A stretch of 64,000 nt of DNA. Origin: Candidatus Margulisiibacteriota bacterium (lineage in GTDB: Bacteria; Margulisbacteria; WOR-1; O2-12-FULL-45-9; XYB2-FULL-48-7). The stretch spans positions 292,482 to 356,481 of the forward strand of contig JALOPZ010000002.1 in NCBI GenBank assembly GCA_025453605.1, in the 5' to 3' direction. The notes beneath the pieces were generated by a model. It made no database searches. It was not told where the DNA came from and saw only the letters and a list, made by a program, of their open reading frames with translations. The position numbers and the translations under genes were made by a program. Shown here piece after piece: positions 1 through 64,000 of the stretch. Position 1 is the first letter of the stretch. Each line of letters opens with the position of its first letter.

Positions 1-548
1 TCGATCGTCCGCGGATAAGCGGTCGCGCCGGTGACGATCATTTTCGGTTTATGCTCCCTGGCCAGCGCCCGGATCTGATCAAAGTCCATCGTTTCGGTGT
101 CCTGGCGGACGCCGTAGGAGACGAACTTAAAGTAGAGACCGGAGACGTTGACCGGAGAACCGTGGGTCAGATGGCCGCCGTGGGAGAGATTCAGGCCCAT
201 CACCGTGTCACCGGGCTGGAGGCAGGCGACGTAGGCGGCGAAATTGGCCTGGGAGCCGGAGTGCGGCTGGACGTTGGCGTGGTCGGCGTTAAAAAGTTTT
301 TTGGCCCGGTCGATGGCGATCTGCTCGGAAAGATCGACGAACTCGCAGCCGCCGTAGTACCGCTTGCCGGGATAACCTTCAGCGTATTTATTGGTCAAGA
401 CCGAGCCGCAGGCTTCCATGACCGCCCGCGAGGTAAAGTTTTCCGAGGCGATCATTTCCAGGTTATTCTGCTGGCGGTCGAGCTCCCGGTCCAGGACGGC
501 GGCGATCTCGGGGTCGGTTTTCCGCACGTGGTCGATGTTAAAATGCAT
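1..548 (-). CDS. glyA: Serine hydroxymethyltransferase (5' part; runs off the window start)
   Basis: Manual - strand translation from ATG 548: [69 protein letters not shown], the SHMT N-terminal signature. AGAGAGGA RBS upstream. Confidence 0.96.
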
Positions 549-635
549 CTTATCCTCTCTTTCCGCGGTTAGTATAACACAGCGCGCCGTTCCTTGCCAA
601 GGACGCCGCTTTCATTGTATAATCACAAAACCTTG

Positions 636-941
636 ATGACAGAAAAAAAGGTCAATCCGCAGGATCCCGATCTGGAAAAATACCGGTCGCTCCTGGGTGA
701 AGAGCCCGAGGCCTGCGAAGCGTGCGGCGGCGCCCTGGCGCTGGAAAAGGTCAACCTCGAAGATTATCAGGGCGGCAAATTGTACATGATGGAAGCGGTC
801 CCCGCTTACGTCTGCCAGGAATGCGGCGAGGTCTGGGTGCCGGAACCGCTGATGGAAGAGTTCGAAAAAATGATCGCCACCGCTAAGGCCAAGGATACGG
901 CCAACGTGCCGACCAAGAACAAGAAAGAGAGGAAAAAATAA
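636..941 (+). CDS. YgiT/MqsA-type zinc-finger protein (stand-alone)
   Basis: CEACGG...VPAYVCQECGE pattern; Lys-rich tail; stop overlaps the guaB ATG (TAATG). Confidence 0.8.
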   Translation: MTEKKVNPQDPDLEKYRSLLGEEPEACEACGGALALEKVNLEDYQGGKLYMMEAVPAYVCQECGEVWVPEPLMEEFEKMIATAKAKDTANVPTKNKKERKK

Positions 942-2101
942 TGGATATAGAATTAGGCAAGGCCAAAAAGACCCGGCGGGCATACGGGTTTGACGAGATC
1001 GCCCTTTGCCCCTCGATCATCACTATCAATCCGGAGGATACCGACATTTCGGTGACGATCGGCGGCCGTAAGTTCGAAGTGCCGATCATCGCCTCGGCGA
1101 TGGACGGCGTTGTCAACCCGCGCCTGGCGGCGGAAATGAGCCGTCTGGGCGGCCTGGGGGTGCTCAATTTACAGGGGGTCTGGTTCCGCTACGAGGATGC
1201 CGACAAGGTCCTGGCGCAGATCTCCTCGGTCCCCAAAGAAGAATATGTCCCACTCATGCAGAAGCTTTACCTGGAACCGATCAAAAAGGAGCTGGTCGCC
1301 AGGCGGATCAAAGAGATCAAAGCGGCCGGCGGGATCGCCGCCGTCTCCTCCATTCCCCAGGAGGCGCTGGAGCTCGGTCCGATCGCCCGCGACGCCGGCG
1401 CCGACATCTTTGTCGTCCAGTCGACCGTCCTCTCGACCAAGCACCGGTCCAAGACCTCGCAGGTCCTCGATCTGAAAAAGTTCTGCGCCGAGATGAAGAT
1501 CCCGGTCATGGTCGGCAACTGCGTCACCTACGAGGTCGCCCTGACGCTGATGGGGACCGGCGTCGCCGCCGTGCTGGTCGGCATCGGGCCGGGCGCCGCC
1601 TGCACCTCGCGCGGCGTCCTCGGCGTCGGCATCCCGATGGCGACGGCGATCTCCGACTGCGCCGCCGCCCGCGACTCCTATTTCAAAGAGAATAAGATCT
1701 ACGTCCCGATCATCGCCGACGGCGGGATGGTCGTCGGCGGCGACATCTGCAAAGCGATCGCCTGTGGGGCCGACGCGGTGATGATCGGCTCGCCGATCGC
1801 CAAGGCAAGCGAAGCCCCCGGCAAAGGTTTCCACTGGGGGATGGCGACACCCTCCCCGACCCTGCCGCGCGGCTCGCGCATCAAGGTCGGCACGATCGGT
1901 TCGCTCAAGGAGATCATTCACGGCCCGGCCCGCTTTGACGACGGCTCGATGAACTTTGTCGGCGCCCTCCGGACGTCGATGGGGACGCTCGGCGCCGCGA
2001 CGATCCAGGAGATGCAGCAGGTTGAAGTGGTGATTGCCCCGTCGATCCTGACCGAAGGAAAGGTGTACCAGAAGGCGCAGTCCCTGGGTATGTATAAGTA
2101 A
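941..2101 (+). CDS. guaB: GuaB3-family IMP dehydrogenase (no CBS domains)
   Basis: [36 protein letters not shown] (catalytic Cys loop), IIADGG, WGMATP. Confidence 0.93.
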
Positions 2102-3654
2102 TGGCCAAGCACGACCTGATCGTCGTCCTCGATTTCGGCGCACAGTATTCGATGCTGATCGCCCGGCGGGTCAGGGAGTGCAATGTCTACTGCGAAGTTT
2201 ACCCCCACGATATCCCCGTTGAAGAGCTGAAGAAGCGGAACGTCAAAGGGGTGATCGTCTCCGGCGGCCCCGCCTCCGTCTATGAGCAAGACGCGCCCAA
2301 GGCCGACCCAAAACTCTGGACCTCCGGTATTCCGGTCCTCGGCATCTGCTACGGGATGCAGTTGCTGGCCAAAGAGCTCGGCGGCGAGGTCAAGCCGGGG
2401 AACAAGCGGGAATACGGCAAGGCCGACCTCTTAATTGACGATCAATCGAACATCTTTGCCGGGCTCGACAGCCAGCTGCAATGCTGGATGAGCCATGGCG
2501 ACACGGTCGTCGGTCTTCCGGCCGGCTTTAAGCAGCTGGCCCACACCGATAACACCAAATATGCCGCGGCCGGCGATCCGGCCAAAAAGATCTACGGCGT
2601 CCAGTTCCACCCCGAGGTTGTCCATACGCCCAAAGGGATCGAGATCATCAAGAACTTCGCCTATATCATCTGCGGCTGCCAGCCGACCTGGACCACCGCC
2701 AACTTTATCGAAGAGCAGGTCAGGGAGATCAGGGCAAAGGTCGGGAAAGACAAAGTGCTCCTTGCCCTTTCCGGCGGGGTCGATTCGACCACCGTAGCCG
2801 CGCTGATCCACAAGGCGATCGGCGACCAGCTTGTCTGCATGTTCATCGACCAGGGTTTTATGCGCAAGAACGAAGCGAAAAAGATCGACGACCTCTTCGT
2901 CAACCGTTTCAAGGTCAATTTTCTCAATATTAACGCGGCAGCGCTCTTCTTTGAGAAACTAAAAGGGGTGGTCGACCCGGAGCAGAAGCGGAAGATCATC
3001 GGCGAGAATTTTATCCGGACGTTCGAGGTCGAAGCGAAAAAGCTGGGCCAGATCCCCTGGTTGGCCCAGGGGACCCTCTACCCCGACGTGATCGAGAGCG
3101 CGGTGCCGGGGACGACGACCGGCAAGGTCGCCAAAAAGATCAAGACCCACCACAATGTCGGCGGTTTGCCGGAAAAGATGGGCTTTAAGCTGATCGAACC
3201 GCTCCGGTTGTTGTTCAAAGACGAGGTGCGCGTCCTGGGACGGGATCTCGGCATCCCGGACGACATCGTCAACCGCCAGCCCTTCCCCGGACCGGGTCTG
3301 GCGATCCGGATCATCGGCGAAGTGACGGAAGAAAGGGTTAAAATTCTCCAGCAAGTCGATGACATCGTCGTCTCCGAGATCAAGGATGCCGGCTATTACC
3401 GGAAGGTCTGGCAGTCGTTCGCCGTCCTCCTGCCGATCCGGACGGTCGGCGTGATGGGTGATAAGCGGACTTACCTGAACACGATCGCGATCCGGGCGGT
3501 CACTTCGCTCGACGCGATGACAGCCGACTGGGCGCGCCTGCCATATGAATTATTGGAAAAGATCAGCAACCGGATAGTTAATGAAACCCCCGAGGTCAAC
3601 CGCGTCGTCTACGACATCTCCAGCAAGCCCCCCTCCACGATCGAGTGGGAATAA
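2101..3654 (+). CDS. guaA: GMP synthase (glutamine-hydrolysing)
   Basis: [45 protein letters not shown]. Confidence 0.98.
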
Positions 3655-3658
3655 GCGC

Positions 3659-4897
3659 CTACTTGATCTGAGCGACGGTAAAAGAGGTATTTACTTCGCC
3701 CAGCGATTCGCGGCTGGCATTGTAAGCCCGAAGGATGACCGGAATAGTGACCTTATTGCCGCACGGTTTTCCGAGGCAACCTTTGTGACCGGACCAGACG
3801 TTGCCGGTGAATTTATAACTCCCCGGCCCGGTCCAGGCATTTTCCCCCTGTGCGTGTTCCCGGTCGGTTCGGAAGAAAAGCTTGATCGACGAAGTGCTGG
3901 CGGGTGCTACCTTGAGCTGGAAATTGACCGAGACCGGGATATCTCCGGACGAATGGTTGCCCCGGTTGACGCCGGTTAAACTCGCAGTTAACTTGCCGCT
4001 CGGGGCCGCCGACGGCGGCGTTGTCGGCGCGACCGGAGCAACCACCTGTTCACTCTGACCGCATTTGTCCAGGGTCGTATATTTTACCCAGTCGATCTTG
4101 GCCTGGGTACCGTTCTCCTTATAAACGCTGCCCAGCCAGCCGGTTACCTCTTCCGTGCCGGTCCAGAGGTTCAGCATGATCTTGCCTGGTTTGGATGGAA
4201 TATCATTGGTGTAGGTCTTGACCGCCTGGCCGTCGACAAAATAAGTGAGCTTGTTCGGTTCCCAGCGATAACCGTAATTATGATATGACTGGGTTGGATC
4301 GAACGGGAGCTGGTATTGATGGTCCTGCTCCGGACGATCGTAATGCTTGCCGTTAGTGTGGTAGGCGAACTGGACCAGTCCTTTCTTCTTGCCGAGGAAT
4401 TCAATGTCAACTTCATGGTGCCCCTCTTTGCCGAAAGTCCCGGTATAATTGAAAAGCGAACCAGCCATTACGCCCGTACCCTGGCCAGGGATCATTCGAG
4501 CTTCATAACAGCCGTAACCATAGCGATCGTCTAATGTTCGGTATTCTCCGGAAGCATAAGGATACTGGCCGCTGTTCTTGTTCAGCTCAATGATCATTAT
4601 CCCGTTGCGAAAAGTGATGTTGTCCGCCTGCCAGGTGCTGGAAAAAACGCCTTTGTTCGGCCAGTTGGCGATTTCCCAATTGGCCTGATCGTGTCCATTC
4701 ATGTTCTGGATCAGCAAAGCCGGTCCGGTTATTAGTGCTTTCTGGTCAGTTTTTGACGGTTCAGCTGGTGCCGGCGGGGACGATGGAATTAGGGAAGCGG
4801 CAGGCTGATCGGTTTCGTCTGCCTTATGGACAGAGCTTTTTCCTTTGCAACTAAGAGCGGTAATGGCTAGTAAGCCTAAAAAGAGCGGTCCGATCAT
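3659..4897 (-). CDS. Lipoprotein with GH16 (licheninase/beta-glucanase-like) domain and unassigned C-terminal module
   Basis: Lipobox ALS-C; Pro-rich linkers; SGEYRT, YGYGCYEARM, catalytic HEVDIEFLGK (ExDxE), PGKIMLNLW, IDWVKY. Confidence 0.88.
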   Translation of the reverse strand: MIGPLFLGLLAITALSCKGKSSVHKADETDQPAASLIPSSPPAPAEPSKTDQKALITGPALLIQNMNGHDQANWEIANWPNKGVFSSTWQADNITFRNGIMIIELNKNSGQYPYASGEYRTLDDRYGYGCYEARMIPGQGTGVMAGSLFNYTGTFGKEGHHEVDIEFLGKKKGLVQFAYHTNGKHYDRPEQDHQYQLPFDPTQSYHNYGYRWEPNKLTYFVDGQAVKTYTNDIPSKPGKIMLNLWTGTEEVTGWLGSVYKENGTQAKIDWVKYTTLDKCGQSEQVVAPVAPTTPPSAAPSGKLTASLTGVNRGNHSSGDIPVSVNFQLKVAPASTSSIKLFFRTDREHAQGENAWTGPGSYKFTGNVWSGHKGCLGKPCGNKVTIPVILRAYNASRESLGEVNTSFTVAQIK

Positions 4898-4936
4898 ATC
4901 TTGCTTTCTCCTGTTCTGGTCATTCCTTACATTATT

Positions 4937-4964
4937 TAATCGATATTTAAGCAGTAAAATTTCA
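4937..4964 (-). promoter_or_regulatory. Putative sigma28-like promoter of the GH16 gene
   Basis: - strand TGAAATTTT-N11-ATCGATTA, i.e. GAAA-N15-ATCGATTA; same spacing as the motifs at 17098 and 47785. Confidence 0.5.
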
Positions 4965-5103
4965 CTATGTTACACTTTGGGGAGTAAATTCTGGCTATGT
5001 GGCAACGAGAATAGAATACCTAACGCGTGAATAATAGTCGAATTGCGTAGCCAATACGGTCAAGAACGTCTAGCATAAGATCAAGAGCTGGGGATAAACC
5101 TTA

Positions 5104-6093
5104 CTACTTAATTCTGCTTCTGGCCTTCTGATGCCCGGCCCAATCAATGGAAAAGGTGTGGCTGCCGTCCTTGTTGGCGACAAAAAAGTAATAATTCGTT
5201 TTGGCCGGATAAACCGCCGCTTTGATCGAATCAAGCCCCGGATTGCAGATCGGCCCCGGCGGGAGCCCTTTCCGTTTATATGTATTGTAAGGGGAATTGA
5301 CCGACAACTGGTCGTAAAAGACCCGCTTGCTCGGCCGCTCCAGCGCGTATTTGACGGTCGGATCGGCGGCGAGCGGCATCCCCTTGGCCAAACGGTTATG
5401 GAAGACCGAAGAGATGAGCGGCCGCTCGGCCGGCTTTTGCGCTTCCTTTTCGATGATCGAGGCGAGGGTTAAAACTTCGTGCAGGGTCATCTTGGTATCT
5501 TGCTTCGCCCGCCGCCAGAACGGCAGCACGACCTGATCGAACCGATCGACCATCACCAGCGCCATCGTCTCGGCCGGAGTGTTGAGGTAGAACTGATAGG
5601 TATCGGGGAATAAGTAACCCTCCAGCGATTCGGAGGGGACAAATTTAAAGATATGCCAGTATTTTTCCCGTAATTTGGCGGTGATCCCCTCCTGGACCAG
5701 CCCCTGGAACGGCCGCCAGCTTTTAAATCCTCCCTTTTGCAGCAAGAGCCCCATTTTGTAGATCGACGTCCCCTCCGGCAAGGTGATCGCCTGAACGGGG
5801 AGCGGGACCGTTTCGTTGATCACCAGGCGGGTGATGAGGCGCGGCAGCGGATCGGAGGGGGAAAAATCATATTCACCGGCCTTGAGCCGAGCGGACAATT
5901 TGCAGAACCTGACGAACAACCGGAAGGCGGTGTATCGCGGCAGGATCCCTTGCTGCCGGAGTGTCCGCTCGATCGCCCGGACCGAACTGCCGGCGGGAAT
6001 GATGACCCGGCGGACAGAAAGATCGAACGGGTTAGCCGGCCAGATCATGATGATAAAGAGGATGACCAGCAGCCAGACCGGCTTATCCTTCAT
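5104..6093 (-). CDS. mltG: Endolytic transglycosylase MltG
   Basis: LKAGEY, LEGYLFPDTY, LASIIEKE, LAADPTVKY, SPYNTY, GLPPGPICNPG. Confidence 0.95.
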   Translation of the reverse strand: MKDKPVWLLVILFIIMIWPANPFDLSVRRVIIPAGSSVRAIERTLRQQGILPRYTAFRLFVRFCKLSARLKAGEYDFSPSDPLPRLITRLVINETVPLPVQAITLPEGTSIYKMGLLLQKGGFKSWRPFQGLVQEGITAKLREKYWHIFKFVPSESLEGYLFPDTYQFYLNTPAETMALVMVDRFDQVVLPFWRRAKQDTKMTLHEVLTLASIIEKEAQKPAERPLISSVFHNRLAKGMPLAADPTVKYALERPSKRVFYDQLSVNSPYNTYKRKGLPPGPICNPGLDSIKAAVYPAKTNYYFFVANKDGSHTFSIDWAGHQKARSRIK

Positions 6094-6497
6094 TTCTTTC
6101 TCCGGTCAAGATAGTCTTGCAGAATATGGGCGGCGGCTGAGCGGTCGATGACCTGTCGCCGTTTCTGCCGGGAGAGGCCCGCTTCGATCAGCGTCCGTTC
6201 GGCCGCGGCGGTGGTCAGGCGCTCGTCGTAGGTGGTCACCGGCACGGTCAAAGTCTGCTGCAATTGAGCGACAAAGGCCTGAACCTTGTCCGCGGCCGGA
6301 CCAAGTTCGCCGGACAATCGTTTGGGCAGACCGACGACGATCTCGTCGATCCGGTCGTATTTGGCGAGCAGGGCCTGAAGTTGGGGAATCGCCTGGTCGG
6401 TATCGAGCGTGGCCACCGGTTGGGCGATCAGACCGAGCGGGTCGGAAACGGCGACGCCGATCCGTTTGCTCCCGTAATCGAGCGCCACGATCCTCAT
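6090..6497 (-). CDS. ruvX: YqgF/RuvX RNase H-like nuclease
   Basis: ALDYGSKRIGVAVSDPLG, VVGLP, DERLTT, IDRSAAAHILQ. Confidence 0.95.
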   Translation of the reverse strand: MRIVALDYGSKRIGVAVSDPLGLIAQPVATLDTDQAIPQLQALLAKYDRIDEIVVGLPKRLSGELGPAADKVQAFVAQLQQTLTVPVTTYDERLTTAAAERTLIEAGLSRQKRRQVIDRSAAAHILQDYLDRRKK

Positions 6498-9166
6498 GAG
6501 AGAGCTTGTTTAATGGCGGTCAGCCCCGCTTCGATCTTGGCCGGATCGCCTCCCCCGCCCTCAGCCTTGGTCTCTTTCCCCCCGCCCCGGCCGCCGGTCA
6601 CGGCGTTGAAGGTTTCCGCCAGCTTTTTGGCCGTTAGCCCCGCTTGCGCCAGCTGGTCGGTCACGGTGATCAGATAGATCGGTCGCGCCCCGGTGGAAAC
6701 CAGAATGATCGCCGTCGCTTTCCCCCATCCCCTGACCTTATCGGCCACGGCCCGGAGCTGATCCATGGAGTAGCCGGAGAGGGTTCGCAGGTAAATCACC
6801 TCATCGGTCTCGGTTATCGCCGCGGTGGCCTGCTTGGTCTTGAGCTCGGCGATCGTCCGCTCCGCCTTGGCGATCCGCTCCTGCAGCCAGTCGACCCGGC
6901 CGCGCAGGTGTTCAAGGAACTTGTCGACGTTGACCGAATCGTGGTTGTCTACGCATTTACCGAGCCGCTCCAGCTCAGTGAACTCGATCTCAAAGATGTT
7001 GCTGCCGAGCGATTTTTGGCCGCTCAACTCTTCCTGTTCCCGTTCCAGAGCCCGATAGCGGCTGAGCTGGGCCTCGACCTGGTCGCGGAGCGACTTGGCC
7101 TGGAAAATGATGTGCACTTTGGCTGCCGGACCGGCGACCGCTTCCAGTCGGCGGACGCCGGAGCCGAGCGCGCTCTCCGACATGATCTTGAAAAAAACAA
7201 TGTCGGCGGTGTTCTTAACGTGGGTCCCGCCGCAGAGCTCCAGGCTGTAATCGCCGATCTTCAGCACCCGGACCGTCTCCCCGTACTTTTCGCCGAAGAG
7301 CGCCATGGCGCCGAGGGCGACCGCCTCCTGATAGCTCTTTTTCAAGACCTCGACTTTTAACTTTTCCGCGATCTTCTGGTTGACCAGCCGTTCGATCTGT
7401 TCCAGTTCAGCCGCTTTAACGGCATGAAAGTGATTGAAGTCAAAACGGAGCTTATCCGGCCCGACGTAGGAACCGGCCTGTTTGACATGATCACCGAGCG
7501 TTTCCCGCAGCGCTTTGTGCAGGAGATGGGTGGCGGTGTGATGGGCCTGGATGGCAGCCCGCTTGGCCGCATCGATCGTCGCTTTTAATTTCTGATCCTT
7601 CTTCAGGCCGTCGATATTTTCCAATTCGTGCAGGACGACCCCTTTGGGGGAAACCAGGGTGTTGACCACTCTGACCTCGTGTTTATCCCAGGCCAGCAGG
7701 CCGGTATCGCCGACTTGCCCGCCGCTTTCGCCGTAGAAAGGGGTCTTATCGAGCACGACCAGTTTTTGTGCGGGAAAGAGCGCCTGGACCTTCCCTTCGT
7801 CGGTCGTTTTTTCGTAACCGGAAAAATTGGTTTGATTAAGCTGAGCCAGATCGAGGGCGGCCAGATCGGCTTTCTTGTCGCTGATCCCGGTCTGCCGGGC
7901 CCGCTCGCGCTGGGCCGCCATCTCCCGTTCAAAGCCGGCCAGATCGACCGGGATATTCTGTTCTTTGGCCAGCTCGACGGTCAATTCGATCGGGAACCCG
8001 TAAGTGTCGTGCAATTTAAAAGCGGCGCCGCCATCGATCGTCCGGCGAGCGGCGAGTTCAGTGAACCATTTCAGGCCCGCCTCCAGGGTGGCCAGGAAAG
8101 CGTCTTCTTCTTCCCTGATCGTCTGCCGGATGACCGCGGCCTTGGTCTTGAGATCGGGATAAACGTCGCCGAGGCCGGCGATCACGCCGTCGGCCAGTCC
8201 CTGCAGGAACGGCTTATCGATCCCCAGCTTCCGGCCGTGCGAGACTGCCCGTCGGATCAGGCGGCGGAGAACGTAGCCGCGGCCGCCGTTGCTCGGATAA
8301 ACGCCGTCGGCGATCAGTTGGGTGATCGCCCGGCTGTGGTCGGCGATGATCCGGACCGAGGCGGGACCGCTGTTCTTGGCCAGGGTCTCGACCTGCTTGA
8401 TCAGCGGGCGGAAGAGATCGGTCTCAAAATTATCGGCCACTCCCTGCAGGACCGAGGCGATCCGCTCCAGCCCCATGCCGGTGTCGATCCCCTTCTGCTT
8501 GAGCGGCAGCAGTTCCCCCTGCTCGTTCCGGTTGTACTGGATAAAGACCAGGTTCCAGATCTCCAGCCAGCGGTCGCAGTCGCAGCCGGGGGCGCAGTCG
8601 GGCTTACCGCAGCCGCGCTCCGAACCGGTGTCGTAATAGATCTCCGAACAGGGGCCGCACGGGCCGGTCGGGCCGGCCGACCAGAAATTGTTATCTTCGC
8701 CGAGCCGGAAGATGATCTCTTTGGGGAGACCGATATCCTGGTGCCAGAGGTCAAAGGCTTCATCGTCTTTTTCAAAAACGGCGATGCGCAGCCGGGGGAT
8801 CGGCACTTTCAGCTCCTTGGTCAGCAGTTCCCAGGCGAACTGGATCGCTTCTTTTTTAAAATAGTCGCCGAAGGAGAAATTCCCGAGCATTTCGAAAAAG
8901 GTGTGGTGCCGCGGCGTCTGGCCGACCCGCTCCACGTCGATCATCCGGATGCATTTCTGCGCGGTCGTGACCCGCTTGAAGCGCGGTTTTTCCTGGCCGA
9001 GGAAGATCGGCTTGAACGGGAGCATACCGGCCAGGGTCAGCAGGACGGTCGGGTCGGACGGGACCAGCGAGGCGCTGGGGAGCCGCTGGTGGCCTTTGGC
9101 CTCGAAGAACTTAAGAAAGCGTTCTCTTATCTCGCCCGCCGAGAGGCGGGTTTCAGCGCTTTGCAT
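6494..9166 (-). CDS. alaS: Alanine--tRNA ligase
   Basis: AGMLPFK, HHTFFEMLGNFSFGDYFK, GPCGPCSEI, DTGMGLER, HTATHLLH, ELCGGTH. Confidence 0.98.
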   Translation of the reverse strand: MQSAETRLSAGEIRERFLKFFEAKGHQRLPSASLVPSDPTVLLTLAGMLPFKPIFLGQEKPRFKRVTTAQKCIRMIDVERVGQTPRHHTFFEMLGNFSFGDYFKKEAIQFAWELLTKELKVPIPRLRIAVFEKDDEAFDLWHQDIGLPKEIIFRLGEDNNFWSAGPTGPCGPCSEIYYDTGSERGCGKPDCAPGCDCDRWLEIWNLVFIQYNRNEQGELLPLKQKGIDTGMGLERIASVLQGVADNFETDLFRPLIKQVETLAKNSGPASVRIIADHSRAITQLIADGVYPSNGGRGYVLRRLIRRAVSHGRKLGIDKPFLQGLADGVIAGLGDVYPDLKTKAAVIRQTIREEEDAFLATLEAGLKWFTELAARRTIDGGAAFKLHDTYGFPIELTVELAKEQNIPVDLAGFEREMAAQRERARQTGISDKKADLAALDLAQLNQTNFSGYEKTTDEGKVQALFPAQKLVVLDKTPFYGESGGQVGDTGLLAWDKHEVRVVNTLVSPKGVVLHELENIDGLKKDQKLKATIDAAKRAAIQAHHTATHLLHKALRETLGDHVKQAGSYVGPDKLRFDFNHFHAVKAAELEQIERLVNQKIAEKLKVEVLKKSYQEAVALGAMALFGEKYGETVRVLKIGDYSLELCGGTHVKNTADIVFFKIMSESALGSGVRRLEAVAGPAAKVHIIFQAKSLRDQVEAQLSRYRALEREQEELSGQKSLGSNIFEIEFTELERLGKCVDNHDSVNVDKFLEHLRGRVDWLQERIAKAERTIAELKTKQATAAITETDEVIYLRTLSGYSMDQLRAVADKVRGWGKATAIILVSTGARPIYLITVTDQLAQAGLTAKKLAETFNAVTGGRGGGKETKAEGGGGDPAKIEAGLTAIKQALS
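9135..9150. repeat. Short GC-rich hairpin CCCGCC-GAGA-GGCGGG inside the alaS 5' end
   Basis: Perfect 6-bp stem with a 4-nt loop; lies in an apparent 7-aa insertion (TRLSAGE) between MQSAE and IRERFL. Confidence 0.6.
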
Positions 9167-9761
9167 CGACGATCTCCCTGATCAGGCTCTGGACCTGGTC
9201 GATATCTTTGTCGTCGGTCTCGATGACCTTGACCCGCTCCGGCTCGGCGGCGGCGATCGCCAGGTAGCGGGCGCGCACGCGCCGGTGAAAATCGACGACC
9301 TCCTGCTCAAAACGGTCGGCCTGGCGGTTGCGGGTCGCCCGTTTCAGGCCGATCTCCGGCGAGACGTCGAGGAGAATGGTCAGGTCGGGGAGCGTCCCCT
9401 TGGAGGAGACCATGTTGAGATAGCGGACCAGGTCTTCCGGCAGGCGGCGGCCGCCGATCTGGTAGGCGATCGTCGAATCGATAAAACGGTCGGAGATGAC
9501 CGTCTTCCCCTCTTTTAAGGCCGGCAGGATGATCTTGCTGACGTGTTCGGAGCGATCGGCGGCAAAAAGGTAGATCTCGGTCGTGTCGTCAAGCACGCTG
9601 GTCCGGTCCAGGAGCAGATCACGCAGCGCTTTACCGACCTGCGTGCCGCCCGGTTCGCGGGTCAGCAGGACGCGCTCCCCCTTCCCTTCAAGATAGCTCT
9701 TGAGGCGGGTCGAGTGGGTCGATTTGCCGCAACCTTCGGGCCCTTCAAAAGTGATGAACAT
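9153..9761 (-). CDS. tmk: Thymidylate kinase
   Basis: FITFEGPEGCGKST, TREPGGT, DRFIDSTIAYQ, DRFEQE. Confidence 0.97.
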   Translation of the reverse strand: MFITFEGPEGCGKSTHSTRLKSYLEGKGERVLLTREPGGTQVGKALRDLLLDRTSVLDDTTEIYLFAADRSEHVSKIILPALKEGKTVISDRFIDSTIAYQIGGRRLPEDLVRYLNMVSSKGTLPDLTILLDVSPEIGLKRATRNRQADRFEQEVVDFHRRVRARYLAIAAAEPERVKVIETDDKDIDQVQSLIREIVDAKR

Positions 9762-9764
9762 GGT

Positions 9765-11261
9765 TTATTGCGCTGCCAGACTGAACGACAGCAGGAACTC
9801 TCCTCTCATTGAGCGATAGGTCGCTTCCAGATCGTAACAATGCAGGCGGAAAAGCAAAGAATAGTCTATATCCTCCGGCGACCAGTTGTCAAGAAAGTAG
9901 GACGCGTGGACCTTGCCGCCGGTCTCGCCGGTCCGGAACATAACGGTCGACTGCAGCCGGTCGGCCGCGCGGAAACGGTAGAGCTCGTAATTGAACGGGC
10001 TGGTCCCGTCGACCGTCAGGTAATGATAATAGGCGCCGGAGAGCGACAGATCGGGGGTGAATCGTTTGGTGATATCGAGCGCCAGCTGTGGTTTGACCCA
10101 GCGGGTCCCGTTGCCGTAATAGGTGGCGTTAAGCAGGAGCGACGGGGTGACGAAACCGACCGGGAACTCCTGGAAGTCGCCGTATAAACGGAGATCGTAT
10201 CCGCCGGCGGTGGTCCTGATCCCACCGTCTTCCGCGATCAGCCCCCCTTTCAGCTCCAGGTCATACTTGGCTTCCTTGCGGAGGAGTTCGCCCCGGCGGG
10301 TCCGCAGCGTCAGGCCGGGAGTAAAACTGACATGCTGGTAGTTAAGCCGCTCCCGGAACGACAGCTCGGTTTCCAGCTCGAACTGGCGGTACTTGGGGAG
10401 CGGAAAAAGTTCGAGCAGCGGTCCGCTCTGCTCGCTGACCGTGCCGCCAAAGAGCCAGTAATGGGTCAAGCCGCCAAAAAAGCCGTCCTTGGCATTGGCG
10501 TATAACCGGAGATTGCCGGTGTGCTGGTCGTTGACGATATAATTGGCCTGCGCGCCGCCGCCGAGCCCTTTATTGGCCGCGTAGCTCAAGGTGTAAGTGC
10601 CGGACAGTTCTCGGCGCAGGTGCCAGGCAAGCGTCTCGCTGATGTACGAGCCGTATTCCGGATCGCTGCCGATCGCCGGGAACGGCGGCAGGTTCTTTTG
10701 GGCGCGGGTGGAGGCGTTGAAATCGTAGATATAGGTCGGCATCGGGACAACGGGGATCCCGTCCAGCCAGAAATATCCCCAGTAAGCGACCAGCCAGCCG
10801 TATTGCGGATACAGCAGAATATCGGCGGCGGTGACGCGGTAATGCGGGTGGTCAAGGTCGCAGGTGGTGAAGTTGGCCCCGCGGACGCGCAATTCGTCAG
10901 CCGCCAGATCGATCCGGCTGCCGGCCAGTCTGACGTTCTGATAATGGAAGTCGGTGCCGGTCGCCACCCCTTCTCGCGAGACCAGGCGGTAGTCGAGCGT
11001 TTGGCCCTCGAACGTGATCCCGTTAAAAATGAGGCGGAAGCCGCGGTCAGCGTAGAAAGTTTCCGCGGAGGTGTTATAGATAACGTGGTCGCCGGTCAGG
11101 ACGATATCCTGATAGACCGCTTCGACCGAACCGGAGGCCTCGATCCGGTATTTGGCTTTTTCCACGTTGACCGTGTCGGCGTTGATGGTCAGTTCCTTGA
11201 GGAGGGAAAAGGCCGGCAGAACGAGGGCGAGGAGAAAAAGCCCGCTAAGCGACCTCTTCAT
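9765..11261 (-). CDS. lptD: LptD/OstA-like LPS-assembly outer-membrane protein
   Basis: Signal peptide; OstA-like N-terminus (INADTV, ASGSVEA, FTTCDLDHPHYRVTA); beta-strand-rich C-terminus with LHCYD motif. Confidence 0.7.
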   Translation of the reverse strand: MKRSLSGLFLLALVLPAFSLLKELTINADTVNVEKAKYRIEASGSVEAVYQDIVLTGDHVIYNTSAETFYADRGFRLIFNGITFEGQTLDYRLVSREGVATGTDFHYQNVRLAGSRIDLAADELRVRGANFTTCDLDHPHYRVTAADILLYPQYGWLVAYWGYFWLDGIPVVPMPTYIYDFNASTRAQKNLPPFPAIGSDPEYGSYISETLAWHLRRELSGTYTLSYAANKGLGGGAQANYIVNDQHTGNLRLYANAKDGFFGGLTHYWLFGGTVSEQSGPLLELFPLPKYRQFELETELSFRERLNYQHVSFTPGLTLRTRRGELLRKEAKYDLELKGGLIAEDGGIRTTAGGYDLRLYGDFQEFPVGFVTPSLLLNATYYGNGTRWVKPQLALDITKRFTPDLSLSGAYYHYLTVDGTSPFNYELYRFRAADRLQSTVMFRTGETGGKVHASYFLDNWSPEDIDYSLLFRLHCYDLEATYRSMRGEFLLSFSLAAQ

Positions 11262-12582
11262 ACCTGGTTTCTTTACTACTGAACTTGGCGATATCCTTGC
11301 GGAAAACGAGCTCGACCGTGCCGACCGGTCCGTTTCGCTGTTTGGCGATGATGATCTCGGCGACGTTCCCCCGCTCGGTCTGCGGATTGTAGTAATCTTC
11401 GCGATGGATCATCATCACCAGGTCGGCGGTCTGTTCGATCTCGCCCGATTCGCGCAGGTCGGAGAGCCGCGGGATCCGGTCGGGCCGCTGTTCCACGGCG
11501 CGGGAGAGCTGGGAGAGCGCCACGACCGGGACGTCGAGTTCGCGGGCGAGCGTTTTGAGCGAGCGGGCGATGTCGGAGATCTCCTGGACCCGGTTCTCCG
11601 ACCGCTCCCGCCCCCGCATCAGCTGGAGGTAGTCGATGATCACCAGCCCGAGCCCTTTTTCGATCTTCAGCCGCCGCGCCTTGGCCCGGATCTCGGTGGC
11701 GGTCATTGCCGAGGTGTCGTCGATAAAGAGCGGCGCTTCGGAGAGCCGGCCGAGCGCCCGGGTCAGCTTTTTCCAGCCGGTGTCGGAGAGGCTGCCGGTC
11801 TTGAGCTGCTGGGCGTTGACCTCGGCCTCGGAGCAGAGCATCCGCTGGGCGAGCTGCTCTTTGCTCATTTCCAGGGAGAAGACGGCGACCGGGATCTTGT
11901 GCTTGATCGCCACTTCCTGGGCGATATTGAGGGCAAAAGCGGTCTTACCGACCGACGGCCGGGCGGCGATGATGATCAGGTCGGAGCTCTGGAACCCGGC
12001 GGTCAGCTTATCGAGATCGGGGAATCCGGTCGTCGTCCCGGTGATCGCCTCTTTTTTGCCGTAGAGGGCGTCGATCTTATCGAGGACCTTCTTGATGACC
12101 GAATCGATCTTCTGGAACCCTTCGCGCGATCGTTTCATGGCGATATCAAAGATCGATTGTTCCGCCCGGTCAAGGACCTGGTCAACGTCATCGGGGTCGC
12201 TGAAGGCGTCGCTGACGATCCTGGTCCCCGACTCGATCAGACGCCGGAGCATCGCCTTTTCTTCGACGATCTTAGCGTAGTACTCGGCGTTGGCGGCGGT
12301 CGGGACGGAGTTAAGCAGGTCGGTGATGTAGACCGAGCCGCCGGCCTGCTCCAGTTTGCCCGATTTACGGAGCGCTTCGGTCACGGTGACCAGGTCGATC
12401 GGTTCGCCCCGGTCAAAGAGCTCGATGATCGCTTCGTAGATAAAGCGGTGGGCGTCGCGGTAAAAGCAGTTCGGCGCCATCATCTCCAGGACGCGGACGA
12501 CGGCGTTCTTATCCAGAAGCATCGCGCCGATCACCGACTGCTCGGCTGCCAGGTTCTGTGGGGGTATCTTCTCGTCTGCCAT
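11245..12582 (-). CDS. dnaB: Replicative DNA helicase DnaB (start set at MADEK)
   Basis: PPQNLAAEQSVIG, AARPSVGKT, FSLEMS, IDYLQL, LSQLSR, DLRESGEIEQTAD, KQRNGP; no intein. Confidence 0.97.
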   Translation of the reverse strand: MADEKIPPQNLAAEQSVIGAMLLDKNAVVRVLEMMAPNCFYRDAHRFIYEAIIELFDRGEPIDLVTVTEALRKSGKLEQAGGSVYITDLLNSVPTAANAEYYAKIVEEKAMLRRLIESGTRIVSDAFSDPDDVDQVLDRAEQSIFDIAMKRSREGFQKIDSVIKKVLDKIDALYGKKEAITGTTTGFPDLDKLTAGFQSSDLIIIAARPSVGKTAFALNIAQEVAIKHKIPVAVFSLEMSKEQLAQRMLCSEAEVNAQQLKTGSLSDTGWKKLTRALGRLSEAPLFIDDTSAMTATEIRAKARRLKIEKGLGLVIIDYLQLMRGRERSENRVQEISDIARSLKTLARELDVPVVALSQLSRAVEQRPDRIPRLSDLRESGEIEQTADLVMMIHREDYYNPQTERGNVAEIIIAKQRNGPVGTVELVFRKDIAKFSSKETRYEEVA

Positions 12583-12763
12583 TGGAGTGTTAATTTTAGC
12601 GTGTTTTGAGGCGGTATTCAAGGAAAAAGGAGAAAAGTATTATAAGGCCAAAAAGGAGAGATCGATTAAAGCACCTCCTCCCATTTCATGCCCATCTCTA
12701 TTCAAAAAGTTCTCTTATGAAATTGATTTTCCGGATCCAATTTATGTGCTACAAAGGAACCCA

Positions 12764-13234
12764 TTACAATGTAGTTCCATAATGAGCAGCAACATGCCGC
12801 AACTGTTTCCACCAAAAGGATTCTTCGTCACTATCATCGTAATCATAACCAAGTTCTTTTGAAAAAGTATAAAATCCGTCACCTGGCTCCTTGTCGCCGT
12901 TTTTATGAACAACAAATGCCGACAACATGCCTCTATATTCCTTCGTAGTGTCTCTGGACATTTCGCCAATTAGATACCATAAAACAGGATTATAACCCTC
13001 ACCTTCAAGAGTTATCTCGCTCTTCCCAGAATTAACAACTTGACTAAGTTCTGAGTAAGAAACGAATTTATACGGAGATTTCGATTGTATTTTATCTTCA
13101 ATGTATTTACGAACCTCAGCTAAAGCTATCTTCCATTGTCCTTCGGATATCCACTCGTCAAAATGATTATAAGTAGCTTCCCATAAATCATTCAGGTATT
13201 TTTTGTTTGCTTGGTGCTTTTTGTTTTCTACCAT
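12764..13234 (-). CDS. AT-rich hypothetical protein, winged-helix/ATL-like nucleic-acid-binding domain
   Basis: AAGGAG RBS; motif VSYSEL...LIGEMS...GMLSAFVVHK.GD.EPGDGF...FW...V..HY; low GC. Confidence 0.65.
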   Translation of the reverse strand: MVENKKHQANKKYLNDLWEATYNHFDEWISEGQWKIALAEVRKYIEDKIQSKSPYKFVSYSELSQVVNSGKSEITLEGEGYNPVLWYLIGEMSRDTTKEYRGMLSAFVVHKNGDKEPGDGFYTFSKELGYDYDDSDEESFWWKQLRHVAAHYGTTL

Positions 13235-13297
13235 AAATACATCTCCTTGTTTCCAAATGATTCAGATACATTCATTACGGTTAGATCGCCATCTTTA

Positions 13298-13366
13298 TCT
13301 CCTAAACCCCCGATATTTCGGCGGCCCGGAGGTCATGATCGGCGATCGTGTATATCCAGATATTTG
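13298..13366. repeat. Degenerate direct repeat, copy A (uvrA 3' end plus downstream leader/RBS)
   Basis: tctcct..acccccgatatttc..ggc..cggaggtca(t)gatc..ggc..cagatatttg aligns with 14194-14261. Confidence 0.65.
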
Positions 13367-14188
13367 TCATATGCTTTTGGGGCGAGGTATTTCAATGGGA
13401 TAGTCCCCAGAAATTCTAAAAAACTGTTTATTCAATCCTTTATCGTTAAATGTAATAGTATTAATAGGGCCTCCAATAGTTTGCCCTCTATCACTTTGGC
13501 GATATATCTCGGTCATCATTTGGACACTAAAAGCAGCATAGTCACCCAAATCATCTAAATTTCTAATGTAGGGGAAGTTGATGCGTCCGCTGGCTCGATG
13601 TAAATCAAAATATTCCTTCATCTTTGTCTTTAAACCAGCAAAGACCTCCCAGTCTCCATTCCGAATTTCAAACTGTATATTTTTATCAAGGAACTCTTTC
13701 TTATTTTCGCAATTGCACTGCTCCTTATGAGAGAACCACTTGTCATTTTCATGGAATTCTGGTTGGGCGATAAGCTTTCCAGTGCTCTCTTGAACAACAA
13801 TATGGAATACAGCGGGGAGTGTTCCAGACGCACTCGCTTCATAACCAGCGAGATGAAATCCTATCTCTTCTTTTTTAAAACATCTATTAAAGAATTTATT
13901 AATTCTTTCTGCAAGTTCGTTGGCCATTAATGATATTTGATCCCCCTTATATTTGTTCTCAAATTCAGCAATGAAATCACCGACAACTGTATTCATCTCA
14001 AAGAATCGTTTTTGTCCATTTTCTTCAATATCATGAGTCCATATTCCATAACAGGAAGTGCCCAAATTGAGTTTTTTGGAATATATTGTTTTGATTGCTG
14101 TATTTGCTAATGGTCTATCATAATAAATCGCGGTATCAGCTGACATCGCAATTCCATCCTTCGTGATAATGGTGCAAATTAACGTCAT
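13367..14188 (-). CDS. Proteasome-beta/HslV-like N-terminal nucleophile (Thr) hydrolase
   Basis: After Met removal: Thr1, Asp17 (TLICTIITKDGIAMSAD), Lys32, Gly47; later FHLAGY and C-terminal TIGGPI. GAGGAG RBS; low GC. Confidence 0.72.
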   Translation of the reverse strand: MTLICTIITKDGIAMSADTAIYYDRPLANTAIKTIYSKKLNLGTSCYGIWTHDIEENGQKRFFEMNTVVGDFIAEFENKYKGDQISLMANELAERINKFFNRCFKKEEIGFHLAGYEASASGTLPAVFHIVVQESTGKLIAQPEFHENDKWFSHKEQCNCENKKEFLDKNIQFEIRNGDWEVFAGLKTKMKEYFDLHRASGRINFPYIRNLDDLGDYAAFSVQMMTEIYRQSDRGQTIGGPINTITFNDKGLNKQFFRISGDYPIEIPRPKSI

Positions 14189-14193
14189 ATTCT

Positions 14194-14233
14194 TCTCCTC
14201 ACCCCCGGATATTTCATCGGCTGGTAGCGGAGG

Positions 14234-14261
<28 letters not shown>
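14194..14261. repeat. Degenerate direct repeat, copy B (native uvrA 3' end and downstream leader)
   Basis: tctcct.acccccggatatttc..ggc..cggaggtcagatcaggc..caggtacttg; includes the uvrA stop and a GCCGATGA box on the - strand. Confidence 0.65.
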
Positions 14262-17053
<2,792 letters not shown>

Positions 17054-17087
17054 TTACAGCCATTTTACCATATTTTCCTGCCGAGAT

Positions 17088-17124
17088 ATGAAAGGCTGAA
17101 ATTAAGCCGGTTAGCCGTCGAAGA
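17088..17124 (+). promoter_or_regulatory. Putative sigma28-like promoter with conserved 17-mer
   Basis: ATGAAAGGCTGAAATTA (16/17 identical to 47775-47791), then GAAA-N15-GTCGAAGA. Confidence 0.55.
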
Positions 17125-17153
17125 GAGTTTGGTTCGCTCTAAGGAGGCGTCAC

Positions 17154-18212
17154 ATGGGATTGATCACTCATTTAAGAGGTTTCTGCGCCCGAGCCTACAG
17201 CGAGCAGACGCAGGCTCGTAATCCTTTTATTAATTACCGGATCGTCCTTGACCGGTCCAAATCGCCGGTCGGGTCGATCAGGGAGGCGGCCGTCCAGAAT
17301 CTGCTGGCCCGGATCAAACTCGGACAATTGCCGGCTCCGGTCATTCTTGATCTTTTGACCCATCCCGTCCCTGCCCTGGTCGCCGCCGCGCTTGATCAGA
17401 TCGTGGAAAAAGGAGTGACGGTTGAGCCCCTGTACGAAAAACCGTTCGTCGCTGCTTTGCAGGCCAGGAGCGAGAGTGATCTCGGCCGGCTTTTAAACGT
17501 GAAGACCTTTCCGGCCAACATGCTTCCTCCCCTGTTGAAAGAAGATGCCGGCCTGGCGATCGCCGCGGCGAACATCATGATCGAGCGCGGATTACCGGTT
17601 GGCCGTCATGATGTCGAGGCGTTCATTGCCGCCTTAAAATTATTTCCCGCCGGGGCGCTCCCCGGTAGGATTAAAGCTAAAACTTTTCCGGAGAACATCC
17701 TGGTCTCCCTCCTCTGGCAAAAGGAGAATGCCTTGGTCGATGCCGCGCTTGATGGCCTGACCGCCAGGATCAAGGACCGGACCTGCCGCCCACTTTTGCT
17801 GCAGTGGGTTGAACAGCCGATGGCGGAACGATTGCTGCACCGGTTGGACTTGAAAGCGGCTGACCGCAGTTATATTTTGGACCTGGCGATTACCGTTCAT
17901 CATGAGGTCAGGCAGGGAGTTGATGGCGTTTGCCATAGCGGTTCGGCGACTTACGGACAACCGGGACATATCCAGACAAAATATACGCTGATCGATCAGA
18001 CCCGGGCGAACTTTCTGCTCGCGGAAGCGCTCAAGGCTTCCGGCGACAGTAAAAATGACTTGTTCAGCGGTTTAAGAATGTCGACCAAGCTGGGCAGGTT
18101 TTTGGTCGGCGATAAGTTCGGCAAAACAGTGGACGCCGACAGCCCCGAGCCGCAATTCAGTATCCCGCTGATCGGCAGCTATTGCCGGATCTGGACCGAC
18201 GAATTGATCTAG
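17154..18212 (+). CDS. Orphan alpha-helical repeat protein (about 60-aa repeats)
   Basis: AAGGAGG RBS; repeats delimited by KTFP ([10 protein letters not shown].../[10 protein letters not shown].../[10 protein letters not shown]...); fills the gap between uvrA and hisI. Confidence 0.75.
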
Positions 18213-18529
18213 CTCAGCTTATTGAAGAAACAGCTCCGGTTGCCGGTGTGGCAGGCGCAGTCCCCCACCTGTTCGATCTTAGCCACGATGGCGTCGCCGT
18301 CGCAGTCGTAATACAGCTCTTTCACTTTCTGGATGTGGCCCGAAGTGTCCCCCTTGTGCCAGAGGACTTTCCGCGACCGGCTCCAGTAGACCATCTCTTT
18401 GCTCTCCAGCGTTTTTTGCAGCGATTCCTGGTTCATGTAGGCGAGCATCAAGACCGTCCCATCCTTATAGTCCTGAGCGATCACCGGCACCAGTCCGTTA
18501 GCGTCAAACTTTATTTTCGACAGGTCCAT
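18209..18529 (-). CDS. hisI: Phosphoribosyl-AMP cyclohydrolase
   Basis: [36 protein letters not shown]. Confidence 0.96.
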
Positions 18530-21500
18530 TGGCAGCTACCTTCCTTTGCACCGAGAATTCGACGTTGACCGCCCCCGCGCCGAGCATCTTCTCCAGCTGC
18601 TCGATCAGGTCGGGATTGATATCGACCCAGAGGTCGCGGTTCAGCTCCACACTCTTGCCGTCCATCCGGATCAGGACCGGATCGCCGCCGTGATGGAGGA
18701 TCAGGGCGTCCTTCATCAACTCTAACACTTTTTTATCGCCGACGTCCACCAGCTCGATCTTGAGCGAGCGGACCTTTTCCAGTTCGACCAGGGGGTCGAC
18801 CGTTTCCACCTGGACATTGAGCTCCTCGGTCCGGAAATCGCGGCTCAATTTACCTTTGACGATGACCGCCTCGTCGTTGTTGAGAAAAGGAGCGGCTTTT
18901 TCGTAGGCTTTGGGGAAGACAACGATCGGGATCGTCCCGGTCAGGTCTTCCAGGTTGCCCAGCATCATCATGTCGCCCCGTTTGGTCACGATCTTGCGGC
19001 AATCGGCCAGTAACCCGCCGACCTTGACCGGTTCGTTCTCGTTCATCTCGCCGAGATCAGCGACGTTCTGGCTGGTCTGGGCGTCGAGCGATTCGCGCAA
19101 ACGTTCCAGCGGATGGCTGGAAATGTAAAGCCCCAGCAGTTCTTTCTCCATTCTGAGCAGCTGGTCCGGGCTGAACTCAGGGACTTCATCACCAACTTCT
19201 CCCTGGGGACTGGGAACTGGGGACTGGGGGGCTAAGGCAAACAGGGCCTCCTGCCCATTCGCCCGCTCTTTTTGTTCTTTGACCACTGTCCCGATCATTT
19301 TCTCGTAGTTGGACAGCAGGTAGGCCCGCCCCCGCTCGAACGAATCAAAGGCGCCCGCCTTGATCAGGCTCTCGACGACCTTTTTGTTGACCGCCCGGGT
19401 GTCGACCCGGCGGTAGAAATCGTCGAACGACCTGAACGGGCCGTCCTTGGCCTTGCAGGCGATGATCGAGTCGATCGCCCCGATACCGACGTTCTTGATC
19501 GCCGTTAGACCGAAACGGATCCCCTCTTTGGCGACCGTGAAGTTCCGGCCGCTCTCGTTAACATCAGGCGGCAGGACCTTGAGGTTCAGCTTTTGGACCT
19601 CGGCCAGATAGAGCCGGACCTTGTCGGTGTTCCCCATGACCGAGGTCAGGAGGGCCGCCATGAACTCGGCCGGGTAATTCGCCTTGAGAAAGGCGGTCTG
19701 GTAGGAGATCAGCGCGTAGCTGGTCGAGTGCGACTTGTTAAAGCCGTAGCCGGCGAATTTTTCGCACAGGTTAAAGAGCTCGGCCGCCTTGTGCCGGGAG
19801 ACGCCGCGCTTGACCGCCCCTTCGATGAAGAACTCCTTTTGCTTGGCCATCTCTTTGACCTTTTTCTTCCCCATGGCCGAGCGGAGGACGTCGGCCTGGC
19901 CGAGCGAGTAGCCGGCGACCTTGGAGGCGATCTCCATCACCTGTTCCTGGTAGAGGATCGTCCCGTAGGTTTCCCGCAGGATCGGCTGGAGTTCAGGGAG
20001 CTCGTACTTGATCGGCACTTTCTTGTGTTTCCGTTTGACGTAATCGTCGACCATGCCGCTTTCCAGCGGGCCCGGCCGGTAGAGCGCCAGGAGAGCGATG
20101 ATCTCTTCGAAGGTGAACGGCTTCAGCTTCTTGATCAGCTCCCGCATCCCCCGGCTTTCCAGCTGGAAAACGCCGACCGTTTCGCCGGCCGACAGGAGCC
20201 GGAAAGTGTTCAGGTCGTCCATCGGCAGGTTGTTCATATCAAGTTCGATCCCCCGGTCGCGCTTGAGCAGCTCGACCGCGTGGGCGATCATCGTCAGGTT
20301 GCGCAGGCCGAGAAAGTCCATCTTGAGCAGGCCGATCTTTTCCAGGTGGTTCATCTGGTACTGGGTGACGACCGAGTTCTCGTCCAGCCGCTGCAGCGGC
20401 GCGTAGTCCATGACCGGCAGGCGCGAGATAACGACGCCGGCGGCGTGGACCGAGGCGTGGCGGACCATCCCTTCGATCCCGCGGGCGGTATCGATCAGCT
20501 GTTTGACCCGGGGATCTTTGGCGTAAGCCTCTTTGAGCTCCTTGACGCTCTCCAGCGCTTTTTTCAGGTCGATGTCGGGGCCAAAAGGGACCAGCTTGGC
20601 GATCTTGTCGACCTCCGGCAGCGGGAAGCGCTGGACCCGGCCGACGTCGCGGATGGCGCCGCGGGCCGCCATCGTCCCAAAAGTAATGATCTGAGCGACG
20701 TGGTCGGACCCGTATTTTTTGGTCACGTATTCGATCACTTCGCCGCGGCGTTCGAAGCAGAAGTCGACGTCGATATCGGGCATGGAAATGCGTTCCAGGT
20801 TGAGGAAGCGCTCAAAGATCAGGCCGTATTTCAGCGGCTCGATGTTGGTGATCGAGAGCGCGTACGAAACGATACTGCCGGCGGCCGAACCGCGCCCCGG
20901 CCCTACCTGGATCCCCTGCGCTTTGGCCCAGTTGATGAAGTCGGAGACGATCAGAAAGTAAGAGGCATAGCCCATCTTCTCGATCGTGTAGAGCTCGTAT
21001 TTGACCCGGTCGATCACCTCGGGAGGCAGCAGGGTCCCGTATTTCTGCTTGATCCCGTCCCAGACCAGCTTTTCCAGGAAAGAGTCCGGCGTCTGGCCGG
21101 CCGGCACCGCAAAGTTCGGCAGATGGAGGACGCCGGTTTCCAGCTCAAAGTTGCATTTATCGGCCACGACCGCGGTATTGGCCAGCGCCTCGGGTATGTC
21201 GCCGAACCGTTCCGCCATTTCCGCCGCCGATTTCAGATAGAAGTCGTCGCTGTCGAACTTGAGCCGCTTTTCATCGTCCAGGAAGGAGTTGGTCTGGATG
21301 CAAACCAGGACATCCTGGAGATACAGGTCTTCTTTCTTGACGCAGTGGACATCATTGGTGGCGACCAGCGGGAGCTGGTGGGTTCGGGCAAAGGCGATCA
21401 GGCGCGGTTTCAGCTCCTTAAGCTCGGCGATCCCGAGGTCCATGATCTCCAGATAAAAATCGTCACCCCATAAGCGCCGGTAAAACTGGAGCGCGGTGAC

Positions 21501-21974
21501 CGCTTTAGCTTCGTCCCCTTCCCGCAGCGCGCGGCCGATCTCGCCCTGCGAACAACCCGACAGGGCGACCAGCCCCTCATGATATTGCTCCAGCAGCTCC
21601 CGATCGATCCGCGGGCGGGAATAAAAGCCTTCGATCGAGGCGATCGAGGCCAGTTTGATCAGGTTCTTATAGCCGGTCTCGTTCTTGACCAGGAGGGTCA
21701 GGTGGTAAGGCGAGCGGTCTTCCCTGGTCTCTTTATCGTGGCGGGAGCGCGGAGCCAGGTACATTTCACAACCGATGATCGGTTTGATCCCCGCCTGTTT
21801 TGCGGCCAAATAGAACTCCACGGTCGCGTACATGTTGCCGTGGTCGGTCACGGCCACCGCCGGCATACCGAGCTCCTTAGCCCGGTCCACCAGGTCCTGG
21901 ACCCGGCAGGCGCCGTCGAGAAGGCTGTATTCGGTGTGGCAATGCAGGTGGACGAACTTATTTCCGTGAGGCAT
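18504..21974 (-). CDS. dnaE: DNA polymerase III alpha subunit
   Basis: [47 protein letters not shown]; intact, no intein. Confidence 0.98.
19203..19230. repeat. Heptamer tandem repeat (CTGGGGA)x4, STRR1-like, inside dnaE
   Basis: ctgggga ctgggaa ctgggga ctggggg; encodes PQSPVPSPQ. Confidence 0.8.
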
Positions 21975-21995
21975 ACCGACCCATTATAACAAAAC

Positions 21996-22029
21996 CAGGC
22001 CGGGTCTCACAATCGTTTGACCCGGCCTG
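21996..22029 (-). terminator. Intrinsic terminator downstream of the DUF5679 gene
   Basis: 11-bp inverted repeat caggccgggtc/gacccggcctg followed by a short T run on the - strand. Confidence 0.65.
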
Positions 22030-22057
22030 AGTTTAAACGTTTAAACTTATCGAAAAA

Positions 22058-22204
22058 CTATCCGCCGATCTTGAACATCTTGGTCCCGCAATGCGGGCAT
22101 TCACCCTTCGTTGCCTTGCGGCCGTTCTTCATCGTAACCGGCTTCGGGCTCTTCATTTCAGTTTTCTTTTTGCATTTTACGCAATAACCTTTGACTTCCG
22201 CCAT
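22058..22204 (-). CDS. Small basic zinc-ribbon protein (DUF5679-like), 48 aa; not in the ORF track
   Basis: MAEVKGYCVKCKKKTEMKSPKPVTMKNGRKATKGECPHCGTKMFKIGG; GAGAGGAGG RBS. Confidence 0.88.
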   Translation of the reverse strand: MAEVKGYCVKCKKKTEMKSPKPVTMKNGRKATKGECPHCGTKMFKIGG

Positions 22205-22230
22205 TCTCGCACCTCCTCTCATCTGAACTG

Positions 22231-22259
22231 ATTGTACGACCGGGCCAGCGGACTGTCAA
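22231..22259 (-). promoter_or_regulatory. Near-consensus sigma70 promoter for the DUF5679 gene
   Basis: TTGACA-N17-TACAAT on the - strand. Confidence 0.8.
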
Positions 22260-22261
22260 GC

Positions 22262-23383
22262 CTAATAGAGCTTTTCCCCGGTCGGCTTGACCCTGATCCC
22301 GAACATGTAGTTGCGGCTCCCCGCGTTGAACAGGTCGTCGCCCTGGACCAGCACGTCCATGAAATCCTGCAGCTCGTGCTCGTAGCCGAGCCGGACCTTC
22401 GGATTGCTCGGCCGCGGGTTATTGAGGTCGTAGATGTCGGCCAGGATGTTCCCCCCCTGCTGCGGATAAAGGATCACCCCTCCGCCGAGCTGGCTGTTGA
22501 TCACACCGAGCCGGAAACCGACGTTGCTGCTCGTCTTGTTGGTCAGCAGGAAGTCGAGGAGCGCGGGGGTCCGGCTCGGCCCCTCACCGAACCCGACCCG
22601 GTAATAGGTCGAGTCGCTCTGGATGATGTCGACGTCGCCGCGGACCGCGTTGGCCTGGGAACCGAAATCAACGCCGCCGGAAGCGCGCATGTTGAGCTTA
22701 CCCGCATTCTCGAAAAAGCGATTGGCCGAGGTGAGGGTCTTGGCGGTCTCGCCGATCGTTCCCTTTACATTGGCCTGGAATTTCGGATCGCCGACGATAT
22801 CCTGGATCCCCTTGTTCGTGGCGCGCAGCTCTTTGGTCAGCTTCTCGATCTCCTGGGCGGTCCGGTCGGTTACCACCACGGCGTTGATGAACGAGCTTTG
22901 CAGCTGCGGATTTTCGATGATCTTGCGGACCGCCTGCAGGATCGCGCGGGTTTCTTCCAGGTTCTTGGAGCCGATATCGACAAAGTCGACGATCGCCGAA
23001 GTGCGGGTGCCGCGTAAAACCTCTCCCCGGGCGTACATCGCCTCGGCGGTGCCCGGCTTGATCTCCAGATATTTCACCCCGACGATGCCGTCGTAAGAGA
23101 CCCGAAGGACCGAATCGTTCGGGATCTTGATGCTTTTATCGACCACCGCGAAGATCTTGATATCGTACGGCCCCGGATCGATCTTCATCACCTTGCCGAT
23201 CTTGGAGCCGCGGAAGCGGACTTCGGAGCCGATGGTCAACCCTTCAATGTCGTTGAACGAGGCGATCACTTCGTACCCCTGGCCGATCATGAAGATCTCG
23301 GTCTTCCAGGCGACGACGGCCGCCAGCAGAGCCAGCCCGAGGATGGTAACGATCCCGACCTTGGCGGCGGTGGATAAACCCAT
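22262..23383 (-). CDS. mlaD: MlaD/MCE-family protein (start set at MGLSTAAK)
   Basis: N-terminal TM helix, GLTIGSEVRFRGSKIGKV MCE motif, helical region, beta-rich C-terminus. Confidence 0.85.
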   Translation of the reverse strand: MGLSTAAKVGIVTILGLALLAAVVAWKTEIFMIGQGYEVIASFNDIEGLTIGSEVRFRGSKIGKVMKIDPGPYDIKIFAVVDKSIKIPNDSVLRVSYDGIVGVKYLEIKPGTAEAMYARGEVLRGTRTSAIVDFVDIGSKNLEETRAILQAVRKIIENPQLQSSFINAVVVTDRTAQEIEKLTKELRATNKGIQDIVGDPKFQANVKGTIGETAKTLTSANRFFENAGKLNMRASGGVDFGSQANAVRGDVDIIQSDSTYYRVGFGEGPSRTPALLDFLLTNKTSSNVGFRLGVINSQLGGGVILYPQQGGNILADIYDLNNPRPSNPKVRLGYEHELQDFMDVLVQGDDLFNAGSRNYMFGIRVKPTGEKLY

Positions 23384-23384
23384 A

Positions 23385-24113
23385 TTAATCGATCCCTCCA
23401 GTAATGAACTTTTTGACGATCGGCACGGTCGACCTGGCCGCTTCGGCCGGCGAACCAAGTTCGATCAGTTTCGCTTCGTTTATCATGACGACCCGGTTGG
23501 CGACCCGCCGGACCGTTTGCATCACGTGGGTGACCAAAACCGAAGTGACTTTCAGCTCGCGGGCCAATTTTACCATCAAATTCTCGATCGTAACAGAGGT
23601 GATCGGATCGAGTCCGGTCGTCGGCTCGTCGTAGAGGATGATCGTCGGGTCAAAAGCGAGCGCCCGGGCGATGCCGACCCGTTTTTGCATCCCGCCGGAG
23701 AGCGCTTCCGGCATCAGTTTTTCTGTCCCCTCCAGCTCGACCAGCTTCAATTTTTCCCCGACGATCCTGGCGATCTGCCGTTCGGGCAATTTGGCGTGTT
23801 CGCGCAGGGCGAACGCCACGTTTTCAAAGACCGAGAGCGAGTCAAAGAGCGCCCCGTACTGGAAGACAAAACCGACCTTTTGCCGGAGGCTGATCAGCCC
23901 TTCCTCGTCCAGCCGGACAATATCCTGGCCGTTGACGCTGACGCTGCCGCCGGTCGGCTCTTCCAGCCTGATCAGCAGCTTGAGCAGGGTGCTCTTACCG
24001 CAGCCGGAGGGGCCGATCACCGCCAGCGATTGGCCGTCGGGGATCTCGAGGTCGACCCCGTCGATCACCTGGTGGTCGCCAAAGCTTTTGCTCAGCTTGT
24101 TTAGTTTGATCAT
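23385..24113 (-). CDS. mlaF: MlaF-type ABC transporter ATPase
   Basis: GPSGCGKS, FQYGALFDS, LSGGMQKRV, YDEPTTGLDP. Confidence 0.9.
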   Translation of the reverse strand: MIKLNKLSKSFGDHQVIDGVDLEIPDGQSLAVIGPSGCGKSTLLKLLIRLEEPTGGSVSVNGQDIVRLDEEGLISLRQKVGFVFQYGALFDSLSVFENVAFALREHAKLPERQIARIVGEKLKLVELEGTEKLMPEALSGGMQKRVGIARALAFDPTIILYDEPTTGLDPITSVTIENLMVKLARELKVTSVLVTHVMQTVRRVANRVVMINEAKLIELGSPAEAARSTVPIVKKFITGGID

Positions 24114-24892
24114 TATTTAAAGAACGCCAGGGAAAGAAAATAGTTGAGCGCGAACAGACTGAGCAGCGAGGTGACGACCGACGAGGTGGTCGCTTCCCCC
24201 ACCCCCTTGGCCCCGCCGGCAGCATTCAACCCCTTGTAGCAGGCGACGACCGCGATCACCATGCCGAAACAAAAAGTCTTGATCAGGCCGCCGAAAATAT
24301 CCCAGAGCTTGAGGAGCGAGCGGGCGGTTTCCAGGTACTCCACCGGGTTGATGTGGCCAACCAGCACGGCGACAAAATAGCCGCCGGTAAAACCGGTGAC
24401 GATCGCGCCGACCGTCAACAGCGGCAGCATCAGCGCGCTGGCGATAAAACGCGGGATGACCAGATAGCGGACCGGGTTGCTCCCCAGCGCTTTGAGCGCG
24501 TCGATCTGCTCGGTTACCTGCATCGTCCCGAGTTCGGCGGCAATGGCGGCGGAAACCCGCGCCGCGATCACGATCCCGACCAGGGCCGGCCCCAGCTCGC
24601 GCGCCATGGCGATCGCCATGACCCCGCCGACATATTTGCCGGCACCGAAGCGGACGAACTCGGTGGCGATCTGCATGGCAAAGACCATGCCGACAAAGCC
24701 GGAAGCGACCAGCGCCAGGGGGATCGACTCGTAGCCGATCTTGACCATCTGCTCCAGCGTCAGCTTGAAGCGGGCTTTGCCCGCCATGATCCCCCGGATC
24801 GTCTCCTGGGCAAGCATGACAACCCGGCCGAGCCCCTCAACCAGAAGGATCGTCTGATCGCCGACGTTTTCAGTGACTTTTCTGTATGGCAT
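24113..24892 (-). CDS. mlaE: MlaE-type ABC transporter permease
   Basis: RELGP, AELGTMQVTEQIDAL, GAKGVGEATT; start uncertain (MPYRK). Confidence 0.92.
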   Translation of the reverse strand: MPYRKVTENVGDQTILLVEGLGRVVMLAQETIRGIMAGKARFKLTLEQMVKIGYESIPLALVASGFVGMVFAMQIATEFVRFGAGKYVGGVMAIAMARELGPALVGIVIAARVSAAIAAELGTMQVTEQIDALKALGSNPVRYLVIPRFIASALMLPLLTVGAIVTGFTGGYFVAVLVGHINPVEYLETARSLLKLWDIFGGLIKTFCFGMVIAVVACYKGLNAAGGAKGVGEATTSSVVTSLLSLFALNYFLSLAFFK

Positions 24893-25646
24893 AACCGATC
24901 TGTTCAATGATGTCCGACGCGATCAGCGCCGGTTCGCCGATCCGGCGGGCGGCCAGATCGCCGGCCCGACCGTGTAAATTAACACCGGTGACCGCCGCGT
25001 TCCAGGCCGGTAATCCCTGCCCGGCTAAGCTGGCGATCATCCCGGTCAGAACGTCACCCGCTCCGGCAGTGGCCATCCCGGGGTTCCCGGACTTATTGAT
25101 GACGACTTTCCCCTCCGGTTCGGCGATCACGGTCTGGTGTCCTTTAAGGACGACGACCGCGCCGAATTTTAACGCCGCCTGCAGGGCGATCCCGCGGCGG
25201 TTAGCCTGCACCGCCTCAACGGTCAGACCGAGCAAAGCGGCCATTTCGCCGGGATGCGGCGTGATTATAGCCCGGCCGGCGAAAGCCTTGAGCTGAGGCA
25301 GGGCGGTCGCGTCTATGACGATAGCGGCAGGCGGCAGAGTGAATTGCTGAATTATCTCATTAACATCTAATTTCTGGTCGATCCCCGGACCGATGGCGAC
25401 TGCATCCGGCGTTACTTTATTAACATCCCGCAGAGAAACAACGATCACTTCTGGGGTGATGGTGTTGGCGTAATTGACGAGATCGTCGGGGACAGCCCAG
25501 TAGACGAGCCCGGAACCGGTCCGGAGCGCGGCGCGCGTTGCCAGCACCCCCGCCCCCAACATCCCGCGCGAACCGGCCACGATCAGGACCTTGCCGTAAT
25601 CACCCTTGTGGCTCGCCTTTTTTCTGGCCGGCAATGACCGTTTCAT
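24870..25646 (-). CDS. nnrD: NAD(P)H-hydrate dehydratase (NnrD, no epimerase domain)
   Basis: HKGDYGKVLIVAGS, AIGPG, ITPHPGEM, MATAGAGDVLTG. Confidence 0.92.
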   Translation of the reverse strand: MKRSLPARKKASHKGDYGKVLIVAGSRGMLGAGVLATRAALRTGSGLVYWAVPDDLVNYANTITPEVIVVSLRDVNKVTPDAVAIGPGIDQKLDVNEIIQQFTLPPAAIVIDATALPQLKAFAGRAIITPHPGEMAALLGLTVEAVQANRRGIALQAALKFGAVVVLKGHQTVIAEPEGKVVINKSGNPGMATAGAGDVLTGMIASLAGQGLPAWNAAVTGVNLHGRAGDLAARRIGEPALIASDIIEQIGYAIQKSH

Positions 25647-25996
25647 TGTTCGAGCACCACCATGGCGATCGCCTGTTCGCGGCTGTGCGAGAGCGAGACG
25701 TGGACCTTCTTGTTGACCTTCCCTTTGAGGGCGATCAGCGGTTTACCCGATTTATTGTTGACCACCTCAATGTCCCGCCAGGAGACCTTGCCGATCCCGG
25801 TCCCCAGCGCCTTGGCGTACGCCTCTTTGGCGGCAAAACGGACCGCCAGCTCGGGAAAACGATAGCTTTTCAGCATCTGACAATAGAGGATCTCGCTCGA
25901 GGTGTAGACTTTTTGGAGAAAACTTTTGCCGTATTTCTGGACCGCTTTTTTGATCCGCTCGATCTCAACGATGTCGACGCCGACGCCGCTGATCAT
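25643..25996 (-). CDS. acpS: Holo-ACP synthase
   Basis: GVGVDIVEIERI, RFAAKEAYAKALGTG, VSLSH. Confidence 0.96.
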   Translation of the reverse strand: MISGVGVDIVEIERIKKAVQKYGKSFLQKVYTSSEILYCQMLKSYRFPELAVRFAAKEAYAKALGTGIGKVSWRDIEVVNNKSGKPLIALKGKVNKKVHVSLSHSREQAIAMVVLEQ

Positions 25997-26910
25997 CAGT
26001 AGACCGGCGTGACCCAGTCGGCGTACCGGGGGTTGTCGCCCCGCGCCGCGGCAAAATAGAGGCTTTGCAGCTGCATTGTCAGGGCGCCCGGCCGGCCGTT
26101 GCCGACGCGCTTGCCGTCGACCTCGACGATCGGGGAGATCTGGGCGCCGGTCCCGCAGAAGAACAATTCATCGGCCGTGTAGAGCTCATCCTGCTTGATC
26201 GGCCGCTCCTCCGTTTTAACCCCCAGCTCTTTGGCCGCCAGCGTCATGACGCAGACGCGGGTGATGCCGGGGAGGATCGTCTCTGAGAGCGGCGGCGTGA
26301 TCAGTTGGCCGTCCTTGACCAGGAAGAGATTTTCCCCCGACCCTTCGGCGACCGTTTTAGCGTGCGATAATAAGATCGCCTCATCGTACCCTTTTTCCAG
26401 CGCTTCAGCCTTGGCCAGCGAGGAGTTGAAATAAGCCCCGTTGATCTTGGCCCCCTGCGGTGCGGACTTTTCGGAGATCCGCCACCATTTGGAGACACAG
26501 ACGCGGATCCCCTTGCTGATATCCAGATAAGCGCCGAACGGCGCGACGAACATGCAGAAATCCTCTTCGATGCCGGTCAGCCCGAGGCCGATCTTTTCCT
26601 GCGACTTGTAATAGATCGGGCGCAGGTAGATGTCTTCGCGGTAATCGTTCTGGCGGCAGAGCTCCAACGTGATCTTTTCCAGCTCCGACAGCGAGTACTT
26701 GACCGAAGAATGCAGCGCCAGCTTGGTCGAGCTCTCCAGCCGTTCGTAATGCGCCCGCAGCTTGACGATGAACATGTTGTTCTTTTCGGCGTTCCAGTAC
26801 CCGCGGATCCCTTCGAACACCCCGGTCCCGTAGTTAAAAGCGTGGGTCATGATCCCGATCTTCGCCTCGCCGAACGGAACGATCTTCCCTTTAAAGAACG
26901 CGTACTTCAT
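25996..26910 (-). CDS. ilvE: Branched-chain amino acid aminotransferase
   Basis: HAFNYGTGVFEGIR, AKINGAY, EGSGENLF, LPGITR, FFCGT. Confidence 0.94.
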   Translation of the reverse strand: MKYAFFKGKIVPFGEAKIGIMTHAFNYGTGVFEGIRGYWNAEKNNMFIVKLRAHYERLESSTKLALHSSVKYSLSELEKITLELCRQNDYREDIYLRPIYYKSQEKIGLGLTGIEEDFCMFVAPFGAYLDISKGIRVCVSKWWRISEKSAPQGAKINGAYFNSSLAKAEALEKGYDEAILLSHAKTVAEGSGENLFLVKDGQLITPPLSETILPGITRVCVMTLAAKELGVKTEERPIKQDELYTADELFFCGTGAQISPIVEVDGKRVGNGRPGALTMQLQSLYFAAARGDNPRYADWVTPVY

Positions 26911-28446
26911 TTACATGGCCTCCGGTGCTTTGATACCCAGCAATTCTAACACATTCCGCAGAGTGATTCGAGAAGCGTCGACCAGGAGGAGACGGGCCGG
27001 ATTGCCGATCACCCGGCATTTTTCGTAAAAGTGGTGGAAGACGGTCGCCAGCTCCTTGCCGTACTCGGTTACTTTGTGAGGCTGCCGGAGCCGCGCCGCG
27101 CCGTTGACCACGTCCGGCCACGCCAGCAGCTTGAGCATCAGTTCCCGCTCCGCCGGCTCGTTCAGTGACGACAGATCGTCCCTCGTCCTTCGTCCTTCGT
27201 CCCCAGCCTTCTTGAGGATACTGCAGATCCTGGCGTGAGCGTACTGCACATAAAAGACCGGATTGTCATTGCTCTGTTTCTTGGCCAGCTCGAGATCGAA
27301 ATCGAGATGCGAGTTGACGTCGGACGCGGCAAAAAAGAAACGGGTCGCGTCCGGGCCGATCTCGTCGAGGACCTCCTGCAGGGTGACCATTTCGCCGGTC
27401 CGCTTGGACATCCGGACCGGTTCGTTCCCCCGGTAGAGGGTGACCAGCTGGCCGATGATGATCTCCAGTTTCTCCGGCGGCAGACCCATGGCTTCGACCG
27501 CCGCTTTGACCCGCTTGACGTAACCGTGGTGGTCGGTCCCCCAGATATCGATCAGGCGGTCAAAACCGCGGGCGTATTTGTCCAGGTGGTAAGCCAGATC
27601 GGCGGCAAAGTAGGTCGGCGACCCGTCCGCGCGGACCAAGACCCGGTTCTTGTCGTCCCCCATCTCCTCCGATTTGAACCAGACCGCGCCCTCTTCCACG
27701 ATAGTCTTGCCGTTCTTTTCCAGCCGGCTGATCGCTTCTTTAACCTCGCCTTTGGCGTGCAGGTCGCTCTCATTAAAGAAGCGGGTAAACTCGACGCCGA
27801 GCTGTTTTAAGGTCGCCTGTTGCTCGCTGAGGATCGAAGCCAGGCACTCCTCTTTAGAGTTGCCTTTGACCTCCTTGATGTAAGCGCCGCCGTAGCCGTT
27901 TTCCGGCACCGGTTGACCGGCGCGGGCGGCCTGGACCGAAGCCCACAGTTTATCGACCTGGTTACCGATATTATTGACGTAGAATTCGGTCTCGACCGCG
28001 TAACCGGCCGTCCGGAGGAGGCGGGCGATGGCGTCACCGACGACCGCCCAGCGGCCGTGGCCGACATGGAGAGGCCCGGTCGGGTTCGCGGAAACGAACT
28101 CCAGTAGAATTCGTCCTTCGTCCTTCGTCCCTCGTCCCCACTCCTTGTCCTGGGCGATGATCCCCGCGACGCTCTGCTGAATGAACTTCTCGTTAAGGAA
28201 AAAATTAAGGAAGCCGGGTTTAGCGACCTCGACGCGGTCGAACATATCGGAGCGGACGCGGGCGGCCAGTTCGGCGGCCAGTTCGAGCGGTTGGCGGGAA
28301 AGCTTGCGGGCCGAAACGATCGCCGCGTTCGTAGCGTAATCGCCCAGCTCCCGCCGGGGGGAGAGATCGATCTTAACCCCTTTTAGGTCAGTGACGCCCA
28401 GCTCGCTCAGTGCGGCAGCGACCAGCGCTTCTAGTCTTTGCAGCAA
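26911..28446 (-). CDS. argS: Arginine--tRNA ligase (probable TTG start at 28446)
   Basis: EFVSANPTGPLHVGHGR, TYFAADLAYH, MSKRTG, NPVFYVQYAHARICS. Confidence 0.96.
   Translation of the reverse strand: MLQRLEALVAAALSELGVTDLKGVKIDLSPRRELGDYATNAAIVSARKLSRQPLELAAELAARVRSDMFDRVEVAKPGFLNFFLNEKFIQQSVAGIIAQDKEWGRGTKDEGRILLEFVSANPTGPLHVGHGRWAVVGDAIARLLRTAGYAVETEFYVNNIGNQVDKLWASVQAARAGQPVPENGYGGAYIKEVKGNSKEECLASILSEQQATLKQLGVEFTRFFNESDLHAKGEVKEAISRLEKNGKTIVEEGAVWFKSEEMGDDKNRVLVRADGSPTYFAADLAYHLDKYARGFDRLIDIWGTDHHGYVKRVKAAVEAMGLPPEKLEIIIGQLVTLYRGNEPVRMSKRTGEMVTLQEVLDEIGPDATRFFFAASDVNSHLDFDLELAKKQSNDNPVFYVQYAHARICSILKKAGDEGRRTRDDLSSLNEPAERELMLKLLAWPDVVNGAARLRQPHKVTEYGKELATVFHHFYEKCRVIGNPARLLLVDASRITLRNVLELLGIKAPEAM
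27175..27202. repeat. Heptamer tandem repeat (YTCGTCC)x4 inside argS
   Basis: atcgtcc ctcgtcc ttcgtcc ttcgtcc; encodes GDEGRRTRDD. Confidence 0.8.
28110..28137. repeat. Heptamer tandem repeat (YTCGTCC)x4 inside argS
   Basis: ttcgtcc ttcgtcc ttcgtcc ctcgtcc; encodes GRGTKDEGR. Confidence 0.82.
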
Positions 28447-28640
28447 TCGGGATCTCCGCCGCAACAGCTGCCGCCCATCTTATCCTTCAGCTCGGTAAAC
28501 TTGACCTTCCCCTTCTCGACCGCGTCCTGCAGCTGCTTGCGCGAATCTTCCCCTTTTTGCGGGGCAAAAAGCAGGCCGGCGACAAAGCCGAGCGCGCCAC
28601 CCACCGTCAGTGTTTTAACAAAATTACCTAATTTACCCAT
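28431..28640 (-). CDS. YtxH-like protein with Cys-rich tail
   Basis: GGALGFVAGLLFAPQKGEDSRKQL is the YtxH signature; ends SCCGGDPDCCKD; AAGGAGG RBS. Confidence 0.8.
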   Translation of the reverse strand: MGKLGNFVKTLTVGGALGFVAGLLFAPQKGEDSRKQLQDAVEKGKVKFTELKDKMGGSCCGGDPDCCKD

Positions 28641-28653
28641 GTTCGTTCCCTCC

Positions 28654-28869
28654 TTATTTCTTGAACAGTAATTCGACACCCTTTTTGACCGCGAGCGCCA
28701 CCGTCCCGACCACCGAACCGGTCAGGAACATGACTTTCTCCTTGACCTCGTGCGTCATCTTGCGAACGTCGACCAGGATCATGATCAACTGGACCGCGCC
28801 GACGACGAGCGCGATCACCAACAGGATCGTACAGAAGATCAGCAGATTGATCAGATAAGTCTGGACCAT
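28654..28869 (-). CDS. Small membrane protein (DUF948/YoxC-like, tentative)
   Basis: Long hydrophobic N-terminal helix, AGGAGG RBS, directly upstream of the YtxH-like gene. Confidence 0.6.
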   Translation of the reverse strand: MVQTYLINLLIFCTILLVIALVVGAVQLIMILVDVRKMTHEVKEKVMFLTGSVVGTVALAVKKGVELLFKK

Positions 28870-28880
28870 TATGGCGCCTC

Positions 28881-29744
28881 CTATTTTGCCTTGGGATAGG
28901 AACCGAGCAGCTTAAGCCGCGAAGCCTTGCGTTTGATCTCCTGCAGCGCGTCAGCGATGGTCCGGTCGGCCCGGTGACCTTCCAGATCGGCAAAGAAGTA
29001 GTAGTCGCCGAGCGCCTTCTTGGACGGCCGCGACTCGATCTTGGTCAGGTTGATGTTCCGGACGGCGAATTCGCTCAGGACGTCGTGCAGGCCGCCCGGC
29101 CGGTCCTTGGCGATCGTGAAGACGATCGAGGTCTTATCGTGGCCGGTCCGCGGGTGGTCTTTTTTGGCCAGGACGACGAACCGGGTCTTGTTGTCGGGCG
29201 CGTTGATCTTGACCGAGACGATCCGTAAACCGTAGAGCTTGGCCGAGGCGGCAGTGCCGATCGCGGCAAAGACGCTCCCCTTGACCCGGCCGTGAGCGAT
29301 GACCTTTTCGCCGAGCGAGGTCGCCACCTGCCGGACGGCGTCGGACGTGCTGTAAGCCAGGTGGAGTTTCGCTCCCGGCAGCTGTTTGCGCAGGAAGTCC
29401 TTGCACTGGTCGAGGACCTGGGGGTTGGAGATGATATCGGTGATCTCGCGCAGGCCGATCCCCTTCTGGACGATCAGGTAATGGTAGATCGGAATGACCA
29501 ATTCCTGCTTGATCATTAAGTTGACATCTTTGACCAGCATATCGGTCACCAGGCCGATCGTCCCTTCGATCGAATTCTCGATCGGCACGATCGCCTCGTT
29601 GATCCGCCCGCGGTCGACGGCGAACAGGACGTCGTGGATGGTGGTGAACGGCTCCAGCTGGGCCTTACCTTCCAGTTTTTTCAGATAAAGTTGGCAGGCC
29701 TCTTCGCTATTGGTCCCTTCAGGACCGAGATATCCCACTTTCAT
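28881..29744 (-). CDS. pheA: Prephenate dehydratase with ACT domain
   Basis: [39 protein letters not shown]. Confidence 0.95.
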
Positions 29745-30180
29745 ACTTGACTACCTCCAGAGCGGATTCCTTGAGCATCTCCTGGGCCAGTTCGTCCGGG
29801 TAGCCGCCGGTGTAAACCAGGCGAACGATCCCGGCGTTGATCATCATTTTAACACAGATCACGCACGGCTGAAAGTTGCAGTACATCGTACCGCCCTCGA
29901 TCCTGACCCCGTGCCAGGCGGCCTGAATGATCGCGTTCTGCTCGGCGTGCAGGCCGCGGCACAGTTCATGGCGCTGGCCGGAGGGAACGTTCATCTGTTT
30001 GCGGATGCAGGTCTGTTCCGTGCAGTGGGCAAAGCCTTTGGGCGCGCCGTTGTAGCCGCTGGCCAGGATCCGGTGGTCCTTGACGATGATCGCGCCGACC
30101 CGCCGTTTGACGCAGGTCGCCCGTTCGGCCACATCGGCGGTGATCTTCAGGAAGTAGTCGTCCCAGGAGGGGCGTTTCAT
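29719..30180 (-). CDS. dCMP deaminase (ComEB-like)
   Basis: [25 protein letters not shown]. Confidence 0.93.
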
Positions 30181-31118
30181 TTTTTCCTTTTAACGACCGC
30201 GGTAACGGCGGCGGCGATGCTCTCCGGCGTCAGGTCGTACTTGGCCAGCAACTCGTCCGGGGTCCCCGATTCGCCGAAAACGTCGTGCAGGCCGACGCGG
30301 AGCATCGGGACGACGGCGTTCTCCACTAGCGTCTCGGCCACCGCCCCGCCCAACCCGCCGAGGATCGAATGCTCTTCGGCGGTCACAATGGCGCCGGTCT
30401 CCTCGGCGCAGCGGACGATCAGCTCCTGGTCGAGCGGTTTGATCGTGTGCAGATCGACCACCCGGACGCTCAGGCCGGTTCTTTCCAGGAGCGCGGCCGC
30501 CTCCAGCGCTTTGCCGACCATCAGGCCGCAGGCGATCACGGTGGCGTCCCTGCCGTCGCGCAGGACCGCTCCTTGACCGATCTTGAAGTCGTAATTGATC
30601 CCCTCGGTCACGACCGGGACCTTGGGCCGGCTCAAGCGGATGTACATCGGACCGTAATGAGCAACCGCGGCCCGGATCACCTTTTCGGTCTCCAGCGCGT
30701 CGGCCGGGACGACGACGGTCATGTTCGGCAAAGCCCGCATAATAGCGATGTCCTCGTTGGCCTGATGCGACGCTCCGTCCTCACCGGTCGTGATCCCGGC
30801 GTGGGTGGCGGCGATCTTGACGTTGAGCCGGGTGTAAGCGACCGACATCCGGATCTGGTCCCAGGCGCGGCCGGTGGCAAAGACAGCGAAAGTCGAGGCA
30901 AAAGCGATCTTGCCGGCGGCCGCCAGGCCGGCGGCCGTACCGATCATATCCTGTTCCGCTATCCCCATATCAAAGAAGCGGTCGGGAAAAGCTTTGGCAA
31001 AAATGCAGGTCTTGGTCGAAACGGAGAGGTCGGCATCCAGGACAACGATGTTCGGATTCTCTTTGCCCAGTTCGGCCAGGACCCGGCCGTAGGCGTCGCG
31101 GGTCGCTTCGCTTCTCAT
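30177..31118 (-). CDS. Transketolase, C-terminal subunit
   Basis: [38 protein letters not shown]. Confidence 0.92.
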
Positions 31119-31948
31119 TGGCCCGGCCCCGGTAAACGGCAAAGCTCGCCCAGCGCCCTTTTCTCCTCTTCAGCCGACGGAGCCTTACCGTGGTAATCGA
31201 GCGGGTTCGCTTCCATGAAACTGACCCCTTTCCCTTTGATCGTATCGGCAATGATCACGGACGGTTTGCCCTTGGTCTTGCCCGCCTTATCGAGCGCGCT
31301 GATCAGCGCTTTAAAGTCGTGCCCGTTGCAGGTCAGGACGTTCCAACCGAACGCCCGCCATTTATCGGCGAACGGCCGGGGGTCTTTGATGTCCTCGAGG
31401 CAGCCGTCGATCTGGAACTTGTTGTGGTCAACGATCGCCGTCAGATTGTCCAGCTTGTAATGAGCCGCGGTCATGGCCGCTTCCCAAACTTGCCCTTCCT
31501 GGCATTCACCGTCGCCCAGGAGGCAATAAACGCGCCAGCTCTTCCGGTCGAGCCGGGCCGCTAAAGCCATCCCGTTGGCGGTTGAGAGCCCCTGCCCGAG
31601 CGAACCGGTCGACATCTCGATCCCGGGGACCGAGAGCATATCGATGTGGCCCTGCAGAGCGCTGTCGACCCGCCGTAAAGTTTTCAGGTAGTCGACCGGG
31701 AAATAGCCTGTTTCCGCCAGGGCCGCGTATAGGACCGGAGCGGCGTGCCCCTTGCTCATGACAAAGCGGTCGCGCTCGGGCCAGTTCGGTTCCTGGGGGC
31801 GATGGTTCAACTGGTGGAAATAAAGGACGGCGATAATATCGGCCGCCGAAAGCGAGCCGCCGGGGTGGCCCGAGGAAGCGGCGCAGGTCATCTGGATGAT
31901 GTGCTGCCGCAGCTTGTTGGCGCGGGCCGCCAGATCAGTAACGTTCAT
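31115..31948 (-). CDS. Transketolase, N-terminal (TPP-binding) subunit
   Basis: SGHPGGSLS, DRFVMSKGH, TGSLGQG, GDGECQEG. Confidence 0.94.
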   Translation of the reverse strand: MNVTDLAARANKLRQHIIQMTCAASSGHPGGSLSAADIIAVLYFHQLNHRPQEPNWPERDRFVMSKGHAAPVLYAALAETGYFPVDYLKTLRRVDSALQGHIDMLSVPGIEMSTGSLGQGLSTANGMALAARLDRKSWRVYCLLGDGECQEGQVWEAAMTAAHYKLDNLTAIVDHNKFQIDGCLEDIKDPRPFADKWRAFGWNVLTCNGHDFKALISALDKAGKTKGKPSVIIADTIKGKGVSFMEANPLDYHGKAPSAEEEKRALGELCRLPGPGQ

Positions 31949-32805
31949 TGATCCGATTTTACCATGATCTTGATTTCCGGCTCAAGCTTCATTTTTGCCC
32001 GGCCCAGCATCTTGGTCATTAACCGCAGAACATCGCCGGCTTTGGCTTCGCCCAGGTTAACGATGAAATTTGCATGTTTAGGGGAAACCTGGGCGTCGCC
32101 GACCCGCAAGCCCTTGCAACCGGCCGCCTCCAGGATCTGCCCGGCAAACCGGCCGGGCGGATTCTTAAAGATCGAGCCGGCATTGGGACTGCCGAGCGGC
32201 TGCTTGGCCCGGCGCTCTTTCAGGTAACGGTCGATTCGGGCCTTGATCGCCGACCGGCTCCCTCGACGCAAACGGAAAACCGCTTCGACCAGAAAGTAAT
32301 TCCCTTTTTGCAGAAGGCTGCGCCGGTACCCAAAACGGAGCTGGCCCGGTTTGAGCACCTTGATCTTGCCGGCCCGGTCCATGACCGTGACCCGGAGAAG
32401 ATAACGGCCGATCTCTTTCCCCCAGGCGCCGGCGTTCATGACCACCGCCCCGCCGACGGTCCCCGGGATCCCGGCCAGGAACTCCAGTCCCGTCAATCCC
32501 TCATTGCCGGCCCTGGCAACCAGCGTCGGCAGGAGCACCCCGGCCCCGGCGTGGATTACCCGGTTCCGGAGCGAGAGCGACCTTAAACCGCCGGCAAATT
32601 TGATCACCAGGCCGCGAAAACCGCGGTCGAGCGCCAGGAGATTGGTCCCGGCCCCGAGCACCGCCACGGCGAGCTTATTGTCCCGCGCGAAAGCTACGGC
32701 CGCCTGCAGATCGGCCAGGTTTTGCGGCACGCAGAAATAATCGGCCGGACCGCCGATCCGGAAAGAGGTATGTTTTTTAAGCGGTTCCCGCCGGATGATC
32801 TTCAT
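31945..32805 (-). CDS. murB: UDP-N-acetylmuramate dehydrogenase
   Basis: HTSFRIGGPA, GIPGTVGGAVVMNAGA, GSIFKNP, KHANFIVN. Confidence 0.96.
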   Translation of the reverse strand: MKIIRREPLKKHTSFRIGGPADYFCVPQNLADLQAAVAFARDNKLAVAVLGAGTNLLALDRGFRGLVIKFAGGLRSLSLRNRVIHAGAGVLLPTLVARAGNEGLTGLEFLAGIPGTVGGAVVMNAGAWGKEIGRYLLRVTVMDRAGKIKVLKPGQLRFGYRRSLLQKGNYFLVEAVFRLRRGSRSAIKARIDRYLKERRAKQPLGSPNAGSIFKNPPGRFAGQILEAAGCKGLRVGDAQVSPKHANFIVNLGEAKAGDVLRLMTKMLGRAKMKLEPEIKIMVKSDQ

Positions 32806-34184
32806 TGTTTCATCTTTAAGCGGGCCAGCAGTTCTTTACCGACATTGAAAATATCGCCGGCTCCCAGCGTCAGCACGATATCGCCAGCTCGCAACTCACC
32901 GGCCAGCGTCTGGGCGATCTGTTCTTTTTTCGGCAGGTAGGTGGTCTTATTAGCCGGAAGCTGGTCGGCGATCGTCTTGCCGGAGACGCCGGGGATCGGC
33001 TGCTCGGAGGCGGCGTAGATGTCGGTAATGATCACCTGATCGGCATCGCCAAAGGCGAGCGCGAACTGGTCCTTGAGCAAAAAGGTCCGGGTGTAGCGGT
33101 GCGGCTGAAAAACGCAAACGATGCGGCGGCCAGGCCACCCGGAACGGGCAGCCGCCAGAGTGGCCTTGATCTCGGTCGGGTGATGAGCGTAATCGTCGAT
33201 GATCAGCACTCCCCCCTGTTCGCCGACCGTCGAGAAACGGCGCCGAGCCCCGCAAAATGTCTGCAGCGCGCCGGCAATGGTGGCAAAATCGAGCGCGTAT
33301 TCCTGGCAGACGGCAAAGACCGCCAGGCTGTTTAAAACGTTCTGCCAGCCCGGGACAGAAAGGGCGACCTGGCCCTGCTCCTCACCGTTATGCAGCAGAG
33401 TATAGGTCGAGCCGAAACCGGCGAATTTCAGATCGATCGCGCCGTACTGCATCTCCGCGTCGAGGCCGTAGGTGATGAAACGGCGGTTGACCGCCTGGCG
33501 CAGGTGCTGGTTGTTCGGGTCGGTCCCGTCGATCGCGATAAACCCCTCGGGGTCGACCTTCTCGGCGAACTGTTCAAAGGTCGCGAACAGCTCCTCCATA
33601 CTGCCGAAGTGTTCCATATGATCGGCCTCGATGTTGGTGATCACCGCCGCGGTCGGCGCGTAATAGAGGAACGAGCTGTCCGATTCATCCGCCTCGGCGA
33701 CAAAATATTGGCCGGCCCCCAGTCTGGCGTTGCCGTCAGCGTAATCCATGTCGCAGCCGATCAAAAAGGTCGGGTCCAGCTTGGCTGCGTCCATGACCCG
33801 GGCGATCATCGCCGTGGTCGTGGTCTTGCCGTGCGTCCCGGCGACGGCGATCCGCTGGCGCGAACGCGCCATGATCCAGGCCAGGACCTCGGCCCGGCGG
33901 ACGATCTTGATCCCTTTGGCCCGCGCCTCTTTCATTTCCGGATTGTCTTCGCCGACCGCGGATGAATAGACCAGGACATCGGCATCCCGGACTTGCGACG
34001 CCTCGTGGCCGATCAGGATCTTGACCCCCAGGTCCTTGAGCCGGATCGTGTTCGGTCCTTCCTTGAGATCGGAGCCGCTGACCTTAAAGCCCATTTCGTG
34101 AAGAATGCGGGCCAGGCCGGAGACGCCGCAGCCGCCGATCCCGACCAGATGGATATTTTTGGCCCGTTCCAGCTCTAGGTCCAT
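32802..34184 (-). CDS. murC: UDP-N-acetylmuramate--L-alanine ligase
   Basis: GIGGCGVSG, AGTHGKTTTT, EADESD, DDYAHHPTEI, FQPHRYTRT. Confidence 0.97.
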   Translation of the reverse strand: MDLELERAKNIHLVGIGGCGVSGLARILHEMGFKVSGSDLKEGPNTIRLKDLGVKILIGHEASQVRDADVLVYSSAVGEDNPEMKEARAKGIKIVRRAEVLAWIMARSRQRIAVAGTHGKTTTTAMIARVMDAAKLDPTFLIGCDMDYADGNARLGAGQYFVAEADESDSSFLYYAPTAAVITNIEADHMEHFGSMEELFATFEQFAEKVDPEGFIAIDGTDPNNQHLRQAVNRRFITYGLDAEMQYGAIDLKFAGFGSTYTLLHNGEEQGQVALSVPGWQNVLNSLAVFAVCQEYALDFATIAGALQTFCGARRRFSTVGEQGGVLIIDDYAHHPTEIKATLAAARSGWPGRRIVCVFQPHRYTRTFLLKDQFALAFGDADQVIITDIYAASEQPIPGVSGKTIADQLPANKTTYLPKKEQIAQTLAGELRAGDIVLTLGAGDIFNVGKELLARLKMKQ

Positions 34185-35215
34185 ATTGCCTCGGCGATCC
34201 GTTTGGCCGCTTCCGGCCGGGCGAACTTCCGGGAGCGCGCGGCCAGCGCCGCCAGATCAAGCGCCCCGTCCTCGAGCAGCGCCAGGAGCCGCGCGGCGGT
34301 AAAATCCCGGTCGGCGATCTTGAGCGCCGCTCCCGCTTTGACCAGCGCATCGGCATTGTGGTCCTGATGCCCGGCCGCCGCGTACGGGTACGGGACCAGG
34401 ACCATCGGCAGACCGGCCGCGGTGAATTCGGCGATCGCCGTCGCGCCGGCCCGGCTAATGACCAGGTCAGCCGAGACTAAGGCCGCGGCCATGTTATCAA
34501 TATATTCAAGCGGCCGGTAAAAACCGTTCTTGAGCGCCGCGTAGCGCGGGAAATCGCGGCGGCCCAGACTGTGCACGATCTCCCATTTGCCTCCGTCGAT
34601 GTTCGGGAGCGCCGCGGCGACCGCTTGATTCAGGCGGCTGGCGCCCTGCGAACCGCCCAGGACCAGGAGGACTTTCTTGCTGCCGCCGCTGCGGCGGGTC
34701 GTGAAGATCTCGGCCCGGACCGGGTTGCCCACGACCTCTCCCTGGCAATATTCCAGCGACTCCGGAAAAGATAAAAAGATCCGGTCGGCCAGCCGAAAAG
34801 TAAGCTGGTTGGTCGCGCCGGGCAGGACGTTCTGCTCGTGGACGAAGACCTTGATCCCCAGCGCCTTGGCGGCCAAAACGACCGGCAGAGCGGTGTAGCC
34901 GCCGAACGAGAGGACCACTCTGGGGGTGAACGCCGCCAGCAGCGCCAGCGCCTGAAAAAAGCCGATCACCATCATCAAGGGGGCGGTAACCGCTTTGTAA
35001 GACACCCGACGGGTCAACTGACGCGCTTTGATCAGCTTCAGGCGAAAGCCGGCCCTCGGGATCAGCTCTTTTTCCAGCCCCTCTTCGCTGCCAATGAACA
35101 AGATATCGTCCTTCGTCCCTCGTCCCTCGAGCGCCTGAGCCACGGCTATTCCCGGGTAGATATGGCCACCCGTGCCGCCGGCCACGATCACAATTTTATG
35201 GTTTGCGTGAGACAT
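34175..35215 (-). CDS. murG: MurG GlcNAc transferase
   Basis: GGTGGHIYP, HEQN, GNPVR, GGSQG, SRAGA, HQDHNA. Confidence 0.96.
   Translation of the reverse strand: MSHANHKIVIVAGGTGGHIYPGIAVAQALEGRGTKDDILFIGSEEGLEKELIPRAGFRLKLIKARQLTRRVSYKAVTAPLMMVIGFFQALALLAAFTPRVVLSFGGYTALPVVLAAKALGIKVFVHEQNVLPGATNQLTFRLADRIFLSFPESLEYCQGEVVGNPVRAEIFTTRRSGGSKKVLLVLGGSQGASRLNQAVAAALPNIDGGKWEIVHSLGRRDFPRYAALKNGFYRPLEYIDNMAAALVSADLVISRAGATAIAEFTAAGLPMVLVPYPYAAAGHQDHNADALVKAGAALKIADRDFTAARLLALLEDGALDLAALAARSRKFARPEAAKRIAEAIWT
35105..35129. repeat. Heptamer tandem repeat (YTCGTCC)x3.5 inside murG
   Basis: atcgtcc ttcgtcc ctcgtcc ctcg; encodes EGRGTKDD. Confidence 0.78.
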
Positions 35216-36284
35216 TTAAGACCACTCCTACGGCAAAAAGATTGATGATGGTGGCGGTCCCGCCGTAACTGATGAACGGGAGCGGGATACCGGTAGTCGG
35301 GATGATCCCCAACACGACCATGATATTGATCATCGCCTGGATCGTTAACCAGCTGACCAGACCGACGGTCAGGTAGCGTTTAAATTCATCCCGGGTCGAC
35401 AGGGCGATCATAAAACCGCGCGCGGCAAAAAGGAGAAAAAGGCCGACGACGGCAGTGCCGCCGATAAAGCCGAGCTCTTCGCAGAGAATGGCAAAAATAA
35501 AATCGGTGAATTGCTGCGGCAGGTAGAAGAATTTTTGCCGCGACGCGCCCAGGCCCAAACCGAACAGCCCACCCGAGCCGACCGCCAGAAGCGATTGGAT
35601 GATGTGGAACCCGATCCCCTGCGGGTCCTGCCATGGATCAAGGTAAGCCAGCAGGCGGCGGAGGCGGTACGGTTCGGCGATACTGAGGCCGGTGATCGCC
35701 ATGATACCGAGCAGCGCCAACCCTCCCAGATGCCAGGCCTCGGCTCCGGCCACAAAGAGCATCACGAAAAAAGCGCCGGCAATGGTTAAATTCGTCCCCA
35801 TGTCCGGCTGTTTCATGATCAGGAGCGAAACCAGTCCCAACCAGAAGAGCGGCGGCAGAAAGCCACGGACCAGGCCAGTGATCTGCTCTTTGTGATCCGC
35901 CAGCCATTTGGCCAGGAAGACGACCAGGGCGAACTTGATCAGTTCCGAGGGTTGGAACGACAGGATCCCGAGATCGATCCAGCGGGAGGCCCCCAGGACC
36001 TTGCGTCCGACGCCGGGAATAAAGACCGCGATCAGCAAGGCGACCGCGATGATCATCAGCGGTACCGCCCTTTTTCTGAGGTTGTCCAGGTCAAGGCGAA
36101 AACCGTAATACAGAGCGGCTAGACCGAGCGCCAGGTAAAAGAGGTGACGTTTAACAAAGTAAAGAGTGTCACCCAGCTTCAGCGCCATGGTCGGGCTGGC
36201 CGAGAAGATCATTGTCAGGCCGACGGCGCAGAGAGCGATGACCGCGAAGAGGAACAGATAGTCTAGGTGTTTTGTTTTCGGCAT
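35196..36284 (-). CDS. ftsW: SEDS peptidoglycan polymerase FtsW
   Basis: GASRWI, FQPSELIK, QPDMG, TDFIFAILCEELG, LPFISYGG; lies between murD and murG. Confidence 0.93.
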   Translation of the reverse strand: MPKTKHLDYLFLFAVIALCAVGLTMIFSASPTMALKLGDTLYFVKRHLFYLALGLAALYYGFRLDLDNLRKRAVPLMIIAVALLIAVFIPGVGRKVLGASRWIDLGILSFQPSELIKFALVVFLAKWLADHKEQITGLVRGFLPPLFWLGLVSLLIMKQPDMGTNLTIAGAFFVMLFVAGAEAWHLGGLALLGIMAITGLSIAEPYRLRRLLAYLDPWQDPQGIGFHIIQSLLAVGSGGLFGLGLGASRQKFFYLPQQFTDFIFAILCEELGFIGGTAVVGLFLLFAARGFMIALSTRDEFKRYLTVGLVSWLTIQAMINIMVVLGIIPTTGIPLPFISYGGTATIINLFAVGVVLNVSRKP

Positions 36285-37510
36285 AGCTCCTTAAAAACCT
36301 TCCCCCGCTCCTCGTAATTGCTGAACATATCGAAACTGGCGCAGGCTGGTGAGAACAAAACCAGATCACCCGAGCCGGCCAGGGTCAGCGCTTGTCGGAC
36401 CGCCGGCTGAAGCGATGAAGAGCCGGCCGGGTAAATCGCTTGATAGTCGGCAGCCCGGAGCGCGGCTTCGAACCGGGGCGCCGCTTCACCGACCAGCACC
36501 ACCGCCTTGACCTGCCGCTTGATCTTGTCGACGAGCGGCTGCAGCTCTGTCCCTTTGTCGCGCCCGCCGAGGATCAGGACGATCCCCCGGCCGGGAAAGG
36601 TATCGATCGCTACCATGGTCGAGTCGGGATTCGTCCCCTTGGAATCGTTGTAGCACTCTACTCCGTTGACCGTCGCGGTGTATTCGATCCGGTGTTCCAC
36701 TCCGGGAAAAGTCCTTAAGACTTCAGCGACCGTGGCCCGATCGACACCGCACAGATAGGCAGCCTGCGCGGCGGCCAGCGCATTTTCCAGATTATGTTTC
36801 CCCGGGATCTTGATCTCTTCGGGCTTAAGGGTGATGATTTCTTTCGCTCTAGTTTTGGCGAAGCCCAGTACCCGGCACCTAGCCCCTAGCACCATCTTTT
36901 TGACCTCCGGGTCATCCTCATTGTAGACCAGGTAATCATCACCGGTCTGATTGGCAAAGATCCGCGCTTTTTGTTTGATGTATTCGGCCATGGTGTGATG
37001 CCGTTCCAGATGATCAGGCTGGATATTAAGGATGACGCTGATCGATGGCCGGAAGCTATCACAGGCCTCCAGCTGATAGCTGCTGACCTCGGCTACGACA
37101 TAATCGAGGAGCGAATCGTCGAGCTCGGCCAGCGGGGTGCCGATATTGCCGCCGACAAAGACCTTTTTCCCGGCCGCCTTAAGCATCTCGCCCAGCAGCG
37201 TCGTGGTCGTCGTCTTACCGTTGGTCCCGGTGATGGCGACGATCGGCTTGCTGATGAACCAGGAGGCCAGTTCCAGTTCAGAAACTATCCTGATCCCCCG
37301 GCGCCGGGCTTCAAGGAGGACCGGAATATCCAGGTGGACCCCGGGACTGACTACGATCAGGTCTGCCCCCTCGATGTCAGCTAAGGTGTGCGGGGCCACC
37401 TTGGAGTCGGTGGTCCTGACGATCGCTCCCAGCGCTGACAGCTTATTTCGGGCGGCGATCCCGCTTTTACCCAGACCGAAGATCGTCACCTTTTTATGCT
37501 TCAGATCCAT
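36263..37510 (-). CDS. murD: UDP-N-acetylmuramoyl-L-alanine--D-glutamate ligase (start set at MDLKH)
   Basis: GLGKSG, ITGTNGKTTTT, EVSSYQL, DHLERH, NDSKGTN, SPACASFD. Confidence 0.96.
   Translation of the reverse strand: MDLKHKKVTIFGLGKSGIAARNKLSALGAIVRTTDSKVAPHTLADIEGADLIVVSPGVHLDIPVLLEARRRGIRIVSELELASWFISKPIVAITGTNGKTTTTTLLGEMLKAAGKKVFVGGNIGTPLAELDDSLLDYVVAEVSSYQLEACDSFRPSISVILNIQPDHLERHHTMAEYIKQKARIFANQTGDDYLVYNEDDPEVKKMVLGARCRVLGFAKTRAKEIITLKPEEIKIPGKHNLENALAAAQAAYLCGVDRATVAEVLRTFPGVEHRIEYTATVNGVECYNDSKGTNPDSTMVAIDTFPGRGIVLILGGRDKGTELQPLVDKIKRQVKAVVLVGEAAPRFEAALRAADYQAIYPAGSSSLQPAVRQALTLAGSGDLVLFSPACASFDMFSNYEERGKVFKELCRKQNT
36864..36891. repeat. Degenerate heptamer repeat (CCYAGCA-like)x4 inside murD
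   Basis: cccagta cccggca cctagcc cctagca; encodes VLGARCRVLG. Confidence 0.6.
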
Positions 37511-38451
37511 ACGCCCGCTACCGCCAGAACGATCGCGACGGCCCAAAAAACGACGACGACGATCCATTCCTTGATCCCCAGCAATTCGAAGGTGTGGTGC
37601 AGCGGCGCCATCGGCAGGACCCGCCGCTTGAACAGCTTATAACTGCCGACCTGAACGATGACCGATAACGCTTCGATCACGAACAGGCCACCGATCAGCG
37701 CCAGCCGCAATTCCTCGCGCAGGATGACCGCCAGTCCCCCCAGCGCGGCGCCGACCGCCAGTGAACCGACATCCCCCATGAACAACTGGGCGCGGGGAAA
37801 ATTGTAATAGAGAAAGGCGAACAGCGCCCCGCCGGCGATCAGCGCGTAGGTCGCGGCATCGGTCTGTCCCAGCTGCAACGCCAGTATGGCCAGAGCGAGA
37901 AAAGCGATCGTCCCGGTGCCGGCCAGCAGGCCGTTCAGCCCGTCGGTCAGGTTGGTCGCGTTGGCCGCGCCGACGATAATGAAAGTAACAAAGAACGGAT
38001 ACAACAATCCCTGATAAAGTCCGAGCCGGGGGACGATCCCAACCGTCCCCAGATTGTGCCCCAGCCAGGTCAGGACAATGGCAAAAGCGCCGGCGGCCGC
38101 GGTCTGCAATAATATTTTTTCCCAGAAGGTTAAGCCGAGATTGCGCCGGAAATAAATCTTGATCAGATCGTCGGCCAGGCCGATCAGGGCGAAGGCGAGC
38201 GTCAACAGGACCAGCGCCAGATAGGCAGGGTGGAATTCAACGTTGATCAGGATCAGCGCCATGATCAGGATCGTCAGCACAAAACCGACCCCCCCCATGG
38301 TCGGGGTGCCGGTTTTGGCCTGATGCGTTGCCGGGCCTTCTGCCCTGATCGTTTGTCCCGCCTTAAGCAAGCGGAGCAGCCGGAGAACGGGGAACGTCAG
38401 CAGCAGGGATAGCACGGCTGCTGACAACCAGATCGCGATCGAGTTTAGCAC
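37501..38451 (-). CDS. mraY: Phospho-N-acetylmuramoyl-pentapeptide transferase
   Basis: KTGTPTMGG, NATNLTDGLNGL, FMGDVGS, EALSVIVQV, MAPLHH. Confidence 0.96.
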   Translation of the reverse strand: MLNSIAIWLSAAVLSLLLTFPVLRLLRLLKAGQTIRAEGPATHQAKTGTPTMGGVGFVLTILIMALILINVEFHPAYLALVLLTLAFALIGLADDLIKIYFRRNLGLTFWEKILLQTAAAGAFAIVLTWLGHNLGTVGIVPRLGLYQGLLYPFFVTFIIVGAANATNLTDGLNGLLAGTGTIAFLALAILALQLGQTDAATYALIAGGALFAFLYYNFPRAQLFMGDVGSLAVGAALGGLAVILREELRLALIGGLFVIEALSVIVQVGSYKLFKRRVLPMAPLHHTFELLGIKEWIVVVVFWAVAIVLAVAGVWI

Positions 38452-38486
38452 CTGTCCATTTTACAATAATTCACGCCGGGCGGCAA

Positions 38487-38521
38487 TAAAAAAGCCTCCC
38501 GTGATCGCTCACGGGAGGCTT
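38487..38521 (-). terminator. Intrinsic terminator
   Basis: 13-bp stem aagcctcccgtga/tcacgggaggctt, 4-nt loop, T run on the - strand. Confidence 0.88.
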
Positions 38522-38539
38522 GGCAAAATAAACTACACC

Positions 38540-39052
38540 TTAGAAATAAAGTCTTCCACCAGTGTAAACTTGCGGGTTGTTCTGCCCGACAACCCAGTTC
38601 GTCGCTCCATTGGCTGAGGTCAGCGAGAAAGCGGTCATGTCGGCAAAAAGCGTCAGGTTCGGCGCGAACATGTACTCCGCCCCGATCAGAACGGCGATCG
38701 TGACCGTGCCGTTGCCGGTCGAATTATAGAGCACCCCCGGCCCCCAGTAGGTGACCAGGTTGTCATTGACCTTGCTCAGCGGAAGCTGGGCACTACCGAA
38801 CACGGTAATGGTGGTCGTGTTGGCCGCATTGGCGATCGAGCCGCCGATATCCATGCTCCAGCCGCCCATCCCAAAATGAGCCGCCGGGCAGCCGATCGAC
38901 GTCAGGGTTACCCCGGTCAGGCCCATCATCGTGGAACCGGAAGAAGCGGTCGTGCTGGTCGTGACCTTCTTGACCGGGGTTGCCGGAGCGGCAACGGCGG
39001 CCAGAGAGAGGACCATCACCAGTAAAAGAATCGAAGAAAAGATCTTTTTCAT
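38540..39052 (-). CDS. Small outer-membrane beta-barrel protein (putative)
   Basis: AGGAGG RBS before MKKIF; signal peptide; alternating beta strands; GAEYMFAPNLTLFA; C-terminal GGRLYF. Confidence 0.7.
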   Translation of the reverse strand: MKKIFSSILLLVMVLSLAAVAAPATPVKKVTTSTTASSGSTMMGLTGVTLTSIGCPAAHFGMGGWSMDIGGSIANAANTTTITVFGSAQLPLSKVNDNLVTYWGPGVLYNSTGNGTVTIAVLIGAEYMFAPNLTLFADMTAFSLTSANGATNWVVGQNNPQVYTGGRLYF

Positions 39053-39091
39053 GTATTTCACCTCCTTTTAGTTTGATCTGACAGTTGAGGC

Positions 39092-39751
39092 CTATTTGCC
39101 TTTGAAGATATTATGCAGGAAATCGGCCGCCATGTCCTTGCAGCCGAGGCCAAAAGCGATCGCCGCCGCCAGGGCCGGCGCGCCCAGAACGATGTCGAGC
39201 TTGCCGATGATCGAGCTCGGCCGCACGCCCAGCTGCGCGAGTGCGGCCAGGAAAGTGAACAGTATGACCAGATAGTAGACCAGCCGGGCTAAAGACTTAC
39301 CACCGTCAACCCCAAAATTAAGCGCCACAAGCTTGACCAGATTGGCGATCAGGGAGGCCAGGAAGAGACCGATCCCCAGGACGATCGCCACCATGACGAC
39401 CGAGCCGAGGTACATTACCAGCTTGGCGATCGCCGGTTCGATCTTAACTCCGCCCAGCTTCGCGACGCCGATCACGGTGATCAGCAGAATCGCCCAGTAA
39501 CAGAGCTCCCCGATTATGTCGGTCAGGCTCTTTTTGATTTCGCCCTTTTCCAGTACAGTGTTAAACTTGACCGTTTTGCTCCCTTTATCCAGCTGGACCA
39601 GCTTTAGAACATAGACCACGGCGGTGGCCAGCCCGCGGGCAAGCAGAAATCCGGCCAGTAATAAAACCAAGGCGGTGACAAAGGTGGCAATTAGCGGCGA
39701 AATGACCGACCAGGCGGCCGCAAACGGGGCCAATGACTGAACAGAATCCAT
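39092..39751 (-). CDS. CmpX-like / mechanosensitive-channel TM-helix membrane protein
   Basis: Multiple TM helices; AALAQLGV and ALAAAIAFGLGCKDMAAD are typical of this family. Confidence 0.75.
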   Translation of the reverse strand: MDSVQSLAPFAAAWSVISPLIATFVTALVLLLAGFLLARGLATAVVYVLKLVQLDKGSKTVKFNTVLEKGEIKKSLTDIIGELCYWAILLITVIGVAKLGGVKIEPAIAKLVMYLGSVVMVAIVLGIGLFLASLIANLVKLVALNFGVDGGKSLARLVYYLVILFTFLAALAQLGVRPSSIIGKLDIVLGAPALAAAIAFGLGCKDMAADFLHNIFKGK

Positions 39752-39773
39752 GTGACGCCTCCTTTAAGCCTTA

Positions 39774-39995
39774 TCAGGCTTTGAACATGGCCAGTAGCAC
39801 AGAAACGACCATAAAAGCGATCGCCAATCCCCAGGTGATCCGGTCCAGGCTCTCTTCCATCCCCTTCGGCGTGCCGAACAGCTTGGCCGAACCGCCGATC
39901 CCGCCCAACCCCTCGCCCTTAGCGGTGTGCAGCAGGACAGCTACGATCAGCAGGACCGCGGTCAGGAACTGGACCAGCAGCAATAATGTTTTCAT
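39774..39995 (-). CDS. secG: Preprotein translocase subunit SecG
   Basis: VLLHTAKGEGLGGIGG...LF...LDRITW, two TM helices. Confidence 0.92.
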   Translation of the reverse strand: MKTLLLLVQFLTAVLLIVAVLLHTAKGEGLGGIGGSAKLFGTPKGMEESLDRITWGLAIAFMVVSVLLAMFKA

Positions 39996-40011
39996 TTTTC
40001 ATCCTTTTATT

Positions 40012-40084
40012 TGGAGGTGAGCGGGATCGAACCGCTGGCCTCGGCGTTGCGAACGCCGCGCTCTCCCAACTGAGCTACACCCCC
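40012..40084 (-). tRNA. tRNA-Ala (anticodon CGC), CCA not encoded
   Basis: GGGGGTGTAGCTCAGTTGGGAGAGCGCGGCGTTCGCAACGCCGAGGCCAGCGGTTCGATCCCGCTCACCTCCA; cloverleaf with G3:U70. Confidence 0.96.
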
Positions 40085-40088
40085 GCGA

Positions 40089-41285
40089 CTACTTATCCTG
40101 CAAACAGGCAATGCCCGGCAGGGTCTTCCCCTCAACAAACTCGAGAGAGGCGCCGCCTCCCGTCGAGATATGGGTCATTTTATCGGCCAGTCCGGCTTGC
40201 TCGACCGCCGCGACCGAGTCCCCGCCGCCGATCACCGAGATCGCCCCTTTGGCGGTCGCGGCGGCGACCGTTTTAGCGATCGAGATCGTCCCGTTGGCGA
40301 ATTTGGGGAATTCAAAAACCCCCATCGGTCCGTTCCAGAAGATGGTTTTGGCTTTCTTGATGGCATGGCCGAATTTAGTGATGGTTTCCGGCCCGATATC
40401 CATCCCCTGCCATTCGGCCGGGATCCCCGCTCTGGTGACGATCTGCGAATTGGCGTTGGCGTCGAACTTCTCGGCCACGACGTGGTCGATCGGCAGCATC
40501 AACGGGATGCCGCGGTCGATCGCCTGCTTGAGCGTTTCTTTGGCCAGCGCGATCTTGTCGGTCTCCACCAGCGACTTGCCGACCTCGACTCCGCGCGCCT
40601 TAAAAAAGGTGTACGCCATGCCGCCGCCGATGATTAAAGTGTCGACCTTATTGATCAGGCTGGCGATCACATCGATCTTGCCGGAGATCTTGGCGCCGCC
40701 CAAAATAGCGACGAACGGCCGCGGCGGATTCTCCAGCAGTTGACCGAGGAACTTGATCTCCTTTTCCATCAGGTAGCCGGCGTAACCTTTCAGGTACTTG
40801 GTCACCCCTTCGGTCGAGGCGTGTGCCCGGTGGGCGGTGCCGAATGCATCATTAACATAAATATCGGCCAGGGCGGCCAGCTTTTTGGCGAACGCCGGGT
40901 CGTTCTTCTCTTCTTCTTTATAGAAGCGGACGTTCTCCAACAGGAGGACAGAACCGGACTTAAGGTCGGCAACCGCCTTCTCTACTTCCGGGCCGATACA
41001 ATCCTTAACGTAAGCAACCGGTCGGGGGAGCAGTTCGGCGAGTTTTTTGGCGACCGGGGCCAGGCGCAGCTTATCGTCGGGACCGGCCTTGGGGCGGCCA
41101 AGATGAGAGACGAGAATGACCCGGGCACCCTGATCGGCCAGGTAAGTGATCGTCGGGAGGGCCGCTCGGATCCGGGTATCGTCGGTGATCTGCTGCCGAT
41201 CGTTAAGCGGCACGTTAAAATCGACCCGGACCAGGACCCGTCGATCTTTCAGCTGCTTAATGTCCTCGACCGTCTGCTTGGCCAT
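40089..41285 (-). CDS. pgk: Phosphoglycerate kinase (start set at MAKQT)
   Basis: [46 protein letters not shown]. Confidence 0.98.
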
Positions 41286-41293
41286 TACCGCTC

Positions 41294-42346
<1,053 letters not shown>

Positions 42347-42388
42347 TTACCTTTCTATTTCTGTTTTTACGACCTCACGATCAGGCGA

Positions 42389-42411
42389 ATTATAGCAACA
42401 TTTGCTATAAT
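42389..42411. promoter_or_regulatory. Back-to-back extended -10 promoters (gap / lptC-A)
   Basis: attatagcaa-cat-ttgctataat: TGCTATAAT on both strands, forming a 10-bp inverted repeat. Confidence 0.7.
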
Positions 42412-42418
42412 GGTCAAC

Positions 42419-43552
42419 ATGGAAGAGAACCTTTCCTGGAAAAGTATTTTTTGGGGCGTCTTCTTCTCGCTATTTATCCTTGCGCTGACCTATCTGCTGA
42501 TCTCGCCGCGCGAGAACACCTTTTTCACCCGTGATAAAAGCGATAAGCTGGCCGAATTTCGGGAAACCAGGGTCGTCGGCCGCCAGGATGGCCGGACCGT
42601 TTGGGAGATGGTCGCGGCCGGCGGCTGGTCCGATAAAGCCCAGGAGATCACCCATTTAAGCGGGATCAGCAAGGGGAAGATCCTGAACCGGGAAGGCCGG
42701 ACGGTGCTGGCCAACCTGACCGCCCCCAACGGCCGGGCCTGGCGGCATAGCGAGGTCGTTGAAGCGGACGGCGGCGTGACCGCCGTTCTTGACCTGGGTA
42801 AATTCAGCCGGGTCCCGAAGCAAGAACGGGAGTGGACCAGCCTCCGCGGCGATTCGATCAAGTATTTTCCGACCGAGAAACGGTCCGAGGTCCGGGGCCG
42901 GATCAGACTGCAGAAAAAAGAGAGCGTGATCCGGGCCGACGAGCTCAATATCGACCAGGAGAAAAAAACGGCGGTCTTTAACGGCGGGATCAATCTAACG
43001 CGGCGGGACAGTGACCTCCGCGCTGCCTCTCTGGAATATTGGGGGGAGACCGAAGCGTTGGCGGCCCGGGGCGAGATCGACCTCCGTTTAAAAGAGAGCC
43101 GGACCCGCACCGCCATCCGCTGCGATCGGGCCGATCTGTTTGTCGACCTGAACAAGGATATCGCGCTGCAGGGGAGCCTGGAGGTCGTTCAGGGGAAGAA
43201 ACGGTCCCGGGCTGAAAGCGGCCTCTACTCGCGCGCGCAACAGAAACTCCGGCTGCGCGGCCGGACCGTAACGGTGCTGGAGAACAAAACAGTGATCAGA
43301 GCGGAGGAGATGCTCTATTCTCTCCGGAACGGCGACGCCTGGGCGTCCGGAAACGTGGAAGCGACGCAAAAGGAGCGCCAGGCCCGGTCCGACAGCGCTT
43401 TTTACGACGACCGGAACGAAACCGTAACCCTGCAGGGGAACGTCACCCTGAAACGGGGGACCGAATGGCTCCGCTGCCGCCAGGTCACAATCTCGGTCAA
43501 GAAAGAGACCTTTGAAGCGCGCGGGGTCGCGGACAGCAGTTTTAACCTCTAA
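42419..43552 (+). CDS. LptC/LptA (OstA-repeat) LPS transport periplasmic protein
   Basis: N-terminal TM helix, GRQDGRTVWEMVA (LptC-like), repeated IRAD/E...GNV beta-jellyroll motifs; real start MEENL. Confidence 0.75.
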   Translation: MEENLSWKSIFWGVFFSLFILALTYLLISPRENTFFTRDKSDKLAEFRETRVVGRQDGRTVWEMVAAGGWSDKAQEITHLSGISKGKILNREGRTVLANLTAPNGRAWRHSEVVEADGGVTAVLDLGKFSRVPKQEREWTSLRGDSIKYFPTEKRSEVRGRIRLQKKESVIRADELNIDQEKKTAVFNGGINLTRRDSDLRAASLEYWGETEALAARGEIDLRLKESRTRTAIRCDRADLFVDLNKDIALQGSLEVVQGKKRSRAESGLYSRAQQKLRLRGRTVTVLENKTVIRAEEMLYSLRNGDAWASGNVEATQKERQARSDSAFYDDRNETVTLQGNVTLKRGTEWLRCRQVTISVKKETFEARGVADSSFNL

Positions 43553-44787
43553 AAGATCAGCTTTTGGCGGCGCATCGCGATGCTTTGCAGTATCCCCAGG
43601 CCGGCCAGATTCATGACCAGCGACGACCCTCCGTAGCTTAAGAACGGGAGCGGAATACCGACCACCGGCAAAACGCCCAAAGCCATCCCGACGTTAGCGC
43701 CAAAATGGAAAACCAGCATCGTCACGATGCCGTACGCCAGCAGGCGACCAAAACTATCGCGGGCCCCCGCCGCGATCACCAGCCCTCGCCAGACGATCAG
43801 TCCGAAAAGGGAGAGGACCAGCAGGGCCCCAAGCAGTCCGAATTCCTCGCCGACCACGGAAAAGATGAAATCGGAGAACTGTTCGGGGATGAACTGCAGC
43901 TGGGTCTGCGAACCCTGCAAAAAGCCTTTACCCAGAAAACCGCCGCCACCGATCGCGATCTTACTTTGCAGAGTATGGTAACCGGCACCCAGCGGATCGG
44001 CCCCGGGATTTAAAAAAGCGACGATCCGCTGGCGTTGATAAGATTTAAGCATCCCCCAAAGAAAAGGCAACGCGATCCCGACCCCAACATTGGAACCGAG
44101 CACGGTCAGCCAGTGAAACCAGCGCGCCTGGGTAAGAAACAGAGCCAGCGCGACCGCCGCCAGATAGATCAACCAGAGCGGAAAGATCGGCCGGAGCAAA
44201 AGAGAAATAACCGGGGTGATCAGCAGGATCTGCAGGAGCGGCGCAGTCTCGGCTGCCGCCAGCATCCCCAGCAGAATGGCAAAAAAGACGAGCGCGGTCC
44301 CCAGGTCGGGTTGCTTAAAGATCAGGAGAAAAGGCAATCCGACCAGACCAAGTAAAAGCCCGACAGCCCAAACGGAACGGATCCCCCGTTCCCGGGTCAG
44401 AAAAGCAGCCAGCGCGATGATCAGGACCAGTTTGGCGATCTCCGACGGTTGAAAGGAAAAAAAACCGAGCTGGAACCAGCGCTGGGCGCCGGACACCCCG
44501 GCGCCGGTAAAGAGGATCGCGACCAGCAAAAAGATGACCAGCAGGTAAAGATACGGCGCGGCGGCGCGGAGCCGTTGGTAATCAAGGTAACAAAACAAGC
44601 CTAATCCGACGAGACCGAGCAGTAGGGCCAGGCTCTGCTTGGTGACAAAGAGAAAGGGATCGCCGCCTGCCTTCAGCTGCAGCTGATAGGTGGAGCTGAA
44701 GATCGCGGCCAGGCCGATCGCCAGCAAAGCGCCGACCGCCGCCCAGAGGAAGAGATCGGACAGCTTAAGCATCCGGAAATTGATCAT
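43549..44787 (-). CDS. rodA: Rod shape-determining SEDS protein RodA
   Basis: GAQRW, FQPSEIAK, QPDLGT, YQRQRI, GAGYHTLQSKIAIGGG, IPEQFSDFIF. Confidence 0.92.
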   Translation of the reverse strand: MINFRMLKLSDLFLWAAVGALLAIGLAAIFSSTYQLQLKAGGDPFLFVTKQSLALLLGLVGLGLFCYLDYQRLRAAAPYLYLLVIFLLVAILFTGAGVSGAQRWFQLGFFSFQPSEIAKLVLIIALAAFLTRERGIRSVWAVGLLLGLVGLPFLLIFKQPDLGTALVFFAILLGMLAAAETAPLLQILLITPVISLLLRPIFPLWLIYLAAVALALFLTQARWFHWLTVLGSNVGVGIALPFLWGMLKSYQRQRIVAFLNPGADPLGAGYHTLQSKIAIGGGGFLGKGFLQGSQTQLQFIPEQFSDFIFSVVGEEFGLLGALLVLSLFGLIVWRGLVIAAGARDSFGRLLAYGIVTMLVFHFGANVGMALGVLPVVGIPLPFLSYGGSSLVMNLAGLGILQSIAMRRQKLIF

Positions 44788-46187
44788 CGGGTGGTTTCGA
44801 CCGCGGTCAGCAACGCCCGGGCTTTATTCAGCGTCTCCTGATACTCTTTGGCCGGGACCGAATCGTAGACCAGACCGGCGCCGGCCTGAACGTAGGCCTG
44901 GCCGTTCTTGATCAGGATCGTCCTGATCGCGATCCCGGAATCGTGTTCGCCGGAAAAACTGAAGTAACCGACGCAGCCGGCGTACAGTCCGCGCTGGCGG
45001 TTCTCCAGCTCATCGATGATCTCCATTGCCCGCACTTTGGGCGCGCCGGAAACGGTGCCGGCCGGAAAAACAGCCCGGACCAGATCGACGGCGTCGCGCC
45101 CGCGCTTGAGCTTGCCGCTGACGTTGCTGACGATGTGCATGACGTGGGAATATTTCTCGATCACCATCTCTTCGGTCACCCGAACGCTGCCGTAATCGCA
45201 GACCCGGCCAAGATCGTTGCGCCCCAGGTCGACCAGCATGACATGTTCCGCCCTCTCCTTCTTGGAGGCAAGCAGCTCATCGGCCAGTTTCTTGTCTTCG
45301 GCTTCGTCCCGACCGCGCGGTCGGGTCCCGGCGATCGGCCGGAGGGTCGCCGTCCCTTTTTCCAGGCGGACCATTACCTCCGGCGAGGAGCCGACGATCT
45401 GGGTGTTGCCCAGTTGGAAATAGTACATGTAAGGCGACGGGTTGATCGCCCGGAGCGCGCGGTAAACATTGAAAGGATCGGCCTGGCACCTGGTTTCCAG
45501 CCGCTGCGAGAGAACAACTTGAATGATCTCCCCCGCTTTAATGTATTGTCTGGCATGCTGGACCATCTCTTCGTATTCCCGGCGGCTGACATTGCTGCGG
45601 AACTTGACCGGCCGCTGCCGATCAGCTTCCAGCTCGGTCGTCCGGAGCGGTTTTTTTAGTTTTGCTTCCAGGGCGGCGATCTGCCGGACGGCCTGCCGGT
45701 AAGCCCGGGCCGGATCCCCCTTGATCCGGGCATTAGCAATGATCACGATCCGGTGCTTTAAATGATCAAAAGCGAGCAGCGTTTCGGCCAGAATGAACTG
45801 CATCAGCGGCAGGTTCAGATCGTCGGGATTGGCGTTCGGGATCCTTTCGATCTGCCGGACCGCGTCGTAGCTGATATAACCGACCAGTCCGCCGGAAAAA
45901 CGAGGCAAACCAGCCACCCTGACCGGGCGGTATTTGGCCAGAATTTCTTTGATCTGCGCGAAAGTGCGCGGCCTTTGCACCTCGTTCTTCGGACAGGTCC
46001 CCAGGAACGAATAACGGGCGATCTTTTCTCCCCCTTCGACCGATTCGAGGAGAAAGGAGTATGGCCCGGCGATCTTTTTGAACGCCGAGACCGGGGTTTC
46101 CATATCGGCCACGATCTCCTTGTAGACCGGGACCAGATTCCCTTTGCGGGCCAAACGCTTGAACTGTGCCAGATCCGGTTTGATCAT
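44784..46187 (-). CDS. trpE: Anthranilate synthase component I
   Basis: FLLESVEGGEKIARYS, NPSPYMY, RPIAGTRPRG, EHVMLVDLGRND, FPAGTVSGAPKVRAM. Confidence 0.95.
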   Translation of the reverse strand: MIKPDLAQFKRLARKGNLVPVYKEIVADMETPVSAFKKIAGPYSFLLESVEGGEKIARYSFLGTCPKNEVQRPRTFAQIKEILAKYRPVRVAGLPRFSGGLVGYISYDAVRQIERIPNANPDDLNLPLMQFILAETLLAFDHLKHRIVIIANARIKGDPARAYRQAVRQIAALEAKLKKPLRTTELEADRQRPVKFRSNVSRREYEEMVQHARQYIKAGEIIQVVLSQRLETRCQADPFNVYRALRAINPSPYMYYFQLGNTQIVGSSPEVMVRLEKGTATLRPIAGTRPRGRDEAEDKKLADELLASKKERAEHVMLVDLGRNDLGRVCDYGSVRVTEEMVIEKYSHVMHIVSNVSGKLKRGRDAVDLVRAVFPAGTVSGAPKVRAMEIIDELENRQRGLYAGCVGYFSFSGEHDSGIAIRTILIKNGQAYVQAGAGLVYDSVPAKEYQETLNKARALLTAVETTR

Positions 46188-47002
46188 TTTGTTCGCTCCG
46201 TAACGAAACGGGCCAGTTCTGCCAACCGCGCCGCTTTGGGCCCGAACGGCCGCAGGGCCGCCAGCGCCCGCTCCTTTTCCGCCGCCGCCATTTGTCGCGA
46301 ACGGTTCAGGCCGACAACATACGGAAAACCTTTTTTCACGTCAGACCTGACCGGCTTGCCCAGCTGCGCGGCGGTGGCGGTCACGTCAAGTATATCATCG
46401 GCGATCTGAAATGCCATCCCCAGGTGCTCCGCGTAGGCGGTCAGCGCCTTAAGCTGGCGGCCGGTCGCGCCGCAGAGCTGCGCCGCCCCCCGAACGCACG
46501 CGCTTAGAAGCGCGGCTGTTTTCCAGCGGTGGATCGCCCGCAATTTCTGAAGGGTTAAGCGCCGCTGCGGCGCCGTGACGTCCGCTACCTGGCCTTCGAC
46601 CACCGTCAGCGCAGCTTGCGCCAGCTCCAGCACGGCGGCCGGCCGGTCGGCAATGATCGCAAAGGCTAAAGTGTTGAGCGCGTCCCCGGCCAGGATCGCC
46701 AGGGCTTCACCGTAGACTTTATGACAGGTCGGCTTGCCGCGCCGCAACTGCGAGTCGTCCATCGCCGGCAGATCGTCATGAATTAAGGTAAAGGTATGGA
46801 TCATTTCCACGGCGCAGGCGAACGGCAAGACCTTTTTAGCCGGCTTGCCCAGCGCCTGGGCCACGGCCAGGCAGAGGATCGGCCGAAACCGTTTCCCGCC
46901 GGCAAAAACCGAGTAACGCATCGCCCTGGCCAGTTTGCTTTTCCTGGGGAGGTAGCGATCGAGCGCCCGGTTAACGTCTGACAGTGATCCCTTTTCGCTC
47001 AA
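46184..47002 (-). CDS. ispA: Farnesyl/geranylgeranyl diphosphate synthase
   Basis: [39 protein letters not shown]; start uncertain. Confidence 0.9.
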
Positions 47003-47744
47003 GATGATCTTTGATCTCCTTAATGGTCAATTCCCGGTAATGCAGCAGCGAGGCGAGCAACGCGGCATCGGCCCGCCCCTTGAGGAAAGCGTCATGAATG
47101 TGCTCGATCTTCCCGGCCCCGCCGGAAGCGATGACCGGAATATTGGTCGCGTCTTTGATCGCCCGGGTCAAATCGAGGTCGTAACCGTCTTTGGTCCCGT
47201 CCCGGTCCATGCTCGTTAACAGGATCTCGCCGGCGCCGAGCTGCTCACCTTTTTTCGCCCACTCGACCGCGTCGAGCCCGGTCGGTGTCCGCCCACCATG
47301 GGTATATACTTCCCATCTCGTTACTCGTTCCTCGTTACCCGTTACTCTCTTGGCATCGATCGCCAGGACCACGCACTGGCTGCCGAATTTGGCTGCGCCC
47401 TTTTCGATCAAGGCCGGATCTTTGACCGCCGCGGTGTTAACGGAAACTTTATCGGCCCCGCTCGCCAGGATCTCCCGCATCGTCTCTACGTCATTGATCC
47501 CGCCGCCGACCGTAAAGGGGATAAAGATCTTTTCAGATACTTTTTTGACCACTTCGATCATGATGAAGCGCTTGTCGGACGAAGCGGTAATATCGAGGAA
47601 GACCAGCTCGTCGGCCCCGGCTCGGTCATATAACGCGGCCAGCTCGACCGGATCGCCGGCATCCCGGAGTTCAACGAATTTTGTCCCTTTAACAACGCGC
47701 CCTTCGGTCACATCGAGGCAGGGAATGATCCTTTTAGCCAGCAT
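46971..47744 (-). CDS. hisF: Imidazole glycerol phosphate synthase cyclase subunit
   Basis: [41 protein letters not shown]. Confidence 0.98.
47317..47344. repeat. Heptamer tandem repeat (CTCGTTA)x4 inside hisF
   Basis: ctcgtta ctcgttc ctcgtta cccgtta; encodes [10 protein letters not shown] in the loop after IDAKR. Confidence 0.8.
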
Positions 47745-47774
47745 TTTCCCAATTATAATGCCTTTATCGTGATA

Positions 47775-47811
47775 ATGAAAGCCTGAAATTATTTACTATT
47801 TACGCTGAAAT
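47775..47811 (+). promoter_or_regulatory. Putative sigma28-like promoter with conserved 17-mer
   Basis: ATGAAAGCCTGAAATTA, then GAAA-N15-GCTGAAAT. Confidence 0.5.
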
Positions 47812-47873
47812 ATCTATGTCAATCCGCACAACCTGGTTTTGCTTTATAGCGGATAATCTGGAGGCGAATTTAG

Positions 47874-49199
47874 ATGGGATTACGATTAGTATTGAGCGGA
47901 TTAGGCCGGGGCAGCGTTTTCGGCCCTAAACGCTTTTTAGCCGTCCATAATCCTTTTGATGGAGATATGGGTAAAGCCGGAGATCCGTATTTGAATTGGC
48001 ACTCATTAGCTAAACTTTCCCACCGAAAATCTCCAGAAGTAAGAAAGTCGGTAACCGACAATCTGGCCGGCAGATTGAATGCCCGTTTTCAACCTTTCCT
48101 CATTGAATTATTTGATGCCAAGGTGGTTCACAGCGCTTTAATTCAAGCTGCGAAACGGTTTATTGCACCAGCGGGACACGGCTTGATCCCTGAAGCGATC
48201 GAAGCCGATTTTTATCGTTGTTTTACCAAATCGGCCGGGGACCTGACTGCTGCCGATCTCAAAGAGCTATATGCCGAGGATGTTAGAGATAAGATTATTA
48301 GCAGCCATCTTCTGTTGTTTTTGGGCCAGCACCCTAATACACCGAGAAAAGTCCTCTGCGAGATACTTAGTCCCAACATAGATAATTCATTAGCTCATAA
48401 GTATGAATATGCAGTAAAACTAGCTTATCAAAGAGTGGAAGCGAGCTTATCGACGGCTGAGTTGGATGAGATCAGCGTTAATCTGAACCAAATCAACGAT
48501 TTCGTAAAACTACTGATCGCGAAACATCCTAGAGCCTCAAGAAATTTGCTCCTCCGGCTGGTAAACGATGCTCCCCACTCGACTGTTCGCCAAAATGTAT
48601 TTAGGGATTGGGGAATGCATCGACAGGTTGCCTACGACCGGATATGGCATACATTAAAGGAGGATGAGCTTTCAGCTTTATTAGCCTTCAGTGAAGACCG
48701 GCCGCTGAAGCCATTTCAGGATAGGATAATTAAACATCCGCGAACACCGAAAACCGCCATTCGGCACATATTATTTGAAGCAGCGGCGGTCGATAGTTGG
48801 CATGTTCTAGATGAGTTAAAAAGGACGGCGTTTGATATCCTTAAAGACGATCTTTCTGGGTTCGAGCTGTTGGCTGTAGCGCAGCTCTCGCTGGATCACC
48901 GCTGTCGGCATTTAGCAGAAGTTGTTATCCAATACTCAAAAACACCGGCGGACACAATAGCGCAATTAATAGAACGACATTTCCCTAAATCAGAAAAGAC
49001 AGGGATCGGTTACACGGAGAAAGAATGGGAAGATATCCCGTACGACACATGTTGCAGTAACCTTAATGACGCGGCCTGGGCGGTTGCCTTATTGCAACAT
49101 CAGGGGCTGGAAAAACAAAGGGCGATAGTTGCACAGCTGCCGGCTTTCCAGCGCGGATTAATTGAAAGTTATCTGGCAAACGAAACGGCTAATGCTTGA
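47874..49199 (+). CDS. Orphan helical-repeat protein (LRV-like HPxTP repeats)
   Basis: GGAGG RBS; four repeats of about 65-70 aa (LGQHPNTP, IAKHPRAS, IIKHPRTP, VIQYSKTP); lower GC than flanks. Confidence 0.78.
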   Translation: MGLRLVLSGLGRGSVFGPKRFLAVHNPFDGDMGKAGDPYLNWHSLAKLSHRKSPEVRKSVTDNLAGRLNARFQPFLIELFDAKVVHSALIQAAKRFIAPAGHGLIPEAIEADFYRCFTKSAGDLTAADLKELYAEDVRDKIISSHLLLFLGQHPNTPRKVLCEILSPNIDNSLAHKYEYAVKLAYQRVEASLSTAELDEISVNLNQINDFVKLLIAKHPRASRNLLLRLVNDAPHSTVRQNVFRDWGMHRQVAYDRIWHTLKEDELSALLAFSEDRPLKPFQDRIIKHPRTPKTAIRHILFEAAAVDSWHVLDELKRTAFDILKDDLSGFELLAVAQLSLDHRCRHLAEVVIQYSKTPADTIAQLIERHFPKSEKTGIGYTEKEWEDIPYDTCCSNLNDAAWAVALLQHQGLEKQRAIVAQLPAFQRGLIESYLANETANA

Positions 49200-49902
49200 G
49201 TAAGTATTTATCGATCTTTGCCCACGAAGTATTGACCACGTCGTCCTCCGTCAGGCCGGCGGCTTTTACCACTTTCAGCGCCTCGGTAAAATCACCGACC
49301 ATCGGCGCGATGTGCGAGTCGGTCCCCAGCACCACTTTCCAGCCCTGGCGCTTGATTTCCCGGGCAAAAGCGAGGCTATTGTCGCCGCTCCCGGGGCGGG
49401 AAAGGGGCGAACTGTTATTGATCTCGATCAGCACCCCGCGTGCCTTGGCCGCGGCGACCGTCTCCGGAATATTGAGCGGGTATTTGGCGTTCTCCGGATG
49501 GGCGATGATCTTGACCGCCGGGTTTTTCAGCGCCCGGAGGAGGACATCCGTGTTCTGCCGTTCGCCCTGGTTATCGTAGCCGACCCGGGGATGCATGGCG
49601 ACGATCACGACCTGCAGGCCGCCCCACTCCAGCGTTTCCCGGTCGAGATCGATCTCCCCCTGCTTGTTGATGATGTTCGCCTCCGCCCCGCGCAGAAGGC
49701 GGACCCCGTTCATTTTTTCCGGGATCATCCGCATGTTGGCAAAATGGTAGAAATGGGGGGCGCCGGGCATCGCCGGACCGTGGTCGGTCACGGCCAGACC
49801 GCTTAAACCGATCTTTTTTGCCTGGCGGACGTATTCTTCAATGGTGGAATAAGCGTGGCCCGAGGAGACGGTGTGGACGTGCAGGTCGCAGACCAGCTTC
49901 AC
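49189..49902 (-). CDS. ycdX: PHP-family phosphatase YcdX-like
   Basis: DLHVHTVSSGHAYST, TDHGP, GAEANI, IAHP, EINNSS, GTDSH. Confidence 0.88.
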   Translation of the reverse strand: MKLVCDLHVHTVSSGHAYSTIEEYVRQAKKIGLSGLAVTDHGPAMPGAPHFYHFANMRMIPEKMNGVRLLRGAEANIINKQGEIDLDRETLEWGGLQVVIVAMHPRVGYDNQGERQNTDVLLRALKNPAVKIIAHPENAKYPLNIPETVAAAKARGVLIEINNSSPLSRPGSGDNSLAFAREIKRQGWKVVLGTDSHIAPMVGDFTEALKVVKAAGLTEDDVVNTSWAKIDKYLLKH

Positions 49903-50642
49903 TGCAACTTTTCCATTTCTTCGTCGGAAATGTCAAAATTGGCATGGACGGCCTGGATATCGTCCTGCTCCTCAAGCTTATTGATCAGGTTCATCAGCTT
50001 CTGCGCCGGCTCACCGGTCACTTTGACATTAGTATCGGCGACCATCGTCACTTCGGCCTCGGTCGGCGTGAACCCTTTGGCTTTGAGCGCGTCGCGGACC
50101 GCCTCGAATTGCTCCGGCGCGGTCAGGACCTCCACGGTCGACTCGCCGCTCTGGATGTCTTCTGCCCCAGCGTCGATCGCCGTCATGGTCAGGCTTTCTT
50201 CGTCGATCCCGGCTTTGTCAAAAACTATGCTCCCCTTGCGCTTGAACATATAGGAAACGCTGCCGGAGGCGCCAAGATTCCCGCCCCCTTTTTCAAAAAT
50301 GTTGCGAACTTCGCCGACCGCCCGGTTCCGGTTGTCGGTCAGGACTTCGATGATCATCGCCACGCCGCCCGGCCCGAAGCCTTCGTAGGTCAGCTCTTCC
50401 ATCGCGACCGCTCCGGCCCCGGTCGCCTTGTCGATCGCCCGTTTGATATTATCATTGGGCATGTTCGCCGCTTTGGCCTTATCGATCGCCAGGCGAAGCC
50501 GGGGATTACCGGCCGGGTCGCCGCCGCCGATCCGGGCGGCCGAAGCGATCTCGCGGATGATCTTGGTAAAGACCTTGCCGCGGGCGGCGTCGGTCTTCGC
50601 CTTGGAGCGTTTGATCGTTGCCCATTTAGAATGGCCGGACAT
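49899..50642 (-). CDS. yebC: YebC/PmpR-family protein
   Basis: MSGHSKWATIKR, GNPRLR, YEGFGPGGVA, TDNRNR. Confidence 0.96.
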   Translation of the reverse strand: MSGHSKWATIKRSKAKTDAARGKVFTKIIREIASAARIGGGDPAGNPRLRLAIDKAKAANMPNDNIKRAIDKATGAGAVAMEELTYEGFGPGGVAMIIEVLTDNRNRAVGEVRNIFEKGGGNLGASGSVSYMFKRKGSIVFDKAGIDEESLTMTAIDAGAEDIQSGESTVEVLTAPEQFEAVRDALKAKGFTPTEAEVTMVADTNVKVTGEPAQKLMNLINKLEEQDDIQAVHANFDISDEEMEKLQ

Positions 50643-51598
50643 CAGGCGAGCTCCCCATCATTGAGCAGACTGCGGTACAACTCGACAAAGCGCTTGCTCC
50701 CCTTCCCCGAGCGCATTTCCATCGCGGAGCGCGGGTGCTGGTTGAGGATGCCGGTGATCATGTCAGGGATCATGTACCCCCACTCGATCTGCTGCCGGAG
50801 CGGAATGAACTCTTTTTCGATGATCTCCAGGATCGGATCGAGCTTGAATTTGGGATTCTTGAGAAAAGCGAGCAGCAGCTCCAGCGGGCAATTACCGGCC
50901 GCCCGGCCGATCCCGTAGATCGTCGCGTCGAGGTAATTTGCCCCCTTGCGGACCGCTTCGATCGTGTTGGCAAAGCCGAGCTGCTGGTTGTTGTGGCAAT
51001 GAATGCCGACTTCGATCCCCTTCGGATTAAGGATCCCCTTATAAAGGTTGGTCAGAAAATGGATCTGCTCGGAGAACATCGCTCCAAAACTGTCGACCAC
51101 GTAAACCGCCTTGAGCGGACACTCGGCCAGCTGCTTGAGCCCTTCTTCCAGGTCCGGAACCAAAGCGGTTGAGACCGCCATGATGTTGACCGTTGTTTCG
51201 TACCCTTTGTCGGCGCACTGTTTGACCAGGGCGATCGCCTTGTCGATATCCTTGACATAGCAGGCGACCCGCATCAGGTCGACCACGCTATCCTTTTTGA
51301 GCGGAATATCTTCGGCGTCGACCCGGCCGATGTCGACCATGGCGGAGAGCTTGGACTTGGACTCGATCCCGTCGATCATCCGCCGGACAAAAGCTTCTTC
51401 CAGGAACTTGGTCTCGCCAAATTTCCCGGCAGTGAAGTACTTTTTGGATGCGCGGTAACCGAGCTCGATGTAGTCAACCCCGGCGGCAGAACACGCCTGG
51501 TAAACGGCGCGGACCAGCCGGTCATCAAAAAGGTGGTCATTGATCAGACCACCATCGCGAATGGTGCAATCGAGCACCTTGATCTCAGGACGGTACAT
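50642..51598 (-). CDS. DRE-TIM (HMGL-like) aldolase-domain protein, substrate unknown
   Basis: LDCTIRDGG, VVDSFG, GIHCHNNQQLGFANT, GIGRAAGNCPLE. Confidence 0.85.
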   Translation of the reverse strand: MYRPEIKVLDCTIRDGGLINDHLFDDRLVRAVYQACSAAGVDYIELGYRASKKYFTAGKFGETKFLEEAFVRRMIDGIESKSKLSAMVDIGRVDAEDIPLKKDSVVDLMRVACYVKDIDKAIALVKQCADKGYETTVNIMAVSTALVPDLEEGLKQLAECPLKAVYVVDSFGAMFSEQIHFLTNLYKGILNPKGIEVGIHCHNNQQLGFANTIEAVRKGANYLDATIYGIGRAAGNCPLELLLAFLKNPKFKLDPILEIIEKEFIPLRQQIEWGYMIPDMITGILNQHPRSAMEMRSGKGSKRFVELYRSLLNDGELA

Positions 51599-51607
51599 TA
51601 TGCTCTA

Positions 51608-52996
51608 TTATAGCGCAGAGAGGCCGACCTTGGCCAGCGCTTTCATGTAGAGGGAGACATACTGCTTGGCCGAGGCGTCCCAGGAGTAATCAAGGTCCAT
51701 GATCTTGGTCTGCAGCGGGACCCAGAGCATTTTCTTATGATACGTTTCGACCGCCCGCTTGACCGCCGCCAGCAGCGCTTTGGCCGAATAATCGGTAAAG
51801 ACGAAACCCTCGCCCTCGGCCGTCTTTGCGTTAAAATCGTGGACGGTGTCGGCCAGTCCGCCGGTCTTACGGACGATCGGCACGGTCCCGTACTTGAAGC
51901 TGATCAGCTGGCCGAGGCCGCACGGCTCATACCGGCTCGGCATCAGGAACAGGTCGGCCCCGGCATAGATCAGTTCCGCCTGGGCAGCGTCAAATTTAAG
52001 GTTGATCCCCAGCTGATCGGGATACTTCTTCTTTAATTCGGTCAGCAGCTCATGGTATTTTTTATCACCGGTCCCGAGCACGACGAACTGGCAGCCGAGC
52101 TTCATCATCCCTTCCAGTGCTCCGGCCAGGATATCAAGCCCTTTCTGGTCGGCCAGCCGGGCGATCATTCCGATCACCGGGGCCTCTTTCTTCTGCGGCA
52201 GGCTGTTGGCCTTTTGCAGCGCCAGTTTGTTTTCCGCTTTTAAGACGATCGTGGCCGGACTGAACCGCTTGGGGATATTCTGGTCGGTGGCCGGGTTCCA
52301 GAGGTCATAATCGATCCCGTTAATGATCCCGTACAGGTCGTGTGCCCGGGCCCGCAGCAGCCCGTCGAGACCGCAGCCATACTCGGCGGTCTGGATCTCC
52401 CGGGCGTAAGTCGGCGAAACGGTATTAATGACGTCCGCGTAAACGAACCCGGCTTTAGCCAGCGCCAGGTGGTCCCAGAACTCCAGGCCGTCCTGTTTGA
52501 AGACCTCCCAGCCGAAGCCGGTCGCCGGCAGTTTGTTCTTGTCGAACATCCCCAGATATCCCAGATTGTGGACCGAATACACGGTCGCGATCCGCTGCAA
52601 CGAGGGATCAGCCTTGTACTTAAGCTTAAGATACATGATGACCAGCGCCGACTGCCAGTCGTTGCAATGGATAACGTCGGGCTTCCAGCGAAGCTGTTTC
52701 AACAGCGGGAACGCTCCCTGACAGAAAGCCGCGAACCGCTCCAGATTATCGGGATAATCAATCCCGCCGGGGAGCTGGTACAATCCCGCCCGGGAGCCAA
52801 AATACCGCTGGTCCTCGAAGAAAAAGACCGGAAAACCGGGGTCGATCGCGGTCGGCACGTCCTTATAACGGGGAGTATATACGCGGATATCATGACCGAT
52901 CTCCTTGAGCGCCTTGGGGAGCGCTCCGGCGACGTCGGCCAGGCCGCCCGTTTTGGAGAACGGGACGATCTCTGAAGTAACGTAAAGGATCTTCAT
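51608..52996 (-). CDS. glgA: Glycogen synthase (GT5)
   Basis: PFSKTGGLADV, HCNDWQS, HNLGYLG, MPSRYEPCGLGQL, TGGLADTV. Confidence 0.96.
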   Translation of the reverse strand: MKILYVTSEIVPFSKTGGLADVAGALPKALKEIGHDIRVYTPRYKDVPTAIDPGFPVFFFEDQRYFGSRAGLYQLPGGIDYPDNLERFAAFCQGAFPLLKQLRWKPDVIHCNDWQSALVIMYLKLKYKADPSLQRIATVYSVHNLGYLGMFDKNKLPATGFGWEVFKQDGLEFWDHLALAKAGFVYADVINTVSPTYAREIQTAEYGCGLDGLLRARAHDLYGIINGIDYDLWNPATDQNIPKRFSPATIVLKAENKLALQKANSLPQKKEAPVIGMIARLADQKGLDILAGALEGMMKLGCQFVVLGTGDKKYHELLTELKKKYPDQLGINLKFDAAQAELIYAGADLFLMPSRYEPCGLGQLISFKYGTVPIVRKTGGLADTVHDFNAKTAEGEGFVFTDYSAKALLAAVKRAVETYHKKMLWVPLQTKIMDLDYSWDASAKQYVSLYMKALAKVGLSAL

Positions 52997-55455
52997 ATGA
53001 TCGAATCGATCTTTTCGACGTAACGGGCGATCAGCTTTTGCACGGTCCGATCGTTGTCCGCCTCGGCGCAGACGTGGATGATCGGCCGCGCCGGATCGGG
53101 GAGGATCAGGACCCAGTCCTCGCCGTCAAAGATCTTGACCCCGTCGGTCAGGTCGACTTCCTCATCTTTGACCTCGTCGATGATCGTGCGCAAAACGGTC
53201 CCTTTCTTTTCCGGGGCGCAGGAGACATCCTTGCAGGTCATAACGATCCGCGGCACCGCGGCCGAGACGGCCGAGAGTTTTTCCTTGGTCCGGGCCAGCA
53301 GTTCCAGCAGTTTGATCGTGGTGAACATAGCGTCAAAGGCTGGTTGAAACTCCGGGAAGATAAAACCACCCAGATTTTCCCCCATCATGCTGATCCCCGG
53401 CCGGGAAGAAGCGTCCATCATATCGCGAACGCTGGTCTTGGTCCGGATAATCTGAAAATTGAACTGTTGAGCCAGCTGATCGAGCACCCGACTGGCTTTG
53501 ACCGGCACGGCGATCTGGGCTTGTTTTGTCGCTTTGGCGACCAGCAGGGCCATGACCGCCAGCTCCTGATCGCCGCGCAGCAGCGCCCCCCGCTCATCGC
53601 AGAGAAAGACCTTTTCCGCGCCGGTGTCCAGCATCACGCCCAGGTCGGCGCCGAGCGACTTGACGATCTGCGACAACTGGTCGAGCGCCTTTTCGAACGC
53701 CTGCCTGGTCTTGGTGATCTTGGTTTCGTCGATGTGGGCGTTGACGGCGATGACCTCGATCCCCAGATCGCCGAGGATCGACGGGAAGATCGACGACGCG
53801 GAGCTGTAGGCGTAGTCGACGACCACCTTGAAGCGGGCGTTGCTGATCGCTTCGCGGTCGACCCCGCTGAGCGCTCCCTCTTTGTACGATTCCGCCACCC
53901 GATGGAACGGGAAGCTCAGTTCCCCGGTCGCCTCGACCCCGACGCGGCGGTATTCCTCGCTGGCGTAGACCCGTTCGATCTTTTTCTCCCGGGCGGAGGT
54001 CAGGTCCATCCCGTTCTCGTCAAAGAACTTAATGTCGATCACCTGCGGATCGTAGGGTGATTTGCGGACGTGGAAGCCGCCGCGGCTTTTAAGCGCCTTG
54101 AGCTCGTAGCGGTTGACCGGGATCGGGACTTCTTCCAGGTTGGAGACGTTGACCCCGGCCGAAAGAACTCCGGCGATCAGCGCCCGGTAGATCATCCGCG
54201 ACGATTTATGCGAATCACGGGAGGTGGAAATGTGCGCCCCCTGACCCAGGACCGCGCCGTAAGCGGCGCCGAGCGCCGCGGCGAACTCCGGCGTCAGTTC
54301 GACATTGCAGAGGCCGGTGACGCCGTAAGGGCCGAAAATGCTCCGGCTCCAGCGTTCGCGCCAAACCATTGAGCGGGAAACCGTCGCCCCCGCCTCGATC
54401 ACTTTATGCGGCCAGACCTTGACATACGGTTTGAGATTGACATCCTTGCCGAGGTGACACTCTTCGCCGATGACCGTCCCTTCTTCCAGGAGGCTCCGGT
54501 CGCCGACCACGCTCCTGCGGGCGACGATCGCCTGCTCCAATTGCGCTTCCGCGCCGATCGTCACGTCGTCCCAGATGACGCTGTGGCGCAATCTGGCCCC
54601 CGGGCCGATCCGGCAGTTCCGGCCGATCGAGACCTCGGCCAGCAGGGCATCGGCGGCCACGGTCGTCCCCGCGCCGATGATCACGGTCCCCTCACGCCGC
54701 ACGGTCGGATCGACCGCCGCGTCACTGGCGATCTGGAACTTTTTTGCGCCGGCGATCTCGGCGTGGACCCGGGCGTATTCCGCCAGACTGCCGATATCTT
54801 TCCAGACCCCATCCGCGACGTACCCGTACAGCGGTTTTTTGTCGGTCAACAAGCGGGGGAACAGGTCCTGGCTGAAATCGAACGACCGGCCGGCCGGAAT
54901 CGCCGCCAGAACAGCCTGGTCCAGAACGTAGATCCCGCAGTTGATCGTATCGGAAAAGACCTCACTCCAGGACGGTTTTTCCAGGAAGCGCTTGATCCGG
55001 CCCTCTTTATCGGTGATGACGATCCCGTACGGCAAAGGATTGGCTACCCGGGTCAAGACCAGGGTGGCCAGCGCTTGCTTTTGCCGGTGGTACCGGGTGA
55101 CCGCCTCCAGGTCAAAATCGGTGATCAGATCGGCGCTGATGATCAAGATCGGCTCGTCCTTGTCGGGAAAATTCTGGGCCGCGAACTTGACCGCCCCGGC
55201 GGTGCCGTAATCTTCTTTGGCCTCGGCATAAGTAAGATCGACCCCGAAGGCGGAACCGTCGCCAAAGTAACTCTTGATCGACTCCGGCTGGTGATAAAGA
55301 AGGGCGGTGATATCCTTGAACTTGTGCTTGCGGAGGAGGTAGATCACATATTCCATCAGCGGCTGGTTGGCGACCGGCACCATCGGCTTGGGAATATTGA
55401 CCGTTAACGGATGAAGTCTGGTCCCCAGCCCGCCGGCCAGGACGATCGCTCTCAA
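52993..55455 (-). CDS. Sugar-1-phosphate nucleotidyltransferase + LbH + phosphoglucomutase-like fusion (mannose-1-P guanylyltransferase family)
   Basis: LAGGLGTRLHPLT..PKPMVP, GTAGAVK, FLEKP, hexapeptide repeats, PGM/PMM-like C-half; probable TTG start at 55455. Confidence 0.88.
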   Translation of the reverse strand: MRAIVLAGGLGTRLHPLTVNIPKPMVPVANQPLMEYVIYLLRKHKFKDITALLYHQPESIKSYFGDGSAFGVDLTYAEAKEDYGTAGAVKFAAQNFPDKDEPILIISADLITDFDLEAVTRYHRQKQALATLVLTRVANPLPYGIVITDKEGRIKRFLEKPSWSEVFSDTINCGIYVLDQAVLAAIPAGRSFDFSQDLFPRLLTDKKPLYGYVADGVWKDIGSLAEYARVHAEIAGAKKFQIASDAAVDPTVRREGTVIIGAGTTVAADALLAEVSIGRNCRIGPGARLRHSVIWDDVTIGAEAQLEQAIVARRSVVGDRSLLEEGTVIGEECHLGKDVNLKPYVKVWPHKVIEAGATVSRSMVWRERWSRSIFGPYGVTGLCNVELTPEFAAALGAAYGAVLGQGAHISTSRDSHKSSRMIYRALIAGVLSAGVNVSNLEEVPIPVNRYELKALKSRGGFHVRKSPYDPQVIDIKFFDENGMDLTSAREKKIERVYASEEYRRVGVEATGELSFPFHRVAESYKEGALSGVDREAISNARFKVVVDYAYSSASSIFPSILGDLGIEVIAVNAHIDETKITKTRQAFEKALDQLSQIVKSLGADLGVMLDTGAEKVFLCDERGALLRGDQELAVMALLVAKATKQAQIAVPVKASRVLDQLAQQFNFQIIRTKTSVRDMMDASSRPGISMMGENLGGFIFPEFQPAFDAMFTTIKLLELLARTKEKLSAVSAAVPRIVMTCKDVSCAPEKKGTVLRTIIDEVKDEEVDLTDGVKIFDGEDWVLILPDPARPIIHVCAEADNDRTVQKLIARYVEKIDSII

Positions 55456-57038
55456 GCGTACACCATATAATCGACCTCGGGGAAGATGTTGTCCAGCCAT
55501 TCGAGCTGACCCAGATAAGGGAGGTCGATCGCGTTGGCCCTGATCCCGTCGTACAGTTTGGAGAACCGCTCAATGTGGTCTTTGGTCCGTTTATAAGCGT
55601 ATGGCGGGCAGGTCCCGGTCTTGAAAATGAACGCCCAGTCCGAGGACTGCGCCAGCAGGAGCTCGCGCACCGACTGGTTCAGCGCGCGGCGCAGATCGCC
55701 GGTGGCGTGCGGGTAACTTTGCGCCAGTTCGACCATCCGGTCGGCCGCTTTGTGCAGATAGCGGTAGAGCCAGTCGTTGCTCCCGTTGAGCCAGACCTCG
55801 GCGTACCCTTTATACCCCCAGGATGACTGCGAGGGGGTGACGATCTGATTGCGCGGATAGCGGTCCAGATATTCCGACGGCGTGATCAGCTGGACCGTTG
55901 TCTGATCAAAATGGATCTTGCGGAGGAGAAAATTCAGCCAGGCCGGTCCTTCGTACCACCAGTGCCCGTAGAGCTCGGCGTCATAAGGCGAAACGATGAT
56001 CGGCTTCTTGCCCAGCCAATCGTACAGGTGTTCGACCTGCTTTTCCCGGTTGAACAGAAAGTTGCCGGCGTGGTCTGCTGCCCTTTCCAGCGCCGCCCGC
56101 TCGTGATAGGGCTGTTTGAAAGCCAGTTCGACGTTCCCGGTGATCCGAAAATACTTGATCCCGGTGTTGATCCTGGTCCCGTCAACATGGATGTACGGCC
56201 GGATATAATCGTAATCAAGGTCAAAGCCGATGTCGCGGTAGAACTCGCGGTATTGATAATCGCCCGGATAACCCTCGGCGGCGCTCCAGACCGCTTTTGA
56301 TGATTCCATGTCGCGGCCGAAAGCGGCGACCCCGGATTTACAGTAAACCGGCGCGAACACGCCGTACTTAGGTCGGGGCGTACCGTGTAAGATACCGTGA
56401 GTATCGACCAGAAAAAAGCGGATCCCCGCCTCTTTGAGGAATTCGTCATGTCCCGGCTGGTAGCCGCACTCCGGCAGCCAGATGCCGCGCGCCTTGCGGC
56501 CGAAAAGTTTTTCGTACTGAGCCGCCGCGATCATGATCTGCGCCCGGACCGCTTTGGGATTGACCTCCATCAGCGGCAAAAAACCGTGGGTGGCGCCGCA
56601 GGTGATGATCTCCAGCTTTCCCAGGTCCTGGAACTTTTTGAAAGCCGTGACCAGATTGCGGCCATACCGGTTGACGAACAGTTCCCGCGCTTCCTGAAAT
56701 AGCCGATGATACATCCGGGCCAGCTCGTGGAACTCCGCCTGCCAGCGGGTCCGTTCCAGCTCTTTTTCGGTTAATTCGATCAGCTTGTCCAGGTGCTGGA
56801 CATAACGGTCCTGCAATAAGGGGTCAACGAACATCGAGGCGAGCGTCGGCGTGATCGACATCGTCAAGCGGAAATCGACTCCGTCGTTCAATAAGCCCTC
56901 AAAGACCTTTAAGAGCGGCAGATAGGTTTCGGTGATCGCCTCGTAGAACCAATCCTCCTCCAGAAAATCCTCGTGCTCGGGATGCCGCACGAAAGGGAGA
57001 TGAGCATGGAGGACTAAGGCCAGGTAACCTTTTTCCAT
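55452..57038 (-). CDS. GH57 1,4-alpha-glucan branching enzyme (DUF1957)
   Basis: VLHAHLPFV, ETYLPL, GIWLPECGY, PYDAELYGHWWYEG, ELLLAQSSDWAF. Confidence 0.93.
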   Translation of the reverse strand: MEKGYLALVLHAHLPFVRHPEHEDFLEEDWFYEAITETYLPLLKVFEGLLNDGVDFRLTMSITPTLASMFVDPLLQDRYVQHLDKLIELTEKELERTRWQAEFHELARMYHRLFQEARELFVNRYGRNLVTAFKKFQDLGKLEIITCGATHGFLPLMEVNPKAVRAQIMIAAAQYEKLFGRKARGIWLPECGYQPGHDEFLKEAGIRFFLVDTHGILHGTPRPKYGVFAPVYCKSGVAAFGRDMESSKAVWSAAEGYPGDYQYREFYRDIGFDLDYDYIRPYIHVDGTRINTGIKYFRITGNVELAFKQPYHERAALERAADHAGNFLFNREKQVEHLYDWLGKKPIIVSPYDAELYGHWWYEGPAWLNFLLRKIHFDQTTVQLITPSEYLDRYPRNQIVTPSQSSWGYKGYAEVWLNGSNDWLYRYLHKAADRMVELAQSYPHATGDLRRALNQSVRELLLAQSSDWAFIFKTGTCPPYAYKRTKDHIERFSKLYDGIRANAIDLPYLGQLEWLDNIFPEVDYMVYA

Positions 57039-57040
57039 CC

Positions 57041-57988
57041 TTAATCCGTTTTTCTTTCGACCTGCGGGATTATTTTGCGGCGCTCGGCCCCGTCATCGCG
57101 GATCGCTTCGATCGGAATGACCTGTTTTCCATCAGGGAGTGAGAAACGGAGGGAAAAGGTCCCGTCCGGGCGCAGGTCGATCTTATGCCCCTGGACGGTC
57201 ACGGTCGCGGACGGTTCCGTCGCGCCGTAAACGATCAACTCGCAATTGGCCATCAACCAAAATGGCCTTTCCCCCATGACCCGGGCCGGCGAACTGAGAC
57301 TGCTGACCCAACCGGAAGAAGATTCCTGTTCCAGCCGGCGGCGCATCAATTCGCGGATCTCCTCGGAGCCGCGGCCGATCCCAAAACCACCGGAGAGCGC
57401 GTACATCCGCTCCCAATCCGGGGTCAGCCACTGTTCGTCGATCACGTCGGACATCCGGTCAAGCGGCGTGGTAACGTAATTGGAGCGGGCAGCGGCAATG
57501 AAGCGCCCATCCGGGGTCAAGAAACCGATGTCAACGCAATAGGTCCGGTTCGGTTCCGGCACCTTAAGGTACCAGCTGCGGGCGCCGCCATCAATAATGA
57601 CATCGAAGGAATGCCAGCCGGCGGTCTCGTAAACGCGCAAAACTTCCCGGCTCCGGTCCAACTGCTCCTGGCCGATCTCCCGGGCGATCTCACCGCGCCG
57701 CCGGCCGTTGACCTCCCAATAGGCGTAGAGCCAGTACGGATCGCGGACCAGCAAAACGATCTTGTTGTCATCGTAACCGCCGGGGAACTCCCACGGTTTA
57801 TTTTCGGTGAATTTCTGAATGACCGGACCAGCGTAATATTTGCTCTCTTCAACCTGCTGGTCGGCTGGGGCGGGCTTGAGCGGCAGCTCGATGACAGGCT
57901 TTTTTTTGCGGATCACCCGACGCCGGGTAGTTGTTTTCCTGGCCGGTTTATCTTTAGCGGTTGGCACCGCTTTTTTTCTGGGCGGCAT
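57041..57988 (-). CDS. DUF4912-domain protein with basic N-terminal tail
   Basis: LLVRDPYWLYAYWE, SWYL, ARSNYVTTP, FWLMANCELIVYGATEP, DGTFSLRF. Confidence 0.87.
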   Translation of the reverse strand: MPPRKKAVPTAKDKPARKTTTRRRVIRKKKPVIELPLKPAPADQQVEESKYYAGPVIQKFTENKPWEFPGGYDDNKIVLLVRDPYWLYAYWEVNGRRRGEIAREIGQEQLDRSREVLRVYETAGWHSFDVIIDGGARSWYLKVPEPNRTYCVDIGFLTPDGRFIAAARSNYVTTPLDRMSDVIDEQWLTPDWERMYALSGGFGIGRGSEEIRELMRRRLEQESSSGWVSSLSSPARVMGERPFWLMANCELIVYGATEPSATVTVQGHKIDLRPDGTFSLRFSLPDGKQVIPIEAIRDDGAERRKIIPQVERKTD

Positions 57989-57995
57989 TATCCCC

Positions 57996-58265
57996 CTACC
58001 TTACAAAACGAACGGAATTGGTCGTCCCCTGATCATTGCCGATCTGCTGTTCGGCGGCCGGATCGTTGAGCCAGGAACCGTCGGCAATGAACTTGTACTG
58101 GTACTCACCCGGTTCCAGGCTGACATCCGCCTTCCATTCACCACTGCGGGCATGCTTCATGACGATCGCCCCCTGCTCCCAACCGGTAAAATTACCGGCC
58201 AATTTAACCTCTTGCGCTGCGGTCGGCGCGGTGAACTTGAAAGCAACCTTTTTCTTGCGGGCCAT
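57996..58265 (-). CDS. Stand-alone CBM48/AMPK-beta-like glycogen-binding protein (start set at MARKK)
   Basis: AQEVKLAGNFTGW, GEWKADVSLEPGEYQYKFIADGSWLNDP, GTTNSV. Confidence 0.9.
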   Translation of the reverse strand: MARKKKVAFKFTAPTAAQEVKLAGNFTGWEQGAIVMKHARSGEWKADVSLEPGEYQYKFIADGSWLNDPAAEQQIGNDQGTTNSVRFVR

Positions 58266-59302
58266 TACACTTTCACCTCCCGAAGATATTTCGCGGCTTC
58301 TTCCGGAGCGGTCGGGTTGATGTACAGACCGGACCCCCATTCGAAACCGGCCTGCTTGGTCAGGCGCGGGATGATCTCGATGTGCCAGTGGAAATCATAC
58401 TGGATCGTTCCCCAGTAATCGGGCTTCCCCGGCCGCGGAACCGAATTGGGCGCGGTGTGGAGAACGTAATTGTAGGGCGGATCGTTCAGCGTTTTGCGCA
58501 GCCTGGTCAGGACATCCTTGAGACAGCGCGCCAGCTGGAGGCGCTCCTCGTCGGGCATGATCTGGAAACCGTGTTCGTGCCGCCGCGGCATCAGCCAGAG
58601 CTCGAAGGGAAAGCGCGAAGCGAACGGCGCAAAGACGACAAAATACTCATTCTCGTAAACCAGCCGCTCGCCCGAGCCGAGCTCCTGCCGGATCATGTCG
58701 CAAAAGATGCAGCGCTCTTTCTCCTGGAAATAGCTGCGGGAATTGGACAGCTCCAGTTTGATGTAGCGCGGCGTGATCGGGGTAGCGATCAGCTGGGAGT
58801 GCGGGTGCGCCAGCGAAGCGCCGGCGGCGGTCCCGTAGTTCTTGAAGACCAGGATATAGCGGAAGCGTTTGTCCTTTTCCAGGTCGGTGATCCGCTGTTT
58901 GTACGCCCAGAGGATCTTTTCGACATGTTCGTCCGGTAGATCGGGGATGTTCTGGTTATGCTTGGGGGTTTCGACGATCACTTCGTGGGCGCCGATCCCG
59001 CTCATCATGTCGTAGATCCCCATGCCGGTCCGGTTGACGTCGCCTTCGATGATCAGGGCCGGGAACTTGTTCGGAATAACCCGGACGTCCCAGCCGGTGG
59101 TATTGGGGAGAGAGGCGGCTTTGCGCCAGGCGATTATCTCGGCCGGCGTTTTGGCCTCGTTACCGTCGCAAAACGGACAGAACTTCGTCTCCGCCTGCTC
59201 CGCGGCAACGGTGGTCCCGCCAAAGTCGGTCGGCCGGCGTCCGCGTTCGGTCGAAACCACTACCCAGCGGTCGGAAATCGGGTCTTTACGCAATTCAGGC
59301 AT
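58265..59302 (-). CDS. galT: GalT-like hexose-1-phosphate nucleotidyltransferase (HIT family)
   Basis: MPELRKDP, CPFC, NKFPAL, GAHEVIVE, GASLAHPHSQ, FHWHIEIIP. Confidence 0.9.
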   Translation of the reverse strand: MPELRKDPISDRWVVVSTERGRRPTDFGGTTVAAEQAETKFCPFCDGNEAKTPAEIIAWRKAASLPNTTGWDVRVIPNKFPALIIEGDVNRTGMGIYDMMSGIGAHEVIVETPKHNQNIPDLPDEHVEKILWAYKQRITDLEKDKRFRYILVFKNYGTAAGASLAHPHSQLIATPITPRYIKLELSNSRSYFQEKERCIFCDMIRQELGSGERLVYENEYFVVFAPFASRFPFELWLMPRRHEHGFQIMPDEERLQLARCLKDVLTRLRKTLNDPPYNYVLHTAPNSVPRPGKPDYWGTIQYDFHWHIEIIPRLTKQAGFEWGSGLYINPTAPEEAAKYLREVKV

Positions 59303-59320
59303 TGATTTTCCTCCTAACCA

Positions 59321-61471
59321 TTATTCCTCGATCCGAATGACGATCTTGACCCGCCAACTGACGTTTGGTTCGAGCTGCAGGCGCCAGTTCGGCAGGACGA
59401 CCGAACTCTGGTAGGTCCGCTCAAAACCGGACTCGGACTGTGACACGGTTTCCACAGGAAAACGCCAAAAATCAGCAGGCCGATCAAGTTCGAATGATAC
59501 ACTAAAGCCTTTCCATTTGTCAACGAGCTTAAGGCCGGTCCGGGACTCGCTGACCCCTTTACTGGCCAGCGTCCGATCGGTCAGCGTCTCGCCCGGAATC
59601 TCATAATAACGATCGTCGGCCCGGCCGGCCAGCAGGGAAAAATTGAACTCGGAACCGAACCAGGCACTGAGCTCTTCCTGGCCCAGATTGGTCAGCTCGT
59701 AATTTATCGTCACGATCGATTGCTTGGCGCAGATGGTGACCTCCTTTTCCAGCCGGACCGGCACGCCGCCGACCTGGCCGGTGCGGCGGAGGAGCAGCCC
59801 GACCTCGTTACCGCGACGTTTAGGGAGGTATTCGAACGGGGCGGTGGTAAAATCGCCCAGCTCCTGATACTTGGCCCGGCTAAATCCTTCCAGCTCGGTC
59901 CCGTCGGCCAGAAAGTGGTCGAGCAAGGAGATCCGGCGATGCCAGTCGTAATCGAGCGCCCGCTCCAAACCTTCTTCCTTGGACTTAACGATCTCGTGGA
60001 TCGAACTGACCCCGCTCCCGCCCCCGCGCGCCGCGTGCTTGAGCTTGTCGTGGTAAACCTCCTCGCGGCGAGCGAGCGTGTTGATCAGATTAAAGGCTTT
60101 CGGTTTGTAATCAAGCTCGAACAGGGCGCCGCCGTAGGCCGGCGCAAAATATAAATTGAGCAGGTTGTTGGTCAGGATGACCTCGTCGTGCCCATCCTTG
60201 TCGAAATCGGTCACGGCGATCTCGGCATAATTGTCCTTACCGCGCGCGTAGCGGTCCATCAGGACCTCGGCCTTGATCAGGTGCTCGTAGACCGCGTGAC
60301 GCAGGTAATTAAGGTAGAGCCCGCCAAAAACCCCGTGCCAGTAGGCGCAGTTGCATTGGCCCTGGTAAAGTTCCTCCTTGGCCGCCTGGAGGCGCGCGTC
60401 GCGCTCCTGTTCGCCGATCAGCGATTTGCCCTGTTTAAGCGTCTGCAGTTTTTGACTGACCTGCAGCATCTTCTTGTGCATGTTGTTCGCCTCGGGATAT
60501 TTGACGAAGAAGTTGCGGAAGAACCCGCCCTTAAAGAACTGACTGTACTCCTCGAATTTACCATGCTGCTTGAGCTCGTTGATGATCCGGTCAAGTTTCT
60601 TGGCCGAAGCGGTCGGCAGCGACCACTCCATCATCTCAAAGTAGGAGGCGGTCGGCAGATAGACCCGGCCGCGCGGCGGGACGCTGTCCAGATATTCGGA
60701 AAAGGTCTGCGACTCGATCCAGCTATTATTATCTTCGATCAGGGTCAGCAGCTTTTCCAGGTAGCCCTCCTCAAAGACCCATTTATAGGTCCCGGGCCAG
60801 ACCCCGAACTTTTCACCGTCGTCGGCCAGGATCGCCGCCTGGTCGCCGCTCTCGGTGGCAAGGCTGTGCAGGTACCGGATCGTCTCTTCCGGCAGTTTAA
60901 AGGGGATCAGGTAACGGAGCTGCTTGCTGATCGGGAAGATCTTAAGCTCGGCGCCGGCTTCTTCCGTCACGTAGTGGCCGAGCAGTTGTTCCGGCGGCAG
61001 GCCGGCGGACAGAAAATGCTGGTCGTCGACCATGACATATTCGATCCCGGTCTGCGCCAGGACCTTGGGGAGATGCGGCTCCCAGATCCGTTCCGTCAGC
61101 CAGAGACCGCGCGGCGCCAGGCCGAAATGCTCTTTGATAAAACGGTTCGACATAGCGATCTGCCCGACCTTGTCCTCGTCGGGGATAATGGGAATGATCG
61201 GCTCGTAATAACCGGCGGTGATCACTTCCAGCTGGCCGCGCTTGACCAGTTTTTTCAGGTAATCGATGAATTCAGGATGTTTGGCCAGGAACCAGTCGTA
61301 AAGGATGCCGCTGTAGTGGACGGCAAATTTGATCCGCGGGTGAGCGTCCATCACCTGAATGAACGGTAAATATGAACGTTCGTAGGCTTCGTCGAGCACG
61401 TGACTGAAATTACCGACCGGCTGATGGCAATGGACCCCGAAAAGAAATTTAACCTTTTTCAAACGTACCAC
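59321..61471 (-). CDS. GH57 alpha-amylase/4-alpha-glucanotransferase (DUF1925/DUF1926)
   Basis: HCHQPVGNF, GLWLTERIWEP, DDGEKFGVWPGT, SYFEMMEW, QCNCAYWHGVFGGLY, SQSESGFE. Confidence 0.92.
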   Translation of the reverse strand: MVRLKKVKFLFGVHCHQPVGNFSHVLDEAYERSYLPFIQVMDAHPRIKFAVHYSGILYDWFLAKHPEFIDYLKKLVKRGQLEVITAGYYEPIIPIIPDEDKVGQIAMSNRFIKEHFGLAPRGLWLTERIWEPHLPKVLAQTGIEYVMVDDQHFLSAGLPPEQLLGHYVTEEAGAELKIFPISKQLRYLIPFKLPEETIRYLHSLATESGDQAAILADDGEKFGVWPGTYKWVFEEGYLEKLLTLIEDNNSWIESQTFSEYLDSVPPRGRVYLPTASYFEMMEWSLPTASAKKLDRIINELKQHGKFEEYSQFFKGGFFRNFFVKYPEANNMHKKMLQVSQKLQTLKQGKSLIGEQERDARLQAAKEELYQGQCNCAYWHGVFGGLYLNYLRHAVYEHLIKAEVLMDRYARGKDNYAEIAVTDFDKDGHDEVILTNNLLNLYFAPAYGGALFELDYKPKAFNLINTLARREEVYHDKLKHAARGGGSGVSSIHEIVKSKEEGLERALDYDWHRRISLLDHFLADGTELEGFSRAKYQELGDFTTAPFEYLPKRRGNEVGLLLRRTGQVGGVPVRLEKEVTICAKQSIVTINYELTNLGQEELSAWFGSEFNFSLLAGRADDRYYEIPGETLTDRTLASKGVSESRTGLKLVDKWKGFSVSFELDRPADFWRFPVETVSQSESGFERTYQSSVVLPNWRLQLEPNVSWRVKIVIRIEE

Positions 61472-63636
61472 TGCTCCTCTTTATAGGTTTCGCTCGGGAC
61501 CGCGACGGTCACGCCCCCGCCGCGGGGCCAGCGCTCGATCTCCTGCCCTTCCTTATAAACGACGACCACGAACTCGATCTGCTGATTGGTGACGGCGCCC
61601 AGCTCAGCGAACGGCAGCCCCAGTTCGATGATCCGGCCGACGCCAAAGCTAGTAAGTTCGCCGGCCGGCTCGTAATCGTGGCTCTCGGTCGGACGATACA
61701 ACCGGAGGTGGTAGCGCTGATCGGCGGCGTCGTAGTTCAGTTCGACCTTCCGGTCCTGCGGCGCCAGGGTCAACACGGCGAACGAGAACCGGCGTAATTC
61801 CTCGAGCGGCAGGACAAAATTAACATCGAGCCGGACGAACAGGGTGTTCATGCTGAAACCCCAGTAGAAACCCTTGAGCAGGGTCTCGATCTGGTGCATC
61901 GCTCCTTTGGCCCGGTTAATGTCGAAATGCCCGGCCGGCAGCCACTCGTAGTAATTGGTGATCTCGCCGTCGAGGACCGGCTGGAGCAGATAGACCGGCT
62001 CCTTGAGCGGCCGGATGGCGCGGACCTGTTTGATCGGCGCTTCCAGATACTTGGGCGGCTTGCGGCCGATCAGGCTGTAAACATTTTGCAGGTGCTTGCG
62101 GAAGAGGGCGTCAAAGACCGCGTCGTTCTCCGACGAATGGTCGTCGCCGTACCACCAGCACCAATCCGATCCTTCGGCGATATAGAGCTCCTGCCAGGCG
62201 GTCGGATTGTCGGTGCCGTCCAGCGCCAGACGGGCTTTATTCAGGTAGTCCCAGGCCAGATTATCCTCGTCATGCCCGATCCAGATCCGGAAATTATTAT
62301 TGATCCAGGAGCCGGCAAATAGGCGCGGCAGGTGGCGCTGGGGCGGATTTTCCCGCAGATAGTCGGACACCTTGACCGTGCGGACCTGCGGATCGCCGGC
62401 CAGTCGACCGTAGAAAGCCTCCAGGAACTCTTTTCCCCCGCCGGGGTAAAATTCCCAGGCGTTCTCACCGTCCAAAATGACGGAGGCCAGGTATTGGCGG
62501 TTATCATCCGGCAGACTGATCCGAATGTTGTTCAGGTGCGAAGAAAAGTCGGTCAGCGCGTCCTGGACCTTCCAGCGGTTGTAAACGAACCCGATCTGAT
62601 CGGACAGAAAATGATTGCGAAAAACCATCGCCACCAAGGTCCCGTCCTGCTCCACCAGGTACGGCTGATAAAGTTCGGCCGCCCCCAGGTTCCGCTGTCT
62701 CTGTTCGATCTTATTCAGGGTCCGCTCCAGGATCGCTTCGTCGGTTGCCAGCCACTTGATCCCCTCCCGGGCGACCAGCGGAATGACCTGCTCCGAGACC
62801 GACCCTTCCGACGGCCACATCCCCTCCGGCCGGCGGCCAAACCGCTGTTCGTGAAACTCGACCGCCATTTTGATCTGAGCGGCAGCATCAGCCGGATGCT
62901 GGAAAGCGGATTCCGGCAGCTTGATACACGGCAGCGCTTCCCGGGCGACATTGGTATCGCAGAGGAGCGGCAGGATCGGGTGATAGAACGGGGTCGTGGT
63001 CAGCTCGATCTGCCCCCGCTCGCTCAGCTCCCGGTACTTGGGAATGACCTTGCCCATCACTTCGAACTGCTTGGCGATGACCGCGCTTTTGTCTTCCGCG
63101 GTAAAGTATTTCCCCTTGGCGATCAAACCCTTGATCACCGGGTCCTCGTTCCGGTAGATAAAACCGAACCAGGCCAGGTTGAACCAGACCTGCAGGTCAA
63201 GCAATTCCTGGTGCGAAAACCGGGCCGCCACTCTGGCCAGCTCGGCCGGCGGGACAAATCGTCCGCGCTTCAACAGTAGATCCTGATAGCGCTGGTACGG
63301 ATTGATCATGATGTCCCAGTTCGCCATGAAGAAGTTCTGCAGGATAAAGACCCGGTCATCCAGCGACAGATCGGACGGCTCGCGCCGGGTCAGCTCCAAA
63401 AAACGGTCGCTGACCCGGTTGTTGACGTAATCTTCGACCTGCAGGAGGAGCGACGGGACGAGGTTGAAGGTCGCTTTGACTTCGGGAAAACGGTCCAGGA
63501 CCGCGACCATGTCGTAGTAATCCTTAACGGCATGCAGGCGGACCCAGGGGAGAATGTACTCGCCTGTCACCAGGTCCTTGTAGAACGGCTGGTGCATGTG
63601 CCAGATCAGCGCCAGTGAAAGAGGCTGACAGCTCAT
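61459..63636 (-). CDS. GH57 amylopullulanase-like glycoside hydrolase
   Basis: WHMHQPFY, PWVRLHAVKDY, YHPILPLL, GMWPSEGSVS, ILDGENAWE, AEGSDWCWWY. Confidence 0.92.
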   Translation of the reverse strand: MSCQPLSLALIWHMHQPFYKDLVTGEYILPWVRLHAVKDYYDMVAVLDRFPEVKATFNLVPSLLLQVEDYVNNRVSDRFLELTRREPSDLSLDDRVFILQNFFMANWDIMINPYQRYQDLLLKRGRFVPPAELARVAARFSHQELLDLQVWFNLAWFGFIYRNEDPVIKGLIAKGKYFTAEDKSAVIAKQFEVMGKVIPKYRELSERGQIELTTTPFYHPILPLLCDTNVAREALPCIKLPESAFQHPADAAAQIKMAVEFHEQRFGRRPEGMWPSEGSVSEQVIPLVAREGIKWLATDEAILERTLNKIEQRQRNLGAAELYQPYLVEQDGTLVAMVFRNHFLSDQIGFVYNRWKVQDALTDFSSHLNNIRISLPDDNRQYLASVILDGENAWEFYPGGGKEFLEAFYGRLAGDPQVRTVKVSDYLRENPPQRHLPRLFAGSWINNNFRIWIGHDEDNLAWDYLNKARLALDGTDNPTAWQELYIAEGSDWCWWYGDDHSSENDAVFDALFRKHLQNVYSLIGRKPPKYLEAPIKQVRAIRPLKEPVYLLQPVLDGEITNYYEWLPAGHFDINRAKGAMHQIETLLKGFYWGFSMNTLFVRLDVNFVLPLEELRRFSFAVLTLAPQDRKVELNYDAADQRYHLRLYRPTESHDYEPAGELTSFGVGRIIELGLPFAELGAVTNQQIEFVVVVYKEGQEIERWPRGGGVTVAVPSETYKEEQWYV

Positions 63637-63639
63637 CGG

Positions 63640-63759
63640 TTATTTGGACTGCATGGCAATCCCTTTGTTGATCACCCACATCGTGAACAGGAGCGCGATT
63701 ATGGTGATAAAGATGATCGTCCCGCAAATGATCAGCGTGATCAAAATGGCAGTATTCAA
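63640..63759 (-). CDS. 39-aa single-pass membrane protein; not in the ORF track
   Basis: AAGGAGGTGA RBS, TTG start: MNTAILITLIICGTIIFITIIALLFTMWVINKGIAMQSK. Confidence 0.65.
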   Translation of the reverse strand: MNTAILITLIICGTIIFITIIALLFTMWVINKGIAMQSK

Positions 63760-63778
63760 CCCGTCACCTCCTTCCGGT

Positions 63779-64000
63779 CTATTCTTGCGGCGGGAGCACT
63801 TTGGGCGGCCGGCCGTACACCTGCTCGAACAAGCCGGCGTAGCTATCCTTGCCGCTGAGCAAGAGCATGGTCAACGGCATGACCGCACGCGCGTACTGGC
63901 TCATCCGGGCCGACAGCTCCCTGATATCCCATTGAGCGTGAACGTCTTCCCGCAATCTGGCCAGGTGGTAGAGCTCGCGCGCGTTAAGCGTCATCAGGAC
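63779..64000 (-). CDS. thyX: FAD-dependent thymidylate synthase, C-terminal part (runs off the window end)
   Basis: LNARELYHLARLREDVHAQWDIR matches the ThyX C-terminal motif. Confidence 0.8.
   Translation of the reverse strand, partial: VLMTLNARELYHLARLREDVHAQWDIRELSARMSQYARAVMPLTMLLLSGKDSYAGLFEQVYGRPPKVLPPQE

Follow-up and report, generated by a model that had tools for sequence, protein, structure and literature searches.

A promoter class of probable sigma28-type specificity upstream of single, species-specific genes in a Candidatus Saganbacteria genome

Do three accessory genes, spread over one stretch of a Candidatus Saganbacteria genome (WOR-1, Margulisiibacteriota; about 1.5 Mb, 91%-complete), share a type of promoter, and if so, which sigma factor would read it? 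The window analysed here, a stretch of 64,000 nt, carries a GH16 glycoside hydrolase gene and two orphan genes (orphan 17154 and orphan 47874), each preceded by a similar bipartite element. We consider it probable (about 0.78), judging from sequence, that an alternative sigma-70-family factor of sigma28 (FliA)-type specificity uses the three sites as promoters. In the window, this class would switch on the gene of the GH16 lipoprotein and those of the two orphan proteins, which are possibly alpha-helical; each gene stands alone in a variable slot amid housekeeping genes. Across the genome, it would drive mainly single, species-specific genes without known domain or signal peptide, and also a conserved core that contains, among others, rpoD and signalling proteins.

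The elements lie where the sequence-only reading had placed them, namely TGAAATTTT-N11-ATCGATTA (4964..4937, minus strand) before the GH16 lipoprotein gene, TGAAATTAA-N11-GTCGAAGA (17097-17124) before orphan 17154 and TGAAATTAT-N11-GCTGAAAT (47784-47811) before orphan 47874, and all three are instances of a genome-wide bipartite element, TGAAAT-N16-CGATA (Table 1). Scanning the window alone for TGAAAT-N15-YYGA, as had been proposed, gives a marginal result, with 3 matches against 0.67 expected and 2 of 100 shuffles reaching 3. The word ATGAAAG[G/C]CTGAAATTA, said to be shared by the two orphan genes, is indeed present at 17088 and 47775, its only two places in the whole genome, but it is not a separate element because it consists mostly of the general motif's A/T-rich-then-C flank plus 3 extra bases. 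The 'Ntn' gene at 14188, noted earlier for one box with a weak -35, drops out with a best same-strand upstream score of -1.3 bits.

Table 1. Predicted promoters and the genes of the three slots (window coordinates)
Feature	Position	Strand	Details
GH16 glycoside hydrolase, 412 aa, lipoprotein-type N-terminus	3659..4897	-	Pfam Glyco_hydro_16, E = 2.7e-32
Predicted alternative-sigma promoter of GH16 gene	4938..4964	-	TGAAAT 4964-4959, 16-nt spacer, -10 box CGATT 4942-4938; predicted start point near 4930; leader ~33 nt; GGAG ribosome-binding site
Extended -10 box of uvrA, housekeeping-type	17062..17070	-	TGGTAAAAT; 8 nt before ATG (17053-17051)
Probable alternative-sigma promoter of orphan 17154	17097..17123	+	TGAAAT 17097-17102, 16-nt spacer, -10 box CGAAG 17119-17123; predicted start point near 17131; leader ~23 nt; AAGGAGG ribosome-binding site
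Orphan protein, 352 aa (orphan 17154)	17154..18212	+	Without Pfam domain; between hisI and uvrA
Predicted alternative-sigma promoter of orphan 47874	47784..47810	+	TGAAAT 47784-47789, 16-nt spacer, -10 box TGAAA 47806-47810 (T in place of C-13); predicted start point near 47818; leader ~56 nt; GGAGG ribosome-binding site
Orphan protein, 441 aa (orphan 47874)	47874..49199	+	Without Pfam domain; between hisF and PHP-domain gene

Genome-wide, the significance of the motif is overwhelming, and the spacing of its two boxes is fixed. TGAAAT-Nx-CGATA occurs 43 times at x=16, whereas the other values of x between 10 and 23 give 0-4 occurrences each, and a two-half PWM finds 94 sites of at least 20 bits against a mean of 2.75 when its halves are set at eight wrong spacings. 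The consensus consists of an A/T-rich flank, c-TGAAAT-t, a 16-nt spacer with a T-rich 3' part ending in G-[A/C], and then C-G-A-T-A-W-W. The -35 box is TGAAAT(T), with GCAAGTTT as a minority variant, and the -10 columns of 106 sites hold C in 83, G in 104, A in 105, T in 72 and A in 93, followed by W W. With a refined PWM, trained on all matches of at least 16 bits and thus including the three window sites, sites 47784 (34.0 bits), 4964 (33.5 bits) and 17097 (20.8 bits) rank 28, 30 and 88 among 212 matches of at least 10 bits. Training overlap was controlled for by a seed-only PWM built from the 43 exact-core sites, none of which is a window site; it scores 30.1 bits at 4964, 25.2 at 47784 and 10.2 at 17097. 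Since 52 sites reach at least 24 bits with this PWM, compared to 0.25 at wrong spacing, sites 4964 and 47784 are secure.

Site 17097 is the lowest-scoring of the three, with an excellent -35 half and a weak -10 half. It is unlikely, although it has to be taken seriously, that this site alone is a chance look-alike and that another promoter serves orphan 17154. The refined PWM gives its -10 half 4.6 bits and the seed-only PWM -6.5, and at the level of its seed-only total there is a background of 34.75 sites (at least 10 bits, wrong spacing) against 129 observed. But with 16.6 bits its -35 half comes close to the optimum, the CGA core is intact, the site lies in the right orientation in a 100-nt divergent intergenic region with the ATG 57 nt downstream, and orphan 17154 is exactly the type of gene that the motif class drives. 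Site 17097 is retained here as a probable alternative-sigma promoter.

The position of the motif relative to genes also resembles that of a promoter. In 38 of 96 sites (at least 20 bits, downstream ORF present) the start codon lies 34-38 nt after the T of TGAAAT. A purine start point is predicted about 7 nt past the -10 box, and this prediction agrees with the sharp start-codon peak there, 5-9 nt after the -10 box, an offset shared with housekeeping -10 boxes. Gene calls come from a crude ORF model; some 'leaderless' start codons may be wrong, and among the short downstream ORFs (46-105 aa) there may be some that are not genes.

The assignment of TATAAT-type boxes to housekeeping genes is borne out, as tRNA genes show TGnTATAAT and the boxes of hisF and uvrA, neighbours of two of the sites, fit, with TATAAT or TGGTAAAAT 7-8 nt before the ATG. 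The uvrA box, divergent from the orphan 17154 promoter and within the inserted segment, belongs to a genome-wide class, TGnTAnAAT, whose start codons peak 6-9 nt downstream. The motif forms a promoter class separate from this one and is near-exclusive with it: of 40 motif genes, a single one has TGnTAnAAT in the 120 nt before it, and none of the 46 tRNA/tmRNA genes, many of which have TGnTATAAT, has a motif site of at least 20 bits within 200 nt upstream. An extended -10 sigma70 promoter was rejected as an identity for the motif, because 104 of 106 sites have G at column 29, the place of T-12 in sigma70 promoters.

It is nevertheless conceivable, if distinctly improbable, that both classes belong to the primary sigma RpoD (353 aa), the motif being a second, lineage-specific housekeeping consensus or one read by RpoD with a cofactor. 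The class is very large (about 95-105 promoters per genome, or roughly one in three or four of the promoters that can be recognised), it includes rpoD itself, and its offset to start codons equals that of the TGnTAnAAT promoters. Set against this, the G-12/C-13 of the -10 box separates sigma28 from sigma70 recognition, according to the available part of 10.1101/2020.01.02.893370. Moreover, RpoD has the make-up of a normal group-1 sigma (490 bits against RpoD models; regions 1.2, 2, 3 and 4), tRNA genes are served by canonical extended -10 boxes, and the two classes almost never occur together.

The sigma28 consensus is TAAA(GTTT), 15 nt and then GCCGATAA; the geometry found here, GAAA-N15-nCCGATA, corresponds to TAAA-N15-GCCGATAA. 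The consensus of ECF sigmaW is TGAAAC-N16-CGTA, and ECF sigma promoters have an AAC-type -35 and a CGT-type -10, with the sigma's own operon autoregulated. The -10 of the motif, C-G-A-T-A-A/T with near-invariant G and A, is like that of sigma28 promoters, and the column counts match the conserved C-13 G-12 ATAA which, in the part of 10.1101/2020.01.02.893370 available to us, distinguishes sigma28 from sigma70 promoters. The -35, on the other hand, is TGAAAT(T) or its minority variant and not TAAAGTTT, and is as ECF-like as it is TAAAGTTT-like.

An ECF-type sigma as the reader, namely a 167-aa RpoE-like factor (C2:157.9 kb) with an envelope-stress-type regulon, is very improbable. Such a factor is present, its best NCBIfam matches being RpoE-like models, and the TGAAAT -35, the 16-nt spacer and the CG-initiated -10 resemble the ECF pattern. 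However, the -10 has a near-invariant A after CG (105 of 106) and goes on ATAWW rather than TA, which is sigma28-like. ECF sigmas usually autoregulate, but neither the 167-aa nor the 257-aa sigma gene (see below) has a motif site of at least 10 bits upstream. About 100 promoters, including that of rpoD, are far above the typical size of an ECF regulon, and the content of the gene set also differs, with envelope proteins depleted among the downstream genes. The motif was rejected as an ECF sigma promoter on its CGA instead of CGT and the missing autoregulation site.

The motif is conserved across the lineage. Exact cores occur in all 31 relatives of the order (10-121 each; spacer-13 and reversed controls 0-3) and in all 33 genomes of the class (29-107 each). 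Some 50 nt before rpoD, the motif is present in this genome and likewise in both of two other Margulisiibacteriota records, whereas only 3 of 78 from other phyla score 18 bits or more at any point of the scanned region.

The genes behind the motif turn over rapidly, and the view of the window genes as species-specific single-gene insertions held up in comparison with the genomes of relatives, as all three sit in segments absent from or replaced in a same-genus genome. The GH16 gene stands alone between guaA and mltG/yceG and has homologues in 17 of 30 relatives, none of them in the same-genus genome. Segment 3658-5122 is replaced in G001 by an unrelated 942 nt bearing its own 22.3-bit motif site, and at 6 of 9 loci in other genera the motif is directly upstream of the GH16 homologue. 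Orphan 17154 has no homologue among 30 relatives, and segment 17054-18210 is cleanly absent from the same-genus genome, where hisI and uvrA abut. Its protein may be a HEAT/ARM-like alpha-solenoid, for which the ESM Atlas model (pLDDT 0.65; TM ~0.5 to HEAT-repeat proteins) serves as a lead only. Orphan 47874, possibly a HEAT/LRV-like alpha-solenoid going by an ESM Atlas lead, matches 2 of 30 relatives over residues 1-92 only (41-44% identity), and a collection of 5.8 billion proteins returned its own cluster alone. Both partial homologues, in two other genera, have the motif upstream at the same relative place, and the same-genus genome has an unrelated 244 nt in place of segment 47746-49204. 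In other genera, the same slots hold different motif-linked genes, and the two clean insertion junctions show no flanking repeats. Least probable of all is that the motif is not a sigma site but a regulator's operator or part of a small mobile orphan-gene cassette: the clean insertions, the exchange of motif-linked genes in the same slots and one identical 27-mer that recurs at several contig ends in two relatives speak for it, but similarity is confined to the two boxes, the two clean junctions lack repeats, the fixed box spacing, free spacer sequence, fixed orientation and fixed start-codon distance are properties of a promoter, and the motif is kept before conserved genes, e.g., rpoD and GH16.

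The genes downstream of the motif are dispersed in the genome, and most code for proteins without a Pfam domain (61/87, compared to 21/90 controls; Fisher p = 4e-10), also when only proteins of at least 200 aa are counted (31/48 and 7/57, respectively). The non-orphan members include rpoD, three Ser/Thr kinases, GGDEF, HD and PAS proteins, and the regulators LacI, MarR and Rrf2. The idea of a dedicated sigma serving a dispersed set of orphans is largely right with regard to the sigma candidates, the dispersal and the Pfam-less enrichment, but the set is neither small nor limited to orphans. Its description as a secreted or host-interaction set is not supported; N-terminal hydrophobic segments (6% of downstream proteins against 28%) and transmembrane segments (21% against 41%) are depleted. 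The N-termini of the downstream proteins are arginine- and proline-rich and acid-poor. In contrast to sigma28 regulons, which comprise a dozen or two promoters, there are about 100 here, and the annotated targets are neither flagellar nor chemotactic (no flagellar or chemotaxis Pfam family among the 87 downstream proteins scanned). A classical sigma28 (class III flagellar) regulon, with flagellin, hook-associated proteins, stator, chemotaxis genes and FlgM as its targets, was rejected on this basis and because a scan of the genome, which is 91%-complete, gave no match to Flagellin_N, Flagellin_C, MotA_ExbB, FlgM or MCPsignal.

The group-3-like sigma factor that the sequence-only reading had called for has two candidates, both FliA-like and both encoded inside flagellar basal-body clusters, just as fliA and sigD genes are located in flagellar operons. 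The first is a three-region FliA/WhiG-like sigma of 257 aa, and the second is a two-domain sigma of 197 aa with a FliA-like region 4, next to flhA. The 257-aa sigma has FliA_WhiG (TIGR02479) as its best-scoring family, with 146 bits over model positions 2-223 of 224, but stays under the curated cut-off of 189.6 bits. Its best solved relatives are 6pfj_A (88.9 bits), which we take to be WhiG, the database entry saying 'RNA polymerase sigma factor' only, and E. coli FliA (73 bits). The -10 contacts of E. coli sigma28 named in the available part of 10.1101/2020.01.02.893370 are H26, R34, R58, Q63, T69, Q73, R74, R84, R94, R95 and R98. In an alignment mapped by hand onto these 11 residues, only T69, R74 and R98 are identical in the 257-aa sigma, R84 is conservatively replaced by K and the rest differ, a point against this sigma; 6pfj_A also differs at Q73, so that these contacts do not define the family.

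Most likely, the motif is read by one of these two sigmas. We can name the 257-aa sigma only tentatively as the reader, and the 197-aa sigma with somewhat more reserve. The former has orthologues in 32 of the 33 genomes of the class, the latter in all 33; G096, which is 95% complete and has the most motif copies (107), is the genome with no detectable 257-aa orthologue. None of the candidate sigma genes is preceded by the motif; the flhA-197-aa-sigma region has a single weak match (14.9 bits, C1:21630), inside the operon.

Basal-body, ring, rod and export-gate genes are present in this genome, and flagellin was not found in it. Flagellar basal bodies without filament are known from Buchnera, where this gene set is likewise kept without flagellin. 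Buchnera is an insect endosymbiont, whereas this lineage is a free-living one of wetland or groundwater, with two dedicated FliA-like sigmas and a large sigma28-type promoter class. Non-flagellar uses of the sigma28 family include the late genes of Chlamydia and the WhiG sporulation genes of Streptomyces (available parts of 10.1101/322701 and PMC12871210). A FliA-family sigma is retained there without a flagellar filament and redeployed on other genes, which is similar to the situation proposed here (10.1101/322701, PMC12871210). The regulons in Chlamydia and Streptomyces are small and tied to a developmental step, whereas the class described here takes a large share of all promoters, centres on fast-turnover orphans and occurs beside conserved flagellar genes for the basal body and export.

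One further reading, which we regard as doubtful, is that the Saganbacteria basal body, filament-less and stator-less, is an export device and the roughly 100 motif-driven proteins are its cargo or effectors. The sigma28-type class would then descend from the 'late substrate' tier of the flagellar hierarchy, and the cargo, fast-turnover proteins without Sec signals, would form a flexible effector repertoire in a free-living, non-motile lineage. FlhA in 30 of 31 relatives as opposed to flagellin in 1 of 31, the location of both FliA-like sigma genes inside basal-body operons, the depletion of signal peptides, the compositional bias of the N-termini and the slot-by-slot turnover between genomes fit this reading. 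The GH16 protein and one slot neighbour, both ordinary lipoproteins, and the presence of rpoD and cytoplasmic regulators in the set count against it.

In the literature, we found no paper on flagella in Saganbacteria or on sigma factors in Margulisbacteria that reports this class. The main text of the principal genome paper (PMC6349859) has no occurrence of flagell, motil, sigma or secretion, while its supplementary gene lists could mention flagellar genes. For the biology of these organisms, the motif allows gene regulation to be approached from sequence in an uncultivated class that neighbours the Cyanobacteria. It points to two promoter classes, both often leaderless, one of which goes with the flexible fraction of the genome whose function is unknown, so that DNA alone may predict co-regulated 'hypothetical' genes across dozens of metagenome-assembled genomes. 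A flagellar-type sigma system would here have survived and expanded after loss of the filament, which poses the testable question of whether the orphans are the cargo of a relic flagellar export apparatus.

The three look-alike motifs proposed in the sequence-only reading were all found exactly where it had placed them. Its search pattern, TGAAAT-N15-YYGA, matches the window three times with 0.67 matches expected, and 2 of 100 shuffled sequences reach three; on the window alone, the excess is only marginally unusual. Genome-wide (1.53 Mb in five contigs, 58% G+C, 91% complete), the motif is real, as TGAAAT (-35) and CGATA (-10) stand 16 nt apart in 43 places against 0-4 for each other spacing between 10 and 23. 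We split a position weight matrix (PWM) of these 43 sites into its -35 and -10 halves and scored the genome at the correct spacing and at eight wrong ones. The refined PWM, which was iterated and included the window sites in its training, yields 94 sites of at least 20 bits versus a wrong-spacing mean of 2.75, and 104 versus 7.1 at 18 bits or more. The consensus consists of an A/T-rich flank, c-TGAAAT-t, a spacer whose 3' part is T-rich and then G-[A/C], the -10 element C-G-A-T-A-W-W, and a T-purine step about 7 nt downstream.

Within the window, only the three sites reach 18 bits with the refined PWM. Because this matrix may carry information from the window sites, these were re-scored with a seed-only PWM made from the 43 exact cores without them, which gives 52 hits of at least 24 bits versus 0.25 at wrong spacing, and 129 versus 34.75 at 10 bits or more. 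Judged against this background, sites 4964 and 47784 are secure. Site 17097, whose -35 half is almost perfect and whose -10 is poor apart from an intact CGA, probably belongs to the class. The 17-mer reported as shared by the two orphan sites is present at both and nowhere else in the genome, but it is mostly general motif flank and so does not form an element of its own. The 'Ntn' gene was dropped as a member, its best own-strand score being -1.3 bits. A minority of sites (ranks 48, 89, 91 and 101 in the source genome, and one in a same-genus genome, G001) combine an unchanged -10 with a variant -35, GCAAGTTT or CACAAGTTT, which is nearer than TGAAAT to the classical -35, TAAAGTTT.

Coordinates of the features discussed (window coordinates unless a contig or locus is named; G000 is the source genome and C1 and C2 are contigs; ranks are among the 212 refined-PWM hits of at least 10 bits, and scores of the three window sites are from the seed-only PWM)
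Feature	Position	Strand	Remarks
Motif site before GH16 lipoprotein gene	4964	-	rank 30; 30.1 bits
Motif site before orphan 17154	17097	+	rank 88; 10.2 bits
Motif site before orphan 47874	47784	+	rank 28; 25.2 bits
Low-GC island	12599-14244		between dnaB and uvrA
Pfam-less ORF of island	12764-13234		
Pfam-less ORF of island	13367-14188		'Ntn' gene
GAPDH gene	41294-42337	-	overlapped by LptA/LptD_N-like ORF
Longest LptA/LptD_N-like ORF	41450-43552	+	
Insertion in G001, 18.4 kb	G001:C2:537539-555962		opposite window 22222-22282
Insertion in G001, 6.8 kb	G001:C2:559323-566086		opposite window 25625-25640
Variant -35 site	G001:C2:522172		
rpoD, source genome	G000 C1:176771		motif about 50 nt upstream, 33.5 bits
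rpoD, other Margulisiibacteriota record	L198:549		motif about 50 nt upstream
rpoD, other Margulisiibacteriota record	L199:553		motif about 50 nt upstream
Cluster of strongest sites	G000 C1:228-277 kb		13 sites in 50 kb
Flagellar gene set, first part	G000 C1:18.9-28.2 kb		outside window
Flagellar gene set, second part	G000 C2:178-189 kb		outside window

We predict this motif to be a promoter, forming a second promoter class in the genome. Among the 96 sites of at least 20 bits with an ORF downstream, 38 have a start codon 34-38 nt past the T of TGAAAT, i.e., 5-9 nt past the -10. The housekeeping class, TGnTAnAAT, occurs 302 times genome-wide (42-120 times for five scrambled versions), and in 125 of the 302 cases an ORF of at least 80 aa starts exactly 6-9 nt past it, versus 2 of 120 and 4 of 78 in two controls. 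The start-codon peak is thus found behind both -10 types, marking leaderless messages as a trait of the whole genome, and it lends indirect support to a predicted start point about 7 nt past either -10. The housekeeping and motif classes are distinct: TGnTAnAAT lies near only 1 of 40 motif genes, and none of the 46 tRNA/tmRNA genes has a motif site of at least 20 bits within 200 nt upstream, many of them having TGnTATAAT instead. In the window, as the sequence-only reading had held for housekeeping genes, hisF (TATAAT) and uvrA (TGGTAAAAT) carry boxes of this type 7-8 nt ahead of their ATGs, divergent from the orphan promoters.

The -10 resembles that of sigma28. According to passages of a study on the E. 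coli sigma28 structure, sigma28 promoters conserve C-13 G-12 ATAA and differ from sigma70 promoters chiefly in -13C and -12G, and mutating either base strongly reduces promoter activity (10.1101/2020.01.02.893370). The C-G-A-T-A of our motif corresponds, within what those passages describe, to this element, with column counts among 106 Saganbacteria sites of C 83, G 104, A 105, T 72 and A 93. The sigma28 consensus is TAAA-N15-GCCGATAA, and the AAA of the motif -35 likewise lies 15 nt ahead of nCCGATA. Unlike in sigma28 promoters, the -35 itself is TGAAAT, with GCAAGTTT in the minority, and TGAAAT is equally near ECF sigmaW-type promoters.

All 31 order genomes contain exact cores with spacer 16 (10-121 copies, versus 0-3 for spacer-13 and reversed controls), as do all 33 genomes of the class (29-107 copies), and the 58 other genomes sampled from the phylum have variable numbers (1-83). 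It accompanies particular genes as well: a site of at least 21 bits lies directly upstream at six of nine GH16 homologue loci (34-45% protein identity), and the motif also precedes both partial homologues of orphan 47874. The primary sigma gene, rpoD, has it in the source genome and in both other Margulisiibacteriota records (29.7 and 22.1 bits). Of 78 rpoD loci from other phyla, 3 have a hit of at least 18 bits somewhere within the 700 nt scanned. With rpoD behind a promoter of the predicted alternative class, cross-regulation of two sigma systems would be implied. In two relatives (G022 and G016), many contigs carry an identical 27-mer copy of the motif (TGAAATTTCGCTTTCATTTTAACGATA, plus near-copies), frequently near or at a contig end, which suggests a repeated element or a multi-copy gene with a motif promoter.

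The genome encodes five sigma factors, namely RpoD (353 aa), a 257-aa and a 197-aa protein, a 167-aa ECF factor and sigma54. The FliA/WhiG-family factor anticipated by the sequence-only reading has a partial counterpart in the 257-aa protein, which scores highest against the FliA_WhiG model, with 146 bits, below the family cut-off of 189.6. Of 11 E. coli sigma28 residues that contact the -10, it shares three and replaces one more conservatively. Its gene is flanked by flgI with a small flgJ-like ORF on one side and by flgB-flgC-fliE-fliF-fliG-fliH-fliI-fliJ on the other. Close orthologues (59-87% identity) occur in 32 of 33 class genomes, and outside the class there are distant relatives only (29-39%). 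The exception is G096, a class member that is 95% complete and has the highest motif count of the class (107) as well as the 197-aa sigma; even a lenient search found no 257-aa orthologue there. The 197-aa protein has two domains with a FliA-like region 4; its gene is the last of an operon with fliK-like, flgE-like, fliM, fliN, fliP, fliQ, fliR, flhB and flhA genes, and it is present in all 33 class genomes and 55 of 58 other phylum genomes (88 of 91). Comparing the phyletic patterns of the two proteins with motif counts does not discriminate between them, and neither gene has an autoregulatory motif site; sites of at least 18 bits occur upstream of no sigma genes other than rpoD and sigma54. 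We tentatively favor the 257-aa sigma as the factor recognizing the motif, at slightly under even odds, with the 197-aa sigma a possible but less probable choice and another factor taking the remaining, smaller share.

The flagellar export genes sought alongside are present (FlhA, FlhB and FliPQR), within a basal-body, ring, rod and export set that further includes FliF, a short FliG, FliH/I/J, FliM/N, FlgB/C/F/G, FlgH, FlgI, FliE, a FliK-like protein and one short FlgE-like protein. This 91%-complete genome gave no match to Flagellin_N, Flagellin_C, MotA_ExbB, FlgM or MCPsignal, and across the 31 genomes of the order FlhA occurs in 30 and Flagellin_N in one. In that one relative (G003), the flagellin-like ORF, which has a signal-peptide-like N-terminus, is without the motif (best score 15.5 bits) and therefore lends no support to the implied tie to classical flagellar late genes.

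To characterize the genes predicted to be driven by the motif, we took the first plausible ORF past each site and scanned 87 of 106 against Pfam (ranks 1-60 in full plus 27 from ranks 61-106, where we omitted ORFs shorter than 138 aa or crossing 20-kb tiles, one duplicate, the orphan of the window itself and several sites with distant or doubtful ORFs). The expected enrichment before orphans was borne out: 61 of the 87 (43 of 60 and 18 of 27, respectively) have no Pfam family at E = 1e-6 or better, versus 21 of 90 random motif-less operon-first genes (Fisher p = 4e-10), and among proteins of at least 200 aa the figures are 31 of 48 versus 7 of 57 (p = 4e-8). The Pfam-bearing members are signalling and regulatory proteins (three Ser/Thr kinases, GGDEF, HD, PAS and one PAS histidine kinase; LacI, MarR, Rrf2, ROK and RpoD) and a few enzymes and others (GH8, GH16, an SLH protein and LspA). 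The downstream proteins are mostly unrelated to each other, since an all-against-all BLAST linked only six distinct pairs (apart from one gene entered twice), and their genes have a lower GC3 (0.70 versus 0.74, p = 1e-10). Residues 2-26 are rich in Arg/Pro and poor in Glu/Asp/Lys, with a net charge of +3.0 versus +1.3 (p = 5e-10), in leaderless and leadered members alike; this bias could reflect a targeting signal, the youth of the genes or wrongly set starts. The gene calls are crude, and some short ORFs and leaderless starts may be wrong. In the window, the longest LptA/LptD_N-like ORF overlaps the opposite-strand GAPDH gene, so longest-ORF starts are unreliable here, and its true start probably lies past 42337. 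Defence genes were considered and rejected, as PADLOC left 60 of 63 downstream proteins unmatched and the other three hit PD-T4-6 models through generic similarity among Ser/Thr kinases. Thirteen of the strongest sites are clustered on one contig, each before its own gene; these genes are often very large (up to 1612 aa) and include GH8, an SLH protein, a Ser/Thr kinase, a PfkB-ARMT1 fusion, an NTP-transferase and several Pfam-less giants.

Aligning the window to the 73-kb syntenic stretch of G001 shows its motif genes to be flexible-genome insertions. Segments specific to the source genome make up 12.7% of positions 1-52384 and hold all three sites (chance 0.002). Orphans 17154 and 47874 are absent from G001 together with their promoters; there, hisI adjoins uvrA, and 244 unrelated bases lie between hisF and the PHP gene. 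Neither of the two clean junctions showed direct repeats. The guaA-mltG slot of G001 holds a different, unrelated gene preceded by a motif site (22.3 bits), the sole site of at least 18 bits in the 73 kb. The uvrA-hisI slot differs between genera, being occupied by a motif-driven HExxH lipoprotein in G003 (30.1 bits), a motif-driven 294-aa protein in G006 (22.7 bits), and other ORFs without the motif in G004 and G011. Orphan 17154 has no homologues among 30 relatives; orphan 47874 is matched in two of the 30, over residues 1-92 alone, and a search of 5.8 billion proteins with its N-terminal 100 residues returned its own cluster only. The two are not detectable paralogues (BLASTP E = 0.34). ESM Atlas models of both resemble HEAT/ARM-like helical repeats, which at a pLDDT of about 0.65 and a TM of about 0.5 is a lead only. 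Other differences from G001 were also seen: the low-GC island (44% G+C in the 12-14 kb bin versus about 58% elsewhere) is replaced by 137 nt in G001 and has no motif site on its gene strand, and the two large G001 insertions contain no site of at least 18 bits.

The proposal that these genes form a secreted or host-interaction set is unsupported; against secretion, hydrophobic N-termini occur in 6% of motif proteins versus 28% of controls and transmembrane segments in 21% versus 41%. A bolder reading, in which a flagellar export apparatus lacking its filament would carry the orphans as cargo, is unlikely. We found no published description of this promoter class in the Saganbacteria/Margulisbacteria literature, supplements aside. 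The regulon is not the small, orphan-only set first envisaged, since kinases, regulators and RpoD belong to it. Nevertheless, the regulon claim appears right in its core, namely that an alternative, sigma28-type promoter class would co-regulate dispersed, fast-turnover orphan genes in these bacteria.
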